This document shows, in pieces, positions 1 through 64,000 of a stretch of DNA of 64,000 bases. The DNA comes from an uncultured Planctomycetales bacterium. Its GTDB lineage: Bacteria > Omnitrophota > Gorgyraeia > Gygaellales > JAHJCI01. The stretch lies in NCBI GenBank assembly GCA_964592485.1, contig CAZQEY010000001.1, forward strand, positions 95,935 through 159,934. The letters are read 5' to 3'. Under the pieces are notes generated by a model. It worked only from the letters and a program-made list of their open reading frames with translations, made no database searches and was not told the DNA's origin. The position numbers were made by a program, and so were the translations under genes. The stretch's first letter is position 1. Every line of letters begins with the position of its first letter.

Positions 1-686
1 TACCCTTTAACGATATCCTCAATATACACGTAATCACGAGTAAATCTGCCGTCGCTTCTTATGATAAATTGTTTTCGTTTTAAAATACTATAGATAGCAT
101 CAGGAACTAATCTCGAGAGGTTCCAATCACCTGGTCCATATATATTTCCGCACCGCGTAATGCATACGGGTACTTGATAGGTATGATAATAAGCATTCGC
201 CAGAAGGTCAGCACAACTCTTTGAAACATCATAAGGGTGAATTCCCTGTAACGGCATCTCTTCCGTATAGGGTAGAATTTCTTGAGAACCATAAGCCTTA
301 TCACTAGAGGCGATTATCAAACTCCTTAGAAATATTTTGCTTCTGCAAGATTCTAAAATATTCCAAGTTCCTTGAATATTAGATTTAAATGTTTTAACAG
401 GGTCTTTATTTGCCTTGCTTACAATAGCCTCCGCAGCAAGGTGGAATATAATCTGCGGTTTATATTTGTTAATTAGTCTTTTTATAAGAGTCAAATCAGA
501 AACATCTCCTTTTATACACACTATAGAAACCCGCAATCCCTTTAAGACAGACCTTGGCCTTTGAAATACGCGGTCTAATCCGATAACATAAGCTGACTTA
601 TTTATTAAAATCTTAGTCAGCCATGAACCCAAAAAACCTTCATAACCAGTAATGAGTACCCTCTTATTTTTCCAAAAGCTATTCAT
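1..686 (-). CDS. rfbG: CDP-glucose 4,6-dehydratase, N-terminal ~228 aa; the 3' end runs off the window start. Not in the ORF track because it is truncated.
   Basis: The reverse complement from an ATG at 686-684 translates to MNSFWKNKRVLITGYEGFLGSWL...IIASSDKAYG...YDVSKSCADLL. This has the Rossmann GxxGxxG and YxxxK of extended SDRs and closely resembles the CDP-glucose 4,6-dehydratase N-terminus. The ATG lies directly after the rfbF stop. Confidence 0.8.
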   Translation of the reverse strand, partial: MNSFWKNKRVLITGYEGFLGSWLTKILINKSAYVIGLDRVFQRPRSVLKGLRVSIVCIKGDVSDLTLIKRLINKYKPQIIFHLAAEAIVSKANKDPVKTFKSNIQGTWNILESCRSKIFLRSLIIASSDKAYGSQEILPYTEEMPLQGIHPYDVSKSCADLLANAYYHTYQVPVCITRCGNIYGPGDWNLSRLVPDAIYSILKRKQFIIRSDGRFTRDYVYIEDIVKG

Positions 687-1481
687 CTACCACGCCTTCC
701 AAGGTGCTTTTGCCCTTTCCCAAAGGTCTGTTAATAAATTCAATTCTCTCTGTGTATCCATACATTGCCAAAACCCAGTATGGACATATACCGAAAGCTG
801 CAGTTGTGCACTCAGTTTCTCTAAAGGCTCTCTTTCTAAAGAACAATCATCTTTATTGGTTAAATATTGAAAAAACTTCCTGTTAAAAACAAAGAAACCT
901 CCATTAATAAAACCTTTGGTAGTTTGAGTCTTTTCGCTAAAAGTTACCACCTTATTGCCCTTTATTATAAGCTCTCCAAAACGCGAAGAGGGATGTACGG
1001 CTGTAATAGTACCTATTTTCTTTCGCGCCATATGAAGATTAAACAATTCTTTAATATTTATATCTGCAACGCCATCGCCATAGGTAACCATAAATGTATC
1101 TTCCCTAATATATTGCTCTATCCTCTTTATCCTTGCACCTGTTTGGGTATTTTGTCCAGTATCTACAAGGGTTACTTTCCAGTCTCTTTCTAAATGATTG
1201 CTATGAAATTCAATTTTACCCTTATCTCCTAAACTAATTGTAAAATCATTATTCATTGCCTCATAATTTAAGAAATACTCCTTGATTTTTTCTCCTTTAT
1301 AACCTAAACAGAGAATAAAATCTTTGAATCCACAATGTGCATACATCTTCATTATGTGCCATAAGATAGGCCTGCCACCGATTTCCACCATTGGCTTTGG
1401 TTTAAATTCTGTCTCTTCCTTTAACCTCGTTCCTCTACCACCACATAAGATTACCACTGAACATTTTTCTATTTTGCTCAA
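687..1481 (-). CDS. rfbF: glucose-1-phosphate cytidylyltransferase
   Basis: MSKIEKCSVVILCGGRGTRLKEETEFKPKPMVEIGGRPILWHIMKMY matches the RfbF N-terminus (GGxGTRL, KPMVEIGGxPILWHIMK). The 264-aa size is typical. Confidence 0.9.
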   Translation of the reverse strand: MSKIEKCSVVILCGGRGTRLKEETEFKPKPMVEIGGRPILWHIMKMYAHCGFKDFILCLGYKGEKIKEYFLNYEAMNNDFTISLGDKGKIEFHSNHLERDWKVTLVDTGQNTQTGARIKRIEQYIREDTFMVTYGDGVADINIKELFNLHMARKKIGTITAVHPSSRFGELIIKGNKVVTFSEKTQTTKGFINGGFFVFNRKFFQYLTNKDDCSLEREPLEKLSAQLQLSVYVHTGFWQCMDTQRELNLLTDLWERAKAPWKAW

Positions 1482-1561
1482 TTTGCCTCCTTTAAAGCTA
1501 TTAAACTATGATATTCTTCAAGATATCCTTAAAAGTTAGACCGTTATCTGAAGACAACCTT

Positions 1562-3265
1562 TCAATTACTTTTTCTATTACTCACTAAATAACACGAATA
1601 TGTATTATTAAAGTATACTTGAGGATACGGCAAATTGAAACGCTTTGGTAGTGCTATATAATCTAATTTCCAAGGCGCATTTTCAATTATGCGTTTGATT
1701 CCTAAATTATCCCCCTGAGTAATAAGCTGAATTAAGTTGTTAATAAATTCTACTCTTTTTAAGTGTTCTTGTTTGAATTCATAATTTAAATAAAAGCTCG
1801 CATAATCACCAGTCAACATTGGCCTACAAGAGAATCCTCTAAAAGTGTAATTATCAGAAAGGTAACCGTAAGAATCTATTAAACAAATAAAGACACTATC
1901 CGTCTCTGTATTCTCTTTTGCCCACACTTGACAATCATAGTGATCTCTTTCAAGATTAAATACAATTAAAGGAAAGAATGGCGACCTTAATTTATAAGAT
2001 TTTAAAGTACTATTTCCCGCTTTTATAAAAAGAAAAATAATAACAGCCATATAGACCCACGCGGCTAATGGTGTTAACTTCATCTTAATTGAAAGCTTCT
2101 TATTATGATATACAAACAAGTAAGCAATAATGATGCATACAATATATATTAAAACCGATATTTTAAAATTAGGAAAAAAAGCCAGGGTAAAGAGCCCAAT
2201 GATACATATGTTTCGAATTGCTTTTTTTTGAGCTTTGACTGTACATTTGAGTAAAACACCACCAATAACTATAATTGAAATAATTAGAGGATATACCATA
2301 CTCCTGGAAAAGGTTAATGTCATCATCTCGGGTATAGGGATTAATTTATACAAATAGGATGTATATAGGATTCCAAAAAGAACTACAACAATCGATGTCG
2401 AATACATATAATATAGTTTACGACGCTGGATAGCATTTTTTAAAAATCTTACTGACCACACTCCTCCGCAGAAGATGAAGAAGAATTTCAAAAAATCAGT
2501 CCAGCAGTTAGCAAACATATCAATTTTACCACGCTCTCTTAGAATAATCCCGTTGCATAGTTCTAAACGTTGTGCATAAGCAAGTGTACTACCAACACTT
2601 TGAGATCGATAAAGAATAATAATAAGTGCACTTATAAAAACAAAAAAGCCTATAATAGCAACCCTGTTGAATTGAATTCTTTTGAAAGAGAAAAGTAAAT
2701 AAACCAGAACCATAATGAGGATAAACCAAGAAGACTTAAGATGCAATGGCATAGCTATGATTGCAATAAGAAACACTGATAACAATAATTTGTTTTTAAA
2801 ATAATAATAAAGAGCTGCTGCAAGAATAGGCATTGCTACTACTGTTTGAGAAAAGGTATGTTGATAGACTAATTGAGATGTTATCGTGAAAATAGGATAG
2901 TCATACAAAAATAATAATAAGACTATGAGACCAACGTTATATTCTTTTAAATCCGGAAATAATGCCCTTGCAATTTTAAATATGAAATAAATGTGTGTCA
3001 GGCTTGCAATAATATAAAGGAAAAAAATAAAATAGGTATTAGATGGCAATTTTCCAAATATTTTTAATAAGGGATATAAATAACTAGTTGATGCAATTAT
3101 TGAATTATGTACATACATATCATTAGGAAAGTATGTTGGGTCCTCAAATAAGGAAAAAATAGGCATATAGGCAGCACTGTTAACCCCTGAAAATCGAACA
3201 AAACATAAAAGCAAGCCATAAATTAAAATATATAAGTATATAATTTTATCTCTGCCTTCTGACAT
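1562..3265 (-). CDS. polytopic membrane protein (about 12 predicted TM segments plus a C-terminal soluble domain); putative GT-C-like glycosyltransferase or glycan polymerase
   Basis: Long hydrophobic stretches run through the first ~400 aa, with an acidic ED pair in the first extracytoplasmic loop (FSLFEDPTYF). No specific family is recognised. Confidence 0.5.
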   Translation of the reverse strand: MSEGRDKIIYLYILIYGLLLCFVRFSGVNSAAYMPIFSLFEDPTYFPNDMYVHNSIIASTSYLYPLLKIFGKLPSNTYFIFFLYIIASLTHIYFIFKIARALFPDLKEYNVGLIVLLLFLYDYPIFTITSQLVYQHTFSQTVVAMPILAAALYYYFKNKLLLSVFLIAIIAMPLHLKSSWFILIMVLVYLLFSFKRIQFNRVAIIGFFVFISALIIILYRSQSVGSTLAYAQRLELCNGIILRERGKIDMFANCWTDFLKFFFIFCGGVWSVRFLKNAIQRRKLYYMYSTSIVVVLFGILYTSYLYKLIPIPEMMTLTFSRSMVYPLIISIIVIGGVLLKCTVKAQKKAIRNICIIGLFTLAFFPNFKISVLIYIVCIIIAYLFVYHNKKLSIKMKLTPLAAWVYMAVIIFLFIKAGNSTLKSYKLRSPFFPLIVFNLERDHYDCQVWAKENTETDSVFICLIDSYGYLSDNYTFRGFSCRPMLTGDYASFYLNYEFKQEHLKRVEFINNLIQLITQGDNLGIKRIIENAPWKLDYIALPKRFNLPYPQVYFNNTYSCYLVSNRKSN

Positions 3266-3309
3266 TAGGATACCTGCCCCTTATATAGATCTTGGTTATT
3301 AAGAAAAAT

Positions 3310-4155
3310 CTAAAGTGGCTCTAAAATAAAGAAATTAAAATAGCTTCCCTCATTTTTATGAGTCAAACCCAATGGTTTAAAATAATTTATAGGAAAATTA
3401 TCGCAAAACCTCAAAAATGCATAACTTATTATCTTTTTAAAATCAGCAGTAGAAAACTCAAAGACATGGCAATCAACATCCCTTACCGAAGACTCCGACC
3501 ACCCTCCCTTATTAATATCCAGCATTTTTAGATTCTTCCAATAATCCAAATCATAAATAATTGTTCTTTCTACATATGGTATGGACAAAAATATCCTTTT
3601 TTTTGTCACTCTCCTTAATTCTTTTAGGGCTTGGACTGGATTTGGTATATGTTCGATACACTCAAAACAAAAGGTGTATTCAAAAGACTTATCCCCAAAG
3701 GGAAGCTGCTCGATATCTCCTACCTCTGCCTCTATACCACTTTTCTTTATAAATTCTACCACGTCAGGATTGATATTTACTGAAAGACCTCTGCGCCTCA
3801 TCGCACGCAAAAGAATCCCACTAGTATCTCCGATATCAGCTACAGCTATATTATTATCAAAAAGCTGAGGATAATATTCTAAAAAAAACTTGTATATCCG
3901 ATAATATCTTATTTGATTTATAAACAAGTCTGGGTGTTCCCTGGTTTGCCTCATGGGTTCGTATACGTAATGATTATTTAAATCTTCCTGAGGAAATAAT
4001 TCTTGAATTTCCGGCGTGGAATTAATTAACATATGGAGCTTTTCATAAAGCCTACTAATATATATATTGTATAGTCTCTTTATAAATGAAAACACAGAAC
4101 TGGGAAGCATCCGCTTTACAATAGATTTTATGTTCATAATTTCATTAATTAACAA
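3310..4155 (-). CDS. class I SAM-dependent methyltransferase
   Basis: Motif I-like VADIGDTSGILL, followed by the acidic and hydrophobic motifs (ECIEHIPNP) typical of Methyltransf_11/23. Confidence 0.65.
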   Translation of the reverse strand: MLINEIMNIKSIVKRMLPSSVFSFIKRLYNIYISRLYEKLHMLINSTPEIQELFPQEDLNNHYVYEPMRQTREHPDLFINQIRYYRIYKFFLEYYPQLFDNNIAVADIGDTSGILLRAMRRRGLSVNINPDVVEFIKKSGIEAEVGDIEQLPFGDKSFEYTFCFECIEHIPNPVQALKELRRVTKKRIFLSIPYVERTIIYDLDYWKNLKMLDINKGGWSESSVRDVDCHVFEFSTADFKKIISYAFLRFCDNFPINYFKPLGLTHKNEGSYFNFFILEPL

Positions 4156-5645
4156 TACTTCTGCTGATAGATATCTCTAAGTTGTTTAAATTTCGCATTT
4201 CCCACTTCATCAAATTTCTCAGCCCTGTTGATTTCGTTCCAGAACTGCTTAGACATCTTTACATACATCACAAAAGTTCGCATAAGACCTCGAATCTCTT
4301 GGTTTAATAATTGTGGCATCTCAAGAATGCTGCCCAGTGTCACACATATCGGTAAGGGCAAATCTTCTCTGATAAATCCATTTTTTTTACAGACTTCATA
4401 CAATTCAGTACCCTTGAAGGGATAAAATGCATAAGCATTACAGCTATCAAAAATAGTCTTTCTATTTAACTCAATAGTATCAAATATCAATTCCCTTGTT
4501 TCAAAAGGAAAACCAATTATATTATTTACCGTCAAAGGAATACCAGCCTCATTTATTATTTTAGTAGCTTCTATAAATATTTCATTATCAAACTCTTTCT
4601 TTAATACCCTTTTTCTAAACTCAGGATTACCATGTTCAAGACCTATTGACATTCGATGGCAACCTACACTTTTAAGTCGCCTCATTCTATCTGGCTTAAC
4701 AGTTTCGGGCCTGGTCTGAATCCAAAAGGGGAGTTTAAACTCTGAATACATCTCTATAAATTCATCAAATTCCCTGTCAGACATTACCAGGAAAGTATCG
4801 GAGGCAAAATATATATATTCGGCCTGCCATTTATCAATCAGGAATTTTAGTTCTTGATGTATTTTTTTTATGCTTTTTTTCCTGAAAAAATTGTGTACAT
4901 TATTGTTCCTATATAGCTTGGCAATAGTCGGAGAATTGCAGAATGTGCAATGAAAAAGGCAACCCCTATTGGTCTCCATAGGAACCATTCTATATACCCC
5001 TCCTGCCATTGGCCGATATAATCTGCGAGAGTCAAAAACACTGTAGTCAGGTATAGGTAGAGAGTTTAAATCTACAATTCCATTCAAAGCATTCCTAATA
5101 ATTCTGCCATCGTTTTTCTTTACCCATAAATTCTTAATTCTCGTATAATCTCTTGCTTCAGCTAAACTTTCGCATAACTCTAATAAGGCAATCTCGCCTT
5201 CCCCAACACATACGAAGTCAACAGAAGGATTCGCTATAGCCTCATCAGGAGCTACAGTAGGAAATACCCCTCCTGCTACTACCGGTATTTTATAATCCTC
5301 AATGGCCTCCAACATTCTAGACCCCATATGATACGTCCCTTCCAATGCCGATAGAGCAATAAGATTGGGTTTAAAATCTTCTACTTTTGCTCTAAGATCC
5401 TGGAACATATCTCCTTTGTTCGAGTAAATACCCCTTTCCTGAAAACTAAAAGGTTTTACTTGCAAATGTTCTAACTTTGCTAAATCAGAATTAATCGTTT
5501 CTGTTTCATAAAATGTGCTATCAAATACATCAACTTCAATCCTGCGCTCTTTCAATATAGCAGCCATAATGCCTATAGCAATAGGGGGTGGATTAAGAAA
5601 AGGCTCATTAGGATAAAGAAACAGGACTTTAAATTTAGAATTCAC
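4149..5645 (-). CDS. cobalamin (B12)-binding radical SAM enzyme (class B rSAM)
   Basis: N-terminal B12-binding-like Rossmann region, then a CxxxCxxC cluster motif (RGCLFHCTFCNS). It is a paralog of the rSAM at 35075-36571 (shared IKNLWVKK, CVGEGE and DLNSLP blocks). Confidence 0.85.
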   Translation of the reverse strand: MNSKFKVLFLYPNEPFLNPPPIAIGIMAAILKERRIEVDVFDSTFYETETINSDLAKLEHLQVKPFSFQERGIYSNKGDMFQDLRAKVEDFKPNLIALSALEGTYHMGSRMLEAIEDYKIPVVAGGVFPTVAPDEAIANPSVDFVCVGEGEIALLELCESLAEARDYTRIKNLWVKKNDGRIIRNALNGIVDLNSLPIPDYSVFDSRRLYRPMAGGVYRMVPMETNRGCLFHCTFCNSPTIAKLYRNNNVHNFFRKKSIKKIHQELKFLIDKWQAEYIYFASDTFLVMSDREFDEFIEMYSEFKLPFWIQTRPETVKPDRMRRLKSVGCHRMSIGLEHGNPEFRKRVLKKEFDNEIFIEATKIINEAGIPLTVNNIIGFPFETRELIFDTIELNRKTIFDSCNAYAFYPFKGTELYEVCKKNGFIREDLPLPICVTLGSILEMPQLLNQEIRGLMRTFVMYVKMSKQFWNEINRAEKFDEVGNAKFKQLRDIYQQKYC

Positions 5646-7645
5646 CCTTCTACGCTCCTGAGGAGATTATCATAGTATTGTTTGTCGTCTAAATAAATAT
5701 TCAAATATTTATTTAAGAATTTTCTATAACCATTCCCGTCAATATCTCGCCTATTTTGCATAATACGAATCACAGTATTAAATAACTCAACTGGATTATT
5801 TATATATATTGCTAAATTACTAAGCTTAGATAAAGGGCAAAGGTCAATTATACTATAAAGAGAGGGAACGATAACCGGAATACCATTGTAAATTGCCCAG
5901 AAAACCGAAGAAGACTCCTTTACAATCATTGCTTTTGATTCCGGTATAATCTCTTGCAAACGCTTATTTGTAAACTTAAATACCTTGCTGTTTATATCCA
6001 ACCCCATCCTCCTAGCCACCTTCTGGATAGGGTCGCAAGGATGCGTCTTAAGTAAGATATCGAAGTTTAAATTCTTGTCATTAAAGGCATGAAATAATAA
6101 CAGTAGCATTTCTCGATTCTCAAGCGGACAAAGAGAAAACGGCACGACAACCTGACCCTTTCTCCTTTCCTTTATGGTTAAGATATCTGGAGATTCTCTA
6201 AAATCATGAAATCTAAATCCGCCTAAAATAAATAATTTTTCTCTAGGCCAACAACCCTGAAGAAGAATATCTCTGGTGATACTCCCTACACAACCCAAAT
6301 AATCTGGGGCAGGACAATATTTTACATAGTCATTTCCCCTTAAATCCTCTGGATGGTCGAAATAATTAAGCATTAACAACGGCACTATTGAATGTTGCAT
6401 CCCAACACATGTAATATCTCCTCTTTTTGCACAGGCAACAATTAATGCTTTCTCCCAGGATTGCATCTCTGCAAAATAAAGCACTTTTATATATTTGGGG
6501 AGATCTTCAATAATGTTTGAAAATGCTATGTAATTGCTAATTCCCCAAATAAGTATTTTGCCCATAAAAGATGACAGAAAATCCTTCTTAAGTATTTCCC
6601 ATAAATTTATCCTGAGATTAGTAACAGGATCCCGATAAACAAAGTGAGCTCTATATCTATTTAGATTTATCAATGCCCTGACAGATAAGAGAAAATAGGT
6701 AAAAATAATTCTACTGAATTCTTTATATCCTAACCATTCTTCCAGTATAAAAAATTTACTGTTTTCTTTAACCCTCTTGGCTATCTTCAAAGTCTTAGAC
6801 CAATTATATGAGTTTATAGGAACGAACATCCCCAGCCATGCTACTTTGTTTTTATGATTACTCTCTATAGAATTTTGAAGAGAGCCATAAGCCAGATTGA
6901 CAAATCTTCCATCTTTAAGTTTTGTTTCATCAACAGAAGGAAAAGCAGTGACAGCCAAAATCTTGGAATCACGGAGATATTCTCTTTGATTTTTAAAGCG
7001 CCTCTCTAACCTCTTAGCGCCAATGGCTCTTTGTAATAGTGCCAGAATAAATTTTGCCACTCTTAACATTTCTATGAATATTAATTTAATCTCTCCCGTA
7101 TAGCCATGATAACTTCTGTAGCCAGAAATAGATACGAAATCATCTAGTCCAGAAGCAGATAATACATTGCCAATTACACCATTTTTTCTATTTAACCATA
7201 TTTGTTCACACCCTAATTCATTTTTTAAATGTAATATAGTCAAAATTTTGCAAAACTTAGTGAAAGCAGAGCTTTTATAAGGATTCTTTTCTGCAATTAA
7301 GGAAAACCACCATACAGAAAATTCACCAGAAGGATAAGTGAAATATCTTTTTAAATTTATACCATTAAAAAAATCCTTTTCTCCGAGTTCATGAATAAAG
7401 TTTATATATTCCTGTTTTAACTCAAACGCCTTTTTATTAAACCTATATATAAAATCTACTAACTCAGCTTCTATAGTAGTTTTTTTCTCTAAAGATTTCT
7501 TAAGCTGTTGGGCAAGTCTATCCGCATTATATTCAATCGGACATAAGAAAACTTCCTCTATATTATTATTATCGCCAGAAATCCTCCTCAAAACTTCAGT
7601 CTCTCTGTCTCTTCCTGTGAGTACCAGTAAAATTCTTTTGCCCAT
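5642..7645 (-). CDS. large hypothetical protein with a TagF-like (CDP/CMP-donor GT-B) C-terminal domain
   Basis: C-terminus has an HP motif (KTHPCDP) and ...MIVKESSSVFWAIYNGIPVIV. This resembles the catalytic His-Pro and D-Y-S-S...P-V-I blocks of TagB/TagF glycerophosphotransferases and the HP motif of bacterial sialyltransferases. Its 4-nt overlap with the downstream rSAM suggests co-translation. Confidence 0.45.
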   Translation of the reverse strand: MGKRILLVLTGRDRETEVLRRISGDNNNIEEVFLCPIEYNADRLAQQLKKSLEKKTTIEAELVDFIYRFNKKAFELKQEYINFIHELGEKDFFNGINLKRYFTYPSGEFSVWWFSLIAEKNPYKSSAFTKFCKILTILHLKNELGCEQIWLNRKNGVIGNVLSASGLDDFVSISGYRSYHGYTGEIKLIFIEMLRVAKFILALLQRAIGAKRLERRFKNQREYLRDSKILAVTAFPSVDETKLKDGRFVNLAYGSLQNSIESNHKNKVAWLGMFVPINSYNWSKTLKIAKRVKENSKFFILEEWLGYKEFSRIIFTYFLLSVRALINLNRYRAHFVYRDPVTNLRINLWEILKKDFLSSFMGKILIWGISNYIAFSNIIEDLPKYIKVLYFAEMQSWEKALIVACAKRGDITCVGMQHSIVPLLMLNYFDHPEDLRGNDYVKYCPAPDYLGCVGSITRDILLQGCWPREKLFILGGFRFHDFRESPDILTIKERRKGQVVVPFSLCPLENREMLLLLFHAFNDKNLNFDILLKTHPCDPIQKVARRMGLDINSKVFKFTNKRLQEIIPESKAMIVKESSSVFWAIYNGIPVIVPSLYSIIDLCPLSKLSNLAIYINNPVELFNTVIRIMQNRRDIDGNGYRKFLNKYLNIYLDDKQYYDNLLRSVEG

Positions 7646-7684
7646 TTTAAGTTAAATAGACTAAATATATGATATTATTTAAAT

Positions 7685-8572
7685 CTATTTCCTTATCTTA
7701 ATACCTCTATCATGCTCATGTATAGACTGTAATAATTCCAAGATTCCCTGGCCAAGATCTACGTAACTTGAATTAACTAACCGCTTAGCCAATTTTGGTC
7801 TAAAATTATAAGGGGTTATCTCATAATGCTCCTCGTAATCCTCTTTCGTAAACTCTAATTCAATTTCGTTATTCATCATCTCTTTAATCATTATTAACAG
7901 ATCCTTAATTCGCATGGGTTGATGCCCTGATATCATTACATATTGATTTTTAAACTCATCATCCAATATCTTAACACTTAGACGTGCAGCATCATAAACA
8001 TGTATGTACTCTCGTAACTCTTCGCCATCTCCCCTGCGTGTAATCTTCTTCTCAATTAGAGCTTGCATTAAAGTGTTGTAAATCCAGTTGCGCGCGTCAG
8101 CTCGAGGACCATATAAAGACCCATATCTTAAAATAGTGAAATCGATGTTATGCTGTTTATGGTAACATTCAATTATCAATTCACAGGCCTGTTTGCTGGC
8201 TCGATAGTACGACCCTGCCTGGCTATAAACATATACAGTACTGGCGAATATAAAACGTTTAACGTTGTTCAAACAACAAGCTTCCAATATATTCGTGGTG
8301 CCAATAACATTGGTGGTGATGGTATTGTAGGGTTGAGATTTTGCTTCACCGATATCTGCAACTCCTGCAAAATGATATACCACATCCACCCCTTTAGTAA
8401 TCCTTTCAACCGCTTCTGAATCCAAAATATTTCCTACCACCATTTCTTGTGTAGGTTTTAGATAAAGCGTTGGTTTTATGTCACAGATAATGACTTGGTG
8501 ATTGTTCTCAGAAAGACAGTCAGCTACATGACTACCCAAAAAACCTGAACCTCCAAAAACTACTACTTTCAC
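7685..8572 (-). CDS. NAD-dependent epimerase/dehydratase (extended SDR)
   Basis: MKVVVFGGSGFLGSHVADCL Rossmann motif, plus YxxxK context (YYRASKQACE). Confidence 0.8.
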   Translation of the reverse strand: MKVVVFGGSGFLGSHVADCLSENNHQVIICDIKPTLYLKPTQEMVVGNILDSEAVERITKGVDVVYHFAGVADIGEAKSQPYNTITTNVIGTTNILEACCLNNVKRFIFASTVYVYSQAGSYYRASKQACELIIECYHKQHNIDFTILRYGSLYGPRADARNWIYNTLMQALIEKKITRRGDGEELREYIHVYDAARLSVKILDDEFKNQYVMISGHQPMRIKDLLIMIKEMMNNEIELEFTKEDYEEHYEITPYNFRPKLAKRLVNSSYVDLGQGILELLQSIHEHDRGIKIRK

Positions 8573-8640
8573 GATATCCCTCCTTAGATTAATTTCATTT
8601 ATTCTTTAGACATACTAAACAACCTTCCTACTAAGCTTGG

Positions 8641-9279
8641 TTATAATGAAACTAGTGAAGCATCTAGCATATTTAGATTATCTAATCGATGTTGACAGTT
8701 CACTAATTCTTTAGATTCAGAATTAATTCGTGCAATAAAATATACACCTGTATCTCCAGCAGCCTTTAAGTCTGTTATAGAATCGCCTATGAAAACGACC
8801 TCCCGCGGGGAATAGTTATTGCGTGAGATGATGCCAAGAATAATCTCTGTTTTTGAGGGAGGTGAACCATATACTTCCTTAAAATAATCACACAACTCTC
8901 GTTTTGTTACAATGTAATTAAGTTCTTCCTGGGGAGTACCCGAGGCTACAAAAAGAGAGTACTTTTTACAATTTGCTTTAAGGAACTCAATTGCACCAGT
9001 AACAAACGGTGCATTCAGTACCTCCTCTAACACTATGCTAGAAAACTTCCTGCCTAATTCCTCTTCCTGCTGAACAGATAAAGATAATCTTAATATATTT
9101 TTATAGATATACTTGAATTTTACATATCGAGATATACCCATATTCTGAATGTGATGATTTACTATTGCATTTATTTTTTTAGGATAATCTTGTTCAAAAA
9201 GTCTTCTGAAAGCTACTGTTTTAATATCAGCTGATTCGATTATTACGCCATCTAAATCAAAAATAATTGCTTTTATCAT
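8641..9279 (-). CDS. HAD-superfamily hydrolase (subfamily IA phosphatase-like)
   Basis: HAD motif I IIFDLDGVIIES and C-terminal motif VFIGDSITD. I placed the start at ATG 9279, which forms an ATGA overlap with the upstream stop; the track start at 9303 is a TTG. Confidence 0.8.
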   Translation of the reverse strand: MIKAIIFDLDGVIIESADIKTVAFRRLFEQDYPKKINAIVNHHIQNMGISRYVKFKYIYKNILRLSLSVQQEEELGRKFSSIVLEEVLNAPFVTGAIEFLKANCKKYSLFVASGTPQEELNYIVTKRELCDYFKEVYGSPPSKTEIILGIISRNNYSPREVVFIGDSITDLKAAGDTGVYFIARINSESKELVNCQHRLDNLNMLDASLVSL

Positions 9280-9938
9280 TCGAAAATTCCTGCTACCGTA
9301 CAAGGAACACTATCTACCCCTTCTACCCTAAGCGGCGCAACCCAAACCTCTTTTAAATTCTTGGTATTCTCTGGTATATCCATATCCTCTATAAGCAATA
9401 TAGGATGCCCTTCTCCTTCTGGATTTAAAAATGCTCTATGTGCTTCTCTTCCTAATTCACGGTGTTGATAAGATGATATAGAAACCCAATCAAAACCTAT
9501 AGCCCTGAGTAAAGGACGTTCTCTCCTCAACCACACTCCTAACTCTGGATTAATACCTGGATTTCGAAGACTGTAGACCTCATCTCCTCTTAATCTTCTC
9601 CAGCCAGATCTTAAAAGTAATAAATCAGCTTCTGGATTAATTTGGGCGGTTAAATCTTTATAAGATAAAATTTGTGCAGGTTGCACTTTTATTGACAATA
9701 CCTGTGGCTTGCGGAATAGCCAAAAATCTGCTTCATAATCAATAATTCTTGCGCCATTGACAAAAAAGTGAGCTGGGCAATCTATATGGGTTCCCCAATG
9801 ATTCTCCATTCCTATCCAATAAACCTGACAAGAATCACCATTCTCGATTGACTTCACCTGTCGTACTCTCATATTTTTTTTAATTGAACCATAAACAGGA
9901 ATCTGTGCCGATAATTTGTAGGACAGGTATTTTATCAT
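9276..9938 (-). CDS. putative cyclase / kynurenine-formamidase-family metal hydrolase
   Basis: HWGTHIDCPAHF matches the HxGTHxDxPxH signature of the cyclase family. Confidence 0.65.
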   Translation of the reverse strand: MIKYLSYKLSAQIPVYGSIKKNMRVRQVKSIENGDSCQVYWIGMENHWGTHIDCPAHFFVNGARIIDYEADFWLFRKPQVLSIKVQPAQILSYKDLTAQINPEADLLLLRSGWRRLRGDEVYSLRNPGINPELGVWLRRERPLLRAIGFDWVSISSYQHRELGREAHRAFLNPEGEGHPILLIEDMDIPENTKNLKEVWVAPLRVEGVDSVPCTVAGIFE

Positions 9939-10846
9939 TACTCCCTTAATCCCCCCAGTAGGTTTCTTGCCGCTTGCATTTCCATCTCTACCCTTGCCTC
10001 TTTGGCATAAGAGCCTATGTGAGGAGTCAAAACAACATTCTCCAACTCATGAAGCCGCCCCTTGTAAGGTTCCTCAGTAAATACATCCAAAGCAGCCCCG
10101 GCAAGATGCCCTCCACGAATAGCTCTATATAAGCCATCTTCGTCCACAGCGGTTCCGCGTGAGACATTTACCAGCCAGGCCCCTTTTTTCATCTGTGATA
10201 ATTCCTGTTCTCTTAATATCTTATCATTGCCTGAAATGTGGATTGAGACGATATCAGCCCATTGAAGTAACTCTCTAAGAGACAAGCGCTCCAACCCTAA
10301 CAATCTATCTGCAACATAGGGATCGTTATAAACTATCTTACAAGCAAAAGGTTTTAACAATTCAGCGACCTTCTGACCAATACGACCAAAACCTATTATT
10401 CCCACTCTTTTCTGGTAAAGCAGATTTCCCATCAGCTTTTCCCATCTTTCATTTTTAATGGCGACATTCATAAGATTGATTTTTCTCAAAAGATTTAAAA
10501 TCAATCCTACAGTTAACTCAGCCACTGCAAGGGTTGGTGCATCTGGAGTATTAAATACCTTTATTCCTAATCTCTTTGCGACATCCAGGTCAACATTATC
10601 AAGACCTGCACCGCAACGCGAAATAACCTTCAGGTTAGTCAATCTCTCCATAATATCAGAGCCTAGTACTTCGGTCCCTGAAATAATACCAACGACATCT
10701 CTGCATATATTTATAACCTCATCTTTATTTAATCTCCTACCATACGGATTCAATATTACAGCCATTCCTTTCCTTTCTAAAAGGCTTAATGGCGCTTTAT
10801 CGTATTTGCCAAATGATGTCGTTGTGATAGCGATTCTCTTATTCAT
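9938..10846 (-). CDS. D-isomer-specific 2-hydroxyacid dehydrogenase (short SerA/GhrA-like)
   Basis: NAD-binding GIIGFGRIGQKVAE. Catalytic-region blocks NVSRGTAVDE and ALDVFTEEP are typical of D-2-hydroxyacid dehydrogenases. Confidence 0.85.
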   Translation of the reverse strand: MNKRIAITTTSFGKYDKAPLSLLERKGMAVILNPYGRRLNKDEVINICRDVVGIISGTEVLGSDIMERLTNLKVISRCGAGLDNVDLDVAKRLGIKVFNTPDAPTLAVAELTVGLILNLLRKINLMNVAIKNERWEKLMGNLLYQKRVGIIGFGRIGQKVAELLKPFACKIVYNDPYVADRLLGLERLSLRELLQWADIVSIHISGNDKILREQELSQMKKGAWLVNVSRGTAVDEDGLYRAIRGGHLAGAALDVFTEEPYKGRLHELENVVLTPHIGSYAKEARVEMEMQAARNLLGGLRE

Positions 10847-11789
10847 TGATTCCTGCGTGTTCTGCTCGTGCCCATTGAACCATCCTTTTTAACCCCTCAA
10901 GCAAGTTAATCTTCGGCTCCCAACCAGTATCTTTTCTTATGGCATTAATATCAGCAAATATACCGAATGTATCTCCGGGTGTTGAATCACTGTATTTAAT
11001 TGGGTAGGCTAATGGCCCTTCGCCAAATGCCTCCAATTCTGCCTCTAAAAGGTCCTGCACATATGTTTTTAATCCAAAGGCAACATTATAACTTTTCCCA
11101 AAAGTTATAGAATTATCCAAACATTTCATATAAGCATCAATGACATCATCAATATAGACAAAATCTCTATAACGCCGACCAGACCCCTTTACTAATATTT
11201 CCTGTTTTTTTAAAATATACGCCATGTAAATACTAACCATTCCCTGACGCAGATTCTCCATATTCTGACCTGGACCGTAAACATTAAATAGGCGCAAGGA
11301 AGTTGTATTGATTCCTAATTTTGAATAAATTTTTAGATAATTTTCAGAAGTAAGCTTGCCAATTCCATAAAAGGATTTAGGCTTAGGTTGCGCATCTTCA
11401 CTGACTGGTTGAATTTCTTGATCGCCATAAATAGACATAGAACTTGTATATATAAAGCGTTCTATATTCTTTTTTAAACACCAGTCTAACAACATTAAGG
11501 TACTTAAACAATTAGTCTTAAGGTCATACTTGGGATCTTCGAATGAAATCTCTCCTGAGGATTGAGCAGCTAAATGAAAAACTGCATCAAATTTTCTTTT
11601 TGGCAAATGATTGCTGAAATCATCACTAGAAAGATCAAGAAAGGTAAAATCAGCATCTGCAGGAATATTACTTTTAAAACCCGTAGATAAGTTATCTATG
11701 ATATGGACCTGCCAACCAACTGAAAGAAGTTTCCGCGATAAATGCGACCCAATAAAACCAGCTCCTCCAGTTAGTAATGCTGCCTTCAT
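10839..11789 (-). CDS. NAD-dependent epimerase/dehydratase (extended SDR)
   Basis: MKAALLTGGAGFIGSHL. I moved the start to ATG 11789; the track's longer N-terminal extension overlaps the upstream gene. Confidence 0.8.
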   Translation of the reverse strand: MKAALLTGGAGFIGSHLSRKLLSVGWQVHIIDNLSTGFKSNIPADADFTFLDLSSDDFSNHLPKRKFDAVFHLAAQSSGEISFEDPKYDLKTNCLSTLMLLDWCLKKNIERFIYTSSMSIYGDQEIQPVSEDAQPKPKSFYGIGKLTSENYLKIYSKLGINTTSLRLFNVYGPGQNMENLRQGMVSIYMAYILKKQEILVKGSGRRYRDFVYIDDVIDAYMKCLDNSITFGKSYNVAFGLKTYVQDLLEAELEAFGEGPLAYPIKYSDSTPGDTFGIFADINAIRKDTGWEPKINLLEGLKRMVQWARAEHAGINE

Positions 11790-11796
11790 TCTATAT

Positions 11797-12732
11797 TCAG
11801 CCTTTCTTATAAATTCGTGCAATAAGTGTATCGCAATAACCTGTTTTTTTCATGCTTTCCAAATAGGTTCTCTCTAATTTTTCTGTAAAGAATGGTGAAT
11901 ATTTACCCTGGCCACCGGGCTTTCCTTTTATAGCCCAAGTTATGTGATTAGAAAGGTCATAACGCTGTTCTGGAATAATCTGGAAATCATCAGCAACCTC
12001 TTTTAAAACGTATTCCAAAGATTTTTTATTGAAGTAATAATTGTGTGCAACACTCCAATAGAATCTGTTAAATGCCGGGATATTATAAATACTTAACAAT
12101 GGATCGCTGCGGCTGGGGACTTCAAAAATCATGGTACCCCCAGGTGCTAGTAATTTAAACGCCTGCCTTAGAAAGCCAACTGGTTCAGCAATATGTTCTA
12201 AAACAAAAAAATGTAACACCAAGTCAAATTTAATCGATTGATATTGTGAATTCTTTAGTGTTTCTAAAGAATCAAAAACCTTTATTTTATTTTCTTTTAA
12301 GAAATTCGTAAAAACACGCGACGGTTCTATGCCTACAACCTCAAGCCCTTTCTTTTTTAGAGGTAGAAGCATAAAACCTGAAGAACAACCTATCTCTAAT
12401 ACCCGCTTTCCAGGAGAAAGTAAGTCAGAAAAGAAACGCAACCGCCTTTTATATTGTTTTTCATTAGATTTTAAATGAGCCTGAGGACCACTCCAGTCAA
12501 AATCCTTACCCGCTCGTTTTTCCATAAATTTTTCAAATCCCTTGGCATAAAAATTTCTTTCTTCTGTTTGGCTCATTGCCGGAAACAGAAAAGCAATATC
12601 GCATTTTAAACAGCGATAGAATTTTTGCAATTTAGTCCCGCCATAGACAAAATCTCCCACTATCTCTAATCTGCCAAGATTAGTCTTACATAGACGGCAC
12701 TTTTTAGGTTTATTATTTTCTTCACTCTTCAT
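11797..12732 (-). CDS. SAM-dependent methyltransferase with an N-terminal Cys4 zinc ribbon (TylCIII-like N-terminus)
   Basis: CRLCKTNL...CLKCDIAF zinc ribbon, followed by motif I VLEIGCSSGFML. Within class I methyltransferases this architecture recalls NDP-hexose C-methyltransferases, but the C-terminal domain of that family is absent here. Confidence 0.65.
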   Translation of the reverse strand: MKSEENNKPKKCRLCKTNLGRLEIVGDFVYGGTKLQKFYRCLKCDIAFLFPAMSQTEERNFYAKGFEKFMEKRAGKDFDWSGPQAHLKSNEKQYKRRLRFFSDLLSPGKRVLEIGCSSGFMLLPLKKKGLEVVGIEPSRVFTNFLKENKIKVFDSLETLKNSQYQSIKFDLVLHFFVLEHIAEPVGFLRQAFKLLAPGGTMIFEVPSRSDPLLSIYNIPAFNRFYWSVAHNYYFNKKSLEYVLKEVADDFQIIPEQRYDLSNHITWAIKGKPGGQGKYSPFFTEKLERTYLESMKKTGYCDTLIARIYKKG

Positions 12733-12738
12733 AATACG

Positions 12739-13521
12739 TTATCTACGGGCTTTATTTTTATAAAGTGGCAATAATGGATCTTTATCTAAAAACATTTCCA
12801 CATGTCGTAAATCTTCAATGGTATCCACGCTATAAGTTTTATATTTGCTAAATACCATTTTTACCTTGTAACCATGTCCTAAGAGCCTCAGCATATCTAC
12901 AGATTCGATTTTCTCAAGAGGAGTTGGAGGGAGTTCGTTGAATTTAATCAAGAAATCACGTCTATAAGGAATAATACATACCTGCTTTAACATTAAAGCT
13001 AGGTCTTTATTCTTTTTTCGTGAAGGAATAGGCTCTCTGGAAAAATATAAGGCAAAATTATTGTTATCCACAACCACTTTTACCTCATTAGGGTCTTGGA
13101 ACTCTTCAATATTTTCTAAAGGAGACATAAGATTAGTAACTTGTATGTTTTCGTCCTTCAATATAGGCTCTATTGCCAAATCTATCATTTCAGGAAAAAG
13201 CATTGGTTCATCCCCTTGAACCATAACCACAACATCAATCTTTTCCTTTGTTGCCTGTTCGATTTTAAACATTGCTTCCGTAGTCCGATCAGAGGCTCTT
13301 TCATGGGTATCTTTTGTCATAATAGATTTTGCGCCTATGGTTTGAGCATAATCCATTATTTCTCTATCGCAGGTAGCAATATAAGTATCGCTTAACAACT
13401 CACTCATTATACTGCGGAAATAAACATGACCAACCATGGGAATTCCACGTATTTTGGCTAAAGGCTTTCCAGGAAAACGTGTGGAAGCCATACGTACCGG
13501 TATTATGGCAACTATTTTCAT
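12739..13521 (-). CDS. kdsB: 3-deoxy-manno-octulosonate cytidylyltransferase-family enzyme (CMP-ulosonic acid synthetase)
   Basis: MKIVAIIPVRMASTRFPGKPLAKIRGIPMVGHV aligns with the KdsB N-terminus (IIPARYASTRLPGKPL..I.GKPMI.HV). The internal VQGDEP and ALYFSR blocks are also conserved. Confidence 0.8.
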   Translation of the reverse strand: MKIVAIIPVRMASTRFPGKPLAKIRGIPMVGHVYFRSIMSELLSDTYIATCDREIMDYAQTIGAKSIMTKDTHERASDRTTEAMFKIEQATKEKIDVVVMVQGDEPMLFPEMIDLAIEPILKDENIQVTNLMSPLENIEEFQDPNEVKVVVDNNNFALYFSREPIPSRKKNKDLALMLKQVCIIPYRRDFLIKFNELPPTPLEKIESVDMLRLLGHGYKVKMVFSKYKTYSVDTIEDLRHVEMFLDKDPLLPLYKNKARR

Positions 13522-14303
13522 TCCTTCCTGGCCTCCAGATGCTTTCTAACTTTTTCTAAATTATCAGCACAGGATTGCCTTAAAAACATTGTATCTAAAC
13601 TAAAGCCCAAAAATCTATAGCCTTCGTTTATTCTCCTTAATAACTCCTCCTCAGCAGGTGGAATAACATGAAAACCAGCCGGCTTCTTTATCTTCTGAGA
13701 TACTTGAATAATCTTTTTTAAGGCCTTTTTAACAGTTCCGTGTTCAAATTCTCCGGGAACTCCCAAAGAACCGGAAAGGTCATAAGGCCCCACTATAAAC
13801 CCATCTACACCATCAACCTCTAAAATATCTTCTAAGTTATTCACTGCTTCGATATGCTCGATTTGAACGATAACGATACTTTCATAATTGACCCACTTTT
13901 TATACTTCTCAAATTCAAAACCGTATCCTTGAGCCCTCGCAAGCCCAACGCCTCTTTTACCTAAAGAAGGATACTTTACTGCTCCGACTGCATTTTTAGC
14001 ATCTTCTTTTGTGTTTACCATGGGAACAATGACGCCATATGCCCCCGCATCCATTGTTCTTTTGATGAGGTTTGAATTATTCTCTCCCACTCGTACTAAA
14101 GGAGTAACTCCACAGAGTTCTATCACCCTTATTAATTCTTGTGCTTTATCTAAGGTTATAACACTATGTTCCATATCCACAGTTAACCAGTCAAATCCTA
14201 TCTTAGCCATAATCTCTGCAATGGCAGTATCAGCCAATGTTATCCATGAGCCAACAGTTAACTCCAGCCTTTTTAATTTATTTTTTAAAAAATTATTTTT
14301 CAT
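13518..14303 (-). CDS. HpcH/HpaI-family aldolase (pyruvate-dependent 4-hydroxy-2-ketoacid aldolase)
   Basis: GSWITLADTAIAEIMAKIGFDWLTVDMEHS and the RVGENN...DAGAYGVIVPMV blocks are typical of HpcH/HpaI/citrate-lyase-beta folds. I placed the start at ATG 14303, which has an AAGGGGA RBS. Confidence 0.75.
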   Translation of the reverse strand: MKNNFLKNKLKRLELTVGSWITLADTAIAEIMAKIGFDWLTVDMEHSVITLDKAQELIRVIELCGVTPLVRVGENNSNLIKRTMDAGAYGVIVPMVNTKEDAKNAVGAVKYPSLGKRGVGLARAQGYGFEFEKYKKWVNYESIVIVQIEHIEAVNNLEDILEVDGVDGFIVGPYDLSGSLGVPGEFEHGTVKKALKKIIQVSQKIKKPAGFHVIPPAEEELLRRINEGYRFLGFSLDTMFLRQSCADNLEKVRKHLEARKE

Positions 14304-14338
14304 ACTAACATTCCCCTTTATTTTATATTGCAGACACA

Positions 14339-15067
14339 TTAGGCCTTCATACCCTCGAATCCTAAATGCTCTACAATAAACTCAAGCCACTTGATATCAT
14401 TTAATGTATGGACATCAACAAAACAATTATGGTTATGATAAATCTGCTTTATGCCTTTAATCTTCTTTCCTAGATAACTCCATGGCTTTATACCTTTGTC
14501 TCTATTCAACCAAGAATTATATTTAAAACACTCTACCGCATGATCAATTTCGTAAGCCTGGTTAACTTGACGAGATATGGGAACTTTAGTTTGTCTGTCA
14601 AGAAAATAAGGAACAAGCACACCATTTTCTATTCTCATTAATGCCTCAGGAATATATTCTAAGCTTCGGATAGTAACAACAGAATCATATTCTGGATTAT
14701 CAAGCAGAAACGTAATACATTTATCAAATATGTCGGGATCTCTAAACGGCACAACGCATTCAGGAAGAACAATAATATCTAAGTCGTGATACTTATTTTT
14801 GATAAAGTTAACCCCATGATCCACAGCCTGCATAAATTTTTCATTTTTAGCCAATTCATCGTCCCTTACAATTACCTCTGCACCGGCTGCCTGAGCAATC
14901 TGGGCAGTCTCCTTGCCGTTGGTGCTAACAAAAACTTTATCTACATTTTTAGAATTTTTCGCATCAACAATTAACCATTCAAGTAAACGCCTATCTTTAA
15001 TCTTCCAGATATTCTTGCCGGGTAAACCAATGCTACCTTCCTTTGCCAGAATCAAAACAGCATTCAT
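14339..15067 (-). CDS. acylneuraminate cytidylyltransferase-family enzyme (CMP-nonulosonate synthetase-like)
   Basis: MNAVLILAKEGSIGLPGKNI is a CTP_transf_3 N-terminus (compare NeuA, which has ARxGSKGLxxKNI). Confidence 0.8.
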   Translation of the reverse strand: MNAVLILAKEGSIGLPGKNIWKIKDRRLLEWLIVDAKNSKNVDKVFVSTNGKETAQIAQAAGAEVIVRDDELAKNEKFMQAVDHGVNFIKNKYHDLDIIVLPECVVPFRDPDIFDKCITFLLDNPEYDSVVTIRSLEYIPEALMRIENGVLVPYFLDRQTKVPISRQVNQAYEIDHAVECFKYNSWLNRDKGIKPWSYLGKKIKGIKQIYHNHNCFVDVHTLNDIKWLEFIVEHLGFEGMKA

Positions 15068-15119
15068 AATTTTTACTCCTTTTCGTAAAATATTATCCTT
15101 TTATAAAAATAACCATCTT

Positions 15120-15869
15120 TCACAGTTGTCCGCCATTAACATCAATAGCAGCACCTGTCATATAATTAGAATCTTCACAAGACAAGAAAAGTATGACTTT
15201 CGCTTGTTGGATAGGTGAAGCTATATATCCCAAAGGAATAGATTTCTCCAATTGTCTCCTGCTTTTAGGCGTCAGGAATTTCTCTAACATAGGTGTTTTA
15301 GTTTGACTTGGGCATAGAACATTAACATTAATGTTATATCGTGCCAACTCAAAAGCCAATTGTCTGGTAAATGCAATAATGGCAGCTTTGGCACTAGTAT
15401 AATGTATGCCTGCTAAACTACTACGAAAACGTCCTGCAATAGAAGAAATATTTACAATCTTACCATATTTTCTTTTTTTCATATGAGGAACAACATATTT
15501 ACAGCATAAGAAACAATTTGTAAGATTATTCTTAACTATATAATTCCATTTCTCCAATGTAATCTCTTCAATTCTCCCGGACGCACTAATTCCTGCACTA
15601 TTAACTAAAATATCAATTTTCCCGAATTTTGAAATTACATCTTTAACCAACCGAACGACATTCTCCTCTTCACTAATATCGCCAACAAAAGGTACAATCT
15701 GTGCCTTTCTATAACATTTTTTTAGCTCTTTAGTTGCCTTTACTACAGCCTTATGGCTCCTTGAACAAGCTATTACACGTGCACCTTCAGAAGCAAAACA
15801 ATATGCTGCTTGAGCTCCTATACCCGATGCTCCGCCTGTAATTATTACTACTTTATCCTTAAAACGCAT
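15120..15869 (-). CDS. classical SDR oxidoreductase (FabG-like)
   Basis: KVVIITGGASGIGAQAA glycine motif, NSAG, and the catalytic YxxxK context (YTSAKAA). Confidence 0.85.
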   Translation of the reverse strand: MRFKDKVVIITGGASGIGAQAAYCFASEGARVIACSRSHKAVVKATKELKKCYRKAQIVPFVGDISEEENVVRLVKDVISKFGKIDILVNSAGISASGRIEEITLEKWNYIVKNNLTNCFLCCKYVVPHMKKRKYGKIVNISSIAGRFRSSLAGIHYTSAKAAIIAFTRQLAFELARYNINVNVLCPSQTKTPMLEKFLTPKSRRQLEKSIPLGYIASPIQQAKVILFLSCEDSNYMTGAAIDVNGGQL

Positions 15870-15888
15870 ATTTCTAATTCTATTAATA

Positions 15889-16314
15889 TTATTTATGGCC
15901 TTCTATAAATACATGTTCCACATCCGGTTTAGTAATTGCAAACCGAATACCTGGCTCTTTCCCTACAACTTTAATACAATGCTTTTTATTATTCTTCACA
16001 AGAACTATATCATTCTCATATACCTTTTTAGTCCCTTCTCCCTCAATAAACCATTCCCATTCACCTTTTATAATAACCCAGCATTCGTCTGTATCAGGGT
16101 GATAATGCAACCTATTACCTTCTCCGGGCTTCTGAGCAATCAAAACACCACCAAATCGTTCATTATATACTATTCTCACTGCCCATGGCGGCTCTCCCAT
16201 TTTCCTGCCAATCTCTTCAAAAGATGTAACCGATTTATTGGCAGAACTATTAATATCTACATTTGCAATCCCGTCATCATGAAATATTTTATACAGGTTT
16301 TTCTCTCCATCCAT
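15889..16314 (-). CDS. cupin-domain protein
   Basis: HYHPDTDECWVIIKGEWE plus a downstream His, typical of cupin_2 metal-binding motifs. Confidence 0.55.
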   Translation of the reverse strand: MDGEKNLYKIFHDDGIANVDINSSANKSVTSFEEIGRKMGEPPWAVRIVYNERFGGVLIAQKPGEGNRLHYHPDTDECWVIIKGEWEWFIEGEGTKKVYENDIVLVKNNKKHCIKVVGKEPGIRFAITKPDVEHVFIEGHK

Positions 16315-16482
16315 TACGTTTGCTCCTCTTTTTTAAAAGATCGTTGTTTAATATTATCAACTCACACACTCTATTCGTTCCACAGATTGTATATATAAAG
16401 TTTCATTATACATTATCTCTTTACTTCATTCGCCTATAGAAATATTTGATTTCTCTTAGAACAAAAACTGATAAAATAATTT

Positions 16483-18456
16483 TCAATCCTCCATTAGCCC
16501 TGTTAATGCCTTATCTACAAAATTATTAAAATATAATCGGAATTCTTCGGGATATCTATAATCTTTTAAATCTAAATCACTAAGGGGTGCCTTTACTGCT
16601 GTATCAAGAATCCGTGGCAAGCATTCCTTTAAAATCTCTGTCTCAGTTACATAATATACCGGTTTCTTCTCAACCTCGCTTAAGCTCTCTGTCACTTTTA
16701 TGTTAAAATGATTATACCTACTCCATTTATCATATAACACAACAGGCACCTTATTCTGTAGTGCTTCTTCTATACAGGTTGAAGAATAACTGACAAGAAG
16801 ATCAGCAATTGATAGAACAGCTTGGAATGAACCTCTATTTATTATTCTGACCTTATTACTCGTTGGTAGCAGTGTGCGGAAATCTGCCTCCGAAATATCA
16901 CATGTAGGATGTGGACGTATAACTAAAACTACGTCATCGAGTCTCTCTATGGCAGCGACAAGATCAGTAAGGCTTGAGATATATTCATCAAGTGTCTCAT
17001 CTATATGAAACCTCATGCCGTATCTGGCTTTTTGCGTTGAAGCATGCACAATAATTCTTGTGTTATTGTATACCCCAAGAATTTCATCCCTTTTTTGTTT
17101 TCGAAAATCATTATCTTTCTTAGAGTAAAGTAGTGGCCCAGAAAGAATTCGTGGCCTTGTATCTCTATAATAATTCAGAAATTTATCCGCCCAGGGAGTT
17201 TGAACAGCAACATAGCGATATGTATTGAGTATAACGCTTGTTCCTAAACGATAATTCTCAATTTTTTCAAATTCATTATTGGGTGGAACATGTGTCCCGT
17301 GGCTTATATTTAACGAACAGAGTTTTAAAAAATCACTCAATTCCCCCATTGTATAGTAAATACCCAAACTATACATTGACATTAGAAGTTTTGGTTGTAG
17401 ACGTTTTAAGATATTGGCTAACACCATTGTTGTATGCTGCAAAGAAAGAATCTCCTGTTTTAAGCCCTTGTAGGCTTTTTCTCTTAAATAAGAGCCGAAT
17501 GCAACGCCATTATAGACCAGCGATTTATTCATTTCCGAAAGAACTAACCTATCCAGTTTATCAAATTCTTCTTCGATTATCTTCTGCTGTTTAACATCTT
17601 TTCTAAAAATTCCTCTAATCAAATCAAGATGAATAATTGTTTCAAAGTAGTTCTTATTTTTAAATTTCTTTAAAAAATTAGATAAAGTCAAATATATTTT
17701 TAGCAGTTCCTGTCTGAGTGTTGATTTACCTTCCCAAATCATTATGCATCTAACATCAGCATTGCGCTGTTTTATCTCTCTCAATATGCTATCCATACGA
17801 TAGGAAAGAGCAGGAACAACAATAATCTTCTTACGATTAGGTTTTTTGGCAACACAAAATGCATAATCCATAATACTTATCAAACTGCCAATTGTATGTA
17901 TAACCTTTGTTATTAAAGAAATACCTAAAGTGCGCTTCTTAGTTTCTAAATGAATTCCATAAAAGGTAATTTTATTTTCCTTACAAAAATCTTGAGCCAT
18001 GAGTCCTAAAAATCTCTCCTCATTTTGGATGTAAGTATTTTTTGTGTACATTTTTCCTACATCTTTCGGCAGGCAGCAGTAAATTTCACTTATCGCATGC
18101 TTTTGTTTAATACCTCTAAGAATCTCGATAATCCAGAGAAAATGATTGATATACAAATGCAGGTGATGTATACATGTTTGCTCATATCCTTTTTTTATAC
18201 CAAAAGCATCTACAAAACATATCTTTTGCATAAATTGATTTACAAGCTCTTCGGTTTTCAGGATGATGCGGTGTTGTGCATTATTATCTACATAATCCAA
18301 CGTATCTTTCGAGTCTATCCCTTTATCTTTTAAGAAAGCACGGATCCTGGGATGCAAGCATACTGTAATCACATCTCCGGAATTAAAGAATCCTTTCCCA
18401 TATCTGCTTAAAATAATTTCTGCTTCATCTATAAACTCTAACAATATAATTTTCAT
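16483..18456 (-). CDS. large hypothetical protein with a TagF-like GT-B C-terminal domain (paralog of 5642-7645)
   Basis: C-terminus VIRPHPTCD...LLVSYSSTCIEEALQNKVPVVLYD carries the HP motif and the D-Y-S-S...P-V-V block of TagF/TagB-type transferases. It aligns with the C-terminus of the 5642-7645 protein. Confidence 0.45.
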   Translation of the reverse strand: MKIILLEFIDEAEIILSRYGKGFFNSGDVITVCLHPRIRAFLKDKGIDSKDTLDYVDNNAQHRIILKTEELVNQFMQKICFVDAFGIKKGYEQTCIHHLHLYINHFLWIIEILRGIKQKHAISEIYCCLPKDVGKMYTKNTYIQNEERFLGLMAQDFCKENKITFYGIHLETKKRTLGISLITKVIHTIGSLISIMDYAFCVAKKPNRKKIIVVPALSYRMDSILREIKQRNADVRCIMIWEGKSTLRQELLKIYLTLSNFLKKFKNKNYFETIIHLDLIRGIFRKDVKQQKIIEEEFDKLDRLVLSEMNKSLVYNGVAFGSYLREKAYKGLKQEILSLQHTTMVLANILKRLQPKLLMSMYSLGIYYTMGELSDFLKLCSLNISHGTHVPPNNEFEKIENYRLGTSVILNTYRYVAVQTPWADKFLNYYRDTRPRILSGPLLYSKKDNDFRKQKRDEILGVYNNTRIIVHASTQKARYGMRFHIDETLDEYISSLTDLVAAIERLDDVVLVIRPHPTCDISEADFRTLLPTSNKVRIINRGSFQAVLSIADLLVSYSSTCIEEALQNKVPVVLYDKWSRYNHFNIKVTESLSEVEKKPVYYVTETEILKECLPRILDTAVKAPLSDLDLKDYRYPEEFRLYFNNFVDKALTGLMED

Positions 18457-20132
18457 TTCAATTTAACCGGCTGGTAGTTCTGCGATACATATATAGCCTC
18501 AACCTTTGAAGTATCAATATTATTATCCCTCAAATATTCTAAAGCTTCACCCATTGAAGAAACAACAAATCTTTTATTAAGACTGGCTATAAATCTAGCA
18601 AAATCTTCAAATTTTATATTTTTATATTTCTTAACAATGTCTGTCCTTAACAAGTCTCGATAATACACAGTAGCATTAAAACAAGCAAAATCACGGATAT
18701 TCATTATATCTGGATTACTATAAAACCCATCAATGTATTTATAGTCGCTGTAATCATCAACAAAGAAGATTGCGCCCTTGTCTGCGTATCGTCCAATTTT
18801 TCTATTAATTTCTTTATATAACCTATCCGGAGCCTTTAGAGCATTTTTTGAAAGGCCAAAAAGATTTTTTCGATAACAATAATCAAATCCATCAAAGACA
18901 GTCCATATGGTTACAATAAGATATAATCCTAAAATTCCTATTCCAATTTTACGCAAACCTTTCTTCTCCTCACGCAAGAATGAAACAACTACATCTGCAA
19001 TAATAATACAACTGGGTATTGCAATAGCATTAGTGACATCAGTCCGATAAAAAACAAAAATATATATTAAAAACAAACATAAGTATACAACAGTAAACGG
19101 ATAAGTCTGCGGCTTAATGCGTTTAAATATTATTACCATTAATGCAACAAATAGCAGAATAATAAAGATACCCAGGGTCAATAAAGTAACTATGAATTGA
19201 GTAGATAAATTCTTCAAAATCTCGCCTTTATTTTCTCTGATTAATCGCTTAACCACCTCTTTAAGCTCTCTCTTTTGTTTCAGTTTGTCAAAGATTAGCT
19301 GGTGGTAAAGCAGAGAAAGACCAGTAGACTTTATAAATAGTTCATTTGCCTTAAATGCATACCCCTGAATACTCCGCCCCCATTTAAATCTATAACTAAG
19401 AGGAATGGCATTGCCGGTTTTCAGGTATGCGCCTAGAGGAAATAAGGCCATAGTCATTGAGAGAACCAAAATAATCAATATTAATTGCTTAAAACTAATC
19501 ACTTTTTTTAGCAATGAAAATAAAGCAATGATGATCAGGAAAGGAAAGAAGATGAAACCGCTTTCATAATTAAAAATAGTTAATAGGAAAAAAAAGGCGC
19601 AGATTAATAAAGCAAATTTTTTCTTTTTGTGCACATATATGATGAGAAAATACAAACTTATCAGTCCCGTCAGTGTATTAGTTAAGTGTGAATGAAAACA
19701 ATTCCAGGCCAATGCCCTAAAGCCAATGTAGTAATTAATCGCGAATAATGTCCCTGCTAGAATTCCTAATGTTTTATCCTTGTAATATGTATTAACAAGA
19801 AGAAAAATAAGAAAGGCGGTTAGAATATAACAGATTACAATGATTAGATGGAAAAATTGGGGATCTATGGATACGGAGGTAATTAAAAGATTAATTAAAT
19901 TGTAAAAAGGCGCAAAATGTCCTCCTTGTTGAATATGCCCGCCAGTAGTATCGAATAGTAATGGTAAAATTGGAGAAAACTTAGCTTTAACAACAAATAA
20001 ATTTGTATATTGATAATCATCACTCCAATTGCCCGTGTTAATGGTAGCGATTAATAATGGTAAATTAATCAAAACAAAATATAGAAATATTGATATTTTA
20101 TTCCTAAAGAGTTTCGAGTATATTTGTTTCAT
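18453..20132 (-). CDS. polytopic membrane protein (about 12 TM segments plus a C-terminal soluble domain); putative GT-C-like glycosyltransferase or polymerase
   Basis: Multiple hydrophobic helices, with a DD pair in the first loop (NWSDDYQYTNLF) after TM1. It has a 4-nt overlap with the downstream gene. Confidence 0.5.
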   Translation of the reverse strand: MKQIYSKLFRNKISIFLYFVLINLPLLIATINTGNWSDDYQYTNLFVVKAKFSPILPLLFDTTGGHIQQGGHFAPFYNLINLLITSVSIDPQFFHLIIVICYILTAFLIFLLVNTYYKDKTLGILAGTLFAINYYIGFRALAWNCFHSHLTNTLTGLISLYFLIIYVHKKKKFALLICAFFFLLTIFNYESGFIFFPFLIIIALFSLLKKVISFKQLILIILVLSMTMALFPLGAYLKTGNAIPLSYRFKWGRSIQGYAFKANELFIKSTGLSLLYHQLIFDKLKQKRELKEVVKRLIRENKGEILKNLSTQFIVTLLTLGIFIILLFVALMVIIFKRIKPQTYPFTVVYLCLFLIYIFVFYRTDVTNAIAIPSCIIIADVVVSFLREEKKGLRKIGIGILGLYLIVTIWTVFDGFDYCYRKNLFGLSKNALKAPDRLYKEINRKIGRYADKGAIFFVDDYSDYKYIDGFYSNPDIMNIRDFACFNATVYYRDLLRTDIVKKYKNIKFEDFARFIASLNKRFVVSSMGEALEYLRDNNIDTSKVEAIYVSQNYQPVKLK

Positions 20133-20143
20133 AAAAAGCTAAT

Positions 20144-21535
20144 TTAAAAAGTACTTTTAATAAGGGCGATGCCATTCTCAACATTCAATTTTATTCTGTT
20201 TAAGCTTTTCATTCTAATTAATTGTTTTATTATCTTTTTGGGCCTAAAGTAGAATTTCCTGTAGGCAACTTTCTGCCATTTAAGCAGATCACCTTCGCTA
20301 AGACTATTTAGGCGATGAACTGGTTTTGTATGTATCCCATAATGGTCAAAATCCATATCAAATATCATCCCTTTATCATTTAATTCATTAAAAACCCTTG
20401 TTCCTGGATAAGGTTTAAGAATATGGAATTTTGCGATATCTGGATCAAGTTTAACTGCAAAGTCAATTGTATTTTTTATAGTTATTTCTGTATCTCTGGG
20501 CAGACCGAGTATAAAAAAACCCCAACTTTCTATATTGAGATTTTTAACAATCTGAAAGACAACTTCTATCTCTTTAAGCGTTGTGCCTTTACTTACAGAA
20601 TCTAAAATTTCTTGGTTTCCTGACTCTACTCCAAAGGCAATACTATAAGTTCCCATCTCTTTCAGTGTACTTAAAATTTCCGTATCCACACAATCAACCC
20701 TTAAGCCGTTTGGAAATGAAAACTTTATATTTATTTTCCTCTTGAGAATTTCTTCCTTTATCCTAAAAACTCTATTTCGATCAATGCTAAAATTATCATC
20801 CCAGAAATGAATCTCTCTAACCATGTAATTTTTTAATAAATATTCTATTTCATCGATAATGCTTTTACTGCTTCGTGGTCTGAATTTCCTTAAAAAAATA
20901 CTTTTTGCACTACAAAAACTACAATTGGAAGGGCATCCCCTTGAGGACATAATCGGAAAGACAGAAGAACTGAGTGAATCTGGATAGGTGTATTTTAATT
21001 GTTTAAAGAGGTGCCAAGCGGGAAAAGGCAAAGTATCTAAATCTTTGATCAGCTCTCTATCCTCATTAATCATAATATTTCCATTTTTCTTATACAGAAG
21101 ACCTTTAACATATGAAGGTTCTTTGTGCTGCTCCAGATAATCTACAAGCTCACAAATCGTTTCTTCCCCCTCTCCTTTAACTAAAAAGTCTATACTCTCT
21201 GGAGTTATGGCCTCTTTGGGCATAACAGTAGCATGAATCCCTCCGATGACAATCTTAGCAGAGCTTTCTTTCTTGATTATTTCACACAGCCTTACTACAT
21301 TATTATATGTAGGAGTTGTGGTTGTTATCCCAATAAGCCCAAATTGCTCTTTCTTCAAAATAGTAATAAATCTATCCTTGGTAATATTATCTGCCTCCAT
21401 ATCGATGACTTTTACATCATGTTCTTTTTGTTCAAGAACAGCACCAATATAAGCAAGACCAAGGGGAGGAAAAGACGGTTTTTTCAAATTACCATACACT
21501 TTTTCTTGTGATGGATTAATTAAAAGAATTTTCAT
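20144..21535 (-). CDS. cobalamin (B12)-binding radical SAM enzyme (class B rSAM)
   Basis: B12-binding-like N-terminal domain, then CxxxCxxC (RGCPSNCSFCSA). It is a paralog of the rSAM at 38773-40209. Confidence 0.85.
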   Translation of the reverse strand: MKILLINPSQEKVYGNLKKPSFPPLGLAYIGAVLEQKEHDVKVIDMEADNITKDRFITILKKEQFGLIGITTTTPTYNNVVRLCEIIKKESSAKIVIGGIHATVMPKEAITPESIDFLVKGEGEETICELVDYLEQHKEPSYVKGLLYKKNGNIMINEDRELIKDLDTLPFPAWHLFKQLKYTYPDSLSSSVFPIMSSRGCPSNCSFCSAKSIFLRKFRPRSSKSIIDEIEYLLKNYMVREIHFWDDNFSIDRNRVFRIKEEILKRKINIKFSFPNGLRVDCVDTEILSTLKEMGTYSIAFGVESGNQEILDSVSKGTTLKEIEVVFQIVKNLNIESWGFFILGLPRDTEITIKNTIDFAVKLDPDIAKFHILKPYPGTRVFNELNDKGMIFDMDFDHYGIHTKPVHRLNSLSEGDLLKWQKVAYRKFYFRPKKIIKQLIRMKSLNRIKLNVENGIALIKSTF

Positions 21536-22284
21536 AGTTTTAAATTGTGTTGATTTTTTCTATTCATTTCATCTTTTAAAAGAATTTTTTCAAGCAATAC
21601 ATATAAAAGCGAAAAAAGATATTTTCTCTGTAATTCCTTAAGTTTGTATTTAGATACACCGGAACTTCTTCCATACCAGTTTACAGGAATAGTGGCATAG
21701 GAAAATCCGCGCACAATTGCTTTTAATGGAAGCTCAATGGTTATATTAAAATGATTTGAAACTAAAGGTGATACTGATTTAATTACTTCCACATGGTATG
21801 CTTTAAAAGCATTGGTAATATCATTATTTCTTATCCTAAAAAGATATTTTACAAAAATATTGGCTATCCTATTTATAACAAGTTTTACAGTTGGATAATC
21901 CTTAACTGTTGCACCTTTAATAAATCTCGAACCAAAAACACAGCTATATCCTTCCTGAATTTTTTTATAGTACTTAACAATATCGTCTGGATCATCAGAT
22001 AAATCCCCCATACATATAACCACTATATCACCCTTCATATTTTCTAATCCCACCTTAACGGCCCGTCCGAATCCCGGAGGCCAGGATCTGTGTATAATAA
22101 CTATCTGTTTATTTTTGTCTGCTAGTCTTTCAATTATCTGCGGAGTATTGTCCGTACTATTATCATTTACCAAAATTATTTCAAAATCTATTTTCTCTTT
22201 ATTTAACCTAGAAATTATATCAGTAATCGTTTTTTCAATGCATTTCTCTTCGTTTCGTACAGGAATAACAATAGAAAGTTTCAT
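21532..22284 (-). CDS. GT2-family glycosyltransferase, DPM1/ArnC/GtrB-like (polyprenyl-phosphate sugar synthase type)
   Basis: MKLSIVIPVRNEE, VNDNSTDNT, the acidic DxD region GDLSDDPDD, and TNAFKAY, which is typical of dolichyl/undecaprenyl-phosphate glycosyltransferases. Confidence 0.85.
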   Translation of the reverse strand: MKLSIVIPVRNEEKCIEKTITDIISRLNKEKIDFEIILVNDNSTDNTPQIIERLADKNKQIVIIHRSWPPGFGRAVKVGLENMKGDIVVICMGDLSDDPDDIVKYYKKIQEGYSCVFGSRFIKGATVKDYPTVKLVINRIANIFVKYLFRIRNNDITNAFKAYHVEVIKSVSPLVSNHFNITIELPLKAIVRGFSYATIPVNWYGRSSGVSKYKLKELQRKYLFSLLYVLLEKILLKDEMNRKNQHNLKL

Positions 22285-22332
22285 AATTGCAATCCTATAT
22301 TTTAATTATTGCAAACTATTGGTAATACAATT

Positions 22333-23403
22333 TTACTCAATCACATGCTTTAACAAATATTCCTTATCGCGTATCCAGTTATAAATGCTAAGAAGAATTT
22401 CTGAAGGACTCCTCTTAGGCTGCCACCCTAAATCATGAAGAGCCTGTTTGTTATCGGTTAAATAAATCTTGATATCTCCTGGCCGATTGTTAGACTCTCT
22501 TCTGATATCCAGGTAATTTCCACTTATCTCTTCACAGAGTTTAGTTGTTTCAAGCAATGAGAGACTAATTTGCCTACCTCCTCCCACATTGTAAACTTTA
22601 CCATTAATTTTATCAAATGAGGATATTTCTAAATTTATCAACTCAAACAGGTCATCTACATGCAAAAGGTCACGCACCTGTTTACCCCGTCCTCCAAAAC
22701 CTATGTATCTAAGTTCTCTTTTGAAATAATGTGCTAGCATCCATAATGTAAAAACTCCCTGATCAACCTTACCAAATTGCCATGGACCAGCAATCACCCC
22801 ACACCTATTTATTACTCCTTTTATCCCGTACATACTTATATATTCCTGCAAAATCAACTCAGAAGCAAATTTTGTCGCTCCATAAAGAGTTTTTAGCCCA
22901 TTTTTTGTAAAATCCTCGGCTATGCCTTCTTTAGACCAGCCCTCAATTTCCTGCCCATCTACCCAATCAAATCTTGTCTCTAACTCAATCGTATTTATAT
23001 TATTAATAGCGGCATAAGGATAAACCCTGCTTGTTGAAAGAAAAATAAAATCTGCTTTATTTCTTCTGGCTAATTCTAAACAGTTCATTGTTCCTAACAG
23101 ATTAATATTAATAATTTGAGCTGGATTTTGTCCAAATCCTGCTAATACCGAAGGCTCGGCAGAACATTCTATTAAGAGGTCAATCTCAGAATTAAGCATA
23201 AGGTCTTCAGTGCTTCTAACATCGCCATGTACAAAGTGTACACCATTTTCTTTCAGGCGAATTATATTTAGCTCGCTGCCACGCCTTTTAAGGTTATCTA
23301 ATGCTACAACTCTTAATTTAGGACAATCTTTCTTAAATTTAACTGCCAAATTACTTCCTACGAAGCCAGCTCCACCGGTTATTAATATAGTTCTGTATCT
23401 CAT
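22333..23403 (-). CDS. NAD-dependent epimerase/dehydratase (extended SDR)
   Basis: MRYRTILITGGAGFVGSNLA. I placed the start at ATG 23403; the track's longer 17-aa N-terminal leader looks unlike protein. Confidence 0.75.
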   Translation of the reverse strand: MRYRTILITGGAGFVGSNLAVKFKKDCPKLRVVALDNLKRRGSELNIIRLKENGVHFVHGDVRSTEDLMLNSEIDLLIECSAEPSVLAGFGQNPAQIININLLGTMNCLELARRNKADFIFLSTSRVYPYAAINNINTIELETRFDWVDGQEIEGWSKEGIAEDFTKNGLKTLYGATKFASELILQEYISMYGIKGVINRCGVIAGPWQFGKVDQGVFTLWMLAHYFKRELRYIGFGGRGKQVRDLLHVDDLFELINLEISSFDKINGKVYNVGGGRQISLSLLETTKLCEEISGNYLDIRRESNNRPGDIKIYLTDNKQALHDLGWQPKRSPSEILLSIYNWIRDKEYLLKHVIE

Positions 23404-23598
23404 TTTAAAATCACCCTTTGTATCTCGTAAAATTATCGACAGTATACACAGCAATATTTAATATATATCTTGCTCTATCCTCACCATAATGATAGTAACT
23501 AAATAAAATAAATCAAAAAACCCTGCTGATTTCTGACCGATAATTACAAGAGCCTGTTATCGATTATGCCCATGCTCGATTCCCTGTATAATTCTGCG

Positions 23599-25665
23599 CT
23601 AGACCGCTTCTCGCTTCTCTTTTTGGAAGGAGATTACTTTATCCGTTCCCCATTCCGTTCGGTATCTCTCAACTGCCTTCTCGACAACTTGCTGAGAATA
23701 TTTTCCTTTATCAAATTCATCCAACAGCCACTTCATAAAAAATCCCACTCTCTCAGAAGCCCTTCCATCTCTAAAAGGGTCAATATCCTTTAGTGAAAAA
23801 GAATAATCTGCGAATCCATCAGAGTTATTATTCCTATTTTTAAATTGTTGAATACTTTGCATCATTGTATCTAAGTCATTGAAAACTATAGAGTTATAAC
23901 CCTCCTTATAAAATGGATGACTGACAAGACCTTGCAAATCGCAGGTAATAGCAGGAATGCCCGATATGGCTGACTCAATAGCGGGTGTGCTATAAACTCC
24001 AAAGCCTATGGCTAAATCCGAGGCTTGCGCTGCGACATTAGTAGAAGTACTCCCGTCCAAGAAAAAACAGCGACCTGTCTTTTCAGCTTCCTTTGCCAAA
24101 GAAGATAAATTAGGCATTATCTCCCAAAAGTTCCTTATTTTCTTGGGCTTAGTAATAAGCCCAAAGTCAGAATCTTGCAAAACTTTATGCAACAGAGCGC
24201 GATAGATATCCTCAATATCTTTGTTTGCTTTTGGCCAAAAATAAGAATAGCGTTGGTCAAAGAAACAAACAATAAATTTTGCGCCATTCTCCAACAACCT
24301 CTGACGATAAAGCTGTGCCTTTTGCTTACATCTTGGGAAATGATAATCATAAGGGTAGCCTGTGTATACTAAATATTTCATCTCATAGAAATTTTTATCA
24401 AAAAAATGTCGTTCATAATAAGGTCCCCAGGAGAAATAGACATCATGTGGTTTTCCAATACAAATCTCAATAACATCAAAATTTGACCAATGATGGCACA
24501 AATCTATTCCGCCAACCAACTCTATTGCAATATTGGCTGCAATCATATCCATCCCTGCTTCATAAATACCATAATGCATTTTAATATTGTATAGACTAAA
24601 AAATGCCTCATATAATGTTACTCTATTTAATAAATTCGCTAAATGACGCCATTGCCAAAGTGCGATATTGCTAAGTTTAAACAAACAACAAAAAAATAAT
24701 TTAGCTATTTGTAAAAAAGTTATAATTGAATTTTTAATATAAAGAGGATGTGGTATTTTGTAAAATTCAGGAATAGCAGAAAGAATTCTTAGTTTAGAAA
24801 ACTTCCAGGGTAATAGATTGACCCAATGCATACCATACGACTCAATAAGCATTATAGACTCTTTTTTTGCTGGCCAGCAATGATACTTAAAATAAACCAA
24901 AATTCGCTGAGGGTCTATAGAGGAATTGTTAAACCAAAAATAATCTGACCTTTTTTCTAAATCTGCACCGTGAGCATGCAATACCCCTATTTTTGGTGTT
25001 GTTGGATTGGATATATATTTTATTCTTTTCTTCGTAAGGAATAAAAGCAATGAATTTGCGCAAATCTCTAAGATAATTTTTATAGGGATAAAATGTGTCT
25101 CAATCATTTTCTTTAAATTAAGATAGGTATAGATTCTCCAAACCAAATCCTTCTTATAAAACCTAAGATAATGACGCCATACGTTGCCCTTAATAATAAC
25201 AATATGACGAATGGTCTCTAAATTTTTGTTTTTGGCACAATACCACTTTATAAAATTACTGATTATTGTAAATTCTTCAATATCACAAGCAATTTCTCTC
25301 TTAAAGGAAAATACAATTTTAGATTTATTATAACGAGAGTCTAAATTAGTCAAAAGACGATCTTTTATAGACGCCCGTTTTGCTATGTCAATAGCTAAAG
25401 AGGATTTTTCTATATAGCATCCGTTATTATAAATCTCCATTTCTTCGTGGGAAGTCATCTCAAAGTCATCTTCACGAACGCTCTTAATACGAAGATAGGA
25501 ATCGAGTTTTAATTTGCAAATAATCTTTTCTGCCAATTTTGAGAAGCTTAAGTACCTTATCTCTTTATAATTATGAGTAGCTCGTAAGAATATAATTAGT
25601 AGCAGAGAAAGAAAGTTAATGTTATCCACCCAACATAGATAATAGTATTCTTTGCTCATATACAC
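23599..25665 (-). CDS. large hypothetical protein with a GT-B-like C-terminal nucleotide-sugar-binding region
   Basis: The C-terminal block GSTSTNVAAQASDLAIGFGVYSTPAIESAISGIPAI follows the S/T...E-A...G-x-P-x-I pattern of GT-B C-domains and KpsC/KpsS-like Capsule_synth proteins. The N-terminal half is unassigned. Confidence 0.4.
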   Translation of the reverse strand: MYMSKEYYYLCWVDNINFLSLLLIIFLRATHNYKEIRYLSFSKLAEKIICKLKLDSYLRIKSVREDDFEMTSHEEMEIYNNGCYIEKSSLAIDIAKRASIKDRLLTNLDSRYNKSKIVFSFKREIACDIEEFTIISNFIKWYCAKNKNLETIRHIVIIKGNVWRHYLRFYKKDLVWRIYTYLNLKKMIETHFIPIKIILEICANSLLLFLTKKRIKYISNPTTPKIGVLHAHGADLEKRSDYFWFNNSSIDPQRILVYFKYHCWPAKKESIMLIESYGMHWVNLLPWKFSKLRILSAIPEFYKIPHPLYIKNSIITFLQIAKLFFCCLFKLSNIALWQWRHLANLLNRVTLYEAFFSLYNIKMHYGIYEAGMDMIAANIAIELVGGIDLCHHWSNFDVIEICIGKPHDVYFSWGPYYERHFFDKNFYEMKYLVYTGYPYDYHFPRCKQKAQLYRQRLLENGAKFIVCFFDQRYSYFWPKANKDIEDIYRALLHKVLQDSDFGLITKPKKIRNFWEIMPNLSSLAKEAEKTGRCFFLDGSTSTNVAAQASDLAIGFGVYSTPAIESAISGIPAITCDLQGLVSHPFYKEGYNSIVFNDLDTMMQSIQQFKNRNNNSDGFADYSFSLKDIDPFRDGRASERVGFFMKWLLDEFDKGKYSQQVVEKAVERYRTEWGTDKVISFQKEKREAV

Positions 25666-25670
25666 ACTAT

Positions 25671-25756
25671 GTAGATAGAAATTATTGCACTATACACCAT
25701 AAAACTCTGTTGAGTTAAACAATTTATAAGACATTCGATTTGTAAGATAGAAATTA
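25671..25756. repeat. direct repeat AGATAGAAATTA (x2, 71 bp apart) spanning the 88-bp intergenic region upstream of the 688-aa gene
   Basis: GTAGATAGAAATTA at 25671-25684 and GTAAGATAGAAATTA at 25742-25756. The second copy overlaps the stop codon of the amidotransferase gene. Confidence 0.3.
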
Positions 25757-26950
25757 ACTGACGCGGTGTAATAATTTCCACTCTCCATTTTCCTTTTTCC
25801 ATAAATGAGGTGAAATAGACCGATAAAAGTCAACTACTTCCCAAAATTCATCTTCACTTATATTTAAATATTCCAAGAACTCCTTATAATATTTCTTGGG
25901 AAATTCGCCATCATAGCGATGAACTAATGCTACCCCCTCCTCTCTCTTAAGGTGTCTATCTCTGATTTCGTGAGCTGCATCAGACGTTGCCCTTCCAATA
26001 CCAAATTTAATAAATCCTAAATAGAAATGGAATCCATCTGTTTTATCATCAAGGCTTGCGTACTTGGAATAAGTACCTTCGGATCGTCCGGGATTTGCTG
26101 TAAAACCTGTATGCTCCACAGCAAAATAATAATGTTCCTGTGGTACCCATTTTTTATAATAAGAAAACCAGTGCATTTGAGCATTGATTCTTTTCAACTC
26201 CTCTATAGGAGGATGCCAATAAAAAAGAAATGATTCGTTTTTAACCTCTTCCTCTGTGAAATAACCAATCTCAAGACCTGCTTTAATGAGTTCATCAAGA
26301 GAAGAACCCTGGTAGTAAAATTCACTCCAATCCTCCACGTCTTCATAAGGTTTATCCTTATTTTTGGTAGACCCGCCATATTCAATCTCACCACTCTCAC
26401 CATAAAATACTAAGGGAATTTTAAATCTTACTGCGATATGAAATGCCAGTGCTTTCTGGCCAAGTCCAAAAACCTTAAAATGATCACCCCACAACTCAAA
26501 AGCCAACCTTGAGAGTTTGCGATGTATCTTGCCATTTGCAAATACCAGTATATTATCAAATCCAGAATCTTTAAAAGCGATGTAGTTTTTCCATCCAATA
26601 TCTGTATATAAGTGTGGAGCCCAGGTGACTGTAAGAGGGTGCATTCCATACTTATATTTTAATTGATAACTTACAAATGCACTATCCTTACCCCCGCTAC
26701 CTGGGATAATGCAATCATAGTTACCATCTTTAGAGCGATGTTTGGCAAGTAAATCTAATAACATTTTTTCTCGTTCTTTCCAATCAATAACATGATGTTT
26801 TTCATATGCGTAATCACATGCACTACAAACACCATTTTTATCAAAAGTTATACGAGGCCTCTGGTTAGAAACCACGCATTTCTTACAAAAAAATACTGCT
26901 TTCGGCCTTTTCGCCAATTGCCTGTCTAAGGTTTTACCACCAAACAACAT
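25754..26950 (-). CDS. N-acetyl sugar amidotransferase (PP-loop ATPase; WbuX/PseA-like)
   Basis: N-terminal Cys-rich zinc ribbon (CKKCVVSNQRP...CSACDY), then the PP-loop IIPGSGGKDSAF. Confidence 0.85.
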   Translation of the reverse strand: MLFGGKTLDRQLAKRPKAVFFCKKCVVSNQRPRITFDKNGVCSACDYAYEKHHVIDWKEREKMLLDLLAKHRSKDGNYDCIIPGSGGKDSAFVSYQLKYKYGMHPLTVTWAPHLYTDIGWKNYIAFKDSGFDNILVFANGKIHRKLSRLAFELWGDHFKVFGLGQKALAFHIAVRFKIPLVFYGESGEIEYGGSTKNKDKPYEDVEDWSEFYYQGSSLDELIKAGLEIGYFTEEEVKNESFLFYWHPPIEELKRINAQMHWFSYYKKWVPQEHYYFAVEHTGFTANPGRSEGTYSKYASLDDKTDGFHFYLGFIKFGIGRATSDAAHEIRDRHLKREEGVALVHRYDGEFPKKYYKEFLEYLNISEDEFWEVVDFYRSISPHLWKKENGEWKLLHRVS

Positions 26951-26988
26951 ATTTTACCCCTCTGCCTAAGTTACTTTTTATTAAATCT

Positions 26989-27699
26989 CTAATATGAAAT
27001 CGTTACTTGCACTCTGTTTTTATTCTTCAAAACAGATACTGCCAGTGCCTTATATATCTTTAAGCCTTGCGCTCCACTTCGCTCAGGATGGAACTGACAA
27101 GCAAAAATATTCTTATATTTCAAACTAGAGCAGAACTCAATATCACCATATCGAGTCATTGATAAACATAGTTGTGGTGCATGCAACTTTACATAATATG
27201 AATGGACAAAATACATATATTCGCCGTCAGACAATCCCTCAAGCAACGAATCTTGCCATGAGCCTCGAGAAGATTCTCTCTTATAAATAGTATTCCATCC
27301 AACTTGGGGCACCTTTAAAATATTGCCCTGGCTATCCTTGGGCTTATCTAAACGCACTACAGAACCCTTAACTATCCCCAATCCATTATGTTCGCCAAAT
27401 TCATAACTCCGTTTGCATAATAACTGCATTCCTAAGCAAATTCCCATAAATGGTTTGGATGAGAATGCGGCTTCCTTAATCGTATCAGTTAAATGCAGCC
27501 GCTGTAGCGTCTCCATTGCATCAGCAAATGCACCTACTCCGGGCAAAATTACTGCGTCGGCAGACCGTATCTCATCGCGAGAATACGTTATAATAGCATC
27601 CAAGCCACAATATTTACAAGCTTGCTTTACACTAAAAAGATTGCCCATACCATAATTTATAATAGCGACTTTTGGTCTATCTATATCACTATTACTCAT
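26989..27699 (-). CDS. hisH: imidazole glycerol phosphate synthase HisH-like glutamine amidotransferase (WbuY-like)
   Basis: KVAIINYGMGNL, the catalytic Cys in GICLGMQLL, and HPE near the C-terminus form a class I GATase triad. Confidence 0.9.
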   Translation of the reverse strand: MSNSDIDRPKVAIINYGMGNLFSVKQACKYCGLDAIITYSRDEIRSADAVILPGVGAFADAMETLQRLHLTDTIKEAAFSSKPFMGICLGMQLLCKRSYEFGEHNGLGIVKGSVVRLDKPKDSQGNILKVPQVGWNTIYKRESSRGSWQDSLLEGLSDGEYMYFVHSYYVKLHAPQLCLSMTRYGDIEFCSSLKYKNIFACQFHPERSGAQGLKIYKALAVSVLKNKNRVQVTISY

Positions 27700-28568
27700 G
27701 CTGCACCTACTTCAGAATATCTAGCATATCTACAATGAATTCCTTTATGTATTAGGTATTGCTTTATATCCATAAGTGAAGTATCTTTAATAATTGATAA
27801 GTGCCGCTTACTTTTTAGAAATTCAATATTGCCCTCATCTGAAAAGTCATCTTTAAGCATATCGTGATATTTAATGTAATTAAAATGTAAAATAGAGGCT
27901 ATGCTAACTGCATCGGCTTTACCTTCTTCAACAACCTGATAAATGTGCTCATCTTTCCCGGCTCCACCACATGCAATCACAGGAATTGGAACAGAATCGG
28001 CAACTTTACGCGTTAATTCTATATCAAATCCTTCTCCTGTGCCCTCGCGGTCAATCGAGGTAAGTAGTATTTCTCCTGCGCCTAATTCAACAACGCGTGA
28101 TGCCCATTCAAAAACGTCAACGCCGGTTCCCTCACGCCCATTATCAGTATATGCCTCATAGCTACCGTTATCCTTTTTTAATGCTTCAATCGAAATGACA
28201 ATAGTAGAAGAACCAAAACGTCTAGCTGCCCTCTTAATAAATCCAGGGTCACGAATTCCTCTAGTATTTATTGCAACTTTATCAGCACCAGCTTTGAGTA
28301 TGGTCTGAATATCATCCAACGTTCTCAAACCGCCAGCAACAGTTAAAGGAATAAAAATCTCTTTAGATGTTCGTTTAACAATGTCTAATAAATTATTTCG
28401 CCTATACAAACTGGCAACTATATCTATATAAATCAACTCATCAGCACCGGTTTCATAGTAATAGCGTGCAAAACGTTCTGGCTTACCTAAAATACGTAGG
28501 CCTTCTAAATGCATTCCTTTGACCAGGTTAGGACCCTTGATATCTAACCGCGGTATTACCCTTACCAT
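27696..28568 (-). CDS. hisF: HisF-like cyclase subunit (WbuZ-like), with a ~40-aa C-terminal extension
   Basis: RVIPRLDIKG...GADELIYIDI...GGGIR-type TIM-barrel blocks of HisF. It has a 4-nt overlap with the hisH homolog. Confidence 0.85.
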   Translation of the reverse strand: MVRVIPRLDIKGPNLVKGMHLEGLRILGKPERFARYYYETGADELIYIDIVASLYRRNNLLDIVKRTSKEIFIPLTVAGGLRTLDDIQTILKAGADKVAINTRGIRDPGFIKRAARRFGSSTIVISIEALKKDNGSYEAYTDNGREGTGVDVFEWASRVVELGAGEILLTSIDREGTGEGFDIELTRKVADSVPIPVIACGGAGKDEHIYQVVEEGKADAVSIASILHFNYIKYHDMLKDDFSDEGNIEFLKSKRHLSIIKDTSLMDIKQYLIHKGIHCRYARYSEVGAA

Positions 28569-28596
28569 CTAGAATTATTTCCTCAGTTTTTATTTA

Positions 28597-29649
28597 CTAA
28601 GTCGCGAGCTCACTAATTGCCTTTCTATACTCATCCCATTGTCCGACATCTATCCATGATTTCTCACTTAAAGGAAATACGCTAACCTTGCCACCTTGTT
28701 TTTTTACTTTCTTTATTAAGTCTGTCATAAGATAAAAGCTTCTTTCTGGAATAAATCTTAAAACTTTAGATTCTAATACGTACATCCCCGTATTAGCTAA
28801 GAAATCATACTCTGGTTTTTCTCTTATATTTGTCAATTTTCCTCCATTCTTAATCATACAAACCCCATAAGGAATAACAAGATGCCTGTATGAACCTACG
28901 ATGGTTATATCATTAGAATTCCTTTTGTGGAATTGGATAATCTCATGGTAATTACATTTAATTATTATGTCACAATTAGTCACCAGAAAGGAACCACGAA
29001 TTTGGTTTTCTAAAAAATTCAAGCATCCGGTTGTGCCTAATGGTTTTTCTTCATCAATAAATCTAATATTATAGCCGGTATTTGTGTCTTCAAAATATGC
29101 CTTGACCATTTTAGACTTATGATTAATAGAGACATAAAAATCTTTTATTCCATATTCGTTGAATCTATCCATTATTATCCTGATAATAGGTTTTTCTCCA
29201 ATAGGGATTAAGGGTTTGGGCAAAATTCTTGTAAAAGGGTCCAGACGCTTCCCCTCTCCTCCGGCCATAATAACTATGGGAATATTTATTTTTGGTTTAG
29301 ACTTAATAATCTTATTCCCGAAGACGCCTTCCCATAATAAAATCTTGCATATCTGCCGAGATTTGTTTACTACCGGTATGCATTCTATTCTCTCTTTTAA
29401 AATCAAAGACTTTACTGTTTCTATATCGTAATTCTCCTTTATGAACTTCGGCTCTTTATTGATAATTCTTTCAACCCTTTCTTTTAAATTACCCTTTGCT
29501 AAAATCCACCTTCTTATATCTCCATCTGTTAACGCTCCGAGCAATCTATTTCTTGAATCAACTACAAATAGAGTTTTCTCACCTATTCTATCCATGTGTC
29601 TCATTGCCTGCTTTATCGAAATATCTCTGGAAATTAAAAATTTCTGCAT
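28597..29649 (-). CDS. CBS-pair + sugar-phosphate nucleotidyltransferase (PtmE-like)
   Basis: N-terminal tandem CBS region, then MAGGEGKRLDPFTRILPKPLIPI, which is the NTP_transferase G-x-G-x-R-L motif. I placed the start at ATG 29649 with an AGGTAGGG RBS; the track start at 29685 is a TTG. Confidence 0.75.
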   Translation of the reverse strand: MQKFLISRDISIKQAMRHMDRIGEKTLFVVDSRNRLLGALTDGDIRRWILAKGNLKERVERIINKEPKFIKENYDIETVKSLILKERIECIPVVNKSRQICKILLWEGVFGNKIIKSKPKINIPIVIMAGGEGKRLDPFTRILPKPLIPIGEKPIIRIIMDRFNEYGIKDFYVSINHKSKMVKAYFEDTNTGYNIRFIDEEKPLGTTGCLNFLENQIRGSFLVTNCDIIIKCNYHEIIQFHKRNSNDITIVGSYRHLVIPYGVCMIKNGGKLTNIREKPEYDFLANTGMYVLESKVLRFIPERSFYLMTDLIKKVKKQGGKVSVFPLSEKSWIDVGQWDEYRKAISELAT

Positions 29650-29656
29650 CGTATCC

Positions 29657-30277
29657 CTACCTTTTGATTTTTGCCGGAACTCCAAATGTAGTCACTCCGG
29701 AGGGAATATCTTCTATAACAACTGAACCTGTTCCAACCACCACATTATCTCCTATAGTTATGCCTTGAACAATAACAGCACCTGTTCCAATATGGCAGCT
29801 TCTGCCTATATTTGCCCCGCCTGAGATTACAACGCCAGGAGCAATATGTGAATGCGCATCAATTTGACAGTCATGATCAATAGATGCTGATGTATTGATA
29901 ATGACATTTTCTCCAATTATTGTACCTAGATTAATTACTACACCTGCCATAATCTGAACACCTTCACCAATATTGGTATCTGCGGAGATTACTGATTGTG
30001 GATGAATCACAGAAGCAAAACGATACCCCTTACCTTTTAACTCCTCAAAGACTTCTTGGCGCCGAACCGGAAGGCCTACTGAACCAATGCCATTTACGAG
30101 CAAGATCTCATCTGCCGAATAACGCTGGATAGCTGTATCATCTCCTAAATATTTCAAGCCTACAATAACTTTTGGCTCTAAATCTGTAAAACCAACTATA
30201 TCAAATTGACCTGAAAGGCTTAAAATTTCTTTTAAAACTCGTGCGTGTCCGCCTGCACTGATTAGAATAACCTTCAT
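29657..30277 (-). CDS. NeuD/PglD-family hexapeptide sugar N-acetyltransferase (LegH/PseH-functional analog candidate)
   Basis: MKVILISAGGHARVL is the N-terminal Rossmann-like fold of PglD/NeuD. Left-handed beta-helix hexapeptide repeats follow (IGEGVQIMAGVVIN...). Confidence 0.85.
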   Translation of the reverse strand: MKVILISAGGHARVLKEILSLSGQFDIVGFTDLEPKVIVGLKYLGDDTAIQRYSADEILLVNGIGSVGLPVRRQEVFEELKGKGYRFASVIHPQSVISADTNIGEGVQIMAGVVINLGTIIGENVIINTSASIDHDCQIDAHSHIAPGVVISGGANIGRSCHIGTGAVIVQGITIGDNVVVGTGSVVIEDIPSGVTTFGVPAKIKR

Positions 30278-30293
30278 TGATATTCTCTTTTTT

Positions 30294-31457
30294 TTAATTT
30301 GTTATCCTCAAGTCACAAAATCGTTTTGCCTTCAATCTTTCTAAGTCAACATTAGCAAGAATAGATACAATATGTTCACTGGCTTTTCCATCACCGTGCA
30401 AATTTTTAATATCTCCTAAAGATATCCGGAATTCTTCGCTAAGGGCTTTCTTAATACCTTCAATAATCTCTAAAGACGCGTATCCCACATCAATGACGTT
30501 TTTGCTGCGTATCCGGCCTTCCTGGCGCGTCCCAATATTTACCACCGGCAATTTAAAAGATGCTGCTTCAATAATGCCGCTGGAAGAGTTACCAATCATA
30601 ACCACGCTATGTTGCATCATACTTAAGTATCCCTGCTGGCCAAAGTTATCCACATAGAATGTATTGGGGTGGATACTTACAAATGATTTGATTTCACGGA
30701 TTATAATCTTATAACCAGTATCAGCATTAGGAGAAGTAAAAACAATATTATAATCATTGAATATTTCCAAAGCATCTAAAAGATTAGAGATATAGGTCTG
30801 TGTGTTATTATATTCCAGCGTTATGGGATGAAAAGTAATTAGGAAAACAGGTTTCGAAAGATTGATTTTAAATCTTGTTTCCAACTCTTCTTTTAAATAT
30901 ATTGGGAGATTCAAAACATTATCCAATCCAGGAGCCCCTGAAACAATAATACGCCAGGGCTCCTCTCCCATCTGTCGTAAGCGTTGGGCATATGCATTAG
31001 TAGAAACAAAATGAATATGGCTCAATTTAGTAAGAGAATGGCGAAATTGTTCATCAAAGGCACCGTAAGTAATCTCGCCTCCGTGTATATGAGCAATAGG
31101 TATATTAAAAGGAATAGCTGCTATTGCAGCACAATGCATTTCAAAGCGATCGCCCAACACAACTAATATATCTGGTGGATTATCACGAAATATTTTTGCA
31201 AAGCCAGCTGTGCCAACTCCCATTGCCCGAGCAATACCATAAGGAGAATCTAAGGAAGACAATATCTCTACACGTTGCTTTATTGAGAAACCATCATCTT
31301 GGATTATTTTCACTGTATTGCCAAAATCATCTGATAAGTGCATACCAGTAACATAAAGTGACAATTCTAAGTCTGGGTGAGCAGCAATCCTTTTCAATAT
31401 CGGAAAATAAAGCCCGTAATCACACCTGCCACTAGTTACAATGCCAATCCTTCTCAT
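30294..31457 (-). CDS. neuC: hydrolysing UDP/GDP-N-acetylhexosamine 2-epimerase (NeuC/LegG-like)
   Basis: MRRIGIVTSGRCDYGLY...VVLGDRFE...HIHGGE. This is the NeuC-type non-retaining 2-epimerase signature. Confidence 0.85.
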   Translation of the reverse strand: MRRIGIVTSGRCDYGLYFPILKRIAAHPDLELSLYVTGMHLSDDFGNTVKIIQDDGFSIKQRVEILSSLDSPYGIARAMGVGTAGFAKIFRDNPPDILVVLGDRFEMHCAAIAAIPFNIPIAHIHGGEITYGAFDEQFRHSLTKLSHIHFVSTNAYAQRLRQMGEEPWRIIVSGAPGLDNVLNLPIYLKEELETRFKINLSKPVFLITFHPITLEYNNTQTYISNLLDALEIFNDYNIVFTSPNADTGYKIIIREIKSFVSIHPNTFYVDNFGQQGYLSMMQHSVVMIGNSSSGIIEAASFKLPVVNIGTRQEGRIRSKNVIDVGYASLEIIEGIKKALSEEFRISLGDIKNLHGDGKASEHIVSILANVDLERLKAKRFCDLRITN

Positions 31458-32509
31458 AGCAACATATCCAAGGATATAAGCTTGCCTTTTGGTATATCAA
31501 CCCTTGCTTTACGACCAAGCACAGAAAACAGCATATTGGAAGGTGACAAGCCAGTTCCTGGCCGTTTAATTGCAATTAGTTCCTTTTCTAACACTGTCCC
31601 AGCCTTAATTTCACAGGCAGCAACTAAACTCTTGCGTACGACAGCGGCAATCTTACTTTCGCACATTTTCGGCTTTTTACAACCATCACCTAAAGCAACT
31701 TCTATTCTACGGATACTGCGCACCAACAACTTCAACTCATCTGGCTCAATAGAGCTCTTGTGGTCAGGACCAAGTAAACTACGATCTAAGGTAAAATGCT
31801 TCTCAATCACGCCTGCCCCTAAGGCTACAGCGGCAACCGCAATATCAATTCCCAGAGTATGATCAGAGTATCCCACTGGGAGATTAAATGCCTCTCTCAT
31901 CGTTTGTATGGCTCGCAAATTAACATCTTCTGGTTGAGTAGGATAGTTGCTCACACAATGCAACAGGACAATATCTTGATTACCCGACTCATTAATTGCC
32001 TTTATTGCCATTCCCACCTCTTCTAAAGTCGACATTCCTGTTGAAAGAATTATTGGTTTTCCCTTACGAGCAATATGAGTCAATAACGGAATATTTGTAA
32101 TCTCACCAGAGGCAATTTTAAACACCTCAACTCCCAACTCTTGCAGAAAATCTGCACTCTCCTCATCAAATGGCGTAGACATAAAGACAATTTCCTTCTC
32201 TCTGCAGTAAGCATATAAGTTCCAGTGGTCATCTCTGGAGAGTTCCAATCGTTGCAACATTTCCAATTGCGACTCAGAACTACCAGTGGTTTCCATCTGA
32301 TAATCAGCCTTATGAGCCCAAGGAGTCACAAGCCGTTCTGCCTTAAATGTTTGGAATTTAACCGCATCTGCTCCTGCCTGTTCAGCAACATCGACTAATT
32401 GATTTGCCATCTTAAGATCGCCATTGTGGTTAATGCCAGCTTCAGCAATAATAAACACACGCTGCGAATCTATAACCCTATTCCACACACTGCCTACCAT
32501 ACTGTCCAC
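31454..32509 (-). CDS. neuB: N-acetylneuraminate-synthase-family enzyme (NeuB/LegI-like nonulosonic acid synthase)
   Basis: IIAEAGINHNGDLKMANQLVDVAEQAGADAVKFQTF is the canonical NeuB N-terminal block. A C-terminal SAF/antifreeze-like domain is also present. Confidence 0.9.
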   Translation of the reverse strand: MDSMVGSVWNRVIDSQRVFIIAEAGINHNGDLKMANQLVDVAEQAGADAVKFQTFKAERLVTPWAHKADYQMETTGSSESQLEMLQRLELSRDDHWNLYAYCREKEIVFMSTPFDEESADFLQELGVEVFKIASGEITNIPLLTHIARKGKPIILSTGMSTLEEVGMAIKAINESGNQDIVLLHCVSNYPTQPEDVNLRAIQTMREAFNLPVGYSDHTLGIDIAVAAVALGAGVIEKHFTLDRSLLGPDHKSSIEPDELKLLVRSIRRIEVALGDGCKKPKMCESKIAAVVRKSLVAACEIKAGTVLEKELIAIKRPGTGLSPSNMLFSVLGRKARVDIPKGKLISLDMLL

Positions 32510-33297
32510 CCCCCATCCACAACTAGGTTATGGCCTGTTACATATGTGGAAAGGTCGCTGGCAAGATATACAACAGCACCTTTTATATCCTCTTCAGTTG
32601 CCATACGTTGTAACGGTGTGCGATTAATATAACGTGACAAAAATGGCTCCTTATGATTTCTCATTACGCCTCCAATAGTAATTGCATTAACTCGAACTGC
32701 TGGAGCAAGCACTGCTGCCAGCCAACGCGTAAGCTGAAGCAAACCTCCTTTACTTGTACTGTAGGCTGCAGGATTGCCCAAATTAGTATCCTCATACAAC
32801 CGCATATCAGGAGCAACCATTCCATAAATTGAGCCAATATTAATAACTGACCCTTTGCCCGAAGCGCGTAAAGCCTTCTCGCAGCTCTGCACAAGAACAA
32901 ATATCGATGTTAGATTTACTTCCAAAACCTTTTGCCAAGTTTGTACGGATTGCTCCTGAAAACGAACATTCCATCCCTTCAAATCAGACTCACCTACAAA
33001 AGCTGCGCAATTCACAAGAATATCCAATCTCCCAAATTTTTCCAATACTTTGGTACAAACCTTCTTCACTTCATCAACTTTAGCTAAATCTATCAGAAGT
33101 GGCATAACTTCAACATTATATACCTTCTGAATACTCTCTACCTTCTCAAAACAAGCCTTTTTATTGCAATCAAGCAACACAACACAGGCTCCGACTTCTG
33201 CCACTGCTTCTGCCATGATAGAACCGATATGCCCGGCTCCTCCAGTAATTAACGCAACTCTTCCCTCTAAACTCATCAATTCCTGAACAGATCTCAT
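32494..33297 (-). CDS. classical SDR oxidoreductase
   Basis: VALITGGAGHIGS glycine motif and the catalytic YSTSKGG context. Confidence 0.8.
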   Translation of the reverse strand: MRSVQELMSLEGRVALITGGAGHIGSIMAEAVAEVGACVVLLDCNKKACFEKVESIQKVYNVEVMPLLIDLAKVDEVKKVCTKVLEKFGRLDILVNCAAFVGESDLKGWNVRFQEQSVQTWQKVLEVNLTSIFVLVQSCEKALRASGKGSVINIGSIYGMVAPDMRLYEDTNLGNPAAYSTSKGGLLQLTRWLAAVLAPAVRVNAITIGGVMRNHKEPFLSRYINRTPLQRMATEEDIKGAVVYLASDLSTYVTGHNLVVDGGWTVW

Positions 33298-34004
33298 TAA
33301 TTCCTCTCCTTCTTTCTTATTAAAAATTCAGCAATTTCCAAATCCAAAGAAGTATCAATATCCAATGCCCTATACGCAGGAACTATTACTGCCTTTACCT
33401 TTCCTGCAAACAACGATGACATTTGGCAAACATATGAAGCACGTGCAGCATACGCAACAGTAGTCATATCATATACCAGAGGAGCATCCTGACGCCGATT
33501 AATAATAGTTTGTGATTGAATAACCAGCTGCGCATTATCTTCGTCATCAAGAGTAACCATATTAAAATACGGATTGCGCCCTGCTTCTTTTACCGTGATA
33601 ACAATATCGGCATCACTATTTAATAACCGCTCAATACAGGCCTGAACATCTTCAACTGCACGCAAAGGAGATGTGGGAGGAATAGATACTAACACATCAA
33701 CTTTATTTCCTGTTTGTTTTTCAATCGTCTCAACTGCATGCCTCCAGGCCAGTAGTACAGATGCATCATCAGTGGATAATTGCGCAGGTCTCCTAAAGGG
33801 AACTTCGGCACCATAGCGTTGTGCAATTGCCGCGATTTCCTCATCATCCGTAGAAACGATAAGCTTATCAATCAAAGAGACAGCACGACCAACTTCAATC
33901 GCATAGGCAATGAGTGGCTTACCAGCTAATTCTTTAATATTCTTACATGGTAGGCCCCTGGAGCCTCCACGCGCAAAAATTGCACCCAACACATAAGGTT
34001 TCAT
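33297..34004 (-). CDS. acylneuraminate cytidylyltransferase (CMP-nonulosonate synthetase, NeuA/LegF-like)
   Basis: LGAIFARGGSRGLPCKNIKELAGKPLIAY matches the NeuA N-terminus. Confidence 0.85.
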   Translation of the reverse strand: MKPYVLGAIFARGGSRGLPCKNIKELAGKPLIAYAIEVGRAVSLIDKLIVSTDDEEIAAIAQRYGAEVPFRRPAQLSTDDASVLLAWRHAVETIEKQTGNKVDVLVSIPPTSPLRAVEDVQACIERLLNSDADIVITVKEAGRNPYFNMVTLDDEDNAQLVIQSQTIINRRQDAPLVYDMTTVAYAARASYVCQMSSLFAGKVKAVIVPAYRALDIDTSLDLEIAEFLIRKKERN

Positions 34005-35005
34005 AATGAAATTACTTCGTGAGTTTCTGCCGAATGTCGCGCTGCATTTATCATCCTAACCACACGCCTAGCCTCGTCTATTGATACCAACGGCTCTTGA
34101 TTATTAGCGACACATTGAAAAAAGTGCTTCAACTCTGTTTTGTACATCTCGTTCCTGTCTAATTTACCTGGTGTGCACAAATCAGTCCAATTACCAGTAT
34201 CAACAGAATACAGTTGCACGCGATTATCGCCATCGAAATTCCACACCACTGTTCCTTTGGTCCCAACCACACGGCAGGAGCGGTTCGCTGCATAGTCTAT
34301 CATATCAAGATGAATATTACCTAAAGCGCCGTTCTCAAACCTCAAACAAATTTCAGCTATATCCTCAACATCAATCTCCAAATCACTAACCTTACCCAGC
34401 AAAGCGCGTATCTGGGTCACCTCACCCGCTAACCACCGCACATAATCTAACTCATGACTCAACTCAAACAAAACACCGCCACCTAAATCTTTACGTGCGC
34501 TAACTTTATCTTGATAATTCTCTCCAGGACGCCAATTTAACAGATTCTGCCCAACAGATGCCTTAACCGACAAAACTCTTCCTATACAACCCTGCTCCAA
34601 TGCTTTTTTTAAAATTTTAATCGGCTCAAAGAATCGTAATACATATCCAATCATTACTACAAGCTTACGCCTCCTTGACTCTTGCAATAATTCATCTAAG
34701 CCATCATCATTAACTGATAATGGTTTTTCAATAAACAAATGGCTATCTTGTTTGGCAAACATTAACGCTGTCTGGCAATGCATTGTAACAGGATTCGTTA
34801 TAAAAGTAACACTGGGTTTCCATCTTAGCGCATCATCCTGAGAAAAAAACACATTCTCTACTAATGGCTGTAATTCACCCAAAGCAGCTTCTTGAGAAAA
34901 CTGTCTGTAAACTGCTATCTGAATGTTGGCATCAATACTCTTTATGTTCTTAATGTGCCGATTCGCTATACTTCCCAACCCCACAACTAAGATTTTCATA
35001 CTCAT
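34001..35005 (-). CDS. Gfo/Idh/MocA-family NAD(P)-dependent oxidoreductase
   Basis: MKILVVGLGSIANRH N-terminal Rossmann fold with the EKP motif (FIEKPL). Confidence 0.8.
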   Translation of the reverse strand: MSMKILVVGLGSIANRHIKNIKSIDANIQIAVYRQFSQEAALGELQPLVENVFFSQDDALRWKPSVTFITNPVTMHCQTALMFAKQDSHLFIEKPLSVNDDGLDELLQESRRRKLVVMIGYVLRFFEPIKILKKALEQGCIGRVLSVKASVGQNLLNWRPGENYQDKVSARKDLGGGVLFELSHELDYVRWLAGEVTQIRALLGKVSDLEIDVEDIAEICLRFENGALGNIHLDMIDYAANRSCRVVGTKGTVVWNFDGDNRVQLYSVDTGNWTDLCTPGKLDRNEMYKTELKHFFQCVANNQEPLVSIDEARRVVRMINAARHSAETHEVISL

Positions 35006-35074
35006 ACCGTTTTGCTTCTGAATACTCGCAGAGCTATTGTAGACACTGCAGTCGCCAAATGCATATGCGGCTCT

Positions 35075-36571
35075 TTAATCATTTTTTTCATACTCCTGCA
35101 AATATTTTATTAGTTCAGGGAATACCCTTTGTGCAAGTTGTTCGTCTTTCTCACATTTTTCAAGGATAGGAAAAAATTGTTCTGGAAGTTTAGTGTAAAA
35201 TGAAAAGGTTCTTACTAAACCGTTGATTTCATCTCTATTTAAATGAGGTGAATCTAAATTTGCTTTGACACTGCTATAATCTGGAGTTTCTTTTAAGAGC
35301 CCAAACTCCTTTGTAATTTCCGCCAAGCGTGTTTTTGGATACGGATTATAAGCCGCCACAGAAGAAGTGGCTGGCTTAACTTTTCGGTTCAGATGAATAG
35401 TATCAAATACCATCTGCCTTGTTTCAAAGGGTAGTCCTATCATATTATAAGCCGACACTCTTATACCGCTTCTCTTTACAATCTCGTATTTTTTAATAAT
35501 TTCCCCATCAGATATATCTCTATTAAGGACATATTTCCTTACCCAAGGATTCCCACTTTCAATAGCCATTGCCATTGTGATGCAACCCATTTCTTTAAGA
35601 CAATCTACTTTTTCTTCTGTCACTGTTCGTGTTCCAGCGTAAACAATAAAAGGTAAACCGACTTCTTTCTTATAAAGCTTAGCTAATTCTCTTAAATAAC
35701 TAACCGGGAATATTGTAAAATCTTCATCCCAAAATCTAATTGCATTAAATTGATATCTGTCCTTTAATTCTTTAAGCTGCCTTACGGCTACTCTCGGGCT
35801 TTTTCGTCTGTGATAACTCCCACATCCGCTAAATAGTTCCTGTAAGAAATGATTTGAACAGTAGGAACACTTGAATACACATCCTCGACTAATCTCGGTA
35901 TTCATCATCTTGTATATCTTGCCATCAAGAGGACGATAAAAATCATATTCACAAAAATCAGAGAAATCCTGAGCCGGAAGAGTATCTAAATCCTTTAAAT
36001 TTCGCAGTGGATTTTTGTAAATAGTCTCTGGGTTCTTTTTATCTTTTATCCATAAATTTTTAATTTTATTTATGGGCTTCTTCTGGAACTTCTCACAAAG
36101 TTCAACCAGTGCATCTTCGCCTTCACCAACACAAATAATGTCGATGGATCCCTCCTTAATAACTTCGTCAGAACAAATCGTTGGATGAATTCCGCCAATA
36201 ATAATAGTATTTTCCGGAAAATGTTTCTTAATGATTCTACTGCATTTTAAGCCTAGGGGATAAGTACCAGATGTAGTAGTTATACCAACAATATCAGCTT
36301 TGAACTCATCCATAGTATGAACTAAATCTTCCTCGAGAGATTCTATCGCTTTGCGCGGCGCAGGAGTAATTGGTGGAGGTGGAGCGGGTTTAAACATCCC
36401 AAATGATTCCTTAATCGATTGTAAATTTACCTGGGGAACATATTCTGAACAATCAAAAACTGCTACAGAATGACCTTCGGCTCTCAATACAGCACTCAAT
36501 GTAGTTAGGGCTATGGGGATATCTCCGTGTTCGTGAATTTGGGGATAAATAAATAATACTCTCATACGCAA
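35075..36571 (-). CDS. cobalamin (B12)-binding radical SAM enzyme (class B rSAM)
   Basis: CxxxCxxC (RGCVFKCSYCSN) after a B12-binding-like domain. It is a paralog of 4149-5645. Confidence 0.85.
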   Translation of the reverse strand: MRMRVLFIYPQIHEHGDIPIALTTLSAVLRAEGHSVAVFDCSEYVPQVNLQSIKESFGMFKPAPPPPITPAPRKAIESLEEDLVHTMDEFKADIVGITTTSGTYPLGLKCSRIIKKHFPENTIIIGGIHPTICSDEVIKEGSIDIICVGEGEDALVELCEKFQKKPINKIKNLWIKDKKNPETIYKNPLRNLKDLDTLPAQDFSDFCEYDFYRPLDGKIYKMMNTEISRGCVFKCSYCSNHFLQELFSGCGSYHRRKSPRVAVRQLKELKDRYQFNAIRFWDEDFTIFPVSYLRELAKLYKKEVGLPFIVYAGTRTVTEEKVDCLKEMGCITMAMAIESGNPWVRKYVLNRDISDGEIIKKYEIVKRSGIRVSAYNMIGLPFETRQMVFDTIHLNRKVKPATSSVAAYNPYPKTRLAEITKEFGLLKETPDYSSVKANLDSPHLNRDEINGLVRTFSFYTKLPEQFFPILEKCEKDEQLAQRVFPELIKYLQEYEKND

Positions 36572-36599
36572 GTGTATTCTATTTAGATAATTAATAATG

Positions 36600-37775
36600 C
36601 TAACTAAAAAAGGTCTTTATATTCTCTACAACGAAATTTACTTCTTCTTCTTTTAAATTAACACTACAGGGCAAATTGATACAACAATTATATGCCTGCA
36701 CAGCCTGCTTAACGCCATAACTTTGAAACTGGTTGTACATCGGTAAAGTATGCATCAACTTCCATATCGCCCTGACTTGAATTTCTCTTGCAATAAGATA
36801 TTCTATCAAGGCTATTCTGTATTTCTGCGGCACTTTTATAGTATAAAACCAGAAATTACTCTTTGCCCATGATTCCTCCCATAAGAACTCAATTTCATGC
36901 AACCCTGATAATAACTCCCTGTATAGAATAGCATTATTCCTTTTAATAGCTAAGAAATCGTGTAATCTTTCCATTTGGGCAACACCCAAAGCTGCTTGTA
37001 TGTTAGTAAGACGATAATTATAACCGATCTCATCATGCTCCTGTTCATAAACATGTTCCCGTTTTGCCTGTGTTGTTAGATGCCTAATCCGTTGTGCTAA
37101 ACACTGATCATCTGTAACTACCATCCCTCCGCCGCCTGTGGTTATAATTTTGTTTCCGTTAAAAGAGAAACAACCAACTTCTCCTATTGAACCTGTCTTT
37201 TTTCCTTTATATTCGGAGCCAAGACTTTCAGTAGCATCTTCAATTATAGTAATATTATATTTCTGAGATATTTCTAATAATGAGTTCATATCTACAGGAT
37301 GACCAAATATATGTACTGGGATAATTGCCTTTATTCTTCTACAAGTCTTTTTGTTATAAGCATATCCTTCCTTAGTACGTCTACACTCATTGACTAAAAA
37401 ATCAGCCACCTTTTGGATATCCATACATAGTGTTTTAATATTACAGTCCATAAAGACAGGGCTTGCCCCACAATATCTAATGGCATTTACTGGCGCAATA
37501 AAGGTAAGTGTGGGAACGATAACCTCATCATTAGGCTTAACTCCACATGCCATAAGACTTACGTGCAGCGCGGCTGTACCATTCACTGTAGCAACAGCAT
37601 ATTTAGCCCCTACATAATCGGCTACAAGATGTTCTATATTATTAACAAAAGTACCGGCTGAAGAAACCCAACCCGTATCAAGACACTCTTTTAAGTATTT
37701 CCATTCATTACCTGATATTTCTGGTTCCGATAAAGGGATTATATGTTTAATTGCAATATTAGACATTATAGACAT
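36600..37775 (-). CDS. DegT/DnrJ/EryC1/StrS-family PLP-dependent sugar aminotransferase (LegC/PseC-like)
   Basis: The N-terminal region (LSEPEISGNEWKYLKECLDTGWVSS...VNGTAALH) and the lysine-containing GGGGMVV...K context are typical of DegT aminotransferases. Confidence 0.85.
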   Translation of the reverse strand: MSIMSNIAIKHIIPLSEPEISGNEWKYLKECLDTGWVSSAGTFVNNIEHLVADYVGAKYAVATVNGTAALHVSLMACGVKPNDEVIVPTLTFIAPVNAIRYCGASPVFMDCNIKTLCMDIQKVADFLVNECRRTKEGYAYNKKTCRRIKAIIPVHIFGHPVDMNSLLEISQKYNITIIEDATESLGSEYKGKKTGSIGEVGCFSFNGNKIITTGGGGMVVTDDQCLAQRIRHLTTQAKREHVYEQEHDEIGYNYRLTNIQAALGVAQMERLHDFLAIKRNNAILYRELLSGLHEIEFLWEESWAKSNFWFYTIKVPQKYRIALIEYLIAREIQVRAIWKLMHTLPMYNQFQSYGVKQAVQAYNCCINLPCSVNLKEEEVNFVVENIKTFFS

Positions 37776-38757
37776 CCCATTTATATCTATTAAGATTTTC
37801 TTTATGTTTAAACCATTTTATGGTTTCCAGAAGTCCTTCTTGTAAAGAAACTTTGGGCTTCCAATTGGTCAACTTTCTTATCAATCTATTGTCACACACC
37901 AAACGTTTGACTTCACTTCTACCTGGTCTTTTTCTTGCGACTTCACAAGTAATTCTTGCTTTAGGTTTTATCTGTTTTATTATTAGTCCTGCGAGGTCGC
38001 CGATAGTTGTCTCCTGACCTGATCCAATATTAACTACCTTACCAATAGCTTTATCGCATTTAACAAGAGCCATTAACCCTTCACAAATATCCTGTACGTA
38101 GTTAAAATCTCTTGTTGGGAAAAGTGAACCAAGTCTTATTTCGTTGTTTTCATTTAATAGCTGAGTAATTATAGTAGGAATAACTGCTCTTGCAGACTGC
38201 CGTGGACCGTATGTATTAAATGGCCTGGCAATTACCACCGGCAACCCAAAGGATCTATAGAAACTCTCTGCTACAGCATCAGCAGCGATTTTCGAGGCAG
38301 AATACGGAGATTGAGGCTGTAGCGGATGTTTCTCATCTATAGGAACATACTTGGCTGTGCCGTATACTTCAGATGTAGATGTAACAACTACCCGCTTAAT
38401 ATTATAATCGCGGCAGGCTTGCAGAATATTTAAAATACCTTTAATATTTGTATTCACATAAGAATCGGGGGAATGATAAGAAAACGGTATCCCTATTAAA
38501 GCTGCTAAATGAAAAACTACATCTATATCCTTTATTGCTCTTCTAACACCGTTATTATCCCGGATATCACCAGTAAAAACCTCTATTTTGTTTAATTTAT
38601 CCTTTGGAAAGGTATCAAGCCATCCCCAAGAATTAAAAGAATTATAATAAACAAAGGCTTTAACATTACAATTGGCCTTAAGTAAACTCTCTACTAAATG
38701 ACTGCCAATAAATCCACAAGCACCGGTAACTAAAATCCTTTTGCCTTTTAACTCCAT
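37759..38757 (-). CDS. NAD-dependent nucleotide-sugar dehydratase/epimerase (candidate LegB-like 4,6-dehydratase)
   Basis: RILVTGACGFIGSHLVESL and the YSASK catalytic motif. Adjacency to the aminotransferase suggests the 4,6-dehydratase step. Confidence 0.65.
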   Translation of the reverse strand: MELKGKRILVTGACGFIGSHLVESLLKANCNVKAFVYYNSFNSWGWLDTFPKDKLNKIEVFTGDIRDNNGVRRAIKDIDVVFHLAALIGIPFSYHSPDSYVNTNIKGILNILQACRDYNIKRVVVTSTSEVYGTAKYVPIDEKHPLQPQSPYSASKIAADAVAESFYRSFGLPVVIARPFNTYGPRQSARAVIPTIITQLLNENNEIRLGSLFPTRDFNYVQDICEGLMALVKCDKAIGKVVNIGSGQETTIGDLAGLIIKQIKPKARITCEVARKRPGRSEVKRLVCDNRLIRKLTNWKPKVSLQEGLLETIKWFKHKENLNRYKWDVYNV

Positions 38758-38772
38758 TTCTAATCCCTGTGA

Positions 38773-40209
38773 TTATTCTCCTTCTCGCTTATAATGCCTG
38801 GAGCCTCTAAACTTGTAATCTCCTTTAAAATATAAATTATAAAACTGATCAATCAGAACTTCAGTTTGGTTCACATCTTGATTTGTGTGTTTATAATAGT
38901 CTTCAATAAGTTCTTTATTGGCCTCGAATAAACACTCATAGAATCTTTTTTCTGAGATTTCTGTAAAATTAATTGTTAATAAATCTGAATTCTTGAATCG
39001 CTCAAAGAACTCCTCTGGGCCCGATAACAACCCTCTATCTATAGCCTCATAATATAAATCACAACCCGGATAAGGCGTAACTGGTCTTATAGTCCTAATT
39101 TGATTATAGGTATTATATTTCTTTATAAACGCGACATTATCCTTAAGAACCTCCTCAGTATCTCCTTTATTACCCCATAAAAAATTCAATCCCATTCCAA
39201 TGCCCACTTTTTTTGTAAGTTCTGCGGCTTTAATGTTCTGTTCCACTGTGGACTTTTTATTCATAAGGTCCAATACTCTTTGGCTTGAAGACTCCATACC
39301 AAAGTTAAGAAATGTACAACCGCAATCCTTTAACATCTCCAGCAAATCTTCATTCAGTACATCTACTCTAGCATTACAATCAAACTTTATTTTGAGATTA
39401 TTGGCCTTGAGAGAATCCTTAAGTTCTTTTATGCGTTTTTTTGAAAAAATAAATAATTCATCGGATAAAGAAAAATAAGTTATTCCAAAATCATTGTTTA
39501 ATACCTTCATCTCTTCAATAATACTTTCAATACTCCTGAGTCTAATGCCTTTCTCAATTCTATAACAAAAATTACATTTGCCAACGCAACCCCTGCTTGT
39601 CAAGAAACTTATATACCTATCGGTCTTTTCGTGATGAAAAAGTTTAATACAGGTAGCGTAATTATCAACTGGAAATAAGTTCCACTCAGGAAAAGGAATA
39701 TTATTTAAATTTTTAATGGGTTCTCGTCTCTCATTAATATAGCACCTACCGTTTTCTTTATATGCAATCCCTTTAATTTTAGAAAGCTTGCGCCCCCCGG
39801 CTATCTTGCAATGCAACAGTTCAACAATCGTCTCTTCTGCTTCTCCAATAGCTATAATATCTGCTTTGGTTTTATCTAGTATATATTCTGGGATAGGTGA
39901 GGGCCCATGGCCGCCTAACACCAAGTAAGCATTCTTTTTGCACTCATTTATAACCTTGCATAAATCAAGGATGGTTTCCTTAAATCTTGCTGCCATAAAA
40001 CCAATACCGATTAAATCAAACTCGTTCTCTAACAAAAACTTTGATAATTCTTCATTCGAATAATGAAAAACATCCTGCGAATATACAGTTACTTGGGCTC
40101 CCTCTTTTTTTAATACCGAGGCCAAATACCCTATACCCAGAGGAAATACGTTATCATCCTGATAAACATCATGAACTATTAAGAGTACTCTACCTAATTC
40201 TTTCTCCAT
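38773..40209 (-). CDS. cobalamin (B12)-binding radical SAM enzyme (class B rSAM)
   Basis: CxxxCxxC (RGCVGKCNFCYR). I placed the start at ATG 40209 with an AGGGAGA RBS; the track start at 40236 would overlap the upstream gene by 47 nt. Confidence 0.85.
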   Translation of the reverse strand: MEKELGRVLLIVHDVYQDDNVFPLGIGYLASVLKKEGAQVTVYSQDVFHYSNEELSKFLLENEFDLIGIGFMAARFKETILDLCKVINECKKNAYLVLGGHGPSPIPEYILDKTKADIIAIGEAEETIVELLHCKIAGGRKLSKIKGIAYKENGRCYINERREPIKNLNNIPFPEWNLFPVDNYATCIKLFHHEKTDRYISFLTSRGCVGKCNFCYRIEKGIRLRSIESIIEEMKVLNNDFGITYFSLSDELFIFSKKRIKELKDSLKANNLKIKFDCNARVDVLNEDLLEMLKDCGCTFLNFGMESSSQRVLDLMNKKSTVEQNIKAAELTKKVGIGMGLNFLWGNKGDTEEVLKDNVAFIKKYNTYNQIRTIRPVTPYPGCDLYYEAIDRGLLSGPEEFFERFKNSDLLTINFTEISEKRFYECLFEANKELIEDYYKHTNQDVNQTEVLIDQFYNLYFKGDYKFRGSRHYKREGE

Positions 40210-41755
40210 ATATATTTTCTCCCTTATATTGCCCATTTTCCCATAAGCTCTGTATGGCTCTGGTTACGGAAATTACATTTTCTTTAGGAGAAATATTTAC
40301 TAATTTCTTATAGCTACTATCGACATATCCTTGGAAACTGAACTTTTCTAAAGCATAGATAAATGCCCTTACATTCTGAGTATTAACTTTATATCCCTTT
40401 TCTATCTTCGATAAAGCCTCTTTGCAGCTAGACTGAGTCGGAGTATAGAATACCCCTTCGCAACCTCTGTACCATGCGTATCCAAAAATAAGAACTGGCT
40501 TGCCTCTTATTACCGCCTCCCAGCCCACCGTTCCAGTGACTGTGGCGACTGCTTTGGAATTATCAATCAGGTCAAACGATGATACTGAAAGCGACACTAG
40601 TTTTACATTAGGTAGTGAAGCAATATCATCATAAAAATAAAGGGGTCTTGAACGTTCGCCTACTGCATAGGGGCTGAATTGTACTATATGTTCCTTTACA
40701 TACAAACTCCACCCTTTAGGTAACAATTTAGAAAGTAAATCTATCATAAGCAGCTGGTTAACAAAGACTCCTCCATCAGGAGAAGTAGTTTTTTCTGGTT
40801 GATAATGAAGCACAACATAGATATATGGTTTATCAATACAAACCGGCTCTGCCAATTTATTATAACAAGACTTGAGCTTTCGTTTATATTGCTCAGCTTT
40901 AAATTTACACAGCCAGATATATTTAAGATAAGTCATCTTTGAATCATCAAATTTCCTGCCCTTTAGTTTTATATAATTATGTGGCGCAGGCTTATAAATA
41001 AACTGTATATATTTACATAAAGTCCGTAATTTCTTCATAATAATAGTAATGAGATTATTCTCTTTAGCTTTTTGTAAGAATTCATGCTTTATATACGAAG
41101 GGAACGCAATATCATAAGAGCCTAAAACCTTTTTCCAATAATTCTCTGCAATAGGTGACAATGTAAGCTCTAAAGGTTGTCTGCGAGATAGCAGTTCTTT
41201 ATATAAAGATATTACTGGTTCAATCCTATCTTCGAATCTCTCTATCGGATAGAATAGCCCTTCGATGGTTAAGGTTAAAAACGTAACTGTTCTTATTCCT
41301 TGTCTCTTACATAAAATATATAATATATAATCATACACTATATGCGGAGAGGCAGGAAAAACAACAACATCTGGTTGATAATGTTGCAGAACTGAAAGCC
41401 AATACTTAATCTGCAGATGATAAAGTCCTTCTCGCTCCTGATAGGAAAAAGCACAACCAGGATCCATCCTATCAAGCATATTGAATATAGTTGATTCATA
41501 AACTGCTAAATCCTGTAACAATGCTTGATCTAGGGTTGCTAGATTAAGCCCTGAGCAATCATGCGGACTATGCCCTCTGATTGCATCTATGGTATAATGG
41601 AATACTATCTCGGGAAAAGCTCGCTTGACAATACTTTCCAAATCCGGCATGGCAATCCAATAACACGGCTGCCAATCGCTTTCTCTTTTGAGACTCACAG
41701 CCACATCCACCCAAAAGGACTCAGAACACTCGGCAAAGATTGCTTTAATAGCCAT
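40190..41755 (-). CDS. hypothetical protein with a KpsC/KpsS-like (Capsule_synth-type) C-terminal motif; candidate CMP-ulosonic-acid transferase
   Basis: C-terminal TVTGTVGWEAVIRGKPVLIFG resembles the conserved t-x-S-S-x-G-x-E-A-l-x-x-G-k-P-V block of KpsC/KpsS beta-Kdo transferases. YQPEK sits where the other paralog-like proteins carry an HP motif. Confidence 0.45.
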   Translation of the reverse strand: MAIKAIFAECSESFWVDVAVSLKRESDWQPCYWIAMPDLESIVKRAFPEIVFHYTIDAIRGHSPHDCSGLNLATLDQALLQDLAVYESTIFNMLDRMDPGCAFSYQEREGLYHLQIKYWLSVLQHYQPDVVVFPASPHIVYDYILYILCKRQGIRTVTFLTLTIEGLFYPIERFEDRIEPVISLYKELLSRRQPLELTLSPIAENYWKKVLGSYDIAFPSYIKHEFLQKAKENNLITIIMKKLRTLCKYIQFIYKPAPHNYIKLKGRKFDDSKMTYLKYIWLCKFKAEQYKRKLKSCYNKLAEPVCIDKPYIYVVLHYQPEKTTSPDGGVFVNQLLMIDLLSKLLPKGWSLYVKEHIVQFSPYAVGERSRPLYFYDDIASLPNVKLVSLSVSSFDLIDNSKAVATVTGTVGWEAVIRGKPVLIFGYAWYRGCEGVFYTPTQSSCKEALSKIEKGYKVNTQNVRAFIYALEKFSFQGYVDSSYKKLVNISPKENVISVTRAIQSLWENGQYKGENIYGERIR

Positions 41756-41804
41756 TTCTAGCCCTCAAATTATTAACCTTTTTAATATGTATATTTGTGT
41801 ATAT

Positions 41805-43673
41805 TTAGTTAACAGTCTGAATGTCTGCCGTATCCATCATAGCAGAAACACGGCTACCCGCCTCCTCATTGACTTTTTGCATATTATATAATGTCCAATA
41901 AGTTCCTTTTTTAGCAAGAAGCTCTTCGTGTTTACCTTCTTCCGCAACACTACCCTCATCTATTACAATTATTTTATCTGCGTTTTGAATGGTTGATAAT
42001 CTGTGTGCGATCACGATAACTGTATGGCCTTTTAAAATGTTGTTAATCGCTTTTTGAACCAACGCTTCAGATACATTGTCCAATGAAGCAGTAGCCTCAT
42101 CGAGAATTATTATCTGGGGATTCCTCAAGACCGCCCGAGCAATTGCCACTCTCTGCTGCTCTCCCCCAGACAATTTCACACCCCTATCGCCTACGACAGT
42201 ATCATAACCCTGAGGTAGATTACTAATGAACTCATGGGCATTGGCTATTTTTGCAGCATTTACAATATCGCTTTCACTATAATTTTCCAAACCGAAGACT
42301 ATATTTTCGTTTATGGTTGCATTATAAATAAACACATCCTGATCAACAAATCCTATCTTGCTTAACCAGGAAGAGGTATCAAATTCTTCCAAATCTTGAC
42401 CATCAACCATAATCTTACCCGCTTCCGGAGCAAATAAACGTAGAAGTAAATGTACAATTGTAGACTTACCAGAGCCTGATTTGCCAACAATAGCTGTCAT
42501 TTTACCTTTCTCAAATGATACATATGTGCCCTTTAAAAGCTCTACTCTGGCCTTGTGAGAAAAATGAACATTCTTAAATTCTATAGCATTTTTTAGTGTT
42601 CGGAATTCCTTGCTACCTCCAATTATTGTCTGGTTTTTTACGTTTAGTGTAGCATATACTATCTCTACATGAGGGAGAGCCTGGAATATCCGCATCTTCT
42701 GCATTCCTAATGATGTCAATTTAGGTAGTAAATTTAGGATAGCAAATGCCAAGGCACCAAAAACCGGTAAAATAGTCACAAAGCTATCAGGATGACGCAT
42801 ACGTATAACTATGGATACTACCCCGAGGCAAAGATAAAACATCATACGCAATAAAACTTGAGGAAAATTTTGCCATAATTGTGCCTTTTTATAATGATAA
42901 TAATGTCTGTCTATAGCTGTTGCAATTTTTGACATTAAACTATTATAGAATCCATTGACTTTTATTGAACGGATTCCGGTAATAGACTCATTCAAAATAA
43001 CATTATAATCCTGGCGGGATGCTTTTATCTGTTGACCGCAAAGATACAAATGTCTATACCCAATATACTGAGTAAAAACGTGATATGCTACGCCCAAACT
43101 CACTAGAACAACGGCTCCTTTCGGGGTTATCACAAACACTACACATAACAAGGATAACAAAAGTACTGCATCAGAAATAATAGTCATAATTGAAAAATAC
43201 AATGAAATGAGATGCTCTGGAGCTTCTCCTGCTCTATAAATTAAATCTCCCTGTTTATGATCAAGAAAATACTGATAATCCGCATTTACGAACTTACGAA
43301 ATATTGCCAATCTAGCCCTTGTTATTATCCTGGTTATAAGGGTTGCTCGAATTATAATCTCAGTATACATAAAAATACAGAATAGAGTGGAAACTGCCAA
43401 AAAGAATACACAAGCTGCAATGAACTTATCATCTATAGGAATATATGAAATAATAAACTCATTGAACCGAGTAAACATATTCCCTTGAGCATCTTGGACC
43501 CCAAGTCCCCAATTTAATATTGTGTATACTAATGCAACATTAAGCATCCCAAGTCCACCAATCAACAAAGAGTTTGATAACAAAACAAAAGCCAGCAACA
43601 GATGTTGTTTTAAGAAATACCAAATTACCTTTAACTTAGGATATTGCTGTGTGTTTTTGACATTATCACTCAT
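41805..43673 (-). CDS. ABC exporter, fused permease-ATPase (MsbA/PglK-like type I exporter)
   Basis: Six-TM N-terminal domain, then Walker A GKSGSGKST, ABC signature LSGGEQQR and Walker B IIILDEATASLD. Confidence 0.9.
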   Translation of the reverse strand: MSDNVKNTQQYPKLKVIWYFLKQHLLLAFVLLSNSLLIGGLGMLNVALVYTILNWGLGVQDAQGNMFTRFNEFIISYIPIDDKFIAACVFFLAVSTLFCIFMYTEIIIRATLITRIITRARLAIFRKFVNADYQYFLDHKQGDLIYRAGEAPEHLISLYFSIMTIISDAVLLLSLLCVVFVITPKGAVVLVSLGVAYHVFTQYIGYRHLYLCGQQIKASRQDYNVILNESITGIRSIKVNGFYNSLMSKIATAIDRHYYHYKKAQLWQNFPQVLLRMMFYLCLGVVSIVIRMRHPDSFVTILPVFGALAFAILNLLPKLTSLGMQKMRIFQALPHVEIVYATLNVKNQTIIGGSKEFRTLKNAIEFKNVHFSHKARVELLKGTYVSFEKGKMTAIVGKSGSGKSTIVHLLLRLFAPEAGKIMVDGQDLEEFDTSSWLSKIGFVDQDVFIYNATINENIVFGLENYSESDIVNAAKIANAHEFISNLPQGYDTVVGDRGVKLSGGEQQRVAIARAVLRNPQIIILDEATASLDNVSEALVQKAINNILKGHTVIVIAHRLSTIQNADKIIVIDEGSVAEEGKHEELLAKKGTYWTLYNMQKVNEEAGSRVSAMMDTADIQTVN

Positions 43674-43729
43674 GATTATTCCTCAACATATACAAACAAG
43701 ATTCAATATATCAAATCCAATATATCAAC
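43674..43729 (-). promoter_or_regulatory. candidate sigma70-like promoter plus RBS upstream of the ABC exporter gene; contains a tandem 11-bp repeat CAATATATCAA x2
   Basis: The minus strand reads TTGATATATTGGATTTGATATATTGAATCTTGTTTGTATATGTTGAGGAATAATCATG. It has TTGATA hexamers, TATATG about 16 nt downstream of the second one, and GAGGAA 7 nt before the ATG. Confidence 0.2.
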
Positions 43730-44750
43730 TAAACATCCCCCAACTTAAAGGGGTTCCTTTCTTTATATCCTTTTTTGCTATCTTACCCACTATTGATTCT
43801 AAATATTTAGGAGCAAGCCCATATGCAGGTCTGATAGAACTTATATTGTCTTCAGTAAATCTTGCTCCTTTCTGTATATTTTCTATTGCGAATAAAGAAC
43901 GGCGAAAAACCTTACTCTTTTGTTCTTTTTTAGTTAATCCATAATGGACTTCACCTAAGGATTTTTCTACAATCCTTACATTTCCTACAAGTTTTTTTAA
44001 CTCTTCCGGCTCAATTGAGAAAAAGCTATCCGGGCCTTTGTTGCTCTTTGATAAGGTAAAATGTTTTTCTATAATCTCTGCGCCTAAGGTTACAGCAGCA
44101 ATTGATACTCCAATACCTAAGGTGTGGTCCGAGAGGCCTATCGAACATTTAAATTTGTCTCTCATATGGGGAATCGTTTTCAAGTTCATCTCTTCTGGCT
44201 GTGCAGGGTAAGTGCTTACGCATTTTAATAATGTTATATTCTTTGCTCCTGCATCCTTGGCAGTATTTACTGCCTCTTTAATTTCAGAAATAGTTGCCAT
44301 CCCTGTAGATAAAATAAGTGGCTTTTTTGTCTTTGCCATATATTCAATTAGGGGCAAATCAACCAGTTCAAAAGAAGCTATCTTGTGCAAAGACACTCCC
44401 AATTCTTCAAGAAAGTCTACAGCTGTCTTATCAAAAGCCGTAGCAAAAAACAAAATCCCTAAATCGTCTGCTACTTTCTTTAATTTTTTAAACCATTTCC
44501 ACGGCGTATAGGCTTTTTTATATAACTGATATAAAGTCTGACCTCCCCACTGGGGATGTCTTATTCTGAAATATTTATTATCAATATCTATTGTCACGGT
44601 ATCTGGAGTATAAGCTTGAAACTTTACAGCGTCCACACCGCACTCTTTTGCCTTTTTTATAAGTGTAATCGCTCTCTTAAAATTCTGCCCATGATTAGCC
44701 GAGATTTCTGCCACAATAAAACAATTTTTTCTCACCCTATAATCCTTCAT
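43725..44750 (-). CDS. pseI: NeuB-family nonulosonic acid synthase (pseudaminic acid synthase PseI-like)
   Basis: FIVAEISANHGQNFKRAITLIKKAKECGVDAVKFQAY. It sits in a Pse-type gene context. Confidence 0.85.
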   Translation of the reverse strand: MKDYRVRKNCFIVAEISANHGQNFKRAITLIKKAKECGVDAVKFQAYTPDTVTIDIDNKYFRIRHPQWGGQTLYQLYKKAYTPWKWFKKLKKVADDLGILFFATAFDKTAVDFLEELGVSLHKIASFELVDLPLIEYMAKTKKPLILSTGMATISEIKEAVNTAKDAGAKNITLLKCVSTYPAQPEEMNLKTIPHMRDKFKCSIGLSDHTLGIGVSIAAVTLGAEIIEKHFTLSKSNKGPDSFFSIEPEELKKLVGNVRIVEKSLGEVHYGLTKKEQKSKVFRRSLFAIENIQKGARFTEDNISSIRPAYGLAPKYLESIVGKIAKKDIKKGTPLSWGMFS

Positions 44751-46252
44751 TTGACTTTTTTAAATTTAAAAACAGTTGTCTGTCTATCGGCCTTGGACAG
44801 ATTATGCGAAAATACATAACCCGCCTTTTGAAATGCTTTCTTAGAAACAATATTTTCACTAACCACTTCTGCTATTATCTCTTTAATTTTAGGTTTTTCT
44901 TTCATAAAAGCCTCTGTTGCCAGCTTGATAATCCGATTGCCGAATCCTTTACCAAAGAATGCCGGATTCAGATTTACATTTATATAAGCCTGCCTGTCTG
45001 CGTTTGACTCAAATCTCACCTGTCCAACCTTGCCTATTTCTTTATTTACCGCAATATATATACGAGATTGCTTGCTTTGAATTTTTTTATCAAACCATTC
45101 TTTATGACTGTCATATTCTATTCTGTCTGGACTAAAACTCCATTTTCGTACTTCAGGATGGTTTCTCCAAGACCATAAATCATAGCAATCATCCTGCCCT
45201 GCATTTCTCAATTCAATCTCATGATTTCGAGTCTTCCTGCTTTCCAAGCTAAATTTATCTCTTATTAACGCCTCAACTGTCCTTATGGCACCCCCGCCAT
45301 CTATCAAATCCCTTCCTGCTTTGCTGCATCTAATCCTTTCCCCTTGAGGCATCAGCTTGTCTATGGCCTGGCTCAATCTAAAAAGTAATTCTTTATCTTC
45401 ATACCATCCTGCAGATACAACAAATCCATGCCTCTGCCAACCCTCCAAGTTTCTTTCCTGATTCTTAGCCACACAAATTCCTGCCGTGGGAACCCCCACC
45501 CTGGCAAGTTCAGACAGAGTCTGTCCTCCTGCAGAAATAGCTACATCTGCCTTTAGCATAATTTTTTTAATTTGCTCTGCCTTCGGATAATAAATTAAAT
45601 TAGTATTGCTGTCCGCTTCTGATTTAATTAAATCTATGTTGTTAAAAGACCTCCCTATCGCCACGTTCTTCTTAAGATGGGGATAATGTCCTCTCAGGAA
45701 TCTTAAAATCTTGGGCATCATGTTCCTTATGTCATCCCCACCGAACATAACCAAAATAGTCTCTATGTTTTTTTTTATATTTTTATCGGGAACTTTCCAA
45801 AATTCTTTTCTTAATGGTGCATACCTTACCCCTAACAAATAGGTCAATCCTTTCTTGATGGGATAATCAATTTCCTCCGCACAAATCAAACCGTTGAAAA
45901 CTATGCCCCTTGGATAATTCAGCCTCATATTATCATCGATATAGACCGGGATATCTACTAATTCTGAAATCCTCTTATAAAAATTAAAGTCTGCTAAATA
46001 AGAATCAACGACCACCATAGACCTGCCTTTTATAAAATGAAGTATCCATTCCTTTTCTTTTAGCCAATCAAAAATCTTATATTTTCTGCCTTTCAATAAA
46101 TCTTTAACGCTATCATCTCCATTGACTACAAACTCTGACATAAAGCCTTTTTCTTCAAAGGCCTGAGATAAAGAAATACAGCGGCTCATATGTCCAAATC
46201 CGATATCTTTACCACCTTCGGTAATAATAAATACTTTATTAAATACGAACAT
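44747..46252 (-). CDS. bifunctional PseG-like UDP-sugar hydrolase (N-terminal GT-B domain) fused to a PseH-like GNAT N-acetyltransferase (C-terminus)
   Basis: The N-terminus IITEGGKDIGFGHMSRC matches the PseG G-x-G-H-x-x-R signature. The C-terminal ~170 aa have a GNAT fold with FGKGFGNRII. The reading frame is continuous over 501 aa. Confidence 0.7.
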   Translation of the reverse strand: MFVFNKVFIITEGGKDIGFGHMSRCISLSQAFEEKGFMSEFVVNGDDSVKDLLKGRKYKIFDWLKEKEWILHFIKGRSMVVVDSYLADFNFYKRISELVDIPVYIDDNMRLNYPRGIVFNGLICAEEIDYPIKKGLTYLLGVRYAPLRKEFWKVPDKNIKKNIETILVMFGGDDIRNMMPKILRFLRGHYPHLKKNVAIGRSFNNIDLIKSEADSNTNLIYYPKAEQIKKIMLKADVAISAGGQTLSELARVGVPTAGICVAKNQERNLEGWQRHGFVVSAGWYEDKELLFRLSQAIDKLMPQGERIRCSKAGRDLIDGGGAIRTVEALIRDKFSLESRKTRNHEIELRNAGQDDCYDLWSWRNHPEVRKWSFSPDRIEYDSHKEWFDKKIQSKQSRIYIAVNKEIGKVGQVRFESNADRQAYINVNLNPAFFGKGFGNRIIKLATEAFMKEKPKIKEIIAEVVSENIVSKKAFQKAGYVFSHNLSKADRQTTVFKFKKVK

Positions 46253-46997
46253 TTATTTTTCGTTGTTTAAGAAATTGTTTTATTAATAACGGTGTTATTT
46301 CAGTAAAATGAAAAATGCTTGCTGCCGCTATAGCTGAACTTCCTCCCTTCGCTAAAGCCTCAAATGTATGCTCACAATTCCCCGCCCCACCAGAAGCAAT
46401 CACCGGTATTGATACAGCTCCAGTGACACTACGTATTAACTCTATATCATAACCTTGCATAGTGCCATCTCTGTCTATAGAGGTTAATAAAATTTCACCA
46501 GCCCCCATCGCCTCAACTTGTTTTGCGAACTCTGTTGGCTCTATAGAAGTGAGTTCTGTGCCTGAACGAATGAACACCGCATATTTACCGGTTGATATTT
46601 TTTTTGCATCAATGGAGACCATTATACACTGAGAGCCAAACTTGCCAGCTGCATCTCTAATAATATTTGGGGTAAGAAAGGCGGCACTATTGATCACAAC
46701 TTTATCAGCACCATACTGCAAGAGACGTCTTATATCCACAACCGTTTTTATACCTCCACCGACAGCCAAAGGCATAAAACATTCATCAGCAAAATCATCA
46801 ACTAAACTAAAATCTGGAGGCCTATTTTCTAAAGTAGCTGCGATATCAAGAAAAACTAATTCATCTACCTCCCGCATGTTATATACTTTTACTGCTTGCA
46901 TCAAACTACCCACGCGGCGCCAACTATCAAATTGCACGCCTTTAACAAGGGTAAAATTTTTATAAAGAAGGGTTGGTATAATTCGTGTTTTCACCAT
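46239..46997 (-). CDS. hisF: HisF-like cyclase subunit (WbuZ-like)
   Basis: RIIPTLLYKN...VDELVFLDI...GGGI HisF TIM-barrel blocks. Confidence 0.85.
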   Translation of the reverse strand: MVKTRIIPTLLYKNFTLVKGVQFDSWRRVGSLMQAVKVYNMREVDELVFLDIAATLENRPPDFSLVDDFADECFMPLAVGGGIKTVVDIRRLLQYGADKVVINSAAFLTPNIIRDAAGKFGSQCIMVSIDAKKISTGKYAVFIRSGTELTSIEPTEFAKQVEAMGAGEILLTSIDRDGTMQGYDIELIRSVTGAVSIPVIASGGAGNCEHTFEALAKGGSSAIAAASIFHFTEITPLLIKQFLKQRKINVRI

Positions 46998-47012
46998 GAT
47001 TTAAAATCCTTC

Positions 47013-47639
47013 TTAAAGTAACAAAAAATTACGTATTATCTTAAGGCCAAAATGCTGACTCTTTTCTGGATGAAACTGAACACCAAAAATATTCTCTTTG
47101 CAAACTGCGGAAATAAAATATCCACAATAAGGGGTCCTTGCACAAACGTCAATTTCTCGCTTACATATAAAATGATAACTATGTACAAAATAAAAGTCTT
47201 TTCCCGTAGGGATATCTTTAAATAAAGGTGTGGATTGAGTAAAGGCAACTTCATTCCAACCTATATGAGGTATTTTATCAATTGATTGTTTAGACTCCAA
47301 TCTTTTTACCTCCCCCTCAATCCATCCTAAACCCTCAGTTTTTCCTCCTTCGAATCCAGTTGTTGCCAGAAGCTGCATACCCAGACAAATACCAAGTAAT
47401 AGGGTTCGTCTCTCAATAACCTCTTGCCTTAATATCCTATCAATGCCTAACTTACGTATATTAGCCATCCCATCGGCAAAAGCCCCAACTCCCGGGAGGA
47501 TTATCTTATTTGCAGTTTTTAAATCACGGATGTCGTTAGTAAGAATCGGGGTTCCTTCACACTCCTCTACTGCTCGAGCAATAGAATCCAGATTTCCCAT
47601 ACCGTAGTCTACAATTGCCACTTTTTTCATAAATATCAC
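47013..47639 (-). CDS. hisH: HisH-like glutamine amidotransferase (WbuY-like)
   Basis: KVAIVDYGMGNL, GICLGMQLL and HPEKS. About 50% identity to the other HisH homolog at 26989-27699. Confidence 0.9.
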   Translation of the reverse strand: MIFMKKVAIVDYGMGNLDSIARAVEECEGTPILTNDIRDLKTANKIILPGVGAFADGMANIRKLGIDRILRQEVIERRTLLLGICLGMQLLATTGFEGGKTEGLGWIEGEVKRLESKQSIDKIPHIGWNEVAFTQSTPLFKDIPTGKDFYFVHSYHFICKREIDVCARTPYCGYFISAVCKENIFGVQFHPEKSQHFGLKIIRNFLLL

Positions 47640-47659
47640 CGTATATTTAAAAGAGTTTA

Positions 47660-48856
47660 TTAATGGAATACTGACTCAGCTATTACAGCTTTATTAAAAT
47701 TTTCATCCACGTTGTCGTCATTTATCTTTATAAGATTGCCATACTTGTCTTTTACTAAATTCCCTTTAGAGTCAAGCCTGAACAATTTTTTATTAGTAAA
47801 TCTGTCACAGACCCTTACAAATTCCTCAAGTGTCATATCAATATCCTTGAGTATTTCTTCTAAGGAACAACCAAGATACACCCAGGGAAATTTCCCGCCA
47901 TGTTTTTTTACCAGTACCATAGCTTCTTCTCTTGTAAGTCTGCCTCGTCGGATATGTAAACACGCCAAATCAGAAACACGGTCATAACCGTATTTTAAAA
48001 ACTTGAAATAGTCATGTATGCCAACTTGACAGTTATCTAAATTCTCATAATTAACCAATGAATGCTCAACCGTTGTGGGGTAGGTATTAAAACCATACGC
48101 CTGAGCAATTAAGGCATTTCTATAACCATCCCAGGGGAAATAGTAACCAAGAAAAAGGCCTGTGACACCAACCCTCCTTAATTCTTCATTGGAAGGATAT
48201 GTGTACGGAATAAGATGTTTTTGTTCAATGCCTTCTTGGCCAATCCAATCAGATACCCGCAAACCCAAAAGTCCACCGAACTCCTCCAGCCAACGCCGGT
48301 TTAAAATATTATCTTCCGATGCAACTACAGGACCACCATACTCATTCTGGGAATTCTCCCCCCAGATAATCAGCGGAACATTGAATTGGACTGCTATACG
48401 CACAGGAATTGTGAAAATCGAAACATGCTCCGGCCAAGATATATCTCCTATTTGAGTAAGCGCCATTCTGTTGATTTTTCTACGAACTACCGGGTTAGCT
48501 GAAACCTCAATATAATCAACGCCAAGTTTCTTTATATTTTCGATATTGCGCCGTCCTATATCAGACAATTTATCTGTTGTTGCAGTGACACATAAAGGAT
48601 TCATACCCAGCTCCAGCATTTTTATAGTTTGGAAGTGACTATCTTTACCTCCGCTGGATGGAACTATACAGTCATAATTATTACCATTATTGTTACGATA
48701 CCGTTTGAGTATACCGAGTAATTCCTCCTTGCGTTTATTCCAATCGACAGACTTTCTACGTTCGAAACTACGGCAGGCGCAGCATATTCCTTCTTCATCG
48801 AGATAAAGGTCTGGCTTTGTTTCCGGCATTACACAACTTTTACAATAGCGTATCAT
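47660..48856 (-). CDS. pseA: N-acetyl sugar amidotransferase (PP-loop; PseA/WbuX-like)
   Basis: Zinc-ribbon N-terminus (CKSCVMPETKP...CCACR), then the PP-loop CIVPSSGGKDSHF. Confidence 0.85.
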   Translation of the reverse strand: MIRYCKSCVMPETKPDLYLDEEGICCACRSFERRKSVDWNKRKEELLGILKRYRNNNGNNYDCIVPSSGGKDSHFQTIKMLELGMNPLCVTATTDKLSDIGRRNIENIKKLGVDYIEVSANPVVRRKINRMALTQIGDISWPEHVSIFTIPVRIAVQFNVPLIIWGENSQNEYGGPVVASEDNILNRRWLEEFGGLLGLRVSDWIGQEGIEQKHLIPYTYPSNEELRRVGVTGLFLGYYFPWDGYRNALIAQAYGFNTYPTTVEHSLVNYENLDNCQVGIHDYFKFLKYGYDRVSDLACLHIRRGRLTREEAMVLVKKHGGKFPWVYLGCSLEEILKDIDMTLEEFVRVCDRFTNKKLFRLDSKGNLVKDKYGNLIKINDDNVDENFNKAVIAESVFH

Positions 48857-48918
48857 TACATACCTCCTTTTAATATATAGTTAGCCTGATTACTATTTTG
48901 GTCTTTTTACCTAATTTT

Positions 48919-49563
48919 TTAATTTTTCTTTCTAAGTAGAAACATTACATCTATATTATCATTATCTATATACTTATATCGTTTCTCTCTGACTAGTTTT
49001 AAATCATCAAATAAATCCATATACAGCTTTGCATAATCTGCCTTCCAATGCATATTCTTCTTACCTCTATATATAATCTCTGTAAACTTGGGAGCATAGT
49101 ATTCAAATCCCCAAATATATCTACGGGTGGACCTATGGATTTCTTCCATTACCTTCTTTATATCCAATGGATGAATATGTATAAGAACTCCGGAGGTAAA
49201 AACAAGATCAAAGTATTTGTCTTTAAAAGGGATATCAAATGCAGACCCCTTAATTATGTTAATATCTTTAGTCCTTGATTTAGAAAACTCAATTGCATAA
49301 CTATTTATTTCTATGCCGTAGAGATTTTTAAATCCCATTTTTTTAAGCAGAAGTAACTGATTACCTATGTTTGAACCAACCTCTAATATTCTAAGATTCC
49401 GATTGAGTCTTCCGATAACTGCATTATTCATTTCCCTGCGACTAACCCCGCAGTTCTTTCTATACAATTTATCTAACTCACTTAAGCTAAGGGCATTTCT
49501 ATCGGTATATTCCTTGCCAAACCTCCCTGCCCAATTTTTAATCTGGTAAGTTTTTTTAATCAT
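48919..49563 (-). CDS. small class I SAM-dependent methyltransferase (pseudaminic-acid-cluster-associated methylase type)
   Basis: Motif I LRILEVGSNIGNQL and motif II DLVFTSGVLIHIHP. Size and context fit the roughly 200-aa methylases that accompany Pse genes. Confidence 0.65.
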   Translation of the reverse strand: MIKKTYQIKNWAGRFGKEYTDRNALSLSELDKLYRKNCGVSRREMNNAVIGRLNRNLRILEVGSNIGNQLLLLKKMGFKNLYGIEINSYAIEFSKSRTKDINIIKGSAFDIPFKDKYFDLVFTSGVLIHIHPLDIKKVMEEIHRSTRRYIWGFEYYAPKFTEIIYRGKKNMHWKADYAKLYMDLFDDLKLVREKRYKYIDNDNIDVMFLLRKKN

Positions 49564-49593
49564 TCCTGATCCCTTCCATTTCCTCCTCCAAAA

Positions 49594-50442
49594 CTATGAA
49601 GCCTTATATTTTAAATTAGCTTCTAAAAAGCCTTTTGCCTTTTTTAAATCTTGTAACTCTAATATTCTTATGGCTTCCTTTATCTCTTCATCTAAGGTTA
49701 AGGCTATTTTCTTTTGAACACTCTTTTTATTTATAAGCTTCAACCATGGCTTTTCATTAAACAATTTTATTATATCCTCTGTATTAAAGAACTTATTTTG
49801 AGGATATAAATAATCGAAAACTGAACATAACAAGGCATAATCTTCTTCCGTATCAAGCGTGATTCTTATCTCTGGCGCATAAAGATGTCTTGTTGCTTCA
49901 ACCTGGATTATTTTAAAAATAGTAGGATTTCGATAAATATAAGGTGTAACGTGCTCCCTTTCATAATCTTCGCAAGCATTTTTGTGTGACTTTTCTAAAG
50001 AATCGAAATTAAAAACCTCTACATCAAGACCGCGAGGATAGGTTTTTTTAAAAGAGTTTGTAGCATAATCTACCTCTGCTTGTATGCATTCCTCAATAAT
50101 TAAATCGATAATTTCTGAATCATGGCAAGGACAATCACTAGTGGCCCTTACCACCATATCCAAATTATTCTCTCTAGCAGCCAAATAATACCTAGACAGA
50201 ACATCTTCTTGACTTCCCCTAAAACAAGTTATCTTCTCTTTTTCTGCAATATTAACGATTTTGTTATCGCTTTTTTCAACTGTTGTAGCAACTATAATCT
50301 CATTAAGCTTTTTAGACTGTTTTAACCTTCTAATGACCTGTTCTAAAACAGTTATGCCACTGGCGAAAGGTAGCTCTTTTAAAATTTTTCCAGGTAATCT
50401 TGTTGAGGAAAATCTTGCTTGAACTATCGCTCCTATCTTCAT
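49594..50442 (-). CDS. CMP-sugar cytidylyltransferase (SpsF/PseF-like)
   Basis: MKIGAIVQARFSSTRLPGKILKEL is a SpsF/FlmC/PseF-type CTP_transf_3 N-terminus. Confidence 0.75.
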   Translation of the reverse strand: MKIGAIVQARFSSTRLPGKILKELPFASGITVLEQVIRRLKQSKKLNEIIVATTVEKSDNKIVNIAEKEKITCFRGSQEDVLSRYYLAARENNLDMVVRATSDCPCHDSEIIDLIIEECIQAEVDYATNSFKKTYPRGLDVEVFNFDSLEKSHKNACEDYEREHVTPYIYRNPTIFKIIQVEATRHLYAPEIRITLDTEEDYALLCSVFDYLYPQNKFFNTEDIIKLFNEKPWLKLINKKSVQKKIALTLDEEIKEAIRILELQDLKKAKGFLEANLKYKAS

Positions 50443-50500
50443 AATCTTCTCAATTTTCTATTTAAAAAAGCTATCTAAATCTCCTAAATAGATCTTAAAC

Positions 50501-51697
50501 TTATTTAACTGTTTTCAGAACACTGTCTATTATCCGTGCGCACTCCTTATCTTGCAAACCTGGAAACAAAGGTATAGTAAGCGCAGAATCATAGAAAGCT
50601 TCTGCCTCTGGGAAATCGCCCCTCTTGTAACCAAATCTTTCTCTATAGTAGGGCTGGAGATGGAGTGGAATGTAATGCACATGCACCCCAATTCCCATTG
50701 TTCGCAACTCTTCAAAAACCTGACGCCTTGTCTTAACCATCCTATCTAAACGAAGACGAAGCATATAGAGATGCCAAGCACTCTGCCGGTTTGTTTCTTG
50801 ATAGGGGATTATTAAATATGGAGATTTAACAAAAGCCTCATTGTAACGCTGGGCAATTTCACGACGCCGGGAAATAAACCGGGCTAATTTTTTAAATTGG
50901 CTTAACCCTAATGCGCATTGAATATCTGTAATACGGTAGTTGTAACCCAATGCCTGCATTTCATAATACCATGGTGCTTTAGAATTAGGATTGCGTCCAT
51001 CCGAATATGAATTCTGGTTATCAGCCGCCTGGTCCTTATATATCATGTTATTGTTATCATTAGTAATCCCGTGGGTACGAAAAAGACGTAATTTTTTTTC
51101 CAATGATTCATCATCTGTAATAATCATTCCTCCCTCACCAGTTGTAATATGTTTTACGGGATGGAAGGACAAAATTGTCATATGCGCCAGAGTGCCTACA
51201 GGTTTACCTTTATAAGATGCACCTAAAGAATGAGCCGCATCATGGATTATCGTTATATTATTCTTTTTTGCTATCTTATTAATCTCATCCATATCGCAAG
51301 GCTGCCCGGTAAAATCTACAGGAATAATTGCTTTAGTTCTTGAGGTTATCGCTGCATCTATTTTATTAGCATCTATACAATAAGTATTACTTTTTATATC
51401 AGCGAATTTAACAGTTGCCCCAACAAAAAGAGCGCAATTCCCACTAGCAGCAAAGGTAATGGGAGAAGTAATAATTTCATCTTGAGGTCCTATGTCGGCA
51501 GCAAAACAGGCACAATGCAGTGCTGCTGTCCCAGTTGCAACCGCAATAGCATATTTAGCACCAGTATAAGCACAAACCGCATCCTCAAACTCCTTTATCT
51601 TAGGTCCTTGAGTAATCCAATCGCTCCTAAGCACTCCAATAACTTCATCAATATCATCTGAATCTATGTATTGTCGAGCGTAAGGAATGTATCTCAT
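50501..51697 (-). CDS. pseC: UDP-4-amino-4,6-dideoxy-N-acetylhexosamine transaminase (PseC-like DegT aminotransferase)
   Basis: IPYARQYIDSDDIDEVIGVLRSDWITQGPKIKEFE matches the PseC N-terminus. It carries DegT-family PLP-lysine region blocks. Confidence 0.85.
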   Translation of the reverse strand: MRYIPYARQYIDSDDIDEVIGVLRSDWITQGPKIKEFEDAVCAYTGAKYAIAVATGTAALHCACFAADIGPQDEIITSPITFAASGNCALFVGATVKFADIKSNTYCIDANKIDAAITSRTKAIIPVDFTGQPCDMDEINKIAKKNNITIIHDAAHSLGASYKGKPVGTLAHMTILSFHPVKHITTGEGGMIITDDESLEKKLRLFRTHGITNDNNNMIYKDQAADNQNSYSDGRNPNSKAPWYYEMQALGYNYRITDIQCALGLSQFKKLARFISRRREIAQRYNEAFVKSPYLIIPYQETNRQSAWHLYMLRLRLDRMVKTRRQVFEELRTMGIGVHVHYIPLHLQPYYRERFGYKRGDFPEAEAFYDSALTIPLFPGLQDKECARIIDSVLKTVK

Positions 51698-51718
51698 TTA
51701 TATGTAACTGGTAGATTA

Positions 51719-53152
51719 TTACTTACTATCAATTCCTTTTAATGCCTCAAGATTACTATGTCGTGAGTCATCGGTATTCGCGATATCGCCTTTTTCAAAA
51801 ACAGACTTAAGCTCTCTTAATCCCTCCAATACTTTAATCTGAGCACGATAGCCTAAAATCTGCTCAATCTTATTAAAATTAACTCTATAATTACGTGTGT
51901 CTGGCGAACTTGTGATATGTCTTATTTTGACTTCGGGAAATACTTGTGTAGTCAAATCTGCAAGCGTATTAATTGTATGATTTTGCTCTCCATTACCTAC
52001 ATTAAATACTTGCCGCGATACCTTATCAATAGGTGCTTCTAAGGTCTTAATAATTGCTCTTGCCACATCAATCACATGCACATTCGGCCGCCATTGATTA
52101 CCTCCAAAGACCTCTATGCATTTCTTGAAAAATGCATTCTTAGCAAAGGTATTAACTACTAAATCAAAGCGAGGCCTATAGGAATAACCAAATACAGTTG
52201 CCAGGCGTAAAATTGTCGGTGCAAATAAAGGGCTGGATATTCCCAATAATGCTTGCTCTGTCATTATTTTCATACGCCCATAGTACGAAACAGGATTAAG
52301 TTCACAATCCTCTGATAAATATGCCTCTGGGTCCCTACTCCCTCCATACACACTGCAAGAAGATGTATATATAAAACGATTTATATTCAAATAGGCGCAA
52401 AGATGCGCCATATTAGCAACCGATAGATAATTTGTCTTTAATGCCCTTCCCGGCCTATAGGCACAGGCAGCGTCACCAACGATCTCGGCAAGATAAACTA
52501 CAGCATCTATACCTTCTATTGTTTCAACTAAATCATTAATGTTTGTTACATCGCCATGTACAATTGAACAATACTCACTCTCGATTCCCTCTAAAGATGT
52601 CTGCTTATAGAGAAAATTATCTAATATACGTACTTTCCAGCCTTCGGCCAATAATACCCTGGTAAAAATAGAACCAATATAACCAGCACCGCCAACAACT
52701 AACACATGCGGATGGCCTGACCTTCTACCATTTTTCTTTGTAGCATCACTACCTTTGATCTGCAACATCTCAGGAACAACTAAACCAATAAGTTTATGAT
52801 TCTCGCTGATTACGGGAATTGTAGCCTGTTGCCCTAACCCATTGCCATATCGTTGATATATTTGGTCAATAACATGAACTCGCTTCAATTCATCGTCTAA
52901 ATCCTTGAGTTGGATTATAATAGGTTTAGTATTCATAACATCTACCAGAGGTGTATTCACGGATTTACCATTGAGTATTGCATTCCGAAGATCCCCTTCT
53001 GAGACAATACCGCAAAACCGGTTCCCCTCTTCGATAATCGTAACTACCATCCCAAATCTTCCATTGATAGCCTTGAAGGCATCCGAGATAGTATTGTTAC
53101 GGCTAAGATTCAAACTTGGAATAAACTCTATTTTATTATTGAAATTCATCAC
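51719..53152 (-). CDS. N-terminal CBS domain fused to an NAD-dependent nucleotide-sugar epimerase/dehydratase (candidate first-step 4,6-dehydratase of the Pse-type branch)
   Basis: The ~150-aa N-terminus has CBS-like blocks (GIVSEGDLRNAIL, GLVVPEM). The SDR part carries VLVVGGAGYIGS and a YGRMK catalytic context. Confidence 0.65.
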   Translation of the reverse strand: MMNFNNKIEFIPSLNLSRNNTISDAFKAINGRFGMVVTIIEEGNRFCGIVSEGDLRNAILNGKSVNTPLVDVMNTKPIIIQLKDLDDELKRVHVIDQIYQRYGNGLGQQATIPVISENHKLIGLVVPEMLQIKGSDATKKNGRRSGHPHVLVVGGAGYIGSIFTRVLLAEGWKVRILDNFLYKQTSLEGIESEYCSIVHGDVTNINDLVETIEGIDAVVYLAEIVGDAACAYRPGRALKTNYLSVANMAHLCAYLNINRFIYTSSCSVYGGSRDPEAYLSEDCELNPVSYYGRMKIMTEQALLGISSPLFAPTILRLATVFGYSYRPRFDLVVNTFAKNAFFKKCIEVFGGNQWRPNVHVIDVARAIIKTLEAPIDKVSRQVFNVGNGEQNHTINTLADLTTQVFPEVKIRHITSSPDTRNYRVNFNKIEQILGYRAQIKVLEGLRELKSVFEKGDIANTDDSRHSNLEALKGIDSK

Positions 53153-53189
53153 GCTTAGCTTAATTTATCTGGCTAGATAGCCCATACTC

Positions 53190-53633
53190 CTAACGTGGTG
53201 TAATTTCCCACGGATTCCAATAGTATGCATCATAACGATAATCATCATCTTTGCTTTGCTCTAAAGTCGCAGTGGAAAAGAACATTACCTGCGTATCTGG
53301 CTTGAGTGTCATAAATCCATTAGCATATCCTGGAGGTATTACTAAGATCCCCGGCTTTTTATCACTCAAAATATAGCGAAGGACATCTACATTCTTGCTA
53401 GGACAATCCCAATTATCTATTTTAACCGCTACCACCAGCGCTGTTCCGGAAACGACGAGAACAAACTTAGCTTCTTTTTTGTGAGCATGCCAGGCTCGTA
53501 TAAATCTGGATTCGTGATTCGAAACTAAATAGAATCTGCGCACATCCTTCATATCAAAACCATTGCAGAATAATAACTGCCCTCTATCATCTACAGCAAT
53601 CATCCCTTCAATATACCTAACTTTATCATCCAT
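53190..53633 (-). CDS. sugar 3,4-ketoisomerase (FdtA/WxcM-like cupin)
   Basis: RGQLLFCN...RFYLVSNHE...RAWHAHKK matches the FdtA/QdtA pattern. A strong GGGAGGA RBS lies 7 nt upstream. Confidence 0.7.
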   Translation of the reverse strand: MDDKVRYIEGMIAVDDRGQLLFCNGFDMKDVRRFYLVSNHESRFIRAWHAHKKEAKFVLVVSGTALVVAVKIDNWDCPSKNVDVLRYILSDKKPGILVIPPGYANGFMTLKPDTQVMFFSTATLEQSKDDDYRYDAYYWNPWEITPR

Positions 53634-53695
53634 TAAATCCTCCCACTATTATTCGGTGGTACTATTGAATTACCGCATAAGTTGTAGGCGATCTT

Positions 53696-54766
53696 TTATG
53701 TCGAATATACTTCTTTAATTTTTGACTGTTGTTGAAATATCTCCCTTAGCGTCTTATCAATAGTATAAGTTAATTTCCATTGCGGATAATGGTTCGTAAA
53801 TTTAGAATTATCAGTTATCCACCAAATATGGTCTCCTTTCCGATTCTTATCTACATACTCATAATTTATTTTCTTGCCGTAAATCTCCCGACACAAATCA
53901 ATTGCTTCTAATATTGATACATTAGAAAATCTCCCCCCGCCTATATTGTAAATCTCTCCGCAGCGAGGAGCTTGATAAAAATGGTAAAAGGCATTTACCA
54001 AATCATAGGAATGAATATTATCTCTTACTTGCTTGCCTTTATATCCATAGATTGTATATTTCTTGCCCATTATAGCGGACCTTACAAGATAAGATAAGAA
54101 TCCATGGAGCTCTGTCCCTGAATGGGCAGGACCTGTAAGGCACCCGCATCGAAATACACCTGTTTTTAAACCAACGTATTTGCCATATTCCTGAACAAGT
54201 ATATCTGCAGCGGCCTTAGAAGCACCAAATAAACTATGTAGGCAATCATCTATACTCATTGATTCATCTATCCCCAGATAGTATTTGTGACTAGAAGGGA
54301 GTTCAAATCTCTTCTGGAGTTCTATTAAAGGAAGTTTGTTTGGTCTATCACCATAGACCTTGTTTGTAGAAGTAAATATAAAGACTGCATTAGGAGAATA
54401 TGTCCGAAAGCTTTCAAGAAGGACCAATGTCCCATCCGCATTCACAGTAAAATCAGTAAAGGGATCTTTTGCTGCCCAATCATGAGAAGGTTGAGCTGCA
54501 GTATGTATTATTAAATCAAACTTATATTCTTTAAATAACCTCTCTATATTTTCTCTATCCCGTATATCAATATCATGGTGAATATATCCCGAAATTGTCT
54601 CTACAAGTAATTTCTTAACCCATTCAACAGAAGCATCTTCGCCGAAGAAAACCTTTCTCATATTGTTATCTATCCCGACTACTTTAAATCCCTTCTGAGA
54701 AAAAAAGCGTACACACTCAGAGCCAATTAATCCTGCTGAACCTGTAACTAAGGCTAATTTTTCCAT
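53696..54766 (-). CDS. NAD-dependent nucleotide-sugar epimerase of the CDP-paratose/tyvelose 2-epimerase (RfbE-like) subfamily
   Basis: [14 protein letters not shown]. Blocks [24 protein letters not shown] and IYNIGGG align with RfbE ([27 protein letters not shown]). Confidence 0.65.
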
Positions 54767-54790
54767 ATAGCGCGCTCTTTAATTTATAGT

Positions 54791-55774
54791 TTATTTATCA
54801 CAACAATATACTGCGTTAGCAACCATTTTCTCAATCCACCTATAGGTTTTCTCTAAACCTTCTTCCAAACTAATCTGGGGTTCCCACTCCAACACTTGGC
54901 GTAATTTTGTATTGTCACTATTTCTTCCTCTTACACCCTGAGGAGCACTGAGGTTATATTTTCTGACTATTTTTTTCTTGGATATTTTTATAATTATGTC
55001 GGCTAATTCGTTAATGGTTACCAATCTGTCTGAGCCTATGTTAAGAGGTTCGTTACAATTTGATTCCATCAGCATAATAACACCCTTTATGCAATCGTCT
55101 ATATAGCAATAGGATCGGGTTTGCCTCCCATCTCCCCAAATTTCTATCTCACCAGGATCATTGGCTTCTGCAACCTTACGGCACAAAGCTGCGGGTGATT
55201 TTTCTCTTCCACCTTTATATGTTCCTTCAGGACCATAGATATTATGATAACGAGCTATCCGTATATCTAAACCGTAATCTTTTTTAAAAGCTTCTAACAT
55301 CTTTTCTGTATAAAGCTTTTCCCAACCATAAAAATTATCCGGGTCTGCAGGATAGGCATCTTCTTCTTTTAAGGGTTTTACCTCTGAGGTTTTTTGTTTA
55401 TAGGTAGGATAGACACAAGCAGATGAAGAGAAAAGAAGACATCTAACGTTGTTTTCTACACAGGCCTTCATTATATAAGTATTTATTAAAACATTGTCAT
55501 ACATTATATCCGCACCAACTTCTGTAATAAAACCAATTCCTCCCATATTTGCTGCTAAGTTAAATACATAGTCCACGCCTTCCGTTGCCTTTAAACAATT
55601 TTGAAATCTTCTTAAATCAAGAGTTAATTTTTCAGAGTAATAAGGTTCTTTTATATAACCATCCCATTTAATATCCGCTACTCTCACAAAGTTATCTTTC
55701 TTAAAAAGCTCTCTTGCTAAATGTGAACCAATAAATCCTCCCGCTCCAGTTACCAAGATTTTTTTGTTTTGCAT
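54791..55774 (-). CDS. GDP-mannose 3,5-epimerase homolog
   Basis: ILVTGAGGFIGSHLA. Long collinear blocks (VDYVFNLAANMGGIGFI, SSACVYP, RYHNIYGPEGTYKGGREKSPAALCRK, GDGRQTRS) closely match plant and bacterial GME (VDHVFNLAADMGGMGFI, ASSACIYP, RFHNIYGPFGTWKGGREKAPAAFCRK, GDGLQTRS). Confidence 0.8.
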   Translation of the reverse strand: MQNKKILVTGAGGFIGSHLARELFKKDNFVRVADIKWDGYIKEPYYSEKLTLDLRRFQNCLKATEGVDYVFNLAANMGGIGFITEVGADIMYDNVLINTYIMKACVENNVRCLLFSSSACVYPTYKQKTSEVKPLKEEDAYPADPDNFYGWEKLYTEKMLEAFKKDYGLDIRIARYHNIYGPEGTYKGGREKSPAALCRKVAEANDPGEIEIWGDGRQTRSYCYIDDCIKGVIMLMESNCNEPLNIGSDRLVTINELADIIIKISKKKIVRKYNLSAPQGVRGRNSDNTKLRQVLEWEPQISLEEGLEKTYRWIEKMVANAVYCCDK

Positions 55775-55810
55775 CCCGTCTCCTTTAAGTATAGTCTGTC
55801 TGATATCTCC

Positions 55811-56158
55811 TCAGAGATTTTTTTGATTATTGCTCTTATTATTTAAATAAGCCTCCCATTCCCTTCTTAGATTTTCGTACTCCTGTTGTTTTCTCTCTAA
55901 AAAATGCAAGGTAAGTTCTGCCTTCTGTTTTATGCCTCTTGAGGTCAAATTATAGGAAATTCTGCTTAATTTATGGTTTTTATGAGAAAAGTTCTTTATC
56001 TTGACAAATCCCTTTTTGATAAGTTCTTTGATGAGATAGTTGGTTTTTCCTAAAGATATGCCTAAATGAGCGGATAAATCTCTTTGGGTAGGACTATCGT
56101 TTAAGGATAAAATACGTAGAATATTAAGAATATCCTCTTTAAGGGTATGTTCATCCAT
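55811..56158 (-). CDS. winged-helix transcriptional regulator, EPS-locus-associated MarR-like
   Basis: A small 115-aa protein. The block PTQRDLSAHLGISLGKTNYLIKELIKKGFV is an HTH recognition region, and the C-terminus has a coiled coil. Its position inside the polysaccharide locus is typical of EPS-associated MarR-type regulators. Confidence 0.55.
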   Translation of the reverse strand: MDEHTLKEDILNILRILSLNDSPTQRDLSAHLGISLGKTNYLIKELIKKGFVKIKNFSHKNHKLSRISYNLTSRGIKQKAELTLHFLERKQQEYENLRREWEAYLNNKSNNQKNL

Positions 56159-56211
56159 TGAACAATATTATAGGAAGAACATACCTAACTGTCAAGAAAT
56201 AATTTAAACCT

Positions 56212-57633
56212 TTAGGCTCGCTGGAAATCATCCTTGAGTCTTATTATATCGTCTTCCTCTAAATACTTGCCGCTCTGCACCTCAACAATCTTCAGAGGAT
56301 AACCAGTGGGGTTTTCTAAGCGGTGGATATGTCCGAGGGGGATAAAGGTACTTTCATTGACATTAACATAAGAAATATTCCTGCCTTTGGTAATCTTGGC
56401 TCTACCTTCAATTACCACCCAGTGTTCGCTACGGCGGGAGTGTTTTTGTAAACTCAAAGCCTTTTTAGGTAAGACCTCAACCAGTTTTATTTTAAAACCT
56501 GAACCCTTATCTAAGACTGTATAACTGCCCCAAGGCCTTTTTACTGTCTTATGTGAATATATCTCCGTGCGTTTGTGCTTCTTAAGCTCCTCTACCACTC
56601 TCTTTATCTCTTCGCTTTTCTCCTTATGAGTGATTAATAAAGCATCTGGGGTGTCAACAATAATTAGATTTTCTAAGCCAAGACAGGCAATCAAACGATC
56701 CTTACCAAAAATAGTAATATTCTTACTTCCTGATTGAATCACATCTGCCTTTATAGTATTATCGAGCTTATCTTTAGGCAGGAGCTTATCCAAAGAAGCC
56801 CAAGTTCCTAAATCTGACCAATCCAAATTTAAGGCAGGAATCATTAAAAGATTCTTTGATTTCTCTAACACCCCGTAATCAAAGGAAATGGATTTAATGT
56901 CGCCCCAGATATTATTTATTTCTTCTGGTCTGGATATTCGCCTAACTAATCTATAAAGAGCCGGCAGATTTTCTTCAATTGCATTCAGGAAAGTGCTGAC
57001 ACACCCAAAAAACATCCCACTATTCCAGAAATAGCGTTTATCCTGAAAGAACCTCTTTGCACTATTGATATTTGGCTTCTCAATAAACTTATCTACCTTA
57101 TAAATTCCCTGCCTCCTGACTACTGCCCCCTGACTACTGACTTTAATATATCCATATCCTGTTGCTGGAGAATCAGGGGGAATGCCAAAGATAATCAAAT
57201 TATTTTTAGATTCGGATAAGGCATGGGCATAACACAAAATCTTATTAAATCTCTTCTGATTCTTAATCATGTGGTCAGAAGGTAAAACTACCATTTTTGC
57301 CTCAGGGTCAATAAGACTAATCAAGTGGCTGGCAACTCCGATAGAAGCAGCGGTATTTTTACCTTCGGGCTCAAAGATAATGTTTGACTGCGGAATTTTA
57401 AAAACTGAGGTATAGTTAAATATTTCGGGAAAGTATAACTGGTTAGTCACGATAAAGATATTCTCAGGACGAATTATGGTCTTAATCCGATAAAGAGTAT
57501 CTTGAAATAGGCTCTTAGCAGAATGGAGGGAAATAAACTGTTTGGGTTCAAGGCTGCGACTTAAGGGCCAGAAGCGACTTCCTTGACCGCCGGCTAATAT
57601 TACTGCATAGTTATGGTTTATTTTTTTTATCAA
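56212..57633 (-). CDS. manC: mannose-1-phosphate guanylyltransferase / mannose-6-phosphate isomerase (bifunctional ManC-type)
   Basis: AVILAGGQGSRFWPLSR nucleotidyltransferase motif and a C-terminal cupin PMI domain (GHIHRLENP). The apparent start is a TTG at 57633. Confidence 0.88.
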   Translation of the reverse strand: MIKKINHNYAVILAGGQGSRFWPLSRSLEPKQFISLHSAKSLFQDTLYRIKTIIRPENIFIVTNQLYFPEIFNYTSVFKIPQSNIIFEPEGKNTAASIGVASHLISLIDPEAKMVVLPSDHMIKNQKRFNKILCYAHALSESKNNLIIFGIPPDSPATGYGYIKVSSQGAVVRRQGIYKVDKFIEKPNINSAKRFFQDKRYFWNSGMFFGCVSTFLNAIEENLPALYRLVRRISRPEEINNIWGDIKSISFDYGVLEKSKNLLMIPALNLDWSDLGTWASLDKLLPKDKLDNTIKADVIQSGSKNITIFGKDRLIACLGLENLIIVDTPDALLITHKEKSEEIKRVVEELKKHKRTEIYSHKTVKRPWGSYTVLDKGSGFKIKLVEVLPKKALSLQKHSRRSEHWVVIEGRAKITKGRNISYVNVNESTFIPLGHIHRLENPTGYPLKIVEVQSGKYLEEDDIIRLKDDFQRA

Positions 57634-57710
57634 AATTTTCTAACCACAGATAAACGCAGATTAACACTGTTTAAAATACAAATTCTTTGCAGTTTAATTA
57701 ATTCTTTATT

Positions 57711-57740
57711 CTGTGTTTCCCTGTGTTCACCTGTGGTTTA
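57711..57740 (-). promoter_or_regulatory. three phased 10-bp direct repeats (CTGTGTTTCC / CTGTGTTCAC / CTGTGGTTTA) in the 111-bp gap upstream of manC; candidate operator or promoter element
   Basis: Seen directly in the sequence. The repeats have one-helical-turn spacing, and this is the largest intergenic gap in the right half of the window. No consensus promoter could be assigned with confidence. Confidence 0.25.
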
Positions 57741-57744
57741 TACT

Positions 57745-58650
57745 TTACTTTGCTTCAAGAAAATGTTTAAGCGCCTCCTGCCAGGGTCTCAACTTTAAGT
57801 TAAACGCACTCATCAACTTGGAATTATCGAGCAAAGACATCCGCGGCCTCCGGGCCGGGCGATTACTTTCTTTAGAGCTGACTGGCAAGACTTGCGTTTT
57901 TAGCTGCTTAAGTGAGAGTATCTGTCTTGCAAATTCATACCAGGAGCAACTGCCGCTATTACTGATATGATAGATCCCATAGATATCCGGTGAGCGGGAG
58001 CTGAGAGTTGAGAATAAAGCCTTGATTGCTCTAGCTAAATCAATAGTATAAGTTGGTGAACCAACCTGGTCATTGACCACTTGAAGCGCTTCATTTTCTT
58101 TGACTTTCTGTAAAACAGCAGTAACAAAATTCTTCCCTTTGGGACCGAATAGCCAACTGGTGCGTAGGATATAATATCTCTCTAAGCGGTTCTGGACAAT
58201 CCTTTCGCCCTCTAATTTTGACTGGCCATAAATATTAATCGGATTACAGGTATCAGTCTCTATATAGGGCTTATCCTTCTTCCCATCAAAGACATAATCG
58301 GTGCTGATATAAATCAGGGTAGCCCCGAACTCCTCTGCTACCTGAACAACATTTCCGGTGCCCTGCGCATTGACAGCAAAGGCTTTCTCTGAATTCAGCT
58401 CACAACCATCAACATCAGTATAGGCGGCAGTGTGGATAATAAAATCTGGCTTAATCCCGTTAAGTGCGGTAACTAAACTATCTTTATCCGTTATGTCGCA
58501 TTGAATAAAAAATCTGGTATCCAGTACCGAGTATCCAGTATCAAGTAGGTCTAAACCGAAAACTTCATAGTCTTCAGCAAGTGTCTCACAGAGACTCGAG
58601 CCAAGCATCCCCTTTGAACCGGTGATTATGACTTTAGTTTTCTCCACCAC
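57745..58650 (-). CDS. rmlD: dTDP-4-dehydrorhamnose reductase
   Basis: ISTDYVFDG, YGQSKLEGE and RTSWLFG are the RmlD hallmarks. The apparent start is a GTG. Confidence 0.85.
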   Translation of the reverse strand: MVEKTKVIITGSKGMLGSSLCETLAEDYEVFGLDLLDTGYSVLDTRFFIQCDITDKDSLVTALNGIKPDFIIHTAAYTDVDGCELNSEKAFAVNAQGTGNVVQVAEEFGATLIYISTDYVFDGKKDKPYIETDTCNPINIYGQSKLEGERIVQNRLERYYILRTSWLFGPKGKNFVTAVLQKVKENEALQVVNDQVGSPTYTIDLARAIKALFSTLSSRSPDIYGIYHISNSGSCSWYEFARQILSLKQLKTQVLPVSSKESNRPARRPRMSLLDNSKLMSAFNLKLRPWQEALKHFLEAK

Positions 58651-59582
58651 TGCTGATTATCTTGATACCACCTGATTGTTTCTTTTAGTGCCTGTTCAAA
58701 TTGATATTGCGGTTGCCAGCCAAGAGTCCTTATCCTGCTGCAGTCCAAACTGTAGCGGCGGTCATGGCCAAGACGATTCTTTACATATTCAATCAGGCTG
58801 CCCGGTTTATCCATTATTTTTAATATAAGTTCAGTGAGCTCTAAATTGGTTTTTTCATTTCCAGCGGCTACGTTATATATTTGACCAATTTCACCTTTAT
58901 GAAGAACCAAATCTACTGCCCTGCAATTATCCAGCACATACAGCCAGTCACGCACATTAAGTCCGTCTCCATACAAGGGAAGGCTCTTATTCTTCTGGGC
59001 ATTGGTGATAAATAGAGGGATAACCTTTTCCGGATATTGAAAAGGACCGAAATTATTACTGCTTCTTGTAATTGCTACCGGCAGATTATAAGTGACAAAA
59101 TAAGAACGTACTAAATGGTCGGCTGCAGCCTTGCTGGCTGCGTAAGGGCTGTTTGGCCTTAAGGGGCTTTCTTCGGTAAAAGAACCCCTTTCAATTGAGC
59201 CGTATACCTCATCCGAGCTAATCTGGATATATTTACTGAGACTGTATTTTTTAGCCGCTTCCAGAAGAACATGGACCCCATAGACATTAGTACGGACGAA
59301 ATCGGAAGCATCCGTGATTGACCTGTCTACATGGGTCTGGGCCGCAAAGTTTATTATCGCATCGCAATTCCTGGCTATATCATTTACAATGCCGGAATCG
59401 CAAATATCTCCCTTGACGAATTTGTACCCGGGGCTGTTCTCTATGTCCTTCAAATTGTTGAGGTTCCCGCAGTAAGTAAGCTTGTCGAGATTAATTATTC
59501 TATATTCAGGATATTTATTTAAAATATGGCGGATAAAATTAGAACCGATAAAACCCGCCCCTCCCGTAACTAGAATCCTCAT
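58626..59582 (-). CDS. rmlB: dTDP-glucose 4,6-dehydratase
   Basis: MRILVTGGAGFIGSNFIRH..YRIINLDKLTYCGN matches the RmlB N-terminus. YAASKAA catalytic motif. Confidence 0.9.
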   Translation of the reverse strand: MRILVTGGAGFIGSNFIRHILNKYPEYRIINLDKLTYCGNLNNLKDIENSPGYKFVKGDICDSGIVNDIARNCDAIINFAAQTHVDRSITDASDFVRTNVYGVHVLLEAAKKYSLSKYIQISSDEVYGSIERGSFTEESPLRPNSPYAASKAAADHLVRSYFVTYNLPVAITRSSNNFGPFQYPEKVIPLFITNAQKNKSLPLYGDGLNVRDWLYVLDNCRAVDLVLHKGEIGQIYNVAAGNEKTNLELTELILKIMDKPGSLIEYVKNRLGHDRRYSLDCSRIRTLGWQPQYQFEQALKETIRWYQDNQQWWRKLKS

Positions 59583-60322
59583 CTTAATCTTGCGTTATTC
59601 TGTTTCAATAATTTCCTGCGCACAAGCGTTGCGGCCCTATATAGAGTTTCCGGCAAGCCGCAGTCAGTCCAAAAGCCCTCAAGAATATCATAATAAAGCT
59701 GCCCCCTCTTAAGATATGTATTGTTGACATCGGTTATTTCCAATTCGCCTCTCCGGGAGGGCTTCAGGGTGCGGATGAAGTCAAAAACCTGGCTATCATA
59801 CATATATATTCCGGTGACGATATAATTTGATTTGGGCCTTTTTGGTTTTTCGGAAATTGTCATGATTTTTCCGCCCTGAAGTTGAACCACACCAAATCTC
59901 TCCGGGTCAGGAACCTCTTTAATTAGAATTCTCGCCCCCCCAGCCTGTCCCGAGAATCTTTCTACATATTTTTTTATTGATTTCTCGATAATATTATCTC
60001 CCAAAATAACCACAATCTTCTGACCTTCAGCAAAATGCTCAGCTAAACCTAAGGCATCGGCAATCCCCTTTTCTCCCCGCTGATAAGTATAGTTAATATG
60101 TTTCAAGCCAAATTCCTCGCCGTTGCCTAAGAGTCTTAAGAAATCTCCGGCGTTGTTTCCACCGGTAACAATCATAATGTCCTTTATCCCCGCATCAACC
60201 AGAGTCTGAATGGGGTAATATATCATCGGCTTGTTGTAAACACATAAAAGGTGTTTGTTGGTAATCCTTGTCAATGGCTCAAGCCGCCTGCCTAAACCAC
60301 CGGCTAAAATTACGCCCTTCAT
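59579..60322 (-). CDS. rmlA: glucose-1-phosphate thymidylyltransferase (short form)
   Basis: MKGVILAGGLGRRLEPLT...NKHLLCVYNKPMIYYP matches the RmlA N-terminus. I placed the start at ATG 60322 with an AAGGAAGGA RBS; the track start is a GTG 21 nt upstream. Confidence 0.8.
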   Translation of the reverse strand: MKGVILAGGLGRRLEPLTRITNKHLLCVYNKPMIYYPIQTLVDAGIKDIMIVTGGNNAGDFLRLLGNGEEFGLKHINYTYQRGEKGIADALGLAEHFAEGQKIVVILGDNIIEKSIKKYVERFSGQAGGARILIKEVPDPERFGVVQLQGGKIMTISEKPKRPKSNYIVTGIYMYDSQVFDFIRTLKPSRRGELEITDVNNTYLKRGQLYYDILEGFWTDCGLPETLYRAATLVRRKLLKQNNARLR

Positions 60323-60324
60323 GC

Positions 60325-60777
60325 CTAATCCTTCCTTTCCCACTTATAACCTATCTTTTCATCAAAGGAATCCAATCTATATTCGTCAGGATTATTAAGA
60401 TTGTAAGGCTTAGTGACGGTATTTATCACAATTGCCTCAGAATCGCCGACATTCTTGAATCCATGATAGACTTCTTTCGGAACGTGAATCAATTTCGGTT
60501 CAGCGGGACTAATCACAAAATCATTTATTTCGCCGAAGGTAGATGAATTGACCCGTGCATCATATAAAGCAAGGATAATCTTTCCGGATACGCAAGTGAA
60601 ATTATCCGACTGTAATTTGTGATAGTGCCAGGCTTTTATTATTCCCGGATAAGCAGTGGTCATATATACCTGACCGAACTTCTCGAACATTTCATCATCG
60701 CAGCGCAGAATCTCCATTAGTCTGCCTCGATTATCTGGAATTACCTTTAATACCTTGACCTTAACCCCTTGAATCAT
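60325..60777 (-). CDS. rmlC: dTDP-4-dehydrorhamnose 3,5-epimerase
   Basis: VYMTTAYPGIIKAWHYHK...HGFKNVGDSEAIVIN is the RmlC cupin signature. I placed the start at ATG 60777; the track's 45-aa N-terminal extension is unlike protein and overlaps the upstream gene. Confidence 0.8.
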   Translation of the reverse strand: MIQGVKVKVLKVIPDNRGRLMEILRCDDEMFEKFGQVYMTTAYPGIIKAWHYHKLQSDNFTCVSGKIILALYDARVNSSTFGEINDFVISPAEPKLIHVPKEVYHGFKNVGDSEAIVINTVTKPYNLNNPDEYRLDSFDEKIGYKWERKD

Positions 60778-61720
60778 TATTACCCCTTCCCTTAAGGTTC
60801 TGCTTAAACCAGGCGATTGTCTTCTTAAGCCCTTCCTCCAAAGATACTTTTGGCTGCCAGTTAAGTAATCTTTTGGCTTTGGTAATATCCGGCTGCCTTT
60901 GCTTAGGGTCATCCTGAGGCAAGGGTAAGAATTTAATTTTGGATTTGGAGTTAATCAAATCGGTTATCTTCTTTGCCAACTCCATAACAGTAAATTCACA
61001 TGGGTTGCCTAAGTTTAGTAAACCAGAATAATCGACGTGCATAAATTTAATAATCCCTTCGACTAAATCATCTATATAACAAAAGGAGCGTGTCTGAAAG
61101 CCATCACCATAAATAGTAAGGTCATCATTATTTAATGCCTGGGAGATAAGATTTGAAACTACCCGACCATCATCCATCCGCATGAAAGGCCCGTAAGTAT
61201 TGAATATTCTAACAATTTTTATATATATATTATGTTGCCTCTTATAAGCAAAGGCCATCGCTTCAGCTGCACGCTTTGCTTCGTCGTAGCAAGAGCGAGG
61301 CCCAATAGGATTTACATTGCCAAAATATTCCTCTGGTTGAGGATGAATTAACGGGTCTCCATAGATCTCTGAGGTAGAAGCAAGAAATAATTTAGCACGT
61401 TTTTCCTTAACGATCCCTAAGCAATTATGCGTGCCTAACGTTCCCACCTTTAAGGTTTTTATGGGATATTCTAAATAATCTTTAGGAGAAGCTGGCGAGG
61501 CAAAATGCATAACCCAATCCAAATCTTCATCAATATACAAAGGCTGAGAGATATCATGGGTTATCAATTTAAAATTCGACTGGTTTAATAAATCCTTAAT
61601 GTTTTCTTCTCGACCGGTGATAAAATTATCCACACAGATAATAGAATTCCCGCCGATTAACAGTTTTTTGCACAAATGCGAGCCAATAAAACCTGCGCCT
61701 CCAGTGATTAAAATATTCAT
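60761..61720 (-). CDS. UDP-glucuronate decarboxylase (UDP-xylose synthase)
   Basis: MNILITGGAGFIGSHLCKKL...VDNFITGREENI...TSEIYGDPLIHPQPEEYFGNVNPIGPRSCYDEAKR is near-canonical for UXS. Confidence 0.9.
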   Translation of the reverse strand: MNILITGGAGFIGSHLCKKLLIGGNSIICVDNFITGREENIKDLLNQSNFKLITHDISQPLYIDEDLDWVMHFASPASPKDYLEYPIKTLKVGTLGTHNCLGIVKEKRAKLFLASTSEIYGDPLIHPQPEEYFGNVNPIGPRSCYDEAKRAAEAMAFAYKRQHNIYIKIVRIFNTYGPFMRMDDGRVVSNLISQALNNDDLTIYGDGFQTRSFCYIDDLVEGIIKFMHVDYSGLLNLGNPCEFTVMELAKKITDLINSKSKIKFLPLPQDDPKQRQPDITKAKRLLNWQPKVSLEEGLKKTIAWFKQNLKGRGNNDSRG

Positions 61721-61771
61721 ATTTCTATATTACCATGCGGAGTATTGTGCGAAATTCTGTTTCAAGCAAGG

Positions 61772-63076
61772 TTAGGCACGACCAATCGATTTGTAAATAA
61801 AGCCGAGTTTAAACATCTGTCTCGGCTCAAAGATGTTTCTTCCATCGACAATAATCGGCTGGCGCAATAATCTTTTTATTCTGGCTAAGTCAAGATGCCG
61901 AAATTCCTCCCATTCAGTCATAATCAGGAGACAGTCACTGTTCCTCGCCACTTCATAAGGGCTTTGGCAAAATTTTATATCCTTCAGTTCCTTTTTTGCC
62001 TGTGGCATTGCTTGTGGGTCATACGCCTTTATCCTTGCCCCCTCATCCTGCAGCATCCTAATAACATCTATGGAAACAGAAAAGCGTATATCATCGGTAT
62101 TTGGCTTAAAGCTTAAACCGAGGATACCGATTGTCTTTCCTGAAATAATCCATATTGCTTCCTCGATCTTTTTTAGCAAAAGTTGTTTTTGTTCTCTGTT
62201 TATTTTTGCTACCTCTTTAAGTATCCCGAAATCATACCCGGCTTTCTTAGCGATATAAATAAATGCCTCTAAGTCTTTTGGGAAACAAAACCCACCAAAA
62301 CCACAACCAGCATCCAGAAACGCCCGACCAATGCGCCTATCCAGTCCCATACCGTCAGCTACCTTGACCACATCCGCACCTACCCTCTCACAAAATTGAG
62401 CAACTGCATTAATAAAGGAAATCTTGGTGGCTAAAAAGGAGTTTGAGGCATGCTTAATCATCTCCGCCGTCTTAATATTAGTAATCACAATTGGTGCCTT
62501 AATTGGCCTAAATAGTATGCACATAATCCTCTCTGCCCTTTTATCATTAACACCCAATATAATACGGTCGGGATGCAGAGTATCTTTGATGGCTGAGCCT
62601 TCACGCAAAAACTCAGGGTTAGAAACAATACTGAACTCTACCTTGCGCCTGTGCTTATTGTGCATCAGGATTGTATGTCGGATTCGTTCTCCGGTTTCTA
62701 CCGGCACAGTACTTTTGCTCACGATTATCTTATATTCTTTCATATTCTGAGCAATCCGGCGCGTTACATTTTCCACTGAAGATAAATCCGCACTCCCATC
62801 TTCCCGGGGAGGCGTACTGACACAAATAAAAATAATTAAGGATTTATTCACTAGGTCAGGCATACTGGAGGTAAAGATTAATCTTTTTGCTTTAAGATTC
62901 TTCTTAACCAGCATTTTAAGTCCGGGCTCATAAATCGGGACAATGCCTTTTTGGAGTTTTTTAATCTTTTGTTGGTCGCTATCCTGACAGATTACCCTAT
63001 TTCCTAAATCAGCAAACACTGCCGCGGTAACCAAACCTACATGGCCTGCCCCAATAACTCCAATTTGCTGCATCAT
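61772..63076 (-). CDS. ugd: UDP-glucose / UDP-N-acetylhexosamine 6-dehydrogenase (UDPG_MGDP_dh family)
   Basis: IGVIGAGHVGLVTAAVFADLGNRVICQD NAD-binding N-terminus, catalytic-Cys region GFGGFCFPKD, and a C-terminal UDP-binding domain. Confidence 0.85.
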   Translation of the reverse strand: MMQQIGVIGAGHVGLVTAAVFADLGNRVICQDSDQQKIKKLQKGIVPIYEPGLKMLVKKNLKAKRLIFTSSMPDLVNKSLIIFICVSTPPREDGSADLSSVENVTRRIAQNMKEYKIIVSKSTVPVETGERIRHTILMHNKHRRKVEFSIVSNPEFLREGSAIKDTLHPDRIILGVNDKRAERIMCILFRPIKAPIVITNIKTAEMIKHASNSFLATKISFINAVAQFCERVGADVVKVADGMGLDRRIGRAFLDAGCGFGGFCFPKDLEAFIYIAKKAGYDFGILKEVAKINREQKQLLLKKIEEAIWIISGKTIGILGLSFKPNTDDIRFSVSIDVIRMLQDEGARIKAYDPQAMPQAKKELKDIKFCQSPYEVARNSDCLLIMTEWEEFRHLDLARIKRLLRQPIIVDGRNIFEPRQMFKLGFIYKSIGRA

Positions 63077-64000
63077 TTAGCTCCTTTTAAATTATGTCTA
63101 AACCACTCGACAGTTTTCACCAACCCCTTCCGGAAACTGGTCTTAGGCTTATAGCCAATAATCTTTTTTGCTTGCGAGATATCTGCAAGGGTCTTAAGTA
63201 CATCCCCTGGCCTGGATGGATGATAAATAGGCTGAATATTCTTTTTCATAATTTTATTGAGAAGACTAACTAACTCCAGAATAGTCTTACCATCGCCATT
63301 GGCAATGTTTAAGATTGCCCATTTAACTCTGCCCCTGCACGTAGGAGCAGAGTTAAGGTTGGGCGCATTTGCAGCTAAAAGATTTGCCTCGACAACATCG
63401 TCAATATAGGTAAAATCGCGTGACTGCTTACCTGTGCCATATATAGGAGGAGACTCATCGTTTAAGAGACAATGAATAAACTTGGGGATAGCTACTGCAT
63501 ATTCATCGTCTAATGCCTGGCGCGGACCAAAGACATTGAAGTAGCGCAGACAAACCGTAGACAAACCATAGTTTTGCGAATACACGCGACAGTAATGCTC
63601 GCCAGCTGACTTGGTCAGAGCATAGGGTGAAATAAGACGAGGTAGATCTGTTTCCTTTTCAGGAAATTTCTTTGTTTCGCCATAAATAGAGCTTGAGGAG
63701 GCATAAATAAAGCGTTTAATTTTCTGTTGCCTGGCAGCTTCAAGCATATTCAGGGTGCCATTGATATTTACTTCATTATATTCAAAGGGATTATTTAAAG
63801 ATTTCGGCACAGAGCGAAGAGCTGCCTGGTGAAGGACAACATCAATATCCTGGCAGGCCTTCTGGCAAGTGGGCAAATCGCGGATATCACCTCTTATTAG
63901 TGTATAGCGGTTAGCTGATGACGGATAGTTATTTACAAAAGATAGGTTTTCTTCCTTACCGGATGAAAAGTTATCCAGAACCACGATGGAATGCCCGCTC
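63073..64000 (-). CDS. UDP-N-acetylglucosamin(uron)ate 4-epimerase (WbpP/TviC/CapD-like), C-terminal ~309 aa; the 5' end runs off the window end
   Basis: The frame continues upstream of the track 'start', which is a GTG, to position 64000 (...SGHSIVVLDNFSSG...). Blocks VLHQAALRSVPKS, NINGTLNMLEAAR and YASSSSIYG match WbpP/TviC. Confidence 0.8.
   Translation of the reverse strand, partial: SGHSIVVLDNFSSGKEENLSFVNNYPSSANRYTLIRGDIRDLPTCQKACQDIDVVLHQAALRSVPKSLNNPFEYNEVNINGTLNMLEAARQQKIKRFIYASSSSIYGETKKFPEKETDLPRLISPYALTKSAGEHYCRVYSQNYGLSTVCLRYFNVFGPRQALDDEYAVAIPKFIHCLLNDESPPIYGTGKQSRDFTYIDDVVEANLLAANAPNLNSAPTCRGRVKWAILNIANGDGKTILELVSLLNKIMKKNIQPIYHPSRPGDVLKTLADISQAKKIIGYKPKTSFRKGLVKTVEWFRHNLKGAK

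Follow-up and report, generated by a model that had tools for sequence, protein, structure and literature searches.

The 64-kb window (the whole stretch of DNA analysed) is probably most of a surface-glycan super-locus that spans at least 72 kb in an uncultured anaerobe and would make a glycan rich in sialic-acid-like sugars by the mechanism proposed below. The cluster itself is real and intact.

Gene layout

Sixty intact ORFs on the minus strand tile 97% of the window (coding fraction 0.974); the count comprises 59 ORFs that are complete or nearly so, at least 100 aa long and matched to a family, plus a cut ORF at 3–686. On the plus strand, 11 ORFs reach 100 aa or more, the longest having 167 aa, and each lies inside a minus-strand gene. 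The largest intergenic gap is 168 nt, and GC skew is negative throughout. Genes overlap at 25 of the 59 junctions, by four bases at 10 and by one base (TAATG) at three. An earlier note on this DNA described 60 genes on one strand with no switch, which the ORF layout bears out; two of its ATGA overlaps, 9276–9279 and 18453–18456, read so on the minus strand, but the third, 5642–5645, is GTGA, with a GTG start. The chance of 60 co-oriented genes in 60 is ~2e-18 at 50:50, or ~2e-6 with an 80% strand bias. Because related loci are equally unidirectional, the one-strand array is a property of such loci and not an accident. Pseudogenes, raised as grounds for doubt, were not found in the array, where ORFs are intact and family matches span nearly full profiles; no tRNA or Rfam element interrupts it.

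Extension and regulation

The prediction that the locus extends past the low end holds: locus L001, 100% identical to window positions 1–4209, carries it at least 8 kb further, for a total length of at least 72 kb. A small number of very long transcription units is likely, and one of them would start at a consensus promoter before a MarR-like gene.

56167..56195 (−) perfect sigma-70-type promoter consensus TTGACA-17-TATAAT in the gap between ManC and the winged-helix gene, candidate transcription-unit start (the sole 12-of-12 match in 60 kb scanned; an estimate from base composition gives ~0.15 perfect matches by chance across the window)
55811..56158 (−) MarR-like winged-helix regulator, 115 aa (Pfam HTH_24 4e-11; MarR_2 and MarR 7e-6)

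Nucleotide-sugar routes

The reading of this DNA as a glycan-assembly locus stands, its sugar calls having been verified almost item by item. RmlB and RmlD exceed their NCBIfam cut-offs (rhamnose); Ugd and UXS give the uronic acid/xylose route; ManC and a GDP-mannose 3,5-epimerase give the L-hexose from GDP-mannose; and a glucose-1-phosphate cytidylyltransferase above its cut-off, with a CDP-glucose 4,6-dehydratase-like gene, gives the CDP-hexose route. The enzyme sets are complete or nearly so for dTDP-L-rhamnose, for UDP-GlcA/UDP-xylose (with a uronic-type 4-epimerase) and for GDP-mannose to GDP-L-galactose.

63073..64000 (−) SDR 4-epimerase, TviC/WbpP-like, for a uronic-acid-type NDP-sugar (Pfam Epimerase 2e-53; best NCBIfam match TviC, 240 bits, below cut-off; N-terminus cut by the window end)
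61772..63076 (−) UDP-glucose 6-dehydrogenase Ugd (each of the three UDPG_MGDP_dh domains matched in Pfam, at 4e-64, 8e-35 and 2e-35)
60761..61720 (−) UDP-glucuronate decarboxylase UXS, to UDP-xylose (human UXS1 2b69, E 5.5e-117, full length)
60325..60912 (−) RmlC-like cupin, dTDP-4-dehydrorhamnose 3,5-epimerase family (Pfam dTDP_sugar_isom 3e-16; start codon uncertain, the Logan gene call being 130 aa)
59579..60343 (−) RmlA-like short glucose-1-phosphate nucleotidylyltransferase (TIGR01207, 240 bits, below the 361 cut-off)
58626..59582 (−) dTDP-glucose 4,6-dehydratase RmlB (TIGR01181, 473 bits, above 365)
57745..58650 (−) dTDP-4-dehydrorhamnose reductase RmlD (TIGR01214, 339 bits, above 224)
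56212..57633 (−) mannose-1-phosphate guanylyltransferase/mannose-6-phosphate isomerase ManC (TIGR01479, 460 bits, above 373)
54791..55774 (−) GDP-mannose 3,5-epimerase, to GDP-L-galactose/L-gulose (Arabidopsis GME 2c59, E 1e-100)
53696..54766 (−) CDP-tyvelose 2-epimerase-like SDR, candidate NDP-sugar 2-epimerase (9rl0, E 1.6e-39; 1orr, 7e-37)
22333..23454 (−) tyvelose-2-epimerase-like SDR, paralog of 53696–54766
687..1481 (−) glucose-1-phosphate cytidylyltransferase (TIGR02623, 347 bits, above 300)
1..686 (−) CDP-glucose 4,6-dehydratase-like SDR (Pfam; TIGR02622, 231 bits, below 278; C-terminus cut, complete in L001 at 3524–4492)

CMP-ulosonic acid modules

At least two, possibly three, CMP-activated ulosonic acids had been proposed, and this agrees with four CTP_transf_3 genes and three modules: Pse, Leg and one of aldolase/KdsB-like type. 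The Pse and Leg modules each have their own acetamidino-forming WbuX/HisH/HisF triad. The CMP-pseudaminic acid module appears to have a non-canonical first step.

53190..53633 (−) RmlC/FdtA-like cupin, candidate epimerase/isomerase heading the Pse module (Pfam 6e-11 and 5e-7; also in L100, together with the next two genes)
51719..53152 (−) CBS-domain and SDR fusion, 477 aa, candidate non-canonical PseB replacement (Pfam Epimerase 4e-41, CBS 9e-6; no PseB equivalog match; best PDB match 6vo6, 9e-41)
50501..51697 (−) PseC aminotransferase (TIGR03588, 510 bits, above 424)
49594..50442 (−) CTP_transf_3 cytidylyltransferase, candidate CMP-Pse synthetase (Pfam 3e-31; no equivalog reached)
48919..49563 (−) SAM methyltransferase (Pfam Methyltransf_11 3e-15)
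47660..48856 (−) WbuX-family N-acetyl sugar amidotransferase, copy 1 (TIGR03573, 334 bits, above 203)
47013..47639 (−) HisH-like glutamine amidotransferase, copy 1 (Pfam GATase 5e-20)
46239..46997 (−) HisF-like cyclase subunit, copy 1 (Pfam His_biosynth 3e-66)
44747..46252 (−) PseG-PseH fusion, UDP-sugar hydrolase and GNAT N-acetyltransferase (TIGR03590, 149.5 bits against a 153.6 cut-off; TIGR03585, 58 against 93)
43725..44750 (−) pseudaminic acid synthase PseI (TIGR03586, 470 bits, above 340)

The Leg-type module follows.

37759..38757 (−) LegB NAD-dependent 4,6-dehydratase (TIGR04180, 495 bits, above 475)
36600..37775 (−) LegC aminotransferase (TIGR04181, 512 bits, above 420)
34001..35005 (−) GFO/IDH/MocA oxidoreductase (Pfam; family adjoins CTP_transf_3 in L085)
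33297..34004 (−) CTP_transf_3 cytidylyltransferase, candidate CMP-Leg synthetase (PseF-like, 160 bits, below 206; in related loci conserved directly before the amidotransferase triad and g22, 23599..25665)
32494..33297 (−) PtmA-like short-chain dehydrogenase (NF050062, 142 bits, below 350)
31454..32509 (−) NeuB-type nonulosonic acid synthase, LegI role (TIGR03569, 483 bits, above 400)
30294..31457 (−) hydrolysing NDP-sugar 2-epimerase NeuC/LegG (TIGR03568, 454 bits, above 236)
29657..30277 (−) NeuD/PglD-family N-acetyltransferase, LegH role (TIGR03570, 223 bits, above 161)
28597..29685 (−) CBS and nucleotidyltransferase, PtmE-like sugar-1-phosphate nucleotidylyltransferase (Pfam NTP_transferase 5e-39, CBS 1e-11)
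27696..28568 (−) HisF-like subunit, copy 2 (Pfam 2e-64)
26989..27699 (−) HisH-like amidotransferase, copy 2 (Pfam 2e-17)
25754..26950 (−) WbuX-family N-acetyl sugar amidotransferase, copy 2 (TIGR03573, 345 bits, above 203)

The third module is CMP-ulosonic-acid-like, combining a pyruvate aldolase, a KdsB-like cytidylyltransferase, a 2-hydroxyacid dehydrogenase and an SDR, a quartet common to the window and an Asgard archaeon MAG (L090).

15889..16314 (−) small cupin (Pfam Cupin_2 7e-9)
15120..15869 (−) FabG-like short-chain dehydrogenase, aldolase module (Pfam; 34% ortholog in L090)
14339..15067 (−) CTP_transf_3 cytidylyltransferase, third copy, g14 (Pfam 7e-17; 70–75% orthologs after g17 orthologs in L088, L095 and L096)
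13518..14339 (−) HpcH/HpaI class II pyruvate aldolase, candidate 3-deoxy-2-ulosonate-forming enzyme (Pfam 6e-35; 7576 homologs at E<=1e-40, top matches 64–79% identical)
12739..13521 (−) KdsB-like CMP-ulosonate synthetase (NF009905, 302 bits, above 255; 53% ortholog in L090)
9938..10846 (−) D-2-hydroxyacid dehydrogenase, PGDH/glyoxylate-reductase-like (Pfam 2e-51; 49% ortholog in L090)

Tailoring enzymes

In total the locus has six genes for cobalamin radical-SAM enzymes and five for SAM methyltransferases. Besides the methyltransferase at 48919..49563 listed above, those in the window, with further accessory enzymes, are as follows.

38773..40236 (−) B12-binding radical SAM enzyme, g36 (Pfam; CxxxCxxC motif; 3466 homologs at E<=1e-30, top matches 60–70% identical; family conserved inside ulosonic-acid (NulO) loci of Bacteria, CPR and Archaea)
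35075..36571 (−) B12-binding radical SAM enzyme (Pfam; paralog of 4149–5645 and of L001 4522–5997; 34% homolog in Methanoregula L085)
20144..21535 (−) B12-binding radical SAM enzyme (Pfam; BchE 252 and HpnJ 232 bits, both below cut-offs), paired with the GT2 gene at 21532..22284, the pair being duplicated in L001
4149..5645 (−) B12-binding radical SAM enzyme (Pfam; CxxxCxxC motif)
11797..12732 (−) SAM methyltransferase, Methyltransf_23 (Pfam 2e-22)
3310..4155 (−) SAM methyltransferase (Pfam)
10839..11822 (−) SDR epimerase, GalE/heptose-epimerase-like
9276..9938 (−) Cyclase/arylformamidase-family hydrolase (Pfam Cyclase 3e-19)
8641..9303 (−) HAD phosphatase (Pfam HAD_2 5e-19)
7685..8572 (−) SDR, 295 aa

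Candidate transferases

The TagF-fold, KpsC-like, LIC12162-family and TIGR04326-family proteins each lie directly after an ulosonic-acid module.

40190..41755 (−) KpsC/Capsule_synth-like protein, g37, candidate CMP-ulosonic-acid transferase (PF05159, 32 bits, above 20; KpsC 8fuw at 5e-5; homolog directly upstream of a g36 homolog in Methanoregula L085)
23599..25665 (−) TagF/TarL-like GT-B protein, g22, 688 aa, of an unnamed family, candidate CMP-Leg-derivative transferase
21532..22284 (−) small GT2 glycosyltransferase, 250 aa (Pfam Glycos_transf_2 4e-30; 57% ortholog in L088)
16483..18456 (−) LIC12162-family protein, g17, 657 aa, candidate second ulosonic-acid transferase (C-terminus weakly matching the family of BFO_1060, a Tannerella Pse/Leg transferase, 3e-6; HP motif at residue 516; 50% ortholog in L088 carries PF27859)
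5642..7645 (−) TIGR04326 (O_ant_LIC13510) family surface-carbohydrate protein, 667 aa, candidate transferase (2.8e-57, 194 bits, below 250; HP motif at residue 535)

Candidate export and polymerization proteins

The earlier note saw no polymerase/flippase set. It is right that the 72 kb encode no Wzx, no Wzz and no initiating phosphoglycosyltransferase, which leaves the visible assembly route incomplete, but three genes in the window qualify that statement.

41805..43673 (−) fused TMD-NBD ABC exporter, MsbA/HepA/PglK type, candidate lipid-linked-glycan flippase (Pfam ABC_membrane and ABC_tran; HepA 378, MsbA 335 and PglK 212 bits, all below equivalog cut-offs; homologs adjoin the g18 family in L088, L089, L092 and L094)
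18453..20132 (−) EpsG-family (Wzy-like) polytopic membrane protein, g18, ~10 TM (Pfam, hydropathy; EpsG 31.1 bits against a 30.1 cut-off, 1 bit above threshold; 48–56% orthologs beside the ABC exporter in L088, L089 and L092)
1562..3265 (−) polytopic membrane protein, 567 aa, 10–12 TM by hydropathy, candidate polymerase/ligase/GT-C (no match in Pfam, NCBIfam or PDB)

Conservation in relatives

Sub-blocks of the array are kept in related genomes, so a lack of block conservation, the other ground for doubt raised earlier, was not encountered. The source bacterium probably belongs to Candidatus Omnitrophota, whose MAGs are the closest relatives; this assignment is based on genes for glycan synthesis, a class prone to lateral transfer. 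The order WbuX, g22, GT2, B12 radical-SAM, g18, ABC exporter, g17, g14 is kept on one strand both in GCA_043820815.1, an Omnitrophota MAG, and in contigs from metagenomes. A core block of the Leg module, TagF-like protein, GT2, B12 radical-SAM enzyme, membrane protein, ABC exporter and LIC12162-family protein likewise occupies one strand in many metagenomic contigs. Module order varies between relatives. A mosaic of separable pathways accounts for this as readily as a single glycan does; the earlier note assumed one glycan, but the evidence is equally compatible with two or three pathways to glycoconjugates lying side by side.

Proposed mechanism

For a single surface glycan, the activated sugars would be made in the cytoplasm, and the WbuX/HisH/HisF triads would convert two nonulosonic acids to N-acetimidoyl forms. 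The B12 radical-SAM enzymes may tailor these acids further, most likely by C-methylation (a predicted chemistry), and the SAM methyltransferases would O/N-methylate them. About seven transferases would build the heteroglycan on a polyprenyl-phosphate carrier, the chain being started by an initiating transferase presumably encoded elsewhere. The PglK/MsbA-type exporter would flip the lipid-linked glycan, and the EpsG-like or other polytopic proteins would polymerise it or ligate it to LPS core, a capsule anchor or a surface protein.

This kind of system is already known, and several of its conserved enzymes have never been studied. Its most unusual features are the six cobalamin radical-SAM enzymes and the aldolase quartet held in common with an Asgard archaeon.

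Gene layout and extent of the locus

Minus-strand ORFs tile the window, 59 at 687-63984 and a further one, cut by the window end, at 3-686, giving 60 genes in both the ORF listing and an independent stop-to-stop scan. The claim of the earlier note that all genes lie on one strand was thus borne out (60 of 60); even at a strand bias of 80%, the chance of 60 co-oriented genes is ~2e-6. Coding sequence takes up 97.4% of the bases in the window, and the widest gap is 168 nt. Neighboring genes overlap at 25 of the 59 junctions, by four bases at 10 of them and by one base (TAATG) at three; two of the overlaps cited in the note are indeed ATGA (9276-9279 and 18453-18456), but that at 5642-5645 is GTGA. 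Plus-strand ORFs that reach 100 aa all fall inside minus-strand genes with a strong family match. The longest of them (15895-16398, 167 aa) overlaps a cupin gene (15889-16314) and is probably spurious, because the cupin gene has Pfam support. The possibility raised in the note that the ORFs are mostly pseudogenes falls away, since none of the 60 is pseudogene-like.

Logan contig L001 (Logan assemblies, run SRR14802574) is 100% identical to window positions 1-4209 and then continues for ~8 kb further downstream, so the locus does run past the low end of the window, as had been supposed. At the high end, Logan contig L082 stops 43 codons into the top window gene. An exact 40-mer and an exact 49-mer of the window had no match in large genome-contig and metagenome-contig collections.

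Scans of the window for tRNA genes and Rfam elements found none, and no cobalamin riboswitch. Promoter and terminator scans gave counts at the level of shuffled sequence, with a single exception: the sole perfect (12/12) sigma-70 consensus, TTGACA-17-TATAAT, in the 60 kb scanned lies at 56167-56195 on the minus strand. It falls within the 53-nt gap between the ManC and MarR-like genes (56159-56211), on the coding strand and directly upstream of the 115-aa MarR-like gene, and from this position it is probably the start of a long transcription unit.

GC skew is below zero along the entire window. GC content along the window is 0.31-0.42 and steps from 0.30 to 0.43 between modules; it is 0.30-0.34 in membrane-protein and transferase genes (1562-3265, 18453-22284 and 23599-25665) and 0.42-0.43 in the rmlB/rmlD/ugd/legI genes (57745-59582 and 31454-32509). 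Such a contrast between gene groups is typical of glycan loci that are mosaics.

Gene content

The genes fall into six blocks, listed here with the L001 extension. Pse is pseudaminic acid, Leg legionaminic acid, NulO nonulosonic acid and B12-rSAM cobalamin-binding radical SAM.

Gene content in transcription order, from high to low coordinates
64000-56212, minus strand: block 1, supply of common precursors; TviC/WbpP-like 4-epimerase, Ugd, UXS, RmlC-like cupin, short RmlA-like enzyme, RmlB, RmlD, ManC
55774-43725, minus strand: block 2; GDP-mannose 3,5-epimerase, tyvelose-2-epimerase-like SDR, then the Pse module
43673-25754, minus strand: block 3; ABC exporter g38, KpsC-like g37, Leg module with two inserted B12-rSAM genes, second WbuX/HisH/HisF triad
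25665-16483, minus strand: block 4; 688-aa g22, SDR, GT2 and B12-rSAM pair, EpsG-family g18, 657-aa g17
16314-5642, minus strand: block 5; cupin, SDR, third CTP_transf_3, HpcH/HpaI aldolase, KdsB-like cytidylyltransferase (above cut-off), methyltransferase, SDR epimerase, D-2-hydroxyacid dehydrogenase, cyclase-family hydrolase, HAD phosphatase, SDR, 667-aa TIGR04326-family g05
5645-1, minus strand, continued in L001: block 6; B12-rSAM, methyltransferase, polytopic g02, glucose-1-phosphate cytidylyltransferase (above cut-off), CDP-glucose 4,6-dehydratase-like gene
L001 extension, same strand: complete CDP-glucose 4,6-dehydratase-like gene, B12-rSAM, RmlD-like SDR, methyltransferase, GT2 and B12-rSAM pair, second GT2, third polytopic membrane protein (10940-12238)

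In block 1, UXS matches human UXS1 at E 5.5e-117, and RmlB, RmlD and ManC exceed their NCBIfam cut-offs. All four enzymes of the dTDP-L-rhamnose pathway (RmlABCD) are present, the RmlA-like one scoring 240 against a cut-off of 361 and RmlC being called on Pfam alone. In its longest form the RmlC-like ORF (60325-60912) overlaps the UXS gene (60761-61720) by 152 nt; in an external gene call it is only 130 aa long, and the Pfam match opens at residue 47 of the long form. The GDP-mannose 3,5-epimerase match of block 2 has E 1e-100. Two SDRs, at 53696-54766 and 22333-23454, are paralogs with 30% identity, both closest to CDP-tyvelose 2-epimerase, and homologs of both come after the g22 homolog in the related locus L093.

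PseC (510 versus cut-off 424 bits) and PseI (470 versus 340 bits) anchor the Pse module. No PseB equivalog was found, the best TIGR03589 score being at most 81 bits against a cut-off of 408. A cupin and a CBS-SDR fusion stand in the PseB position ahead of PseC (51719-53633), and the cupin/CBS-SDR/PseC-like trio occurs also in the metagenome locus L100 at 51-68% identity; on these sequence matches, the cupin and CBS-SDR suggest a non-canonical entry into the Pse pathway. PseG and PseH are fused in one 501-aa ORF at 44747-46252 (149.5 versus 153.6 and 58 versus 93 bits), and g45 (49594-50442) has a CTP_transf_3 match only, with no PseF call. A methyltransferase and a WbuX/HisH/HisF triad complete this module. 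In the Leg module LegB, LegC, NeuD/LegH, NeuC/LegG and NeuB/LegI are all above cut-off and contiguous at 29657-38757, accompanied by PtmA-, PtmE- and GFO/IDH/MocA-type genes and a cytidylyltransferase; g31 (33297-34004) is a CTP_transf_3 protein that is PseF-like at 160 versus 206 bits. The window has the features of the Leg pathway and, PseB apart, those of the Pse pathway, with the fused PseG-PseH and the cytidylyltransferases in the PseF (g45) and LegF (g31) positions as candidate assignments.

Export and assembly genes

The earlier note had reported no flippase/polymerase set and no initiating phosphoglycosyltransferase. Wzx, Wzz and the initiating enzyme are indeed absent: the 60 window ORFs and the L001 genes have no Pfam match to Bac_transf or Glycos_transf_4, there is no full-length Polysacc_synt protein (only spurious Polysacc_synt_C matches on cupins), and none of the 60 ORFs matches Wzz. 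What the note had passed over are an exporter and an EpsG-like protein. The latter, g18 (18453-20132), a candidate Wzy-type polymerase, scores 31.1 bits against the EpsG cut-off of 30.1 (E 1.8e-7); g02 (1562-3265) and the L001 product at 10940-12238 are also polytopic and lie outside any family. The exporter, g38 (41805-43673), is a fused type-I half-transporter (ABC_membrane + ABC_tran) and the sole ABC protein of the 60; because it misses the PglK, MsbA and HepA equivalog cut-offs, we can only infer its substrate. A separate ABC2_membrane permease with a Wzt/KpsT ATPase, as in Wzm/Wzt or Kps-type systems, is absent; the window does encode a KpsC-like protein. Classical Wzx/Wzy, Wzm/Wzt and Maf-type flagellin loci are each defined by features that the window lacks.

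The Campylobacter flagellar glycosylation locus combines Pse and Leg with acetamidino-forming and PtmA/PtmE genes. Likenesses of our locus to the C. jejuni flagellar island and pgl are coexisting CMP-Pse and CMP-Leg, LegB/C/H/G/I with a candidate LegF, PtmA/PtmE-like genes, acetamidino formation and a PglK-like fused ABC exporter as candidate flippase; differences are the lack of Maf proteins, a PseB equivalog and PglB/PglC, and an exporter score of 212 versus the PglK cut-off of 1000 bits. The coexistence of both modules with such genes, and a pilin gene near the homolog of the B12-rSAM g36 in a 2.6-Mb bacterial contig (L087), would fit a Campylobacter-type flagellin or pilin island that adds Pse and Leg singly to a filament protein. 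We consider this very improbable, given that the 60 ORFs encode neither a Maf/PF01973 or FlmG-type protein nor any component of flagella or pili, and that the ABC exporter, EpsG-like protein, GT2s and neutral-sugar pathways indicate a lipid-linked heteroglycan.

Conservation in related genomes

PseI-centered loci elsewhere share the window only in parts, and the contexts of g22 homologs were far more informative. PseI has its closest relatives, at 63-75% identity, in Candidatus Omnitrophota MAGs, alongside a few MAGs labeled Planctomycetota. L088, from Omnitrophota MAG GCA_043820815.1, has the listed genes all on one strand.

Gene order in L088, with percent identity to window genes
First half: NeuB, NeuC, PglD-like, aminotransferase, SDR, B12-rSAM, SDR, cytidylyltransferase, WbuX-like
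Second half: g22 (51%), GT2 (57%), MTase-GT2, B12-rSAM (43%), g18 (56%), ABC exporter (37%), g17 (50%), g14 (70%)

The same skeleton is found in L089, L092, L094, L095, L096 and L100, and remoter versions in L109, L111 and L113 have a g22-like gene and exporter, then an aldolase, a KdsB-like gene and an SDR. GC content and the one-strand layout of the window match Omnitrophota loci. Together with the relatives of PseI and g22, this places the window, at moderate confidence, in Omnitrophota or a close neighbor; these signs all come from glycan genes, which can be transferred laterally. The concern that the block might not be conserved in relatives can be set aside, the core being kept in L088 and its like with peripheral modules reshuffled.

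L088 and a PseI locus (L003) are on one contig of an Omnitrophota MAG, JBDRDJ010000031.1, where ~28 kb separates the PseI locus from the g22/Leg locus and both point the same way. From this arrangement, the contig may hold a comparable 70-kb one-strand super-locus with a different module order.

Candidate ulosonic acid transferases

The 688-aa g22 (23599-25665) matches nothing by sequence in Pfam, NCBIfam or the PDB. PDB sequence searches with g05, g17, g22, g18 and g02 returned nothing useful, and a relaxed Pfam scan of unassigned proteins added no new families. The AlphaFold model of g22 is confident (26 homologs; pLDDT 85.5, pTM 0.86) and shows a TagF/TagB-type fold, which would place it with the TagF/TagB-like CDP/CMP-donor GT-B transferases. 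With 30 homologs g22 had appeared to be a tiny lineage-restricted family, a view overturned by a profile search that found 2154 representatives; its named close relatives are Omnitrophota and one Firestonebacteria.

Three other proteins belong beside it. The C-terminus of g17 (16483-18456) weakly matches the NCBIfam model named for Tannerella BFO_1060, and its L088 orthologue bears Pfam family LIC12162; g37 (40190-41755) has its match in the catalytic region of KpsC, a beta-Kdo transferase; and g05 (5642-7645) matches TIGR04326 (O_ant_LIC13510) at 2.8e-57. An HP motif is present in the corresponding C-terminal region of both g05 and g17. A common superfamily of g05, g17 and g22 was considered and rejected (BLAST E >0.03; the g22 profile misses g17 and g05), and the four proteins have no detectable mutual kinship.

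In Tannerella forsythia an experimentally supported, TagB-like transferase encoded directly after the NulO genes adds a Pse/Leg derivative as terminal sugar (PMC5420450). Besides the weak g17 match, our locus resembles that system in the TagF/TagB-type fold predicted for g22 and in a predicted amidino modification of the NulO; it differs in that the candidate transferases have 657-688 rather than ~445 aa and belong to other families, and in being several times larger, with rSAM genes. From the family matches, the g22 fold, the HP motifs and this precedent we infer transferase activity, and regard g22, g17, g37 and g05 as the best candidates for ulosonic acid transferases.

Cobalamin-binding radical SAM enzymes

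All six B12-rSAM proteins have the domains of class B (cobalamin-dependent) radical SAM enzymes, an N-terminal B12-binding domain and one CxxxCxxC radical-SAM core. The g36 (38773-40236) family numbers 3466 homologs at E<=1e-30, the best of them 60-70% identical and found in Omnitrophica, Deltaproteobacteria, CPR phyla and Methanoregula. The homologs lie inside ulosonic-acid loci in three of three independent contexts examined.

Contexts of g36 homologs
Methanoregula (L085): g37 homolog ahead of the g36 homolog; homolog of g33 (window 35075-36571) alongside
CPR (L086): g36 homolog, then LIC12162-family protein and Wzx
2.6-Mb bacterial contig (L087): g36 homolog adjoining WbuX triad, NeuB, formyltransferase, NeuC, deacetylase

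The Methanoregula and CPR loci also carry, beside the g36-family gene, a short NeuB-like synthase, a Hydrolase_3 phosphatase, an Fe-ADH and an aminotransferase, like the 8-amino-Kdo (Kdo8N) pathway. B12-rSAM genes occur in 13 of 80 PseI-centered loci, 10 of these 13 being within roughly 21 Omnitrophota/Planctomycetota-like loci. A small GT2 gene with a B12-rSAM gene after it is present twice, as paralogous pairs (window 20144-22284 and L001 7722-9801, ~31% identity each) and again in L088. These pairs recall the hopanoid HpnI/HpnJ arrangement in outline only; HpnJ is among the best NCBIfam matches (232 bits), with all scores far under the equivalog cut-offs.

Characterized class-B radical-SAM methylases come mostly from antibiotic pathways (GenK, Fom3 and TsrM), and the B12-rSAM proteins of the window have a weak NCBIfam likeness to PhpK, KedN5 and AprD4. 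If the genes made a glycosylated natural product, whether an aminoglycoside-like or another small molecule, the many B12-rSAM methylases would be accounted for. Such a product seems hardly credible here, as the 60 ORFs include no enzyme that would form a scaffold (PKS, NRPS or cyclitol synthase) and the rSAM families recur, across many phyla, in NulO loci that also carry Wzx or ABC exporters. The context, too, is different from that of the characterized methylases, the window enzymes lying amid nucleotide-sugar and ulosonic-acid genes. Our literature searches found nothing linking radical SAM to Pse or Leg, and no characterized B12-rSAM member in an ulosonic-acid or nucleotide-sugar context.

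Aldolase quartet

The block 5 aldolase g13 (13518-14339) is 64-79% identical to proteins of Omnitrophota, anammox bacteria, Thermodesulfobacteriota, CPR, Hadarchaeum and Promethearchaeota. On a Promethearchaeota contig (L090) the g13 orthologue is found with orthologues of the KdsB-like protein (53%), the 2-hydroxyacid dehydrogenase (49%) and the SDR (34%), and the contig also has a methyltransferase, a Capsule_synth-like 651-aa protein and Wzx. Since their orthologues stay together in Promethearchaeota, we take the four as a conserved unit. The most economical reading of the quartet is a pyruvate-aldolase (PEP-independent) route that would lead to a CMP-activated 3-deoxy-2-ulosonic acid.

A preprint reports, from mass spectrometry, CMP-activated C10 ulosonic acids, with no known pathway, in Magnetospirillum, and CMP-nonulosonic acids at +14 Da in Ca. 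Kuenenia (bioRxiv 10.64898/2026.04.20.719630). An attractive hypothesis for these is C-methylation by enzymes of the g36 family. A joint reading would have the g36 and g33 families C-methylate NulOs or 6-deoxy-hexosamine precursors (e.g. at the terminal C9 methyl), extending the backbone; g22, g17 and g37 would be three new CMP-ulosonic-acid transferase families, and the aldolase quartet, common to Bacteria and Archaea, would lead without PEP to a new CMP-activated 3-deoxy-ulosonic acid. We put this forward tentatively and think it rather unlikely as it stands; if true, it would supply the missing biosynthetic route to CMP-activated C10 ulosonic acids.

Proposed pathway

In the pathway that we propose, cytoplasmic enzymes would yield about seven kinds of activated sugar. 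The WbuX/HisH/HisF triads would amidinate both NulOs, a role taken from the TIGR03573 family definition and the known PseA/WbuXYZ, and the B12-rSAM enzymes and methyltransferases would tailor the NulOs further. About seven transferases (g37, g22, g20, g17, g05 and the two L001 GT2s) would build a lipid-linked heteroglycan, which the fused exporter g38 may flip, by analogy with PglK and Wzk, and which the EpsG-like and other polytopic proteins may polymerize or ligate. Neither the initiating enzyme nor the acceptor is encoded within the 72 kb covered.

It is a distinct possibility, though on balance an improbable one, that the locus is instead an accretion of several independent pathways for two or three glycoconjugates, set head-to-tail on one strand, rather than one glycan system; the pathways might serve, for instance, an O-antigen or capsule, a NulO-capped glycan for general protein O-glycosylation and a housekeeping nucleotide-sugar supply. 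The consensus promoter and regulator set the rml/ugd/manC block apart from the remaining genes, g18, g02 and the L001 product make three separate polytopic membrane proteins, GC steps from 0.30 to 0.43 between modules, and relatives differ in module order and content, as in the ~28 kb between PseI and g22 loci on JBDRDJ010000031.1. Against accretion, the genes are tightly packed, 25 junctions overlap and terminators between genes are lacking, the 72 kb encode one exporter only, and the ~7 activated-sugar routes equal the ~7 candidate transferases in number. The accretion and single-glycan explanations overlap and are not mutually exclusive; we prefer the single lipid-linked heteroglycan.

Comparison with known loci and significance

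The nearest counterparts among known systems are the Leptospira rfb loci, the Tannerella Pse/Leg O-glycosylation locus and the Campylobacter Pse/Leg and PglK systems. Leptospira rfb genes are unidirectional, and the window resembles them in large locus size, rml (rfbABCD) genes, low GC, a MarR gene and two families named after Leptospira genes (TIGR04326 O_ant_LIC13510 and PF27859 LIC12162). Leptospira rfb loci can reach ~121 kb; a MarR-family gene comes first in them, and rfbABCD is among their genes (PMC4758666). Identity with these loci, which low GC, the single direction and the LIC-named families might have suggested, was rejected, since the closest homologs come from Omnitrophota, Planctomycetota-like and other uncultured lineages; the window differs further in having no Wzx/Wzy/Wzz block and in holding Pse, Leg and aldolase modules with B12-rSAM genes within the locus. 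We found no literature linking Omnitrophota to nonulosonic acids. The category, a NulO-rich surface-glycan locus, is familiar. Not described are this combination, the NulO-associated rSAM families, the aldolase quartet and the recurring core order of TagF-like transferase, GT2, B12-rSAM, membrane protein, ABC exporter and LIC12162-family protein.

To our knowledge, Omnitrophota and neighboring uncultured anaerobic lineages have no characterized cell-surface chemistry. In one such organism, 72 kb or more is given over to a glycan in which sialic-acid-like sugars abound, and the enzymes for it turn up again in lineages as distant as CPR bacteria, methanogens and Asgard archaea. The locus offers clonable candidates for the transferases of Pse and Leg onto glycans, for the origin of extra-carbon or methyl ulosonic acids and for a putative route by which a pyruvate aldolase would lead to CMP-activated keto-deoxy sugars. 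These nanobacteria are partly host-dependent, and surface sugars of this kind probably play a part in recognition involving phages and hosts.

Follow-up and report, generated by a model that had tools for sequence, protein, structure and literature searches.

We identified four genuine class-B radical SAM enzymes in a giant cell-surface glycan locus, on the minus strand of the 64,000-nucleotide stretch of DNA analyzed here (the window). In each, a cobalamin-type Rossmann domain at the N-terminus is followed by a [4Fe-4S]/SAM barrel and, at the C-terminus, a helical domain. We term them A1 (positions 4149-5645, 498 aa), B1 (20144-21535, 463 aa), A2 (35075-36571, 496-498 aa) and B2 (38773-40209, 478 aa); the partner genes and modules described below likewise lie on the minus strand. 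In our best overall explanation these class-B enzymes serve cell-surface glycan biosynthesis, most likely by C-methylation. The probability that we assign to this reading, roughly 0.55, is a compromise between a glycan-tailoring role, which we consider probable, and C-methylation as the reaction, which we propose more tentatively.

All four ORFs match Pfam families PF02310 (B12-binding, 47.8-79.7 bits, cut-off 32.1) and PF04055 (Radical_SAM, 72.6-87.5 bits, cut-off 29.5), B1 with 79.7 and 78.7 bits, respectively. A single CxxxCxxC motif is found in each protein (CLFHCTFC at residue 229 in A1, CPSNCSFC at 201 in B1, CVFKCSYC at 231 in A2 and CVGKCNFC at 208 in B2), and its Cys triad is invariant in all three family alignments (A1 and A2 jointly, B1, and B2; 25-29 homologues each). 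The three motifs by which OxsB, TsrM and TokK bind cobalamin (PMC9204698) are present and in register in A1 (ALSAL97-101, GG125-126, GEGE148-151), A2 (GITTT96-100, GG126-127, GEGE149-152) and B1 (GITTT69-73, GG98-99, GEGE121-124). B2 retains two of them (GG99-100, GEAE122-125), and its first motif reads GIGFM68-72, with the Ser/Thr replaced by Gly family-wide. Within each family the N-terminal domain shows strong conservation, and profile comparisons align it to that of the cobalamin binders OxsB, TsrM, TokK, CysS and MgmA (B1 family) or TokK and CysS (A family). AlphaFold2 models of B1 and A2 (pLDDT 94 each) match class-B structures, in the case of B1 those of TsrM, MgmA, AprD4, OxsB, CysS and TokK. 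Domains, motifs and fold thus agree with a sequence-only reading that had assigned a B12-binding-like domain, a CxxxCxxC motif and class-B membership to all four ORFs. The Cys triad and the cobalamin-binding residues are kept, save for the one deviant motif in B2, and none of the proteins reaches the cut-off of a known non-glycan family.

A1 and A2 share 32% sequence identity over their full length (E 1e-89), with an insertion of ∼30 residues and a C-terminal extension in both. B1 and B2 are reciprocal best hits with 29% identity (E 3e-50), and B1 is nearly as close to A2 (29%, E 3e-40). Closer relatives are found in other phyla for B1 (orthologs 52-78% identical), A2 (64-76%) and B2 (61-71%, across CPR bacteria, Omnitrophica, Deltaproteobacteria and Methanoregula); the best relatives of A1 are 47-52% identical, above its 32% to A2. 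Because relatives elsewhere are nearer than the other copies in the window, we reject in-locus duplication; by sequence, the four represent old, distinct, widespread and uncharacterized orthogroups. The two clear paralog pairs proposed earlier are an overstatement: A1 and A2 have a subfamily architecture in common, B1 and B2 no more than their 29% identity. Among the loci fetched around A-family genes, 21 of 79 contain at least two class-B-type genes; for loci around B1-family genes the figure is 26 of 83. Some metagenome contigs carry four full-length copies plus shorter fragments. Multiple such enzymes per locus are common in uncultured lineages and not exceptional, and the earlier view that four copies are highly atypical does not hold.

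A2 is encoded directly after LegC, inside a legionaminic-type module. The public A2 protein has 496 aa, and hence the start within the ORF at 35075-36571 lies two codons later. The legB-legC pair, coding for a 4,6-dehydratase (LegB, 37759-38757; TIGR04180, 495 bits, cut-off 475) and an aminotransferase (LegC, 36600-37775; TIGR04181, 512 bits, cut-off 420), is flanked by A2 and B2. The remaining genes of the module (25754-35005), assigned by Pfam and NCBIfam, encode a WbuX amidotransferase (345 bits, cut-off 203), HisH, HisF, a CBS-nucleotidyltransferase, a PglD-type acetyltransferase, a NeuC-type epimerase (NeuC_NnaA, 454 bits, cut-off 236), a NeuB-type synthase (NeuB_NnaB, 483 bits, cut-off 400), an SDR, a cytidylyltransferase and a GFO/IDH/MocA oxidoreductase. 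The module resembles the Campylobacter-type CMP-legionaminic acid pathway (LegB, LegC, LegH, LegG, LegI, LegF and PtmE, with PtmA and PtmF): LegB, LegC and the NeuB-type (LegI) and NeuC-type (LegG) enzymes all score above NCBIfam cut-offs, and the PglD-like, CBS-nucleotidyltransferase, SDR, GFO and cytidylyltransferase genes lie in one operon-like block. We know of no radical SAM step in the canonical legionaminic acid pathway, and found no radical SAM enzyme tied to nonulosonic acids in the open-access literature. In contrast to the Campylobacter-type pathway, two class-B genes flank legB-legC in the window, and A2 orthologs are likewise embedded in other Leg operons (loci L171, 69% identity, and L001, 64%). 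A2 is an extra enzyme within legionaminic-acid-type operons.

B2, whose ORF corresponds exactly to a public 478-aa protein, abuts LegB in the window and in locus L089. Synteny around B2 extends to L089, L088, L087 and L068. On its other side the window encodes a Capsule_synth-like (KpsC/KpsS-type) protein (40190-41755; PF05159, 32 bits, cut-off 20) and an MsbA-type ABC exporter (41805-43673; ABC_membrane and ABC_tran); L089 and L088 have this pair next to their B2 orthologs as well, and in L068 the ortholog adjoins a Capsule_synth-like gene. Among 18 viral contigs with B2-like genes, 14 have NeuB within a few genes of them, and both of those checked for P22-type coat genes contain them. In phage contigs, B2-like genes reside in compact NeuB/cytidylyltransferase/LegC-like cassettes. 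B2 is a tightly conserved part of nonulosonic-acid cassettes, and its neighbors often include a KpsC/S-like transferase and an MsbA-like exporter. The 66% identical ortholog in L088 (a Portnoybacteria-named cluster) directly follows a cytidylyltransferase-PEP mutase fusion, with a thiamine-diphosphate-dependent decarboxylase-type gene and an Fe-alcohol dehydrogenase also preceding it, which we take to be the Fom1/Fom2/FomC gene set. B2 could accordingly be a Fom3-like methyltransferase for CMP-2-hydroxyethylphosphonate, decorating with a phosphonate rather than modifying a nonulosonic acid. However, the window contains no homologue of the PEP mutase, decarboxylase or Fe-alcohol dehydrogenase, and near the B2 orthologs in L087, L089, L068 and the phage cassettes we saw NeuB instead of phosphonate genes, which makes this assignment very unlikely.

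A1 overlaps its neighboring genes at both ends, by 4 and 7 bases. The adjacent gene (5642-7645) encodes a 667-aa protein resembling the "surface carbohydrate biosynthesis protein" family TIGR04326 (194 bits, below the cut-off of 250), which has no Pfam match and is a probable transferase. Local jackhmmer searches located its homologues in 23 of 32 close A1 loci, and a distant paralog at 16483-18456. The remainder of the cassette (7685-15869) comprises, by Pfam and NCBIfam, an SDR/epimerase (7685-8572), a HAD protein (8641-9303), a cyclase (9276-9938), a PGDH-like 2-hydroxyacid dehydrogenase (9938-10846), an epimerase (10839-11822), a methyltransferase (11797-12732), a KdsB-like cytidylyltransferase (12739-13521; NCBIfam, 302 bits, subfamily cut-off 255), an HpcH/HpaI aldolase (13518-14339), a second cytidylyltransferase (14339-15067) and an SDR (15120-15869). 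The same glycan genes adjoin A1 relatives of at least 40% identity in 28 of 32 loci. Among the companions are a cytidylyltransferase, a PGDH-like dehydrogenase and an SDR; some of the loci add a KdsB-like gene plus an HpcH aldolase. In other phyla, as in the viral contigs L194 and L204, A1-type genes again have cassette genes next to them, and L194 carries the best A1 relative (52%) inside the same cassette. A1 is a member of a portable cassette of sugar-pathway enzymes, usually with a TIGR04326-like protein nearby. The earlier proposal that A2 is the only one of the four inside a nucleotide-sugar pathway has to be corrected, as B2 abuts LegB and A1 travels with sugar-pathway enzymes; the association with genes for glycans and nonulosonic acids has been conserved in evolution and is not confined to this window.

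A clade less than 40% identical to A1 lies beside a molybdopterin oxidoreductase, glycan genes being absent there, and therefore family membership alone implies no glycan role. The closest genome-representative relatives of A2 (L002 and L004, 67%) also speak against such a role: no glycan locus surrounds them, and their operon contains a thioredoxin-like gene as well as two small genes of unknown function, with UPRTase and NUDIX genes alongside. Some of the four could thus be merely embedded in the locus and act on a lipid, protein or cofactor, an idea in line with these contexts, with other A-family clades in non-glycan settings and with the MsbA-like, lipid-type exporter near B2. We regard it as improbable, as each of the four retains its glycan partners across distant phyla, A1-like and B2-like genes accompany them in phage contigs as well, and the overlapping starts and stops of these and glycan genes in the window suggest that they are co-translated.

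B1 is located between two genes of a glycosyl transfer module. Upstream, and overlapping it by 4 bases, is a 250-aa GT2 glycosyltransferase of the polyprenyl-phosphate-sugar synthase type (21532-22284; PF00535). Its best NCBIfam matches, all below cut-offs, are PgfS, AglJ, ArnC and dolichyl-phosphate hexose transferase, and it shares 60% identity with the GT2 adjoining the B1 ortholog of locus L083. Downstream is a polytopic, GT-C/PMT-like membrane protein (18453-20132) with nine predicted TM segments and weak EpsG and PMT_2 Pfam matches, which was recruited by jackhmmer seeded with the PMT-family neighbor of the L083 ortholog. The GT2/B1/GT-C triad is seen again in Omnitrophica, Lentisphaerae and metagenome contigs. 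Among 17 loci with B1 orthologs (at least 44% identity), a distance of no more than three genes takes in a GT2 in at least 10 and a membrane protein with at least six predicted TM segments in ∼13. In a Pacearchaeote, the B1 ortholog adjoins UbiA, PAP2, SDR and flavin-type (Amino_oxidase) oxidoreductase genes, a set that we read as resembling the decaprenyl-phospho-arabinose pathway. The placement of B1 mid-module suggests that it acts on a polyprenyl-phosphate sugar. The ArnC-ArnD-ArnT, LgmA-LgmC-LgmB and FlmF2-NaxD-FlmK modules have a similar layout, B1 lying between a PgfS/AglJ/ArnC-type GT2 and a 9-TM GT-C-like protein. In those modules the modifying step falls to a deformylase or deacetylase, whereas a class-B radical SAM enzyme occupies this position in the B1 module, with a putative lipid-linked substrate.

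B12-dependent radical SAM enzymes characterized so far are mostly methyltransferases, including the sugar- or CMP-linked GenK, GenD1 and Fom3 (PMC12931638). With GenK, GenD1/GntE, Fom3, TokK, CysS and MgmA the window proteins have in common a three-domain architecture with CxxxCxxC and base-off cobalamin motifs (G/A-x-S/T-x-X, GG, GE), and their predicted fold matches TsrM, MgmA, TokK and CysS. The known C-methyltransferases use carbohydrate or nucleotide-linked substrates, as the window proteins presumably do. They belong to antibiotic or cofactor pathways, whereas the four types described here reside, in bacteria and archaea alike, in loci for cell-surface glycans and nonulosonic acids. Methyl transfer is a prediction for the window proteins, none of which reaches the cut-off of any curated NCBIfam family, methyltransferase models included. 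This argues against C-methylation, as does the fact that the best matches of all four, BchE and HpnJ, are weak and are not methyltransferases (full-length alignments of B1 give 252 and 232 bits; equivalog cut-offs are 481 and 578). Absence of the first-motif Ser/Thr in the B2 family and of a cobalamin riboswitch or cobalamin genes in the window also weigh against our explanation.

The BchE and HpnJ matches would fit other cobalamin-dependent sugar chemistry, such as epimerization, ring contraction or skeleton rearrangement (HpnJ, OxsB), or oxidation/cyclization (BchE). HpnJ works on the sugar moiety of a hopanoid, and invariant extra cysteines in the A family (C147, C330) and the B2 family (C84, C298) could donate hydrogen atoms. 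We consider such chemistry unlikely: the scores remain far under the equivalog cut-offs, the locus contains no tetrapyrrole (bacteriochlorophyll) or hopanoid genes, and these reactions represent a minority among characterized members (PMC12931638).

The main rival to C-methylation is radical deoxygenation. The apramycin biosynthesis enzyme AprD4 (PDB ID 6fd2) is a sugar 1,2-diol dehydratase that does not bind cobalamin (PMC12931638). In sequence, its barrel is the nearest solved one to those of A1/A2 and B2, and among solved proteins it ranks first for A2, B2 and the A-family profile; it also gives the B1 model its highest TM-score (0.77-0.80). This counts against C-methylation and makes deoxygenation a serious alternative, although we still find it rather unlikely. 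It would proceed by AprD4-like dehydration and SDR reduction, or by a DesI/DesII logic in which an aminotransferase installs an amine that the radical SAM enzyme eliminates, yielding extra-deoxy or keto sugars for ulosonic-acid pathways. Consistently, B2-like genes in phage cassettes often lie directly beside a LegC-like aminotransferase and an SDR, BLAST detected no homologues of the window LegB and PseB-like proteins in these compact cassettes, homologues of the 7685-8572 SDR are near A1-type genes in 12 of the 32 close loci, and one cobalamin motif is deviant in B2. However, the window proteins score only 42-92 bits against the NCBIfam AprD4 model (cut-off 500), and family profiles align AprD4 through the barrel only. 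Its N-terminal domain does not align with the window families, whose own N-terminal domains align to true cobalamin binders, keep GG and GE, and are conserved to a degree unexpected for a vestigial domain.

Cobalamin-dependent C-methylation remains the most likely reading, and the C-methylated sugars that had been predicted earlier are thus still plausible. Each enzyme would cleave SAM reductively, and the resulting 5′-deoxyadenosyl radical would take a hydrogen from an unactivated sugar carbon. Judged solely from gene neighborhood, as are all substrates and products named here, the substrate of A1, A2 and B2 may be a nucleotide-linked or free ulosonic-acid precursor. In analogy to ArnC/ArnD/ArnT, B1 may use a polyprenyl-phosphate-linked monosaccharide that still faces the cytoplasm and would be flipped and transferred by the GT-C protein afterwards. 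In the most likely final step, methylcobalamin would hand a methyl group to the substrate radical, yielding C-methylated sugars.

Each of the four enzyme groups is widespread, and its association with the same sugar-building genes extends across many bacteria and archaea; phages carry two of the groups (A1-like and B2-like). This conserved company points to an undescribed radical chemistry on surface sugars.

Our analysis confirms that the four minus-strand ORFs A1 (4149-5645), B1 (20144-21535), A2 (35075-36571) and B2 (38773-40209) encode, as the sequence-only reading had it, proteins with a B12-binding-like N-terminal domain and a CxxxCxxC motif. In each of them PF02310 (B12-binding domain, 47.8-79.7 bits; cut-off 32.1) and PF04055 (radical SAM core, 72.6-87.5 bits; cut-off 29.5) score above the gathering threshold, and a single CxxxCxxC is located at residue 229 in A1, 201 in B1, 231 in A2 and 208 in B2. 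A local profile search recovered only these four radical SAM genes from the window. The base-off cobalamin features of OxsB, TsrM and TokK are a G/A-x-S/T-x-X motif in the beta3-alpha3 loop, Gly-Gly in beta4 and Gly-Glu at the start of alpha5 (PMC9204698). Our four-way alignment places the corresponding motifs at ALSAL 97-101, GG 125-126 and GEGE 148-151 in A1, GITTT 69-73, GG 98-99 and GEGE 121-124 in B1, GITTT 96-100, GG 126-127 and GEGE 149-152 in A2, and GIGFM 68-72, GG 99-100 and GEAE 122-125 in B2. A1, A2 and B1 retain all three motifs and B2 does so in part, the Ser/Thr of its first motif being replaced by Gly family-wide. The Cys triad is invariant in all three family alignments that we built; neither the triad nor, with the partial exception of B2, the B12-binding residues have been lost.

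The N-terminal domains resemble those of true cobalamin binders. Our B1-family profile reaches OxsB, TsrM, TokK, CysS and MgmA via this domain, with the motif positions aligning to the corresponding OxsB and TsrM residues, and the A-family profile matches TokK 64-214 and CysS 54-209 in the same way. AprD4, in contrast, is aligned by the two profiles only from about residue 169 (B1 family) or 199 onward, that is, by its barrel. AlphaFold models of B1 and A2 (both pLDDT 94) match TsrM, MgmA (9ccb), AprD4, OxsB, CysS and TokK, and these fold searches do not tell a methylase from a dehydratase. By domain, motifs and fold, the four proteins are thus cobalamin-type enzymes with predicted cofactor binding. 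The window contains no cobalamin riboswitch or cobalamin genes, a 64-kb span being too small for this to be informative, and an Rfam scan at gathering thresholds found no RNA family whatsoever in it.

None of the four proteins reaches a curated NCBIfam cut-off. The best sub-threshold matches are to BchE, HpnJ, P-methyltransferases and RiPP C-methyltransferases. B1 comes closest to the BchE and HpnJ equivalogs TIGR02026 and TIGR03471 (252 and 232 bits versus cut-offs of 481 and 578), and no tetrapyrrole or hopanoid genes are found in the window. Models for radical SAM methyltransferases (KedN5, PhpK, Sden_1168, RiPP C-MT, MgmA, HpnR and TsrM) score 29-184 bits against cut-offs of 282-750. The AprD4 equivalog NF033070 yields 42, 92, 43 and 82 bits for a cut-off of 500, aligning with the barrel and C-terminal region only. 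Among the chemistries considered, we favor methylcobalamin-dependent C-methylation, with a probability of roughly 0.4, because the enzymes have an intact, strongly conserved cobalamin domain and because methylation predominates among the activities known for their class; C-methylated sugars are a plausible prediction. Its main rival, which we regard as rather unlikely, is a deoxygenation of the AprD4 or DesI/DesII type. The barrel of the window enzymes is similar to that of AprD4, but their N-terminal domains keep the cobalamin motifs, and AprD4, like ArsL, does not bind cobalamin (PMC12931638). Epimerization or rearrangement of the substrate would be a lesser rival.

The proteins had been described as two paralog pairs. 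This is fair as a statement of subfamily for A1 and A2, which are 32% identical end to end (E 1e-89) and have in common an N-terminal-domain insertion of about 30 residues and a C-terminal extension. It is weak for B1 and B2 (29%, E 3e-50), since B1 and A2 are 29% identical too (E 3e-40). The closest relatives found elsewhere share 64-76% identity with A2, 52-78% with B1 and 61-71% with B2, and the top relatives of A1 (47-52%) likewise exceed its 32% identity to A2. As all four have closer relatives elsewhere than in the window, they represent four separate, old orthogroups. The families are large: at E<=1e-30 A1 has 2,087 related clusters (50% identity), and the scored relatives number more than 3,500 for B1 and about 1,460 for B2. 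They recur in uncultured lineages (CPR, DPANN, Omnitrophota, SAR11 and Nitrospinae), and viral contigs, too, carry A1-like and B2-like genes. Four copies in one locus had been called highly atypical, a view we do not share: several such genes per locus are common in uncultured lineages, and the copy number itself is therefore unremarkable. Five metagenome contigs (L104, L099, L105, L106 and L149) carry tandem arrays of 3-4 full-length class-B radical SAM genes, some with shorter fragments, mostly interleaved with GT2 glycosyltransferases and many-TM membrane proteins. We dropped an argument by which SAR11, having no B12 metabolism, would make the A1 family cobalamin-independent, as SAR11 is described as a B12 auxotroph and not as B12-independent.

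Pfam and NCBIfam annotation shows that the window is one very large surface-glycan locus, with nearly all large ORFs on the minus strand and a GC content of 0.31-0.42. Genes for dTDP-rhamnose, UDP-sugars and mannose-1-phosphate occupy 53.7-64 kb, followed toward lower coordinates by a pseudaminic-type module (43.7-53.2 kb; PseI 470 bits, cut-off 340), an MsbA-type ABC exporter with a Capsule_synth-like protein (40.2-43.7 kb), a legionaminic-type module (25.7-38.8 kb), a GT2 / radical SAM / 9-TM protein block (18.4-22.3 kb) and a third cassette (3.3-15.9 kb). The legionaminic-acid gene set is clustered and comprises LegB (495 bits, cut-off 475), LegC (512, 420), a NeuB-type synthase (483, 400), a hydrolyzing NeuC-type epimerase (454, 236), an N-acetyltransferase and a cytidylyltransferase, next to a WbuX amidotransferase (345, 203); PglD_N, Hexapep and CTP_transf_3 are the Pfam matches behind the acetyltransferase and cytidylyltransferase assignments. 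Two separate WbuX/PseA-type amidotransferase and HisH/HisF sets are present, one in the Leg-type (25754-28568) and one in the Pse-type module (46239-48856), which implies acetamidino groups on both nonulosonic acids. The third cassette encodes a KdsB-like cytidylyltransferase (302 bits, NCBIfam subfamily cut-off 255), an HpcH/HpaI aldolase, a PGDH-like dehydrogenase, a HAD phosphatase, a cyclase, SDRs and methyltransferases. Its KdsB-like gene overlaps the gene for the HpcH/HpaI-type pyruvate aldolase (12739-14339), which suggests that an aldolase, and not a NeuB-type synthase, makes a third CMP-activated 2-keto-3-deoxy acid.

A single 501-aa ORF in the Pse-type module (44747-46252) joins a Glyco_tran_28_C-type domain to a GNAT acetyltransferase domain and looks like a PseG-PseH fusion. 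Three more large proteins (521-688 aa; 16483-18456, 23599-25665 and 40190-41755) give little or no Pfam signal. The first is a distant paralog of the TIGR04326-like protein (5642-7645) with weak matches to the BFO_1060 glycosyltransferase family, and the second has no detectable family but homologues in two of the compared loci (L053 and L071). Small minus-strand genes at 15889-16314, 53190-53633 and 55811-56158 occupy apparent gaps; by eye only, the small proteins resemble a cupin (141 aa), an FdtA/WxcM-type sugar isomerase (147 aa) and a winged-helix (MarR-like) regulator (115 aa).

Comparison of gene neighborhoods corrects the view that the radical SAM enzymes sit outside sugar pathways: these class-B-architecture proteins are each genetically tied to a particular glycan sub-pathway. 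For A2, a 69% ortholog in L171 is part of a run encoding LegC, CBS-nucleotidyltransferase, PglD-type acetyltransferase, the radical SAM protein, NeuB and NeuC, which continues with SDR, GFO, cytidylyltransferase, a WbuX homologue (by BLAST), HisH and HisF. In L001 a 64% ortholog has a LegB-like dehydratase on one side and sulfotransferase, NeuB, NeuC and cytidylyltransferase on the other, and a 76% relative (L170) is found in a polysaccharide locus together with Wzy, a deacetylase, a SPASM radical SAM protein and another B12-type radical SAM protein. Two 67% relatives from proteobacterial MAGs (L002 and L004) lie outside any glycan locus. These closest genome-representative relatives of A2 belong to a conserved, apparent four-gene operon (L002 8533-11488, L004 6438-9393) encoding a thioredoxin-like protein, two small unknowns (167 and 178 aa) and the radical SAM protein, flanked by UPRTase and NUDIX genes.

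B2 orthologs occur in similar surroundings. L089 repeats the window order of ABC exporter (66%), Capsule_synth-like protein (57%), B2 (68%), LegB-like protein (60%) and aminotransferase, with NeuB, NeuC and CBS-nucleotidyltransferase further downstream, and in L087, L088 and L068 (Methanoregula) the ortholog lies among NeuB, cytidylyltransferase and amidotransferase genes. Conservation within the family is very high, its alignment columns averaging 75% identity. A2 and B2 would act within the legionaminic-type pathway or on it. L088 (6339-11425; a Portnoybacteria-named cluster) raised the idea that B2 has a phosphonate role. In this contig a Fom1/Fom2/FomC-like set, consisting of a cytidylyltransferase-PEP mutase fusion, a thiamine-diphosphate-dependent decarboxylase-type gene and an Fe-alcohol dehydrogenase, is located directly upstream of a 66% B2 ortholog in a NeuB-rich locus; this locus possibly specifies a phosphonate-decorated glycan. 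A tblastn search with the L088 genes found no PEP mutase, phosphonopyruvate decarboxylase or Fe-ADH in the window, the set being present in L088 only, and we set aside a Fom3-type CMP-hydroxyethylphosphonate methyltransferase role for B2 as a lesser rival.

A scan of viral contigs located 18 B2-like genes (36-50% identity), 14 of them with NeuB within a few genes and 16 with NeuB or a PseF-like or LegC-like gene close by. In both of the B2-like contigs checked (L174 and L187) a P22-type coat gene lies two genes upstream of the cassette. The IMG/VR cassette (L174 5848-13650; L187 5836-8835 and downstream) encodes a cytidylyltransferase, the B2-like radical SAM protein, a LegC-like aminotransferase, an SDR and NeuB, with further radical SAM genes in place of the SDR in L174. 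Another contig (L181, 9239-9982) has an MptE-like gene (PF01973) directly upstream of the B2-like gene, a family which we take to include the Maf flagellin glycosyltransferases. Our findings suggest phage-encoded synthesis of a modified nonulosonic acid, perhaps for attachment to the capsid. That B2-like genes are so closely paired with SDRs and LegC-like aminotransferases in these phage cassettes is a point in favor of deoxygenation, as is the lack of any homologue of the window's LegB or PseB-like proteins in them by BLAST.

To define the context of A1, we fetched 80 genomic loci with the A-family profile, of which 32 encode proteins at least 40% and 29 encode proteins less than 40% identical to A1. 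Window-type glycan genes are found near 28 of the 32 close relatives. A TIGR04326-like protein, the putative transferase adjoining A1 in the window, accompanies 23 of the 32; 17 have a CTP_transf_3 cytidylyltransferase, 12 the 7685-type SDR, 11 the PGDH-like dehydrogenase and 10 the HAD. The best A1 relative found (52%) is on a viral contig (L194) in the order cytidylyltransferase, unknown, SDR, radical SAM protein, 2-hydroxyacid dehydrogenase and SDR, and a second viral contig (L204) adds HpcH and KdsB-like genes to the A1-type cassette. In other genomes the cassette is often joined by a class I/II aminotransferase and a SPASM-type radical SAM protein, the latter being absent from the window's version. 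SPASM-domain genes of this kind (324-381 aa) accompany A1-type loci at L046 5296-6270, L065 11581-12726, L016 3521-4579 and L174 12622-13650. A1 would act within a second pathway for a CMP-activated acid sugar.

Most A-family relatives below 40% identity have other contexts, one of them conserved and consisting of the radical SAM gene, a molybdopterin oxidoreductase, a xylose-isomerase-like TIM barrel and a 3-hydroxyisobutyrate-dehydrogenase-like gene. Non-glycan substrates for the window enzymes themselves are a lesser rival. As the distinct clade with the molybdopterin oxidoreductase context dilutes the glycan-gene rate over the full A-family set, we treated it separately and did not count it. 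Its members, 37-39% identical to A1, come from Scalindua, other Planctomycetota and Rhodospirillales, and it looks like a group with a different, non-glycan function. In L022 (4627-12828) and L036 (7067-12370) the radical SAM gene follows the molybdopterin oxidoreductase and TIM-barrel genes, and in L036 the 3-hydroxyisobutyrate-dehydrogenase-like gene comes next; the same gene-size pattern recurs, unannotated, in L015, L017-L020, L027, L031, L033, L038, L044 and L045.

B1 is embedded in a triad of GT2 (21532-22284), radical SAM protein and membrane protein (18453-20132), which is conserved at orthologous loci. In L083 (Omnitrophica) the GT2 (60% identical to the window's) is followed by the radical SAM protein (56%), a PMT-family GT-C and a second GT-C, and L086 (Lentisphaerae) has the order radical SAM protein, PMT_2 and GT2. 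Among 17 distinct loci with B1 orthologs at least 44% identical, a GT2 is found no more than three genes away in at least 10, and a membrane protein with at least six predicted TM segments in about 13. The window's membrane protein, with 9 predicted TM segments, is tied to the PMT family only via a local jackhmmer profile seeded from the L083 PMT-family protein. The best matches of the window GT2, all below cut-offs, are PgfS, AglJ, ArnC and dolichyl-phosphate hexose transferases. A Pacearchaeote locus (L085, 7512-13521) places a 55% B1 ortholog between a PAP2 phosphatase and a UbiA prenyltransferase, with an SDR and a flavin-type (Amino_oxidase) oxidoreductase as the next genes, a set which presumably resembles the mycobacterial decaprenyl-phospho-arabinose pathway. 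The B1 module would parallel ArnC/ArnD/ArnT, with a radical enzyme where the Arn module has a hydrolase. We infer that B1 may modify a polyprenyl-phosphate-linked monosaccharide after its synthesis by GT2 and before GT-C transfer. To our knowledge, no radical SAM enzyme has been found for such substrates, and we know of no nonulosonic-acid pathway with a radical step.

The terms radical SAM and nonulosonic do not co-occur in the open-access literature; the few papers that combine radical SAM with pseudaminic or legionaminic acid appear irrelevant, and the anammox S-layer and polysaccharide literature yielded nothing useful. GenK, Fom3, MoeK5 and GenD1 are among the known sp3-carbon methylases named in a 2026 review on B12-dependent radical SAM enzymes, in which the words glycan, polysaccharide and sugar do not occur (PMC12931638). 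We tentatively put forward, as a whole still doubtful, an unrecognized branch of surface-glycan biochemistry that would extend over bacteria, archaea and phages. In it, cobalamin-type radical SAM enzymes would make C-C bonds on, or otherwise remodel unactivated carbons of, nonulosonic-acid precursors, with B1 acting on a polyprenyl-phosphate-linked sugar before GT-C transfer. Carbon-extended or C-methyl-branched legionaminic-type acids are examples of what such a branch would produce.

Nonulosonic acids, which include the sialic, legionaminic and pseudaminic acids, are found on flagella, capsules, LPS, S-layers and archaeal pili, where they influence how the immune system recognizes cells and how phages adsorb. 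The four proteins are new, uncharacterized forms of an established enzyme class, and their setting, that of surface nonulosonic-acid pathways and of pathways for lipid-linked sugars, is one that we have not found described; the finding is real and merits biochemical follow-up. Should the enzymes carry out methylation or deoxygenation at sugar carbons, this would explain some of the mass diversity of environmental nonulosonic acids that is as yet unassigned, B12-dependent radical SAM enzymes would gain a new substrate class, and biochemistry would be provided with concrete, clonable candidates with defined partner genes.

Follow-up and report, generated by a model that had tools for sequence, protein, structure and literature searches.

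Candidate cytidine-nucleotide-dependent transferases for acidic sugars in a large surface-glycan locus of Omnitrophota

Which proteins transfer the activated acidic sugars of a locus that encodes four CMP-acid synthetases despite few other glycosyltransferases recognizable by Pfam? More than 60 kb of the window, as we call the whole 64,000-nucleotide stretch of DNA analyzed here, is a surface-glycan locus carried entirely on one strand, and all features described below lie on the minus strand. The transfer of nonulosonic acids (Pse, Leg, and relatives) is the least known step of such pathways, and knowledge of the cognate transferases has been described as scarce in work on Tannerella (PMC5420450). 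Among the 54 open reading frames (ORFs) of at least 150 amino acids scanned with Pfam, the only glycosyltransferases besides the four proteins discussed here, A to D, were one GT2 gene and a PseG-like pathway enzyme.

Five CMP/CDP-forming cytidylyltransferases had been counted in an earlier note on this DNA, and the count was correct: four are CTP_transf_3 genes, and the fifth is a glucose-1-phosphate cytidylyltransferase that forms CDP-glucose (687 to 1481; TIGR02623, 346.8 bits against a cut-off of 300.25). One CTP_transf_3 gene (33297 to 34004) lies within a set of legionaminic-acid-type pathway genes (25754 to 38757) for a 4,6-dehydratase, an aminotransferase, a PglD-like acetyltransferase, a CBS-nucleotidyltransferase, a WbuX/HisH/HisF amidotransferase set, a canonical NeuC-type 2-epimerase (30294 to 31457), and a NeuB-type synthase (31454 to 32509). 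Another (49594 to 50442) belongs to pseudaminic-acid-type pathway genes (43725 to 53152), which include PseI (43725 to 44750), a PseG-like/GNAT fusion, a second WbuX/HisH/HisF set, a methyltransferase, an aminotransferase, and a CBS-dehydratase. The remaining two form a module (12739 to 15067) adjoining protein B, in which a KdsB-type cytidylyltransferase (12739 to 13521) and the NeuA-like cytidylyltransferase CTP2 (14339 to 15067) flank an HpcH/HpaI-family aldolase (13518 to 14339). The locus probably makes several CMP-activated acids, of the legionaminic and pseudaminic types, and the aldolase/KdsB-like/NeuA-like module probably supplies at least one third acid. No phosphonate genes were found within the window.

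The earlier note had singled out four large proteins as the best candidates for transferring these acids. All four ORFs were found where it had placed them, each with the peptides quoted from it: A (667 amino acids; 5642 to 7645), B (657 amino acids; 16483 to 18456), C (a 688-amino-acid ORF; 23599 to 25665), and D (521 amino acids; 40190 to 41755). The note put their length at two to three times that of the minimal domains, which overstates a ratio of about 1.3- to 2-fold. Pairwise BLASTP among the four proteins returned nothing significant. Comparison of family profiles with hhalign aligned A and B with a probability of 95.4% (E value, 1.7e-8) over 122 columns that start at the HP motif and reach the C-terminal end; the resemblance that the note had seen between their motifs thus exceeds chance, and their C-terminal domains are homologous as judged by this profile alignment. 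The alignments of D with A (25%), B (0.3%), and C (6%) were in register and not significant, and C reached 48% with A and 15% with B; because these pairs are weak, a single common family for all four is not claimed. The HP motif itself is carried by A and B, C is without the histidine, and D has H-I.

D is the strongest candidate of the four for a Leg or Pse transferase. It is a GT107-related protein that matched Pfam Capsule_synth (PF05159) over residues 379 to 431 (32.3 bits; gathering score, 20; E value, 9.2e-8), as did all 37 sampled relatives (best E value, 7.6e-14), and in a comparison with structures the D-family profile found KpsC (GT107) at an E value of about 1e-9 and WbbB at 0.044. 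The KpsC/KpsS-like block reported in the earlier note is real, but it lies about 100 residues before the C-terminus (TVTGTVGWEAVIRGKPVLIFG at residues 405 to 425) and not at the end. The family is large (7984 representative clusters), and residues 1 to 300 of D matched no profile or PDB sequence. Its motif set comprises [H/Q]317-x-x-x-E321, K354-E355-H356, and T405-x-T-G-T-x-G-W-E413. K354 and E355 are invariant among the 37 family members, with E413 kept in 36, H356 in 29, and P357 in 17; D itself has H-I in place of H-P. K354-E355-H356 aligned with the VKxHP of KpsC in the profile alignment. The QXXXD motif with its Asp nucleophile is absent from D, which has [H/Q]XXXE instead, E321 being present in 37/37; this motif precedes H356 by 35 residues, compared with 33 to 34 in WbbB and KpsC, and its equation with QXXXD is based on spacing and pattern because the HMM alignment stops short of the segment.

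In enzymes of this kind the histidine of the HP motif is the general acid (His265 in WbbB) and an aspartate is the nucleophile (Asp160 in KpsC-N, Asp232 in WbbB). Their fold is a modified GT-B architecture in which the N-terminal domain is reduced and a helical subdomain is present. D would probably move a Leg- or Pse-type acid from a CMP donor, with H356 protonating the leaving phosphate, the T-x-T-G-T...E413 segment holding CMP, and E321 possibly occupying the site of the Asp nucleophile of GT99/GT107 enzymes. The gene neighborhood of D points in the same direction. A NeuB-type synthase occurs at most 10 kb from the D homologue in 31 of 41 metagenomic loci of at least 8 kb, and some nonulosonic-pathway gene lies by it in 36 of them; in the window, a fused TMD-NBD ABC exporter of the MsbA/HepA/PglK type (41805 to 43673) is found directly upstream of D. 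A transferase function is well supported for D, and its features fit the retaining ulosonic/nonulosonic acid transferases, the class of Gtr59 and KpsS1 (GT118). Capsule_synth proteins beside nonulosonic acid modules have already been proposed as transferases (PMC4487303), and KpsS1 is cited as a characterized Pse transferase founding GT118 (PMC12887879).

Protein A matched TIGR04326 with an E value of 2.8e-57 and 194.4 bits (cut-off, 250) over 21 to 572 of 602 profile positions and had no Pfam match. By this score it is a divergent relative of TIGR04326 (the LIC13510 family) just under the curated cut-off. Three A homologues are labelled TIGR04326 by JGI, and only 22 clusters of A homologues were found in 5.8e9. 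The motifs KTHPCD (residues 533 to 538) and ESSSVFWAIYNGIPVIV (577 to 593) contribute K533-x-H535-P536 and S578-S579-S580 to the C-terminal domain, H535 being invariant in 21 family members and P536 present in 20. A cassette (7685 to 10846) encoding an SDR epimerase/dehydratase (7685 to 8572), a HAD phosphatase (8641 to 9303), a PF04199 "cyclase" protein (9276 to 9938), and a phosphoglycerate-dehydrogenase-like 2-hydroxyacid dehydrogenase (9938 to 10846) is always directly upstream of A, and the order of cassette followed by A recurs in loci L118, L119, L120, L012, and L016. Polytopic membrane protein E (567 amino acids; 1562 to 3265), which has no family match, adjoins A in L016. A is a candidate cytidine-nucleotide-dependent transferase.

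Protein B contains RPHPT at residues 514 to 518 and SYSSTCIEEALQNKVPVVLYD at 556 to 576, laid out as R514-P-H516-P517 and S556-Y-S-S-T-x-I-E563-E564. R514, S556, S558, S559, T560, E563, and E564 are each present in 27/27 family members, and H516 in 25/27. B scored 26.5 bits (E value, 3.3e-6) against NF046086 over residues 496 to 566 only, not reaching the cut-off of 200 bits; 23 of the 27 family members matched this model at an E value of ≤0.01 (best, 4.2e-9). B is related to NF046086 through its C-terminal domain and is not a member. B-family members also matched TIGR04396 and TIGR04331, and PF27859 is assigned to some of them. In seven genomes the B homologue is immediately followed by a gene for a NeuA-like cytidylyltransferase (65 to 71% identity), and the whole KdsB-type/aldolase/NeuA-like module is conserved beside B. 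Next to B in the window, polytopic membrane protein F (559 amino acids; 18453 to 20132), which has a weak EpsG match and is kept in L008, is a candidate polymerase. We regard B, like A, as a candidate cytidine-nucleotide-dependent transferase.

The database copy of protein C, P0001, has 686 amino acids, which makes the ATG at 25659, two codons after the GTG, its probable start; residue numbers given here (K504, S557-T558, and E562) refer to the 686-residue form. C contains STPAIESAISGIPAI at 559 to 573, and at the HP position of A and B it has K504-P-K-K, without the histidine, followed by S557-T558...E562. K504 and E562 are invariant in the 23 family members, some of which are tagged PF27878 "PFTS_polysacc"; Epimerase_2 was matched by one of the 23, at an E value of 0.045. 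C lies upstream of B, its constant neighbor across loci. A pairing of C with legionaminic acid was considered and dropped, since the Leg-type cluster precedes C in the window, L002, and L003, but the C homologue of L118 follows a phosphonate cassette (a PEP-mutase/nucleotidyltransferase fusion, a phosphonopyruvate-decarboxylase-like TPP enzyme, an aminotransferase, and a CDP-OH_P_transf gene) and not a nonulosonic acid cluster. A hydrophobic helix at about residues 190 to 208 is conserved in 19 of the 23 C-family members; found weakly in 6 of 21 A-family members and absent in B, it was dropped as a membrane anchor common to the three. C, too, is a candidate cytidine-nucleotide-dependent transferase.

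Structure predictions made for B and C gave the GT-B fold that the earlier note had anticipated, with TagF and TarL ranking high among the structural neighbors, but the structures nearest to the B model are UDP-GlcNAc 2-epimerases. In the secondary structure of the models, the HP/KP and SS/ST motifs come after the second and the fourth β-strand of the C-terminal Rossmann domain, where nucleotides are usually bound. Across 20 to 60% identity, polar residues do not vary at the sites where catalysis and nucleotide binding are expected. An invariant or nearly invariant histidine follows a β-strand 114 to 130 residues before HP/KP (A H418, 21/21; B H386, 27/27; C H390, 21/23); the acceptor-side catalytic histidine is H444 in TagF and H300 in TarL. 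The description of these proteins as TagF-like is valid at the level of fold and motif only, because A, B, and C had no Glyphos_transf Pfam match at an E value of ≤0.1, and none occurred in 23 C-family members or in the precomputed Pfam columns for A and B homologues. The sialyltransferase families to which the note had pointed (GT38, GT52, and GT80), which are marked by D/E-D/E-G and HP motifs, likewise gave no Pfam match to A, B, or C at this threshold, and the A, B, and C family profiles found only chance matches among PDB sequences.

Our favored reading, to which we attach a reasonable rather than a high probability, is that A to D are cytidine-nucleotide-dependent transferases that add the CMP-activated acidic sugars of the locus to a growing surface glycan. 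The gene context fits CMP-acid transfer. The earlier choice of candidates is well supported for D and plausible for A, B, and C. These three would be GT-B proteins of a TagF/2-epimerase-like branch with a cytidine-donor signature in the C-terminal Rossmann domain, (K/R)xHP plus S-S-(S/T) in A and B and KPKK plus S-T...E in C. Acceptor binding presumably falls to their enlarged N-terminal half; the hydrophobic helix in that half of C may touch the membrane. Any donor-enzyme pairing is a prediction, as are the catalytic step itself and the roles suggested for single residues; that enzymes and donors both number four is numerology and no support for any pairing.

HP/SS-type motifs are common to epimerases, TagF, and sialyltransferases, and therefore fold alone cannot decide among them. 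It is unlikely, in our estimate, that A, B, and/or C are TagF/TarL-like phosphotransferases of a phospho-alcohol, phospho-sugar, or phosphonate from a CDP- or CMP-linked donor (e.g., CDP-polyol or CMP-aminoethylphosphonate), with D as the sole nonulosonic acid transferase. The SYSS and (R)PHP motifs of B, which we take to resemble the DYSS and HP motifs of the TagF family, would suit such an activity, as would the phosphonate cassette of L118 and the CDP-glucose-forming enzyme of the window. The cytidylyltransferases closely linked to B and A, however, belong to the CTP_transf_3 (NeuA/KdsB) type, whose products are CMP-ulosonates, and not to the CDP-alcohol synthases of the TagD/TarI/IspD type, and both the missing Glyphos_transf matches and the lack of phosphonate genes in the window argue in the same sense.

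The epimerase-like neighbors of the B model suggest another reading, which we consider quite improbable: B, and possibly C, could be an enlarged NDP-sugar 2-epimerase/hydrolase-like biosynthetic enzyme and no transferase. It would release a free sugar to which the HpcH-family aldolase adds pyruvate, the KdsB-/NeuA-like enzymes then activating the ulosonic acid in a NeuB-independent route. The B-linked module, an aldolase with two cytidylyltransferases and no NeuB or NeuC of its own, is consistent with this, and B matched Pfam Epimerase_2 weakly (E value, 0.0035), although its 16.7 bits are far below the gathering score of 30.6. Against this reading, B exceeds such epimerases by about 290 residues, 23 of 27 family members match the Tannerella transferase family through the C-terminal domain, and the locus would then be without transferases for several CMP-acids. 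That some of A to D act without catalysis, as scaffolds, regulators of chain length, or export adaptors that kept a GT-B-like nucleotide-binding domain, is very improbable, since the lack of matches for about half of each protein, the ABC gene adjoining D as in 9 of 41 homologous loci, and the lost HP proline of D are set against invariant polar residues typical of active enzymes.

With D, the Capsule_synth proteins gain a large branch of members of about 500 amino acids that is widespread in the environment and tightly linked to nonulosonic acids, and its Glu-for-Asp and H-without-P exchanges, if real, bear on the GT99/GT107 double-displacement mechanism. In A, B, and C there are specific candidates, open to testing, for more CMP-acid transferase families; considered alongside the aldolase/cytidylyltransferase module, they may be signs of an acidic sugar that awaits description. 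We offer only tentatively, as a rather doubtful extension, that A, B, C, and the conserved intervening genes (for the NeuA-like and KdsB-like cytidylyltransferases, the HpcH-family aldolase, and the phosphoglycerate-dehydrogenase-like/cyclase/HAD/epimerase cassette) would form an undescribed system, combining a NeuB-independent aldolase route to one or two new ulosonic acids with three new GT-B transferase families, widespread in uncultured lineages of Omnitrophota, Planctomycetota, Acidobacteriota, SAR11/SAR86, and CPR bacteria. A, B, and C also suggest that Omnitrophota devote a very large locus to an unusual surface glycan.

The idea of new transferase families was only partly right, because TIGR04326 (A), PF27859 "LIC12162"/TIGR04396/NF046086 (B), PF27878 (C), and PF05159 (D) are catalogued, and all four proteins lie in or next to them. 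The A, B, and C families (TIGR04326; PF27859/TIGR04396/BFO_1060-related; PF27878) are rare and mostly from Omnitrophota, and their names are inferences. TIGR04326, TIGR04396, TIGR04331/PF27859 (the LIC12162 family), and PF27878 are all labelled "surface carbohydrate biosynthesis proteins", a putative function, and literature searches found nothing on TIGR04326 and PFTS_polysacc. The alignment of A with TIGR04326 spans almost the entire protein. Taken together, the scores of A to C against NF046086, TIGR04396, and TIGR04326 are far under the cut-offs, and the matches are confined to the generic nucleotide-binding domain; A to C are divergent outliers of these families because all scores fall below the curated cut-offs.

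Compared with the UDP-GlcNAc 2-epimerases (WecB, MnaA, and NeuC), B and C have high fold similarity but are about 290 to 300 residues longer, and the Epimerase_2 match is far below threshold. The differences from the teichoic acid polymerases TagF/TarL, which are CDP-glycerol or CDP-ribitol phosphotransferases, are the absence of the HP histidine in C, the absence of a Glyphos_transf sequence match, and the linked activating enzymes, which make CMP-acids and not CDP-polyols. B has the HP motif and a nonulosonic acid context in common with Tannerella forsythia Tanf_01245/TFUB4_00887 (NF046086, the BFO_1060 family), although the match spans only some 70 to 90 residues and B is almost twice the length of the 365-position model. 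The Tannerella transferases of Pse/Leg derivatives have been described as TagB/GT-B-like, and their knockouts lose the terminal sugar (PMC5420450). The closest known systems to D are the β-Kdo transferases KpsC/KpsS (GT107) and the related WbbB (GT99), KpsS1 (GT118), Gtr59, and KrkA (GT140). D is 130 to 200 residues longer than a KpsC module, with about 80 of its 521 residues alignable, and differs from GT107/GT99 in the invariant E321 where spacing predicts the Asp nucleophile. The alignment of the D-family profile with KpsC runs from the HP histidine through the (S/T)xxGxxGxE nucleotide-binding segment to the FGxxWY turn, and D, like Gtr59 and KpsS1, to which its gene context likens it, adjoins nonulosonic acid modules (PMC4487303).

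Annotation with Pfam and NCBIfam shows the window to be occupied by a single very large surface-glycan locus, with a GC content of ~35 to 40% and 56 of its 58 ORFs of at least 150 aa on the minus strand. Two plus-strand ORFs (15895-16398 and 31377-31862) are probably not genuine, and the only sizeable gaps in this tightly packed one-strand locus (15870-16482, 53153-53695, and 55775-56211) may contain internal promoters. As transcribed, from high to low coordinates, the locus begins with nucleotide-sugar genes, namely, those for a UDP-glucose dehydrogenase, RmlA-like and ManC-like nucleotidyltransferases, and several SDR enzymes. These are followed by a pseudaminic acid (Pse)-type module (43725-53152) encoding PseI (470 bits against a cut-off of 340 bits), a PseG-like/GNAT fusion, a cytidylyltransferase (49594-50442), and a WbuX/HisH/HisF amidotransferase set, and then by an MsbA/HepA-like ABC exporter (41805-43673) and protein D (40190-41755; 521 aa). 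The legionaminic acid (Leg)-type module (25754-38757) comprises a NeuB-type synthase (483 bits), a NeuC-type epimerase, a PglD-like acetyltransferase, a CBS-nucleotidyltransferase, a cytidylyltransferase (33297-34004), and a second WbuX/HisH/HisF set. Protein C (23599-25665; 688 aa, with residues numbered on a probable 686-aa form) comes after this module and is separated from protein B (16483-18456; 657 aa) by genes for an SDR, a GT2 glycosyltransferase, a B12-radical-SAM enzyme, and a polytopic membrane protein. Downstream of B are an SDR, the NeuA-like cytidylyltransferase CTP2 (14339-15067), for which NeuA enzymes are the top PDB matches, an HpcH/HpaI aldolase, and a KdsB-type cytidylyltransferase (302 bits against a cut-off of 255 bits). 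Methyltransferase and epimerase genes, a phosphoglycerate-dehydrogenase-like enzyme, a "cyclase," a HAD phosphatase, and an SDR then lead to protein A (5642-7645; 667 aa), which is followed by a B12-radical-SAM enzyme, a methyltransferase, a second polytopic membrane protein, and a CDP-glucose-forming cytidylyltransferase. The earlier count of five CMP/CDP-forming enzymes is correct. The closest relatives of A to D are from Candidatus Omnitrophota MAGs, at 50 to 60% identity, which makes it likely that the window stems from an Omnitrophota genome.

Two fusions in the Pse-type module are unusual. Its PseG-like Glyco_tran_28_C domain is fused to a GNAT acetyltransferase (44747-46252; 501 aa), and a 4,6-dehydratase-like SDR of the same module carries a CBS domain at its N terminus (51719-53152; 477 aa). 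The two amidotransferase sets, at 25754-28568 (Leg type) and 46239-48856 (Pse type), are distinct, their WbuX copies being 32% identical, and the presence of one set per module implies that both nonulosonic acids bear acetamidino groups. The locus also encodes four B12-binding radical SAM enzymes (4149-5645, 20144-21535, 35075-36571, and 38773-40236), which suggests radical methylation or other radical chemistry on the sugars. The two polytopic membrane proteins, of 567 aa (1562-3265) and 559 aa (18453-20132), contain many hydrophobic segments; the first matches no family, the second weakly matches EpsG, and they are candidate polymerases or ligases.

The earlier note proposed A to D as transferases of CMP-activated ulosonic or nonulosonic acids, and we consider D likely to be a nonulosonic acid transferase. 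D matches Capsule_synth (Pfam) above the gathering score, as do all 37 sampled relatives, and its family comprises 7,984 clusters (50% identity) at an E value of ≤1e-3 and 1,516 at ≤1e-30, mostly of ~500 aa and matched over their full length. Against the PDB, the family profile finds Escherichia coli KpsC (~1e-9), Thermosulfurimonas KpsC (6e-5), and WbbB of GT99 (0.044). In the alignments to the PDB matches and in a realignment to a fragment of KpsC-N that was pieced together from published text and tool output, K354-E355-H356 of D aligns with the KpsC "VKxHP" motif and T405...E413...F424-G425-x-x-W428-Y429 aligns with the KpsC nucleotide-binding segment. In enzymes of GT99 and GT107, the HP histidine acts as the proton donor to the CMP phosphate, and the Asp of an invariant QXXXD motif, 33 to 34 residues upstream of this histidine, forms a covalent sugar adduct (PMC9587256, PMC10148158). 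D and its relatives contain [H/Q]317-x-x-x-E321, with E321 invariant, 35 residues upstream of the HP-motif position; the alignment ends short of this segment, and by its spacing E321 would occupy the nucleophile position. The text of the KpsC paper names the general acid "His94" (PMC10148158), whereas our alignments place the KpsC HP histidine ~34 residues after Asp160, i.e., near residue 194, in agreement with Asp232/His265 of WbbB; the spacing used for D was taken from WbbB and the alignments instead. An invariant P137-H138 lies within the first ~300 residues of D, a region without assignment.

Gene context also bears on D. Of the 41 metagenomic loci that contain a D relative and span 8 kb or more, a NeuB-type synthase was found within 10 kb in 31, some nonulosonic-pathway gene in 36, and an adjoining ABC exporter in 9. 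The Capsule_synth proteins Gtr59, KpsS1, and KpsS2 were earlier assigned as nonulosonic acid transferases from the same context pattern (PMC4487303), and PMC12887879 refers to KpsS1 as a characterised Pse transferase of the retaining type (GT118). Because of its Capsule_synth/KpsC matches, its nonulosonic acid gene context, and this precedent, D is predicted to be a new, divergent member of an already known class.

The peptides quoted in the earlier note are all present in A to D and are conserved within each protein's family. No significant pairwise BLAST similarity was found among the four proteins. At the level of family profiles, A and B have homologous C-terminal domains, with an alignment that runs from the HP motif to the end (hhalign, 95.4%; E value, 1.7e-8), and comparisons of C with A, C with B, and D with A were in register at scores below significance. 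A matches TIGR04326 over nearly its full length (E value, 2.8e-57) with a score under the cut-off, and only 22 relatives were found. Given the HP and Ser-rich C-terminal domain that it has in common with B, A may have a fold like that of B.

B and C belong to rare families (48 and 30 clusters, respectively, of 5.8 billion). Their AlphaFold models are confident (B, pLDDT 91.5 and pTM 0.91; C, pLDDT 87.5 and pTM 0.88), and in these models both proteins adopt a predicted GT-B fold of the epimerase/TagF-like branch, without a single standout family. In the Foldseek search with the B model, 2-epimerases rank first (E value, ~1e-9). Structural alignments cover ~310 to 340 residues, so that roughly half of B and of C lies outside the canonical core. 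The order of secondary-structure elements is nearly identical along the whole length of the two models, which suggests a common architecture. In the B model, strand 509-514 is followed by R514-P-H516-P, and strand 553-556 is followed by S556-x-S-S-T, which opens helix 559-567 with E563 and E564; in the C model, strand 499-504 is followed by K504-P-K-K, and S557-T558...E562 opens helix 558-565. By the order of secondary-structure elements, these motifs would lie where the phosphate and ribose of the nucleotide are bound in GT-B enzymes. The C family had no match among the profile-library models; the newer Pfam tag PF27878 "PFTS_polysacc" is attached to some of its members, and a hydrophobic helix at ~190-208 is conserved in 19 of 23 members. 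Through the C-terminal nucleotide-binding domain, B-family proteins match NF046086 (23 of 27) and TIGR04396 (24 of 27), far under the cut-offs. NF046086 is built on Tannerella forsythia enzymes whose deletion leaves the O-glycan without its terminal Pse or Leg derivative (PMC5420450).

The search for B relatives identified them in 33 species-representative genomes, which belong to Omnitrophota, Planctomycetota (including anammox bacteria), Acidobacteriota, Desulfobacteraceae, Dehalococcoidia, Alphaproteobacteria (including Pelagibacteraceae), SAR86, Legionellaceae, and one CPR bacterium. Within 10 kb of them, homologues of a CTP_transf_3 gene recur at 22 loci, a KdsB-type cytidylyltransferase at 15, an HpcH aldolase, a 2-hydroxyacid dehydrogenase, and a B12-radical-SAM enzyme at 14 each, and a NeuB-type synthase at 5. 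A CTP2 orthologue (65 to 71% identity) directly follows B in seven Omnitrophota-like genomes, and two loci (L012 and L016) have the order B, CTP2, HAD, HpcH, KdsB, dehydrogenase, SDR, A. Homologues of the membrane proteins adjoin A in L016, where that of 1562-3265 comes after A, and lie near B in L008. Dehydrogenase, (cyclase), HAD, and SDR genes always directly precede A relatives, as seen in the window, L012, L016, L118, L119, and L120. In the window, this cassette (7685-10846, directly upstream of A) encodes a phosphoglycerate-dehydrogenase-like 2-hydroxyacid dehydrogenase, a PF04199 "cyclase," a HAD phosphatase, and a 295-aa SDR, and its product may be a unit derived from glycerate or hydroxypyruvate. 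In nine genomes, a C relative is encoded upstream of B and in the same orientation. From this shared linkage, A, B, and C form one conserved super-module around NeuA/KdsB-type activating enzymes, and CMP-linked acid donors are therefore favoured for all three.

The HpcH/HpaI-family aldolase lies between the KdsB-type and NeuA-like cytidylyltransferases in the window (12739-15067) and in L008, L012, L016, L018, L031, L035, and L118. This trio recurs beside B homologues in distant phyla, usually with no NeuB-type synthase nearby, and could provide a way to a 2-keto-3-deoxy acid sugar that does not depend on NeuB. The gene group preceding C varies; in the window, L002, and L003, it is a Leg-type cluster. 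In L118 (4537-9994), an aminoethylphosphonate-type cassette (CDP-OH_P_transf, a PEP-mutase/nucleotidyltransferase fusion, TPP decarboxylase, nucleotidyltransferase, and aminotransferase) directly precedes the C homologue, so the donor used by C-family proteins might, in some genomes, be a CMP-phosphonate or a similar compound. In other Omnitrophota loci (L119, 11984-13850; L003, 9012-9992), homologues of A or C adjoin sulfotransferase and APS-kinase genes, which suggests that related glycans there are sulfated.

On balance, A and B are somewhat favoured as candidate cytidine-nucleotide-dependent transferases, and C is a tentative candidate for the same role, at slightly less than even chances. 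Besides A to D, Pfam identified as glycosyltransferase candidates only the GT2 gene and the PseG-like pathway enzyme among the 54 scanned ORFs of at least 150 aa; that the locus would otherwise lack transferases for its four CMP-acids is a supportive but indirect argument. The main rival for A to C is TagF-like phosphotransfer, for which C makes the best case; for B, it is an epimerase- or hydrolase-like biosynthetic enzyme feeding the aldolase. Both keep some probability, as the fold is common and the sequence matches are confined to the nucleotide-binding domain. As transferases, A, B, and C would, if active, represent new GT-B families for CMP-activated acids, and the linked aldolase/cytidylyltransferase module may make a sugar without prior description. 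A, B, and C appear to be divergent members of catalogued, uncharacterised families, and the locus, although of interest to glycobiologists, is a kind of system that is already known.
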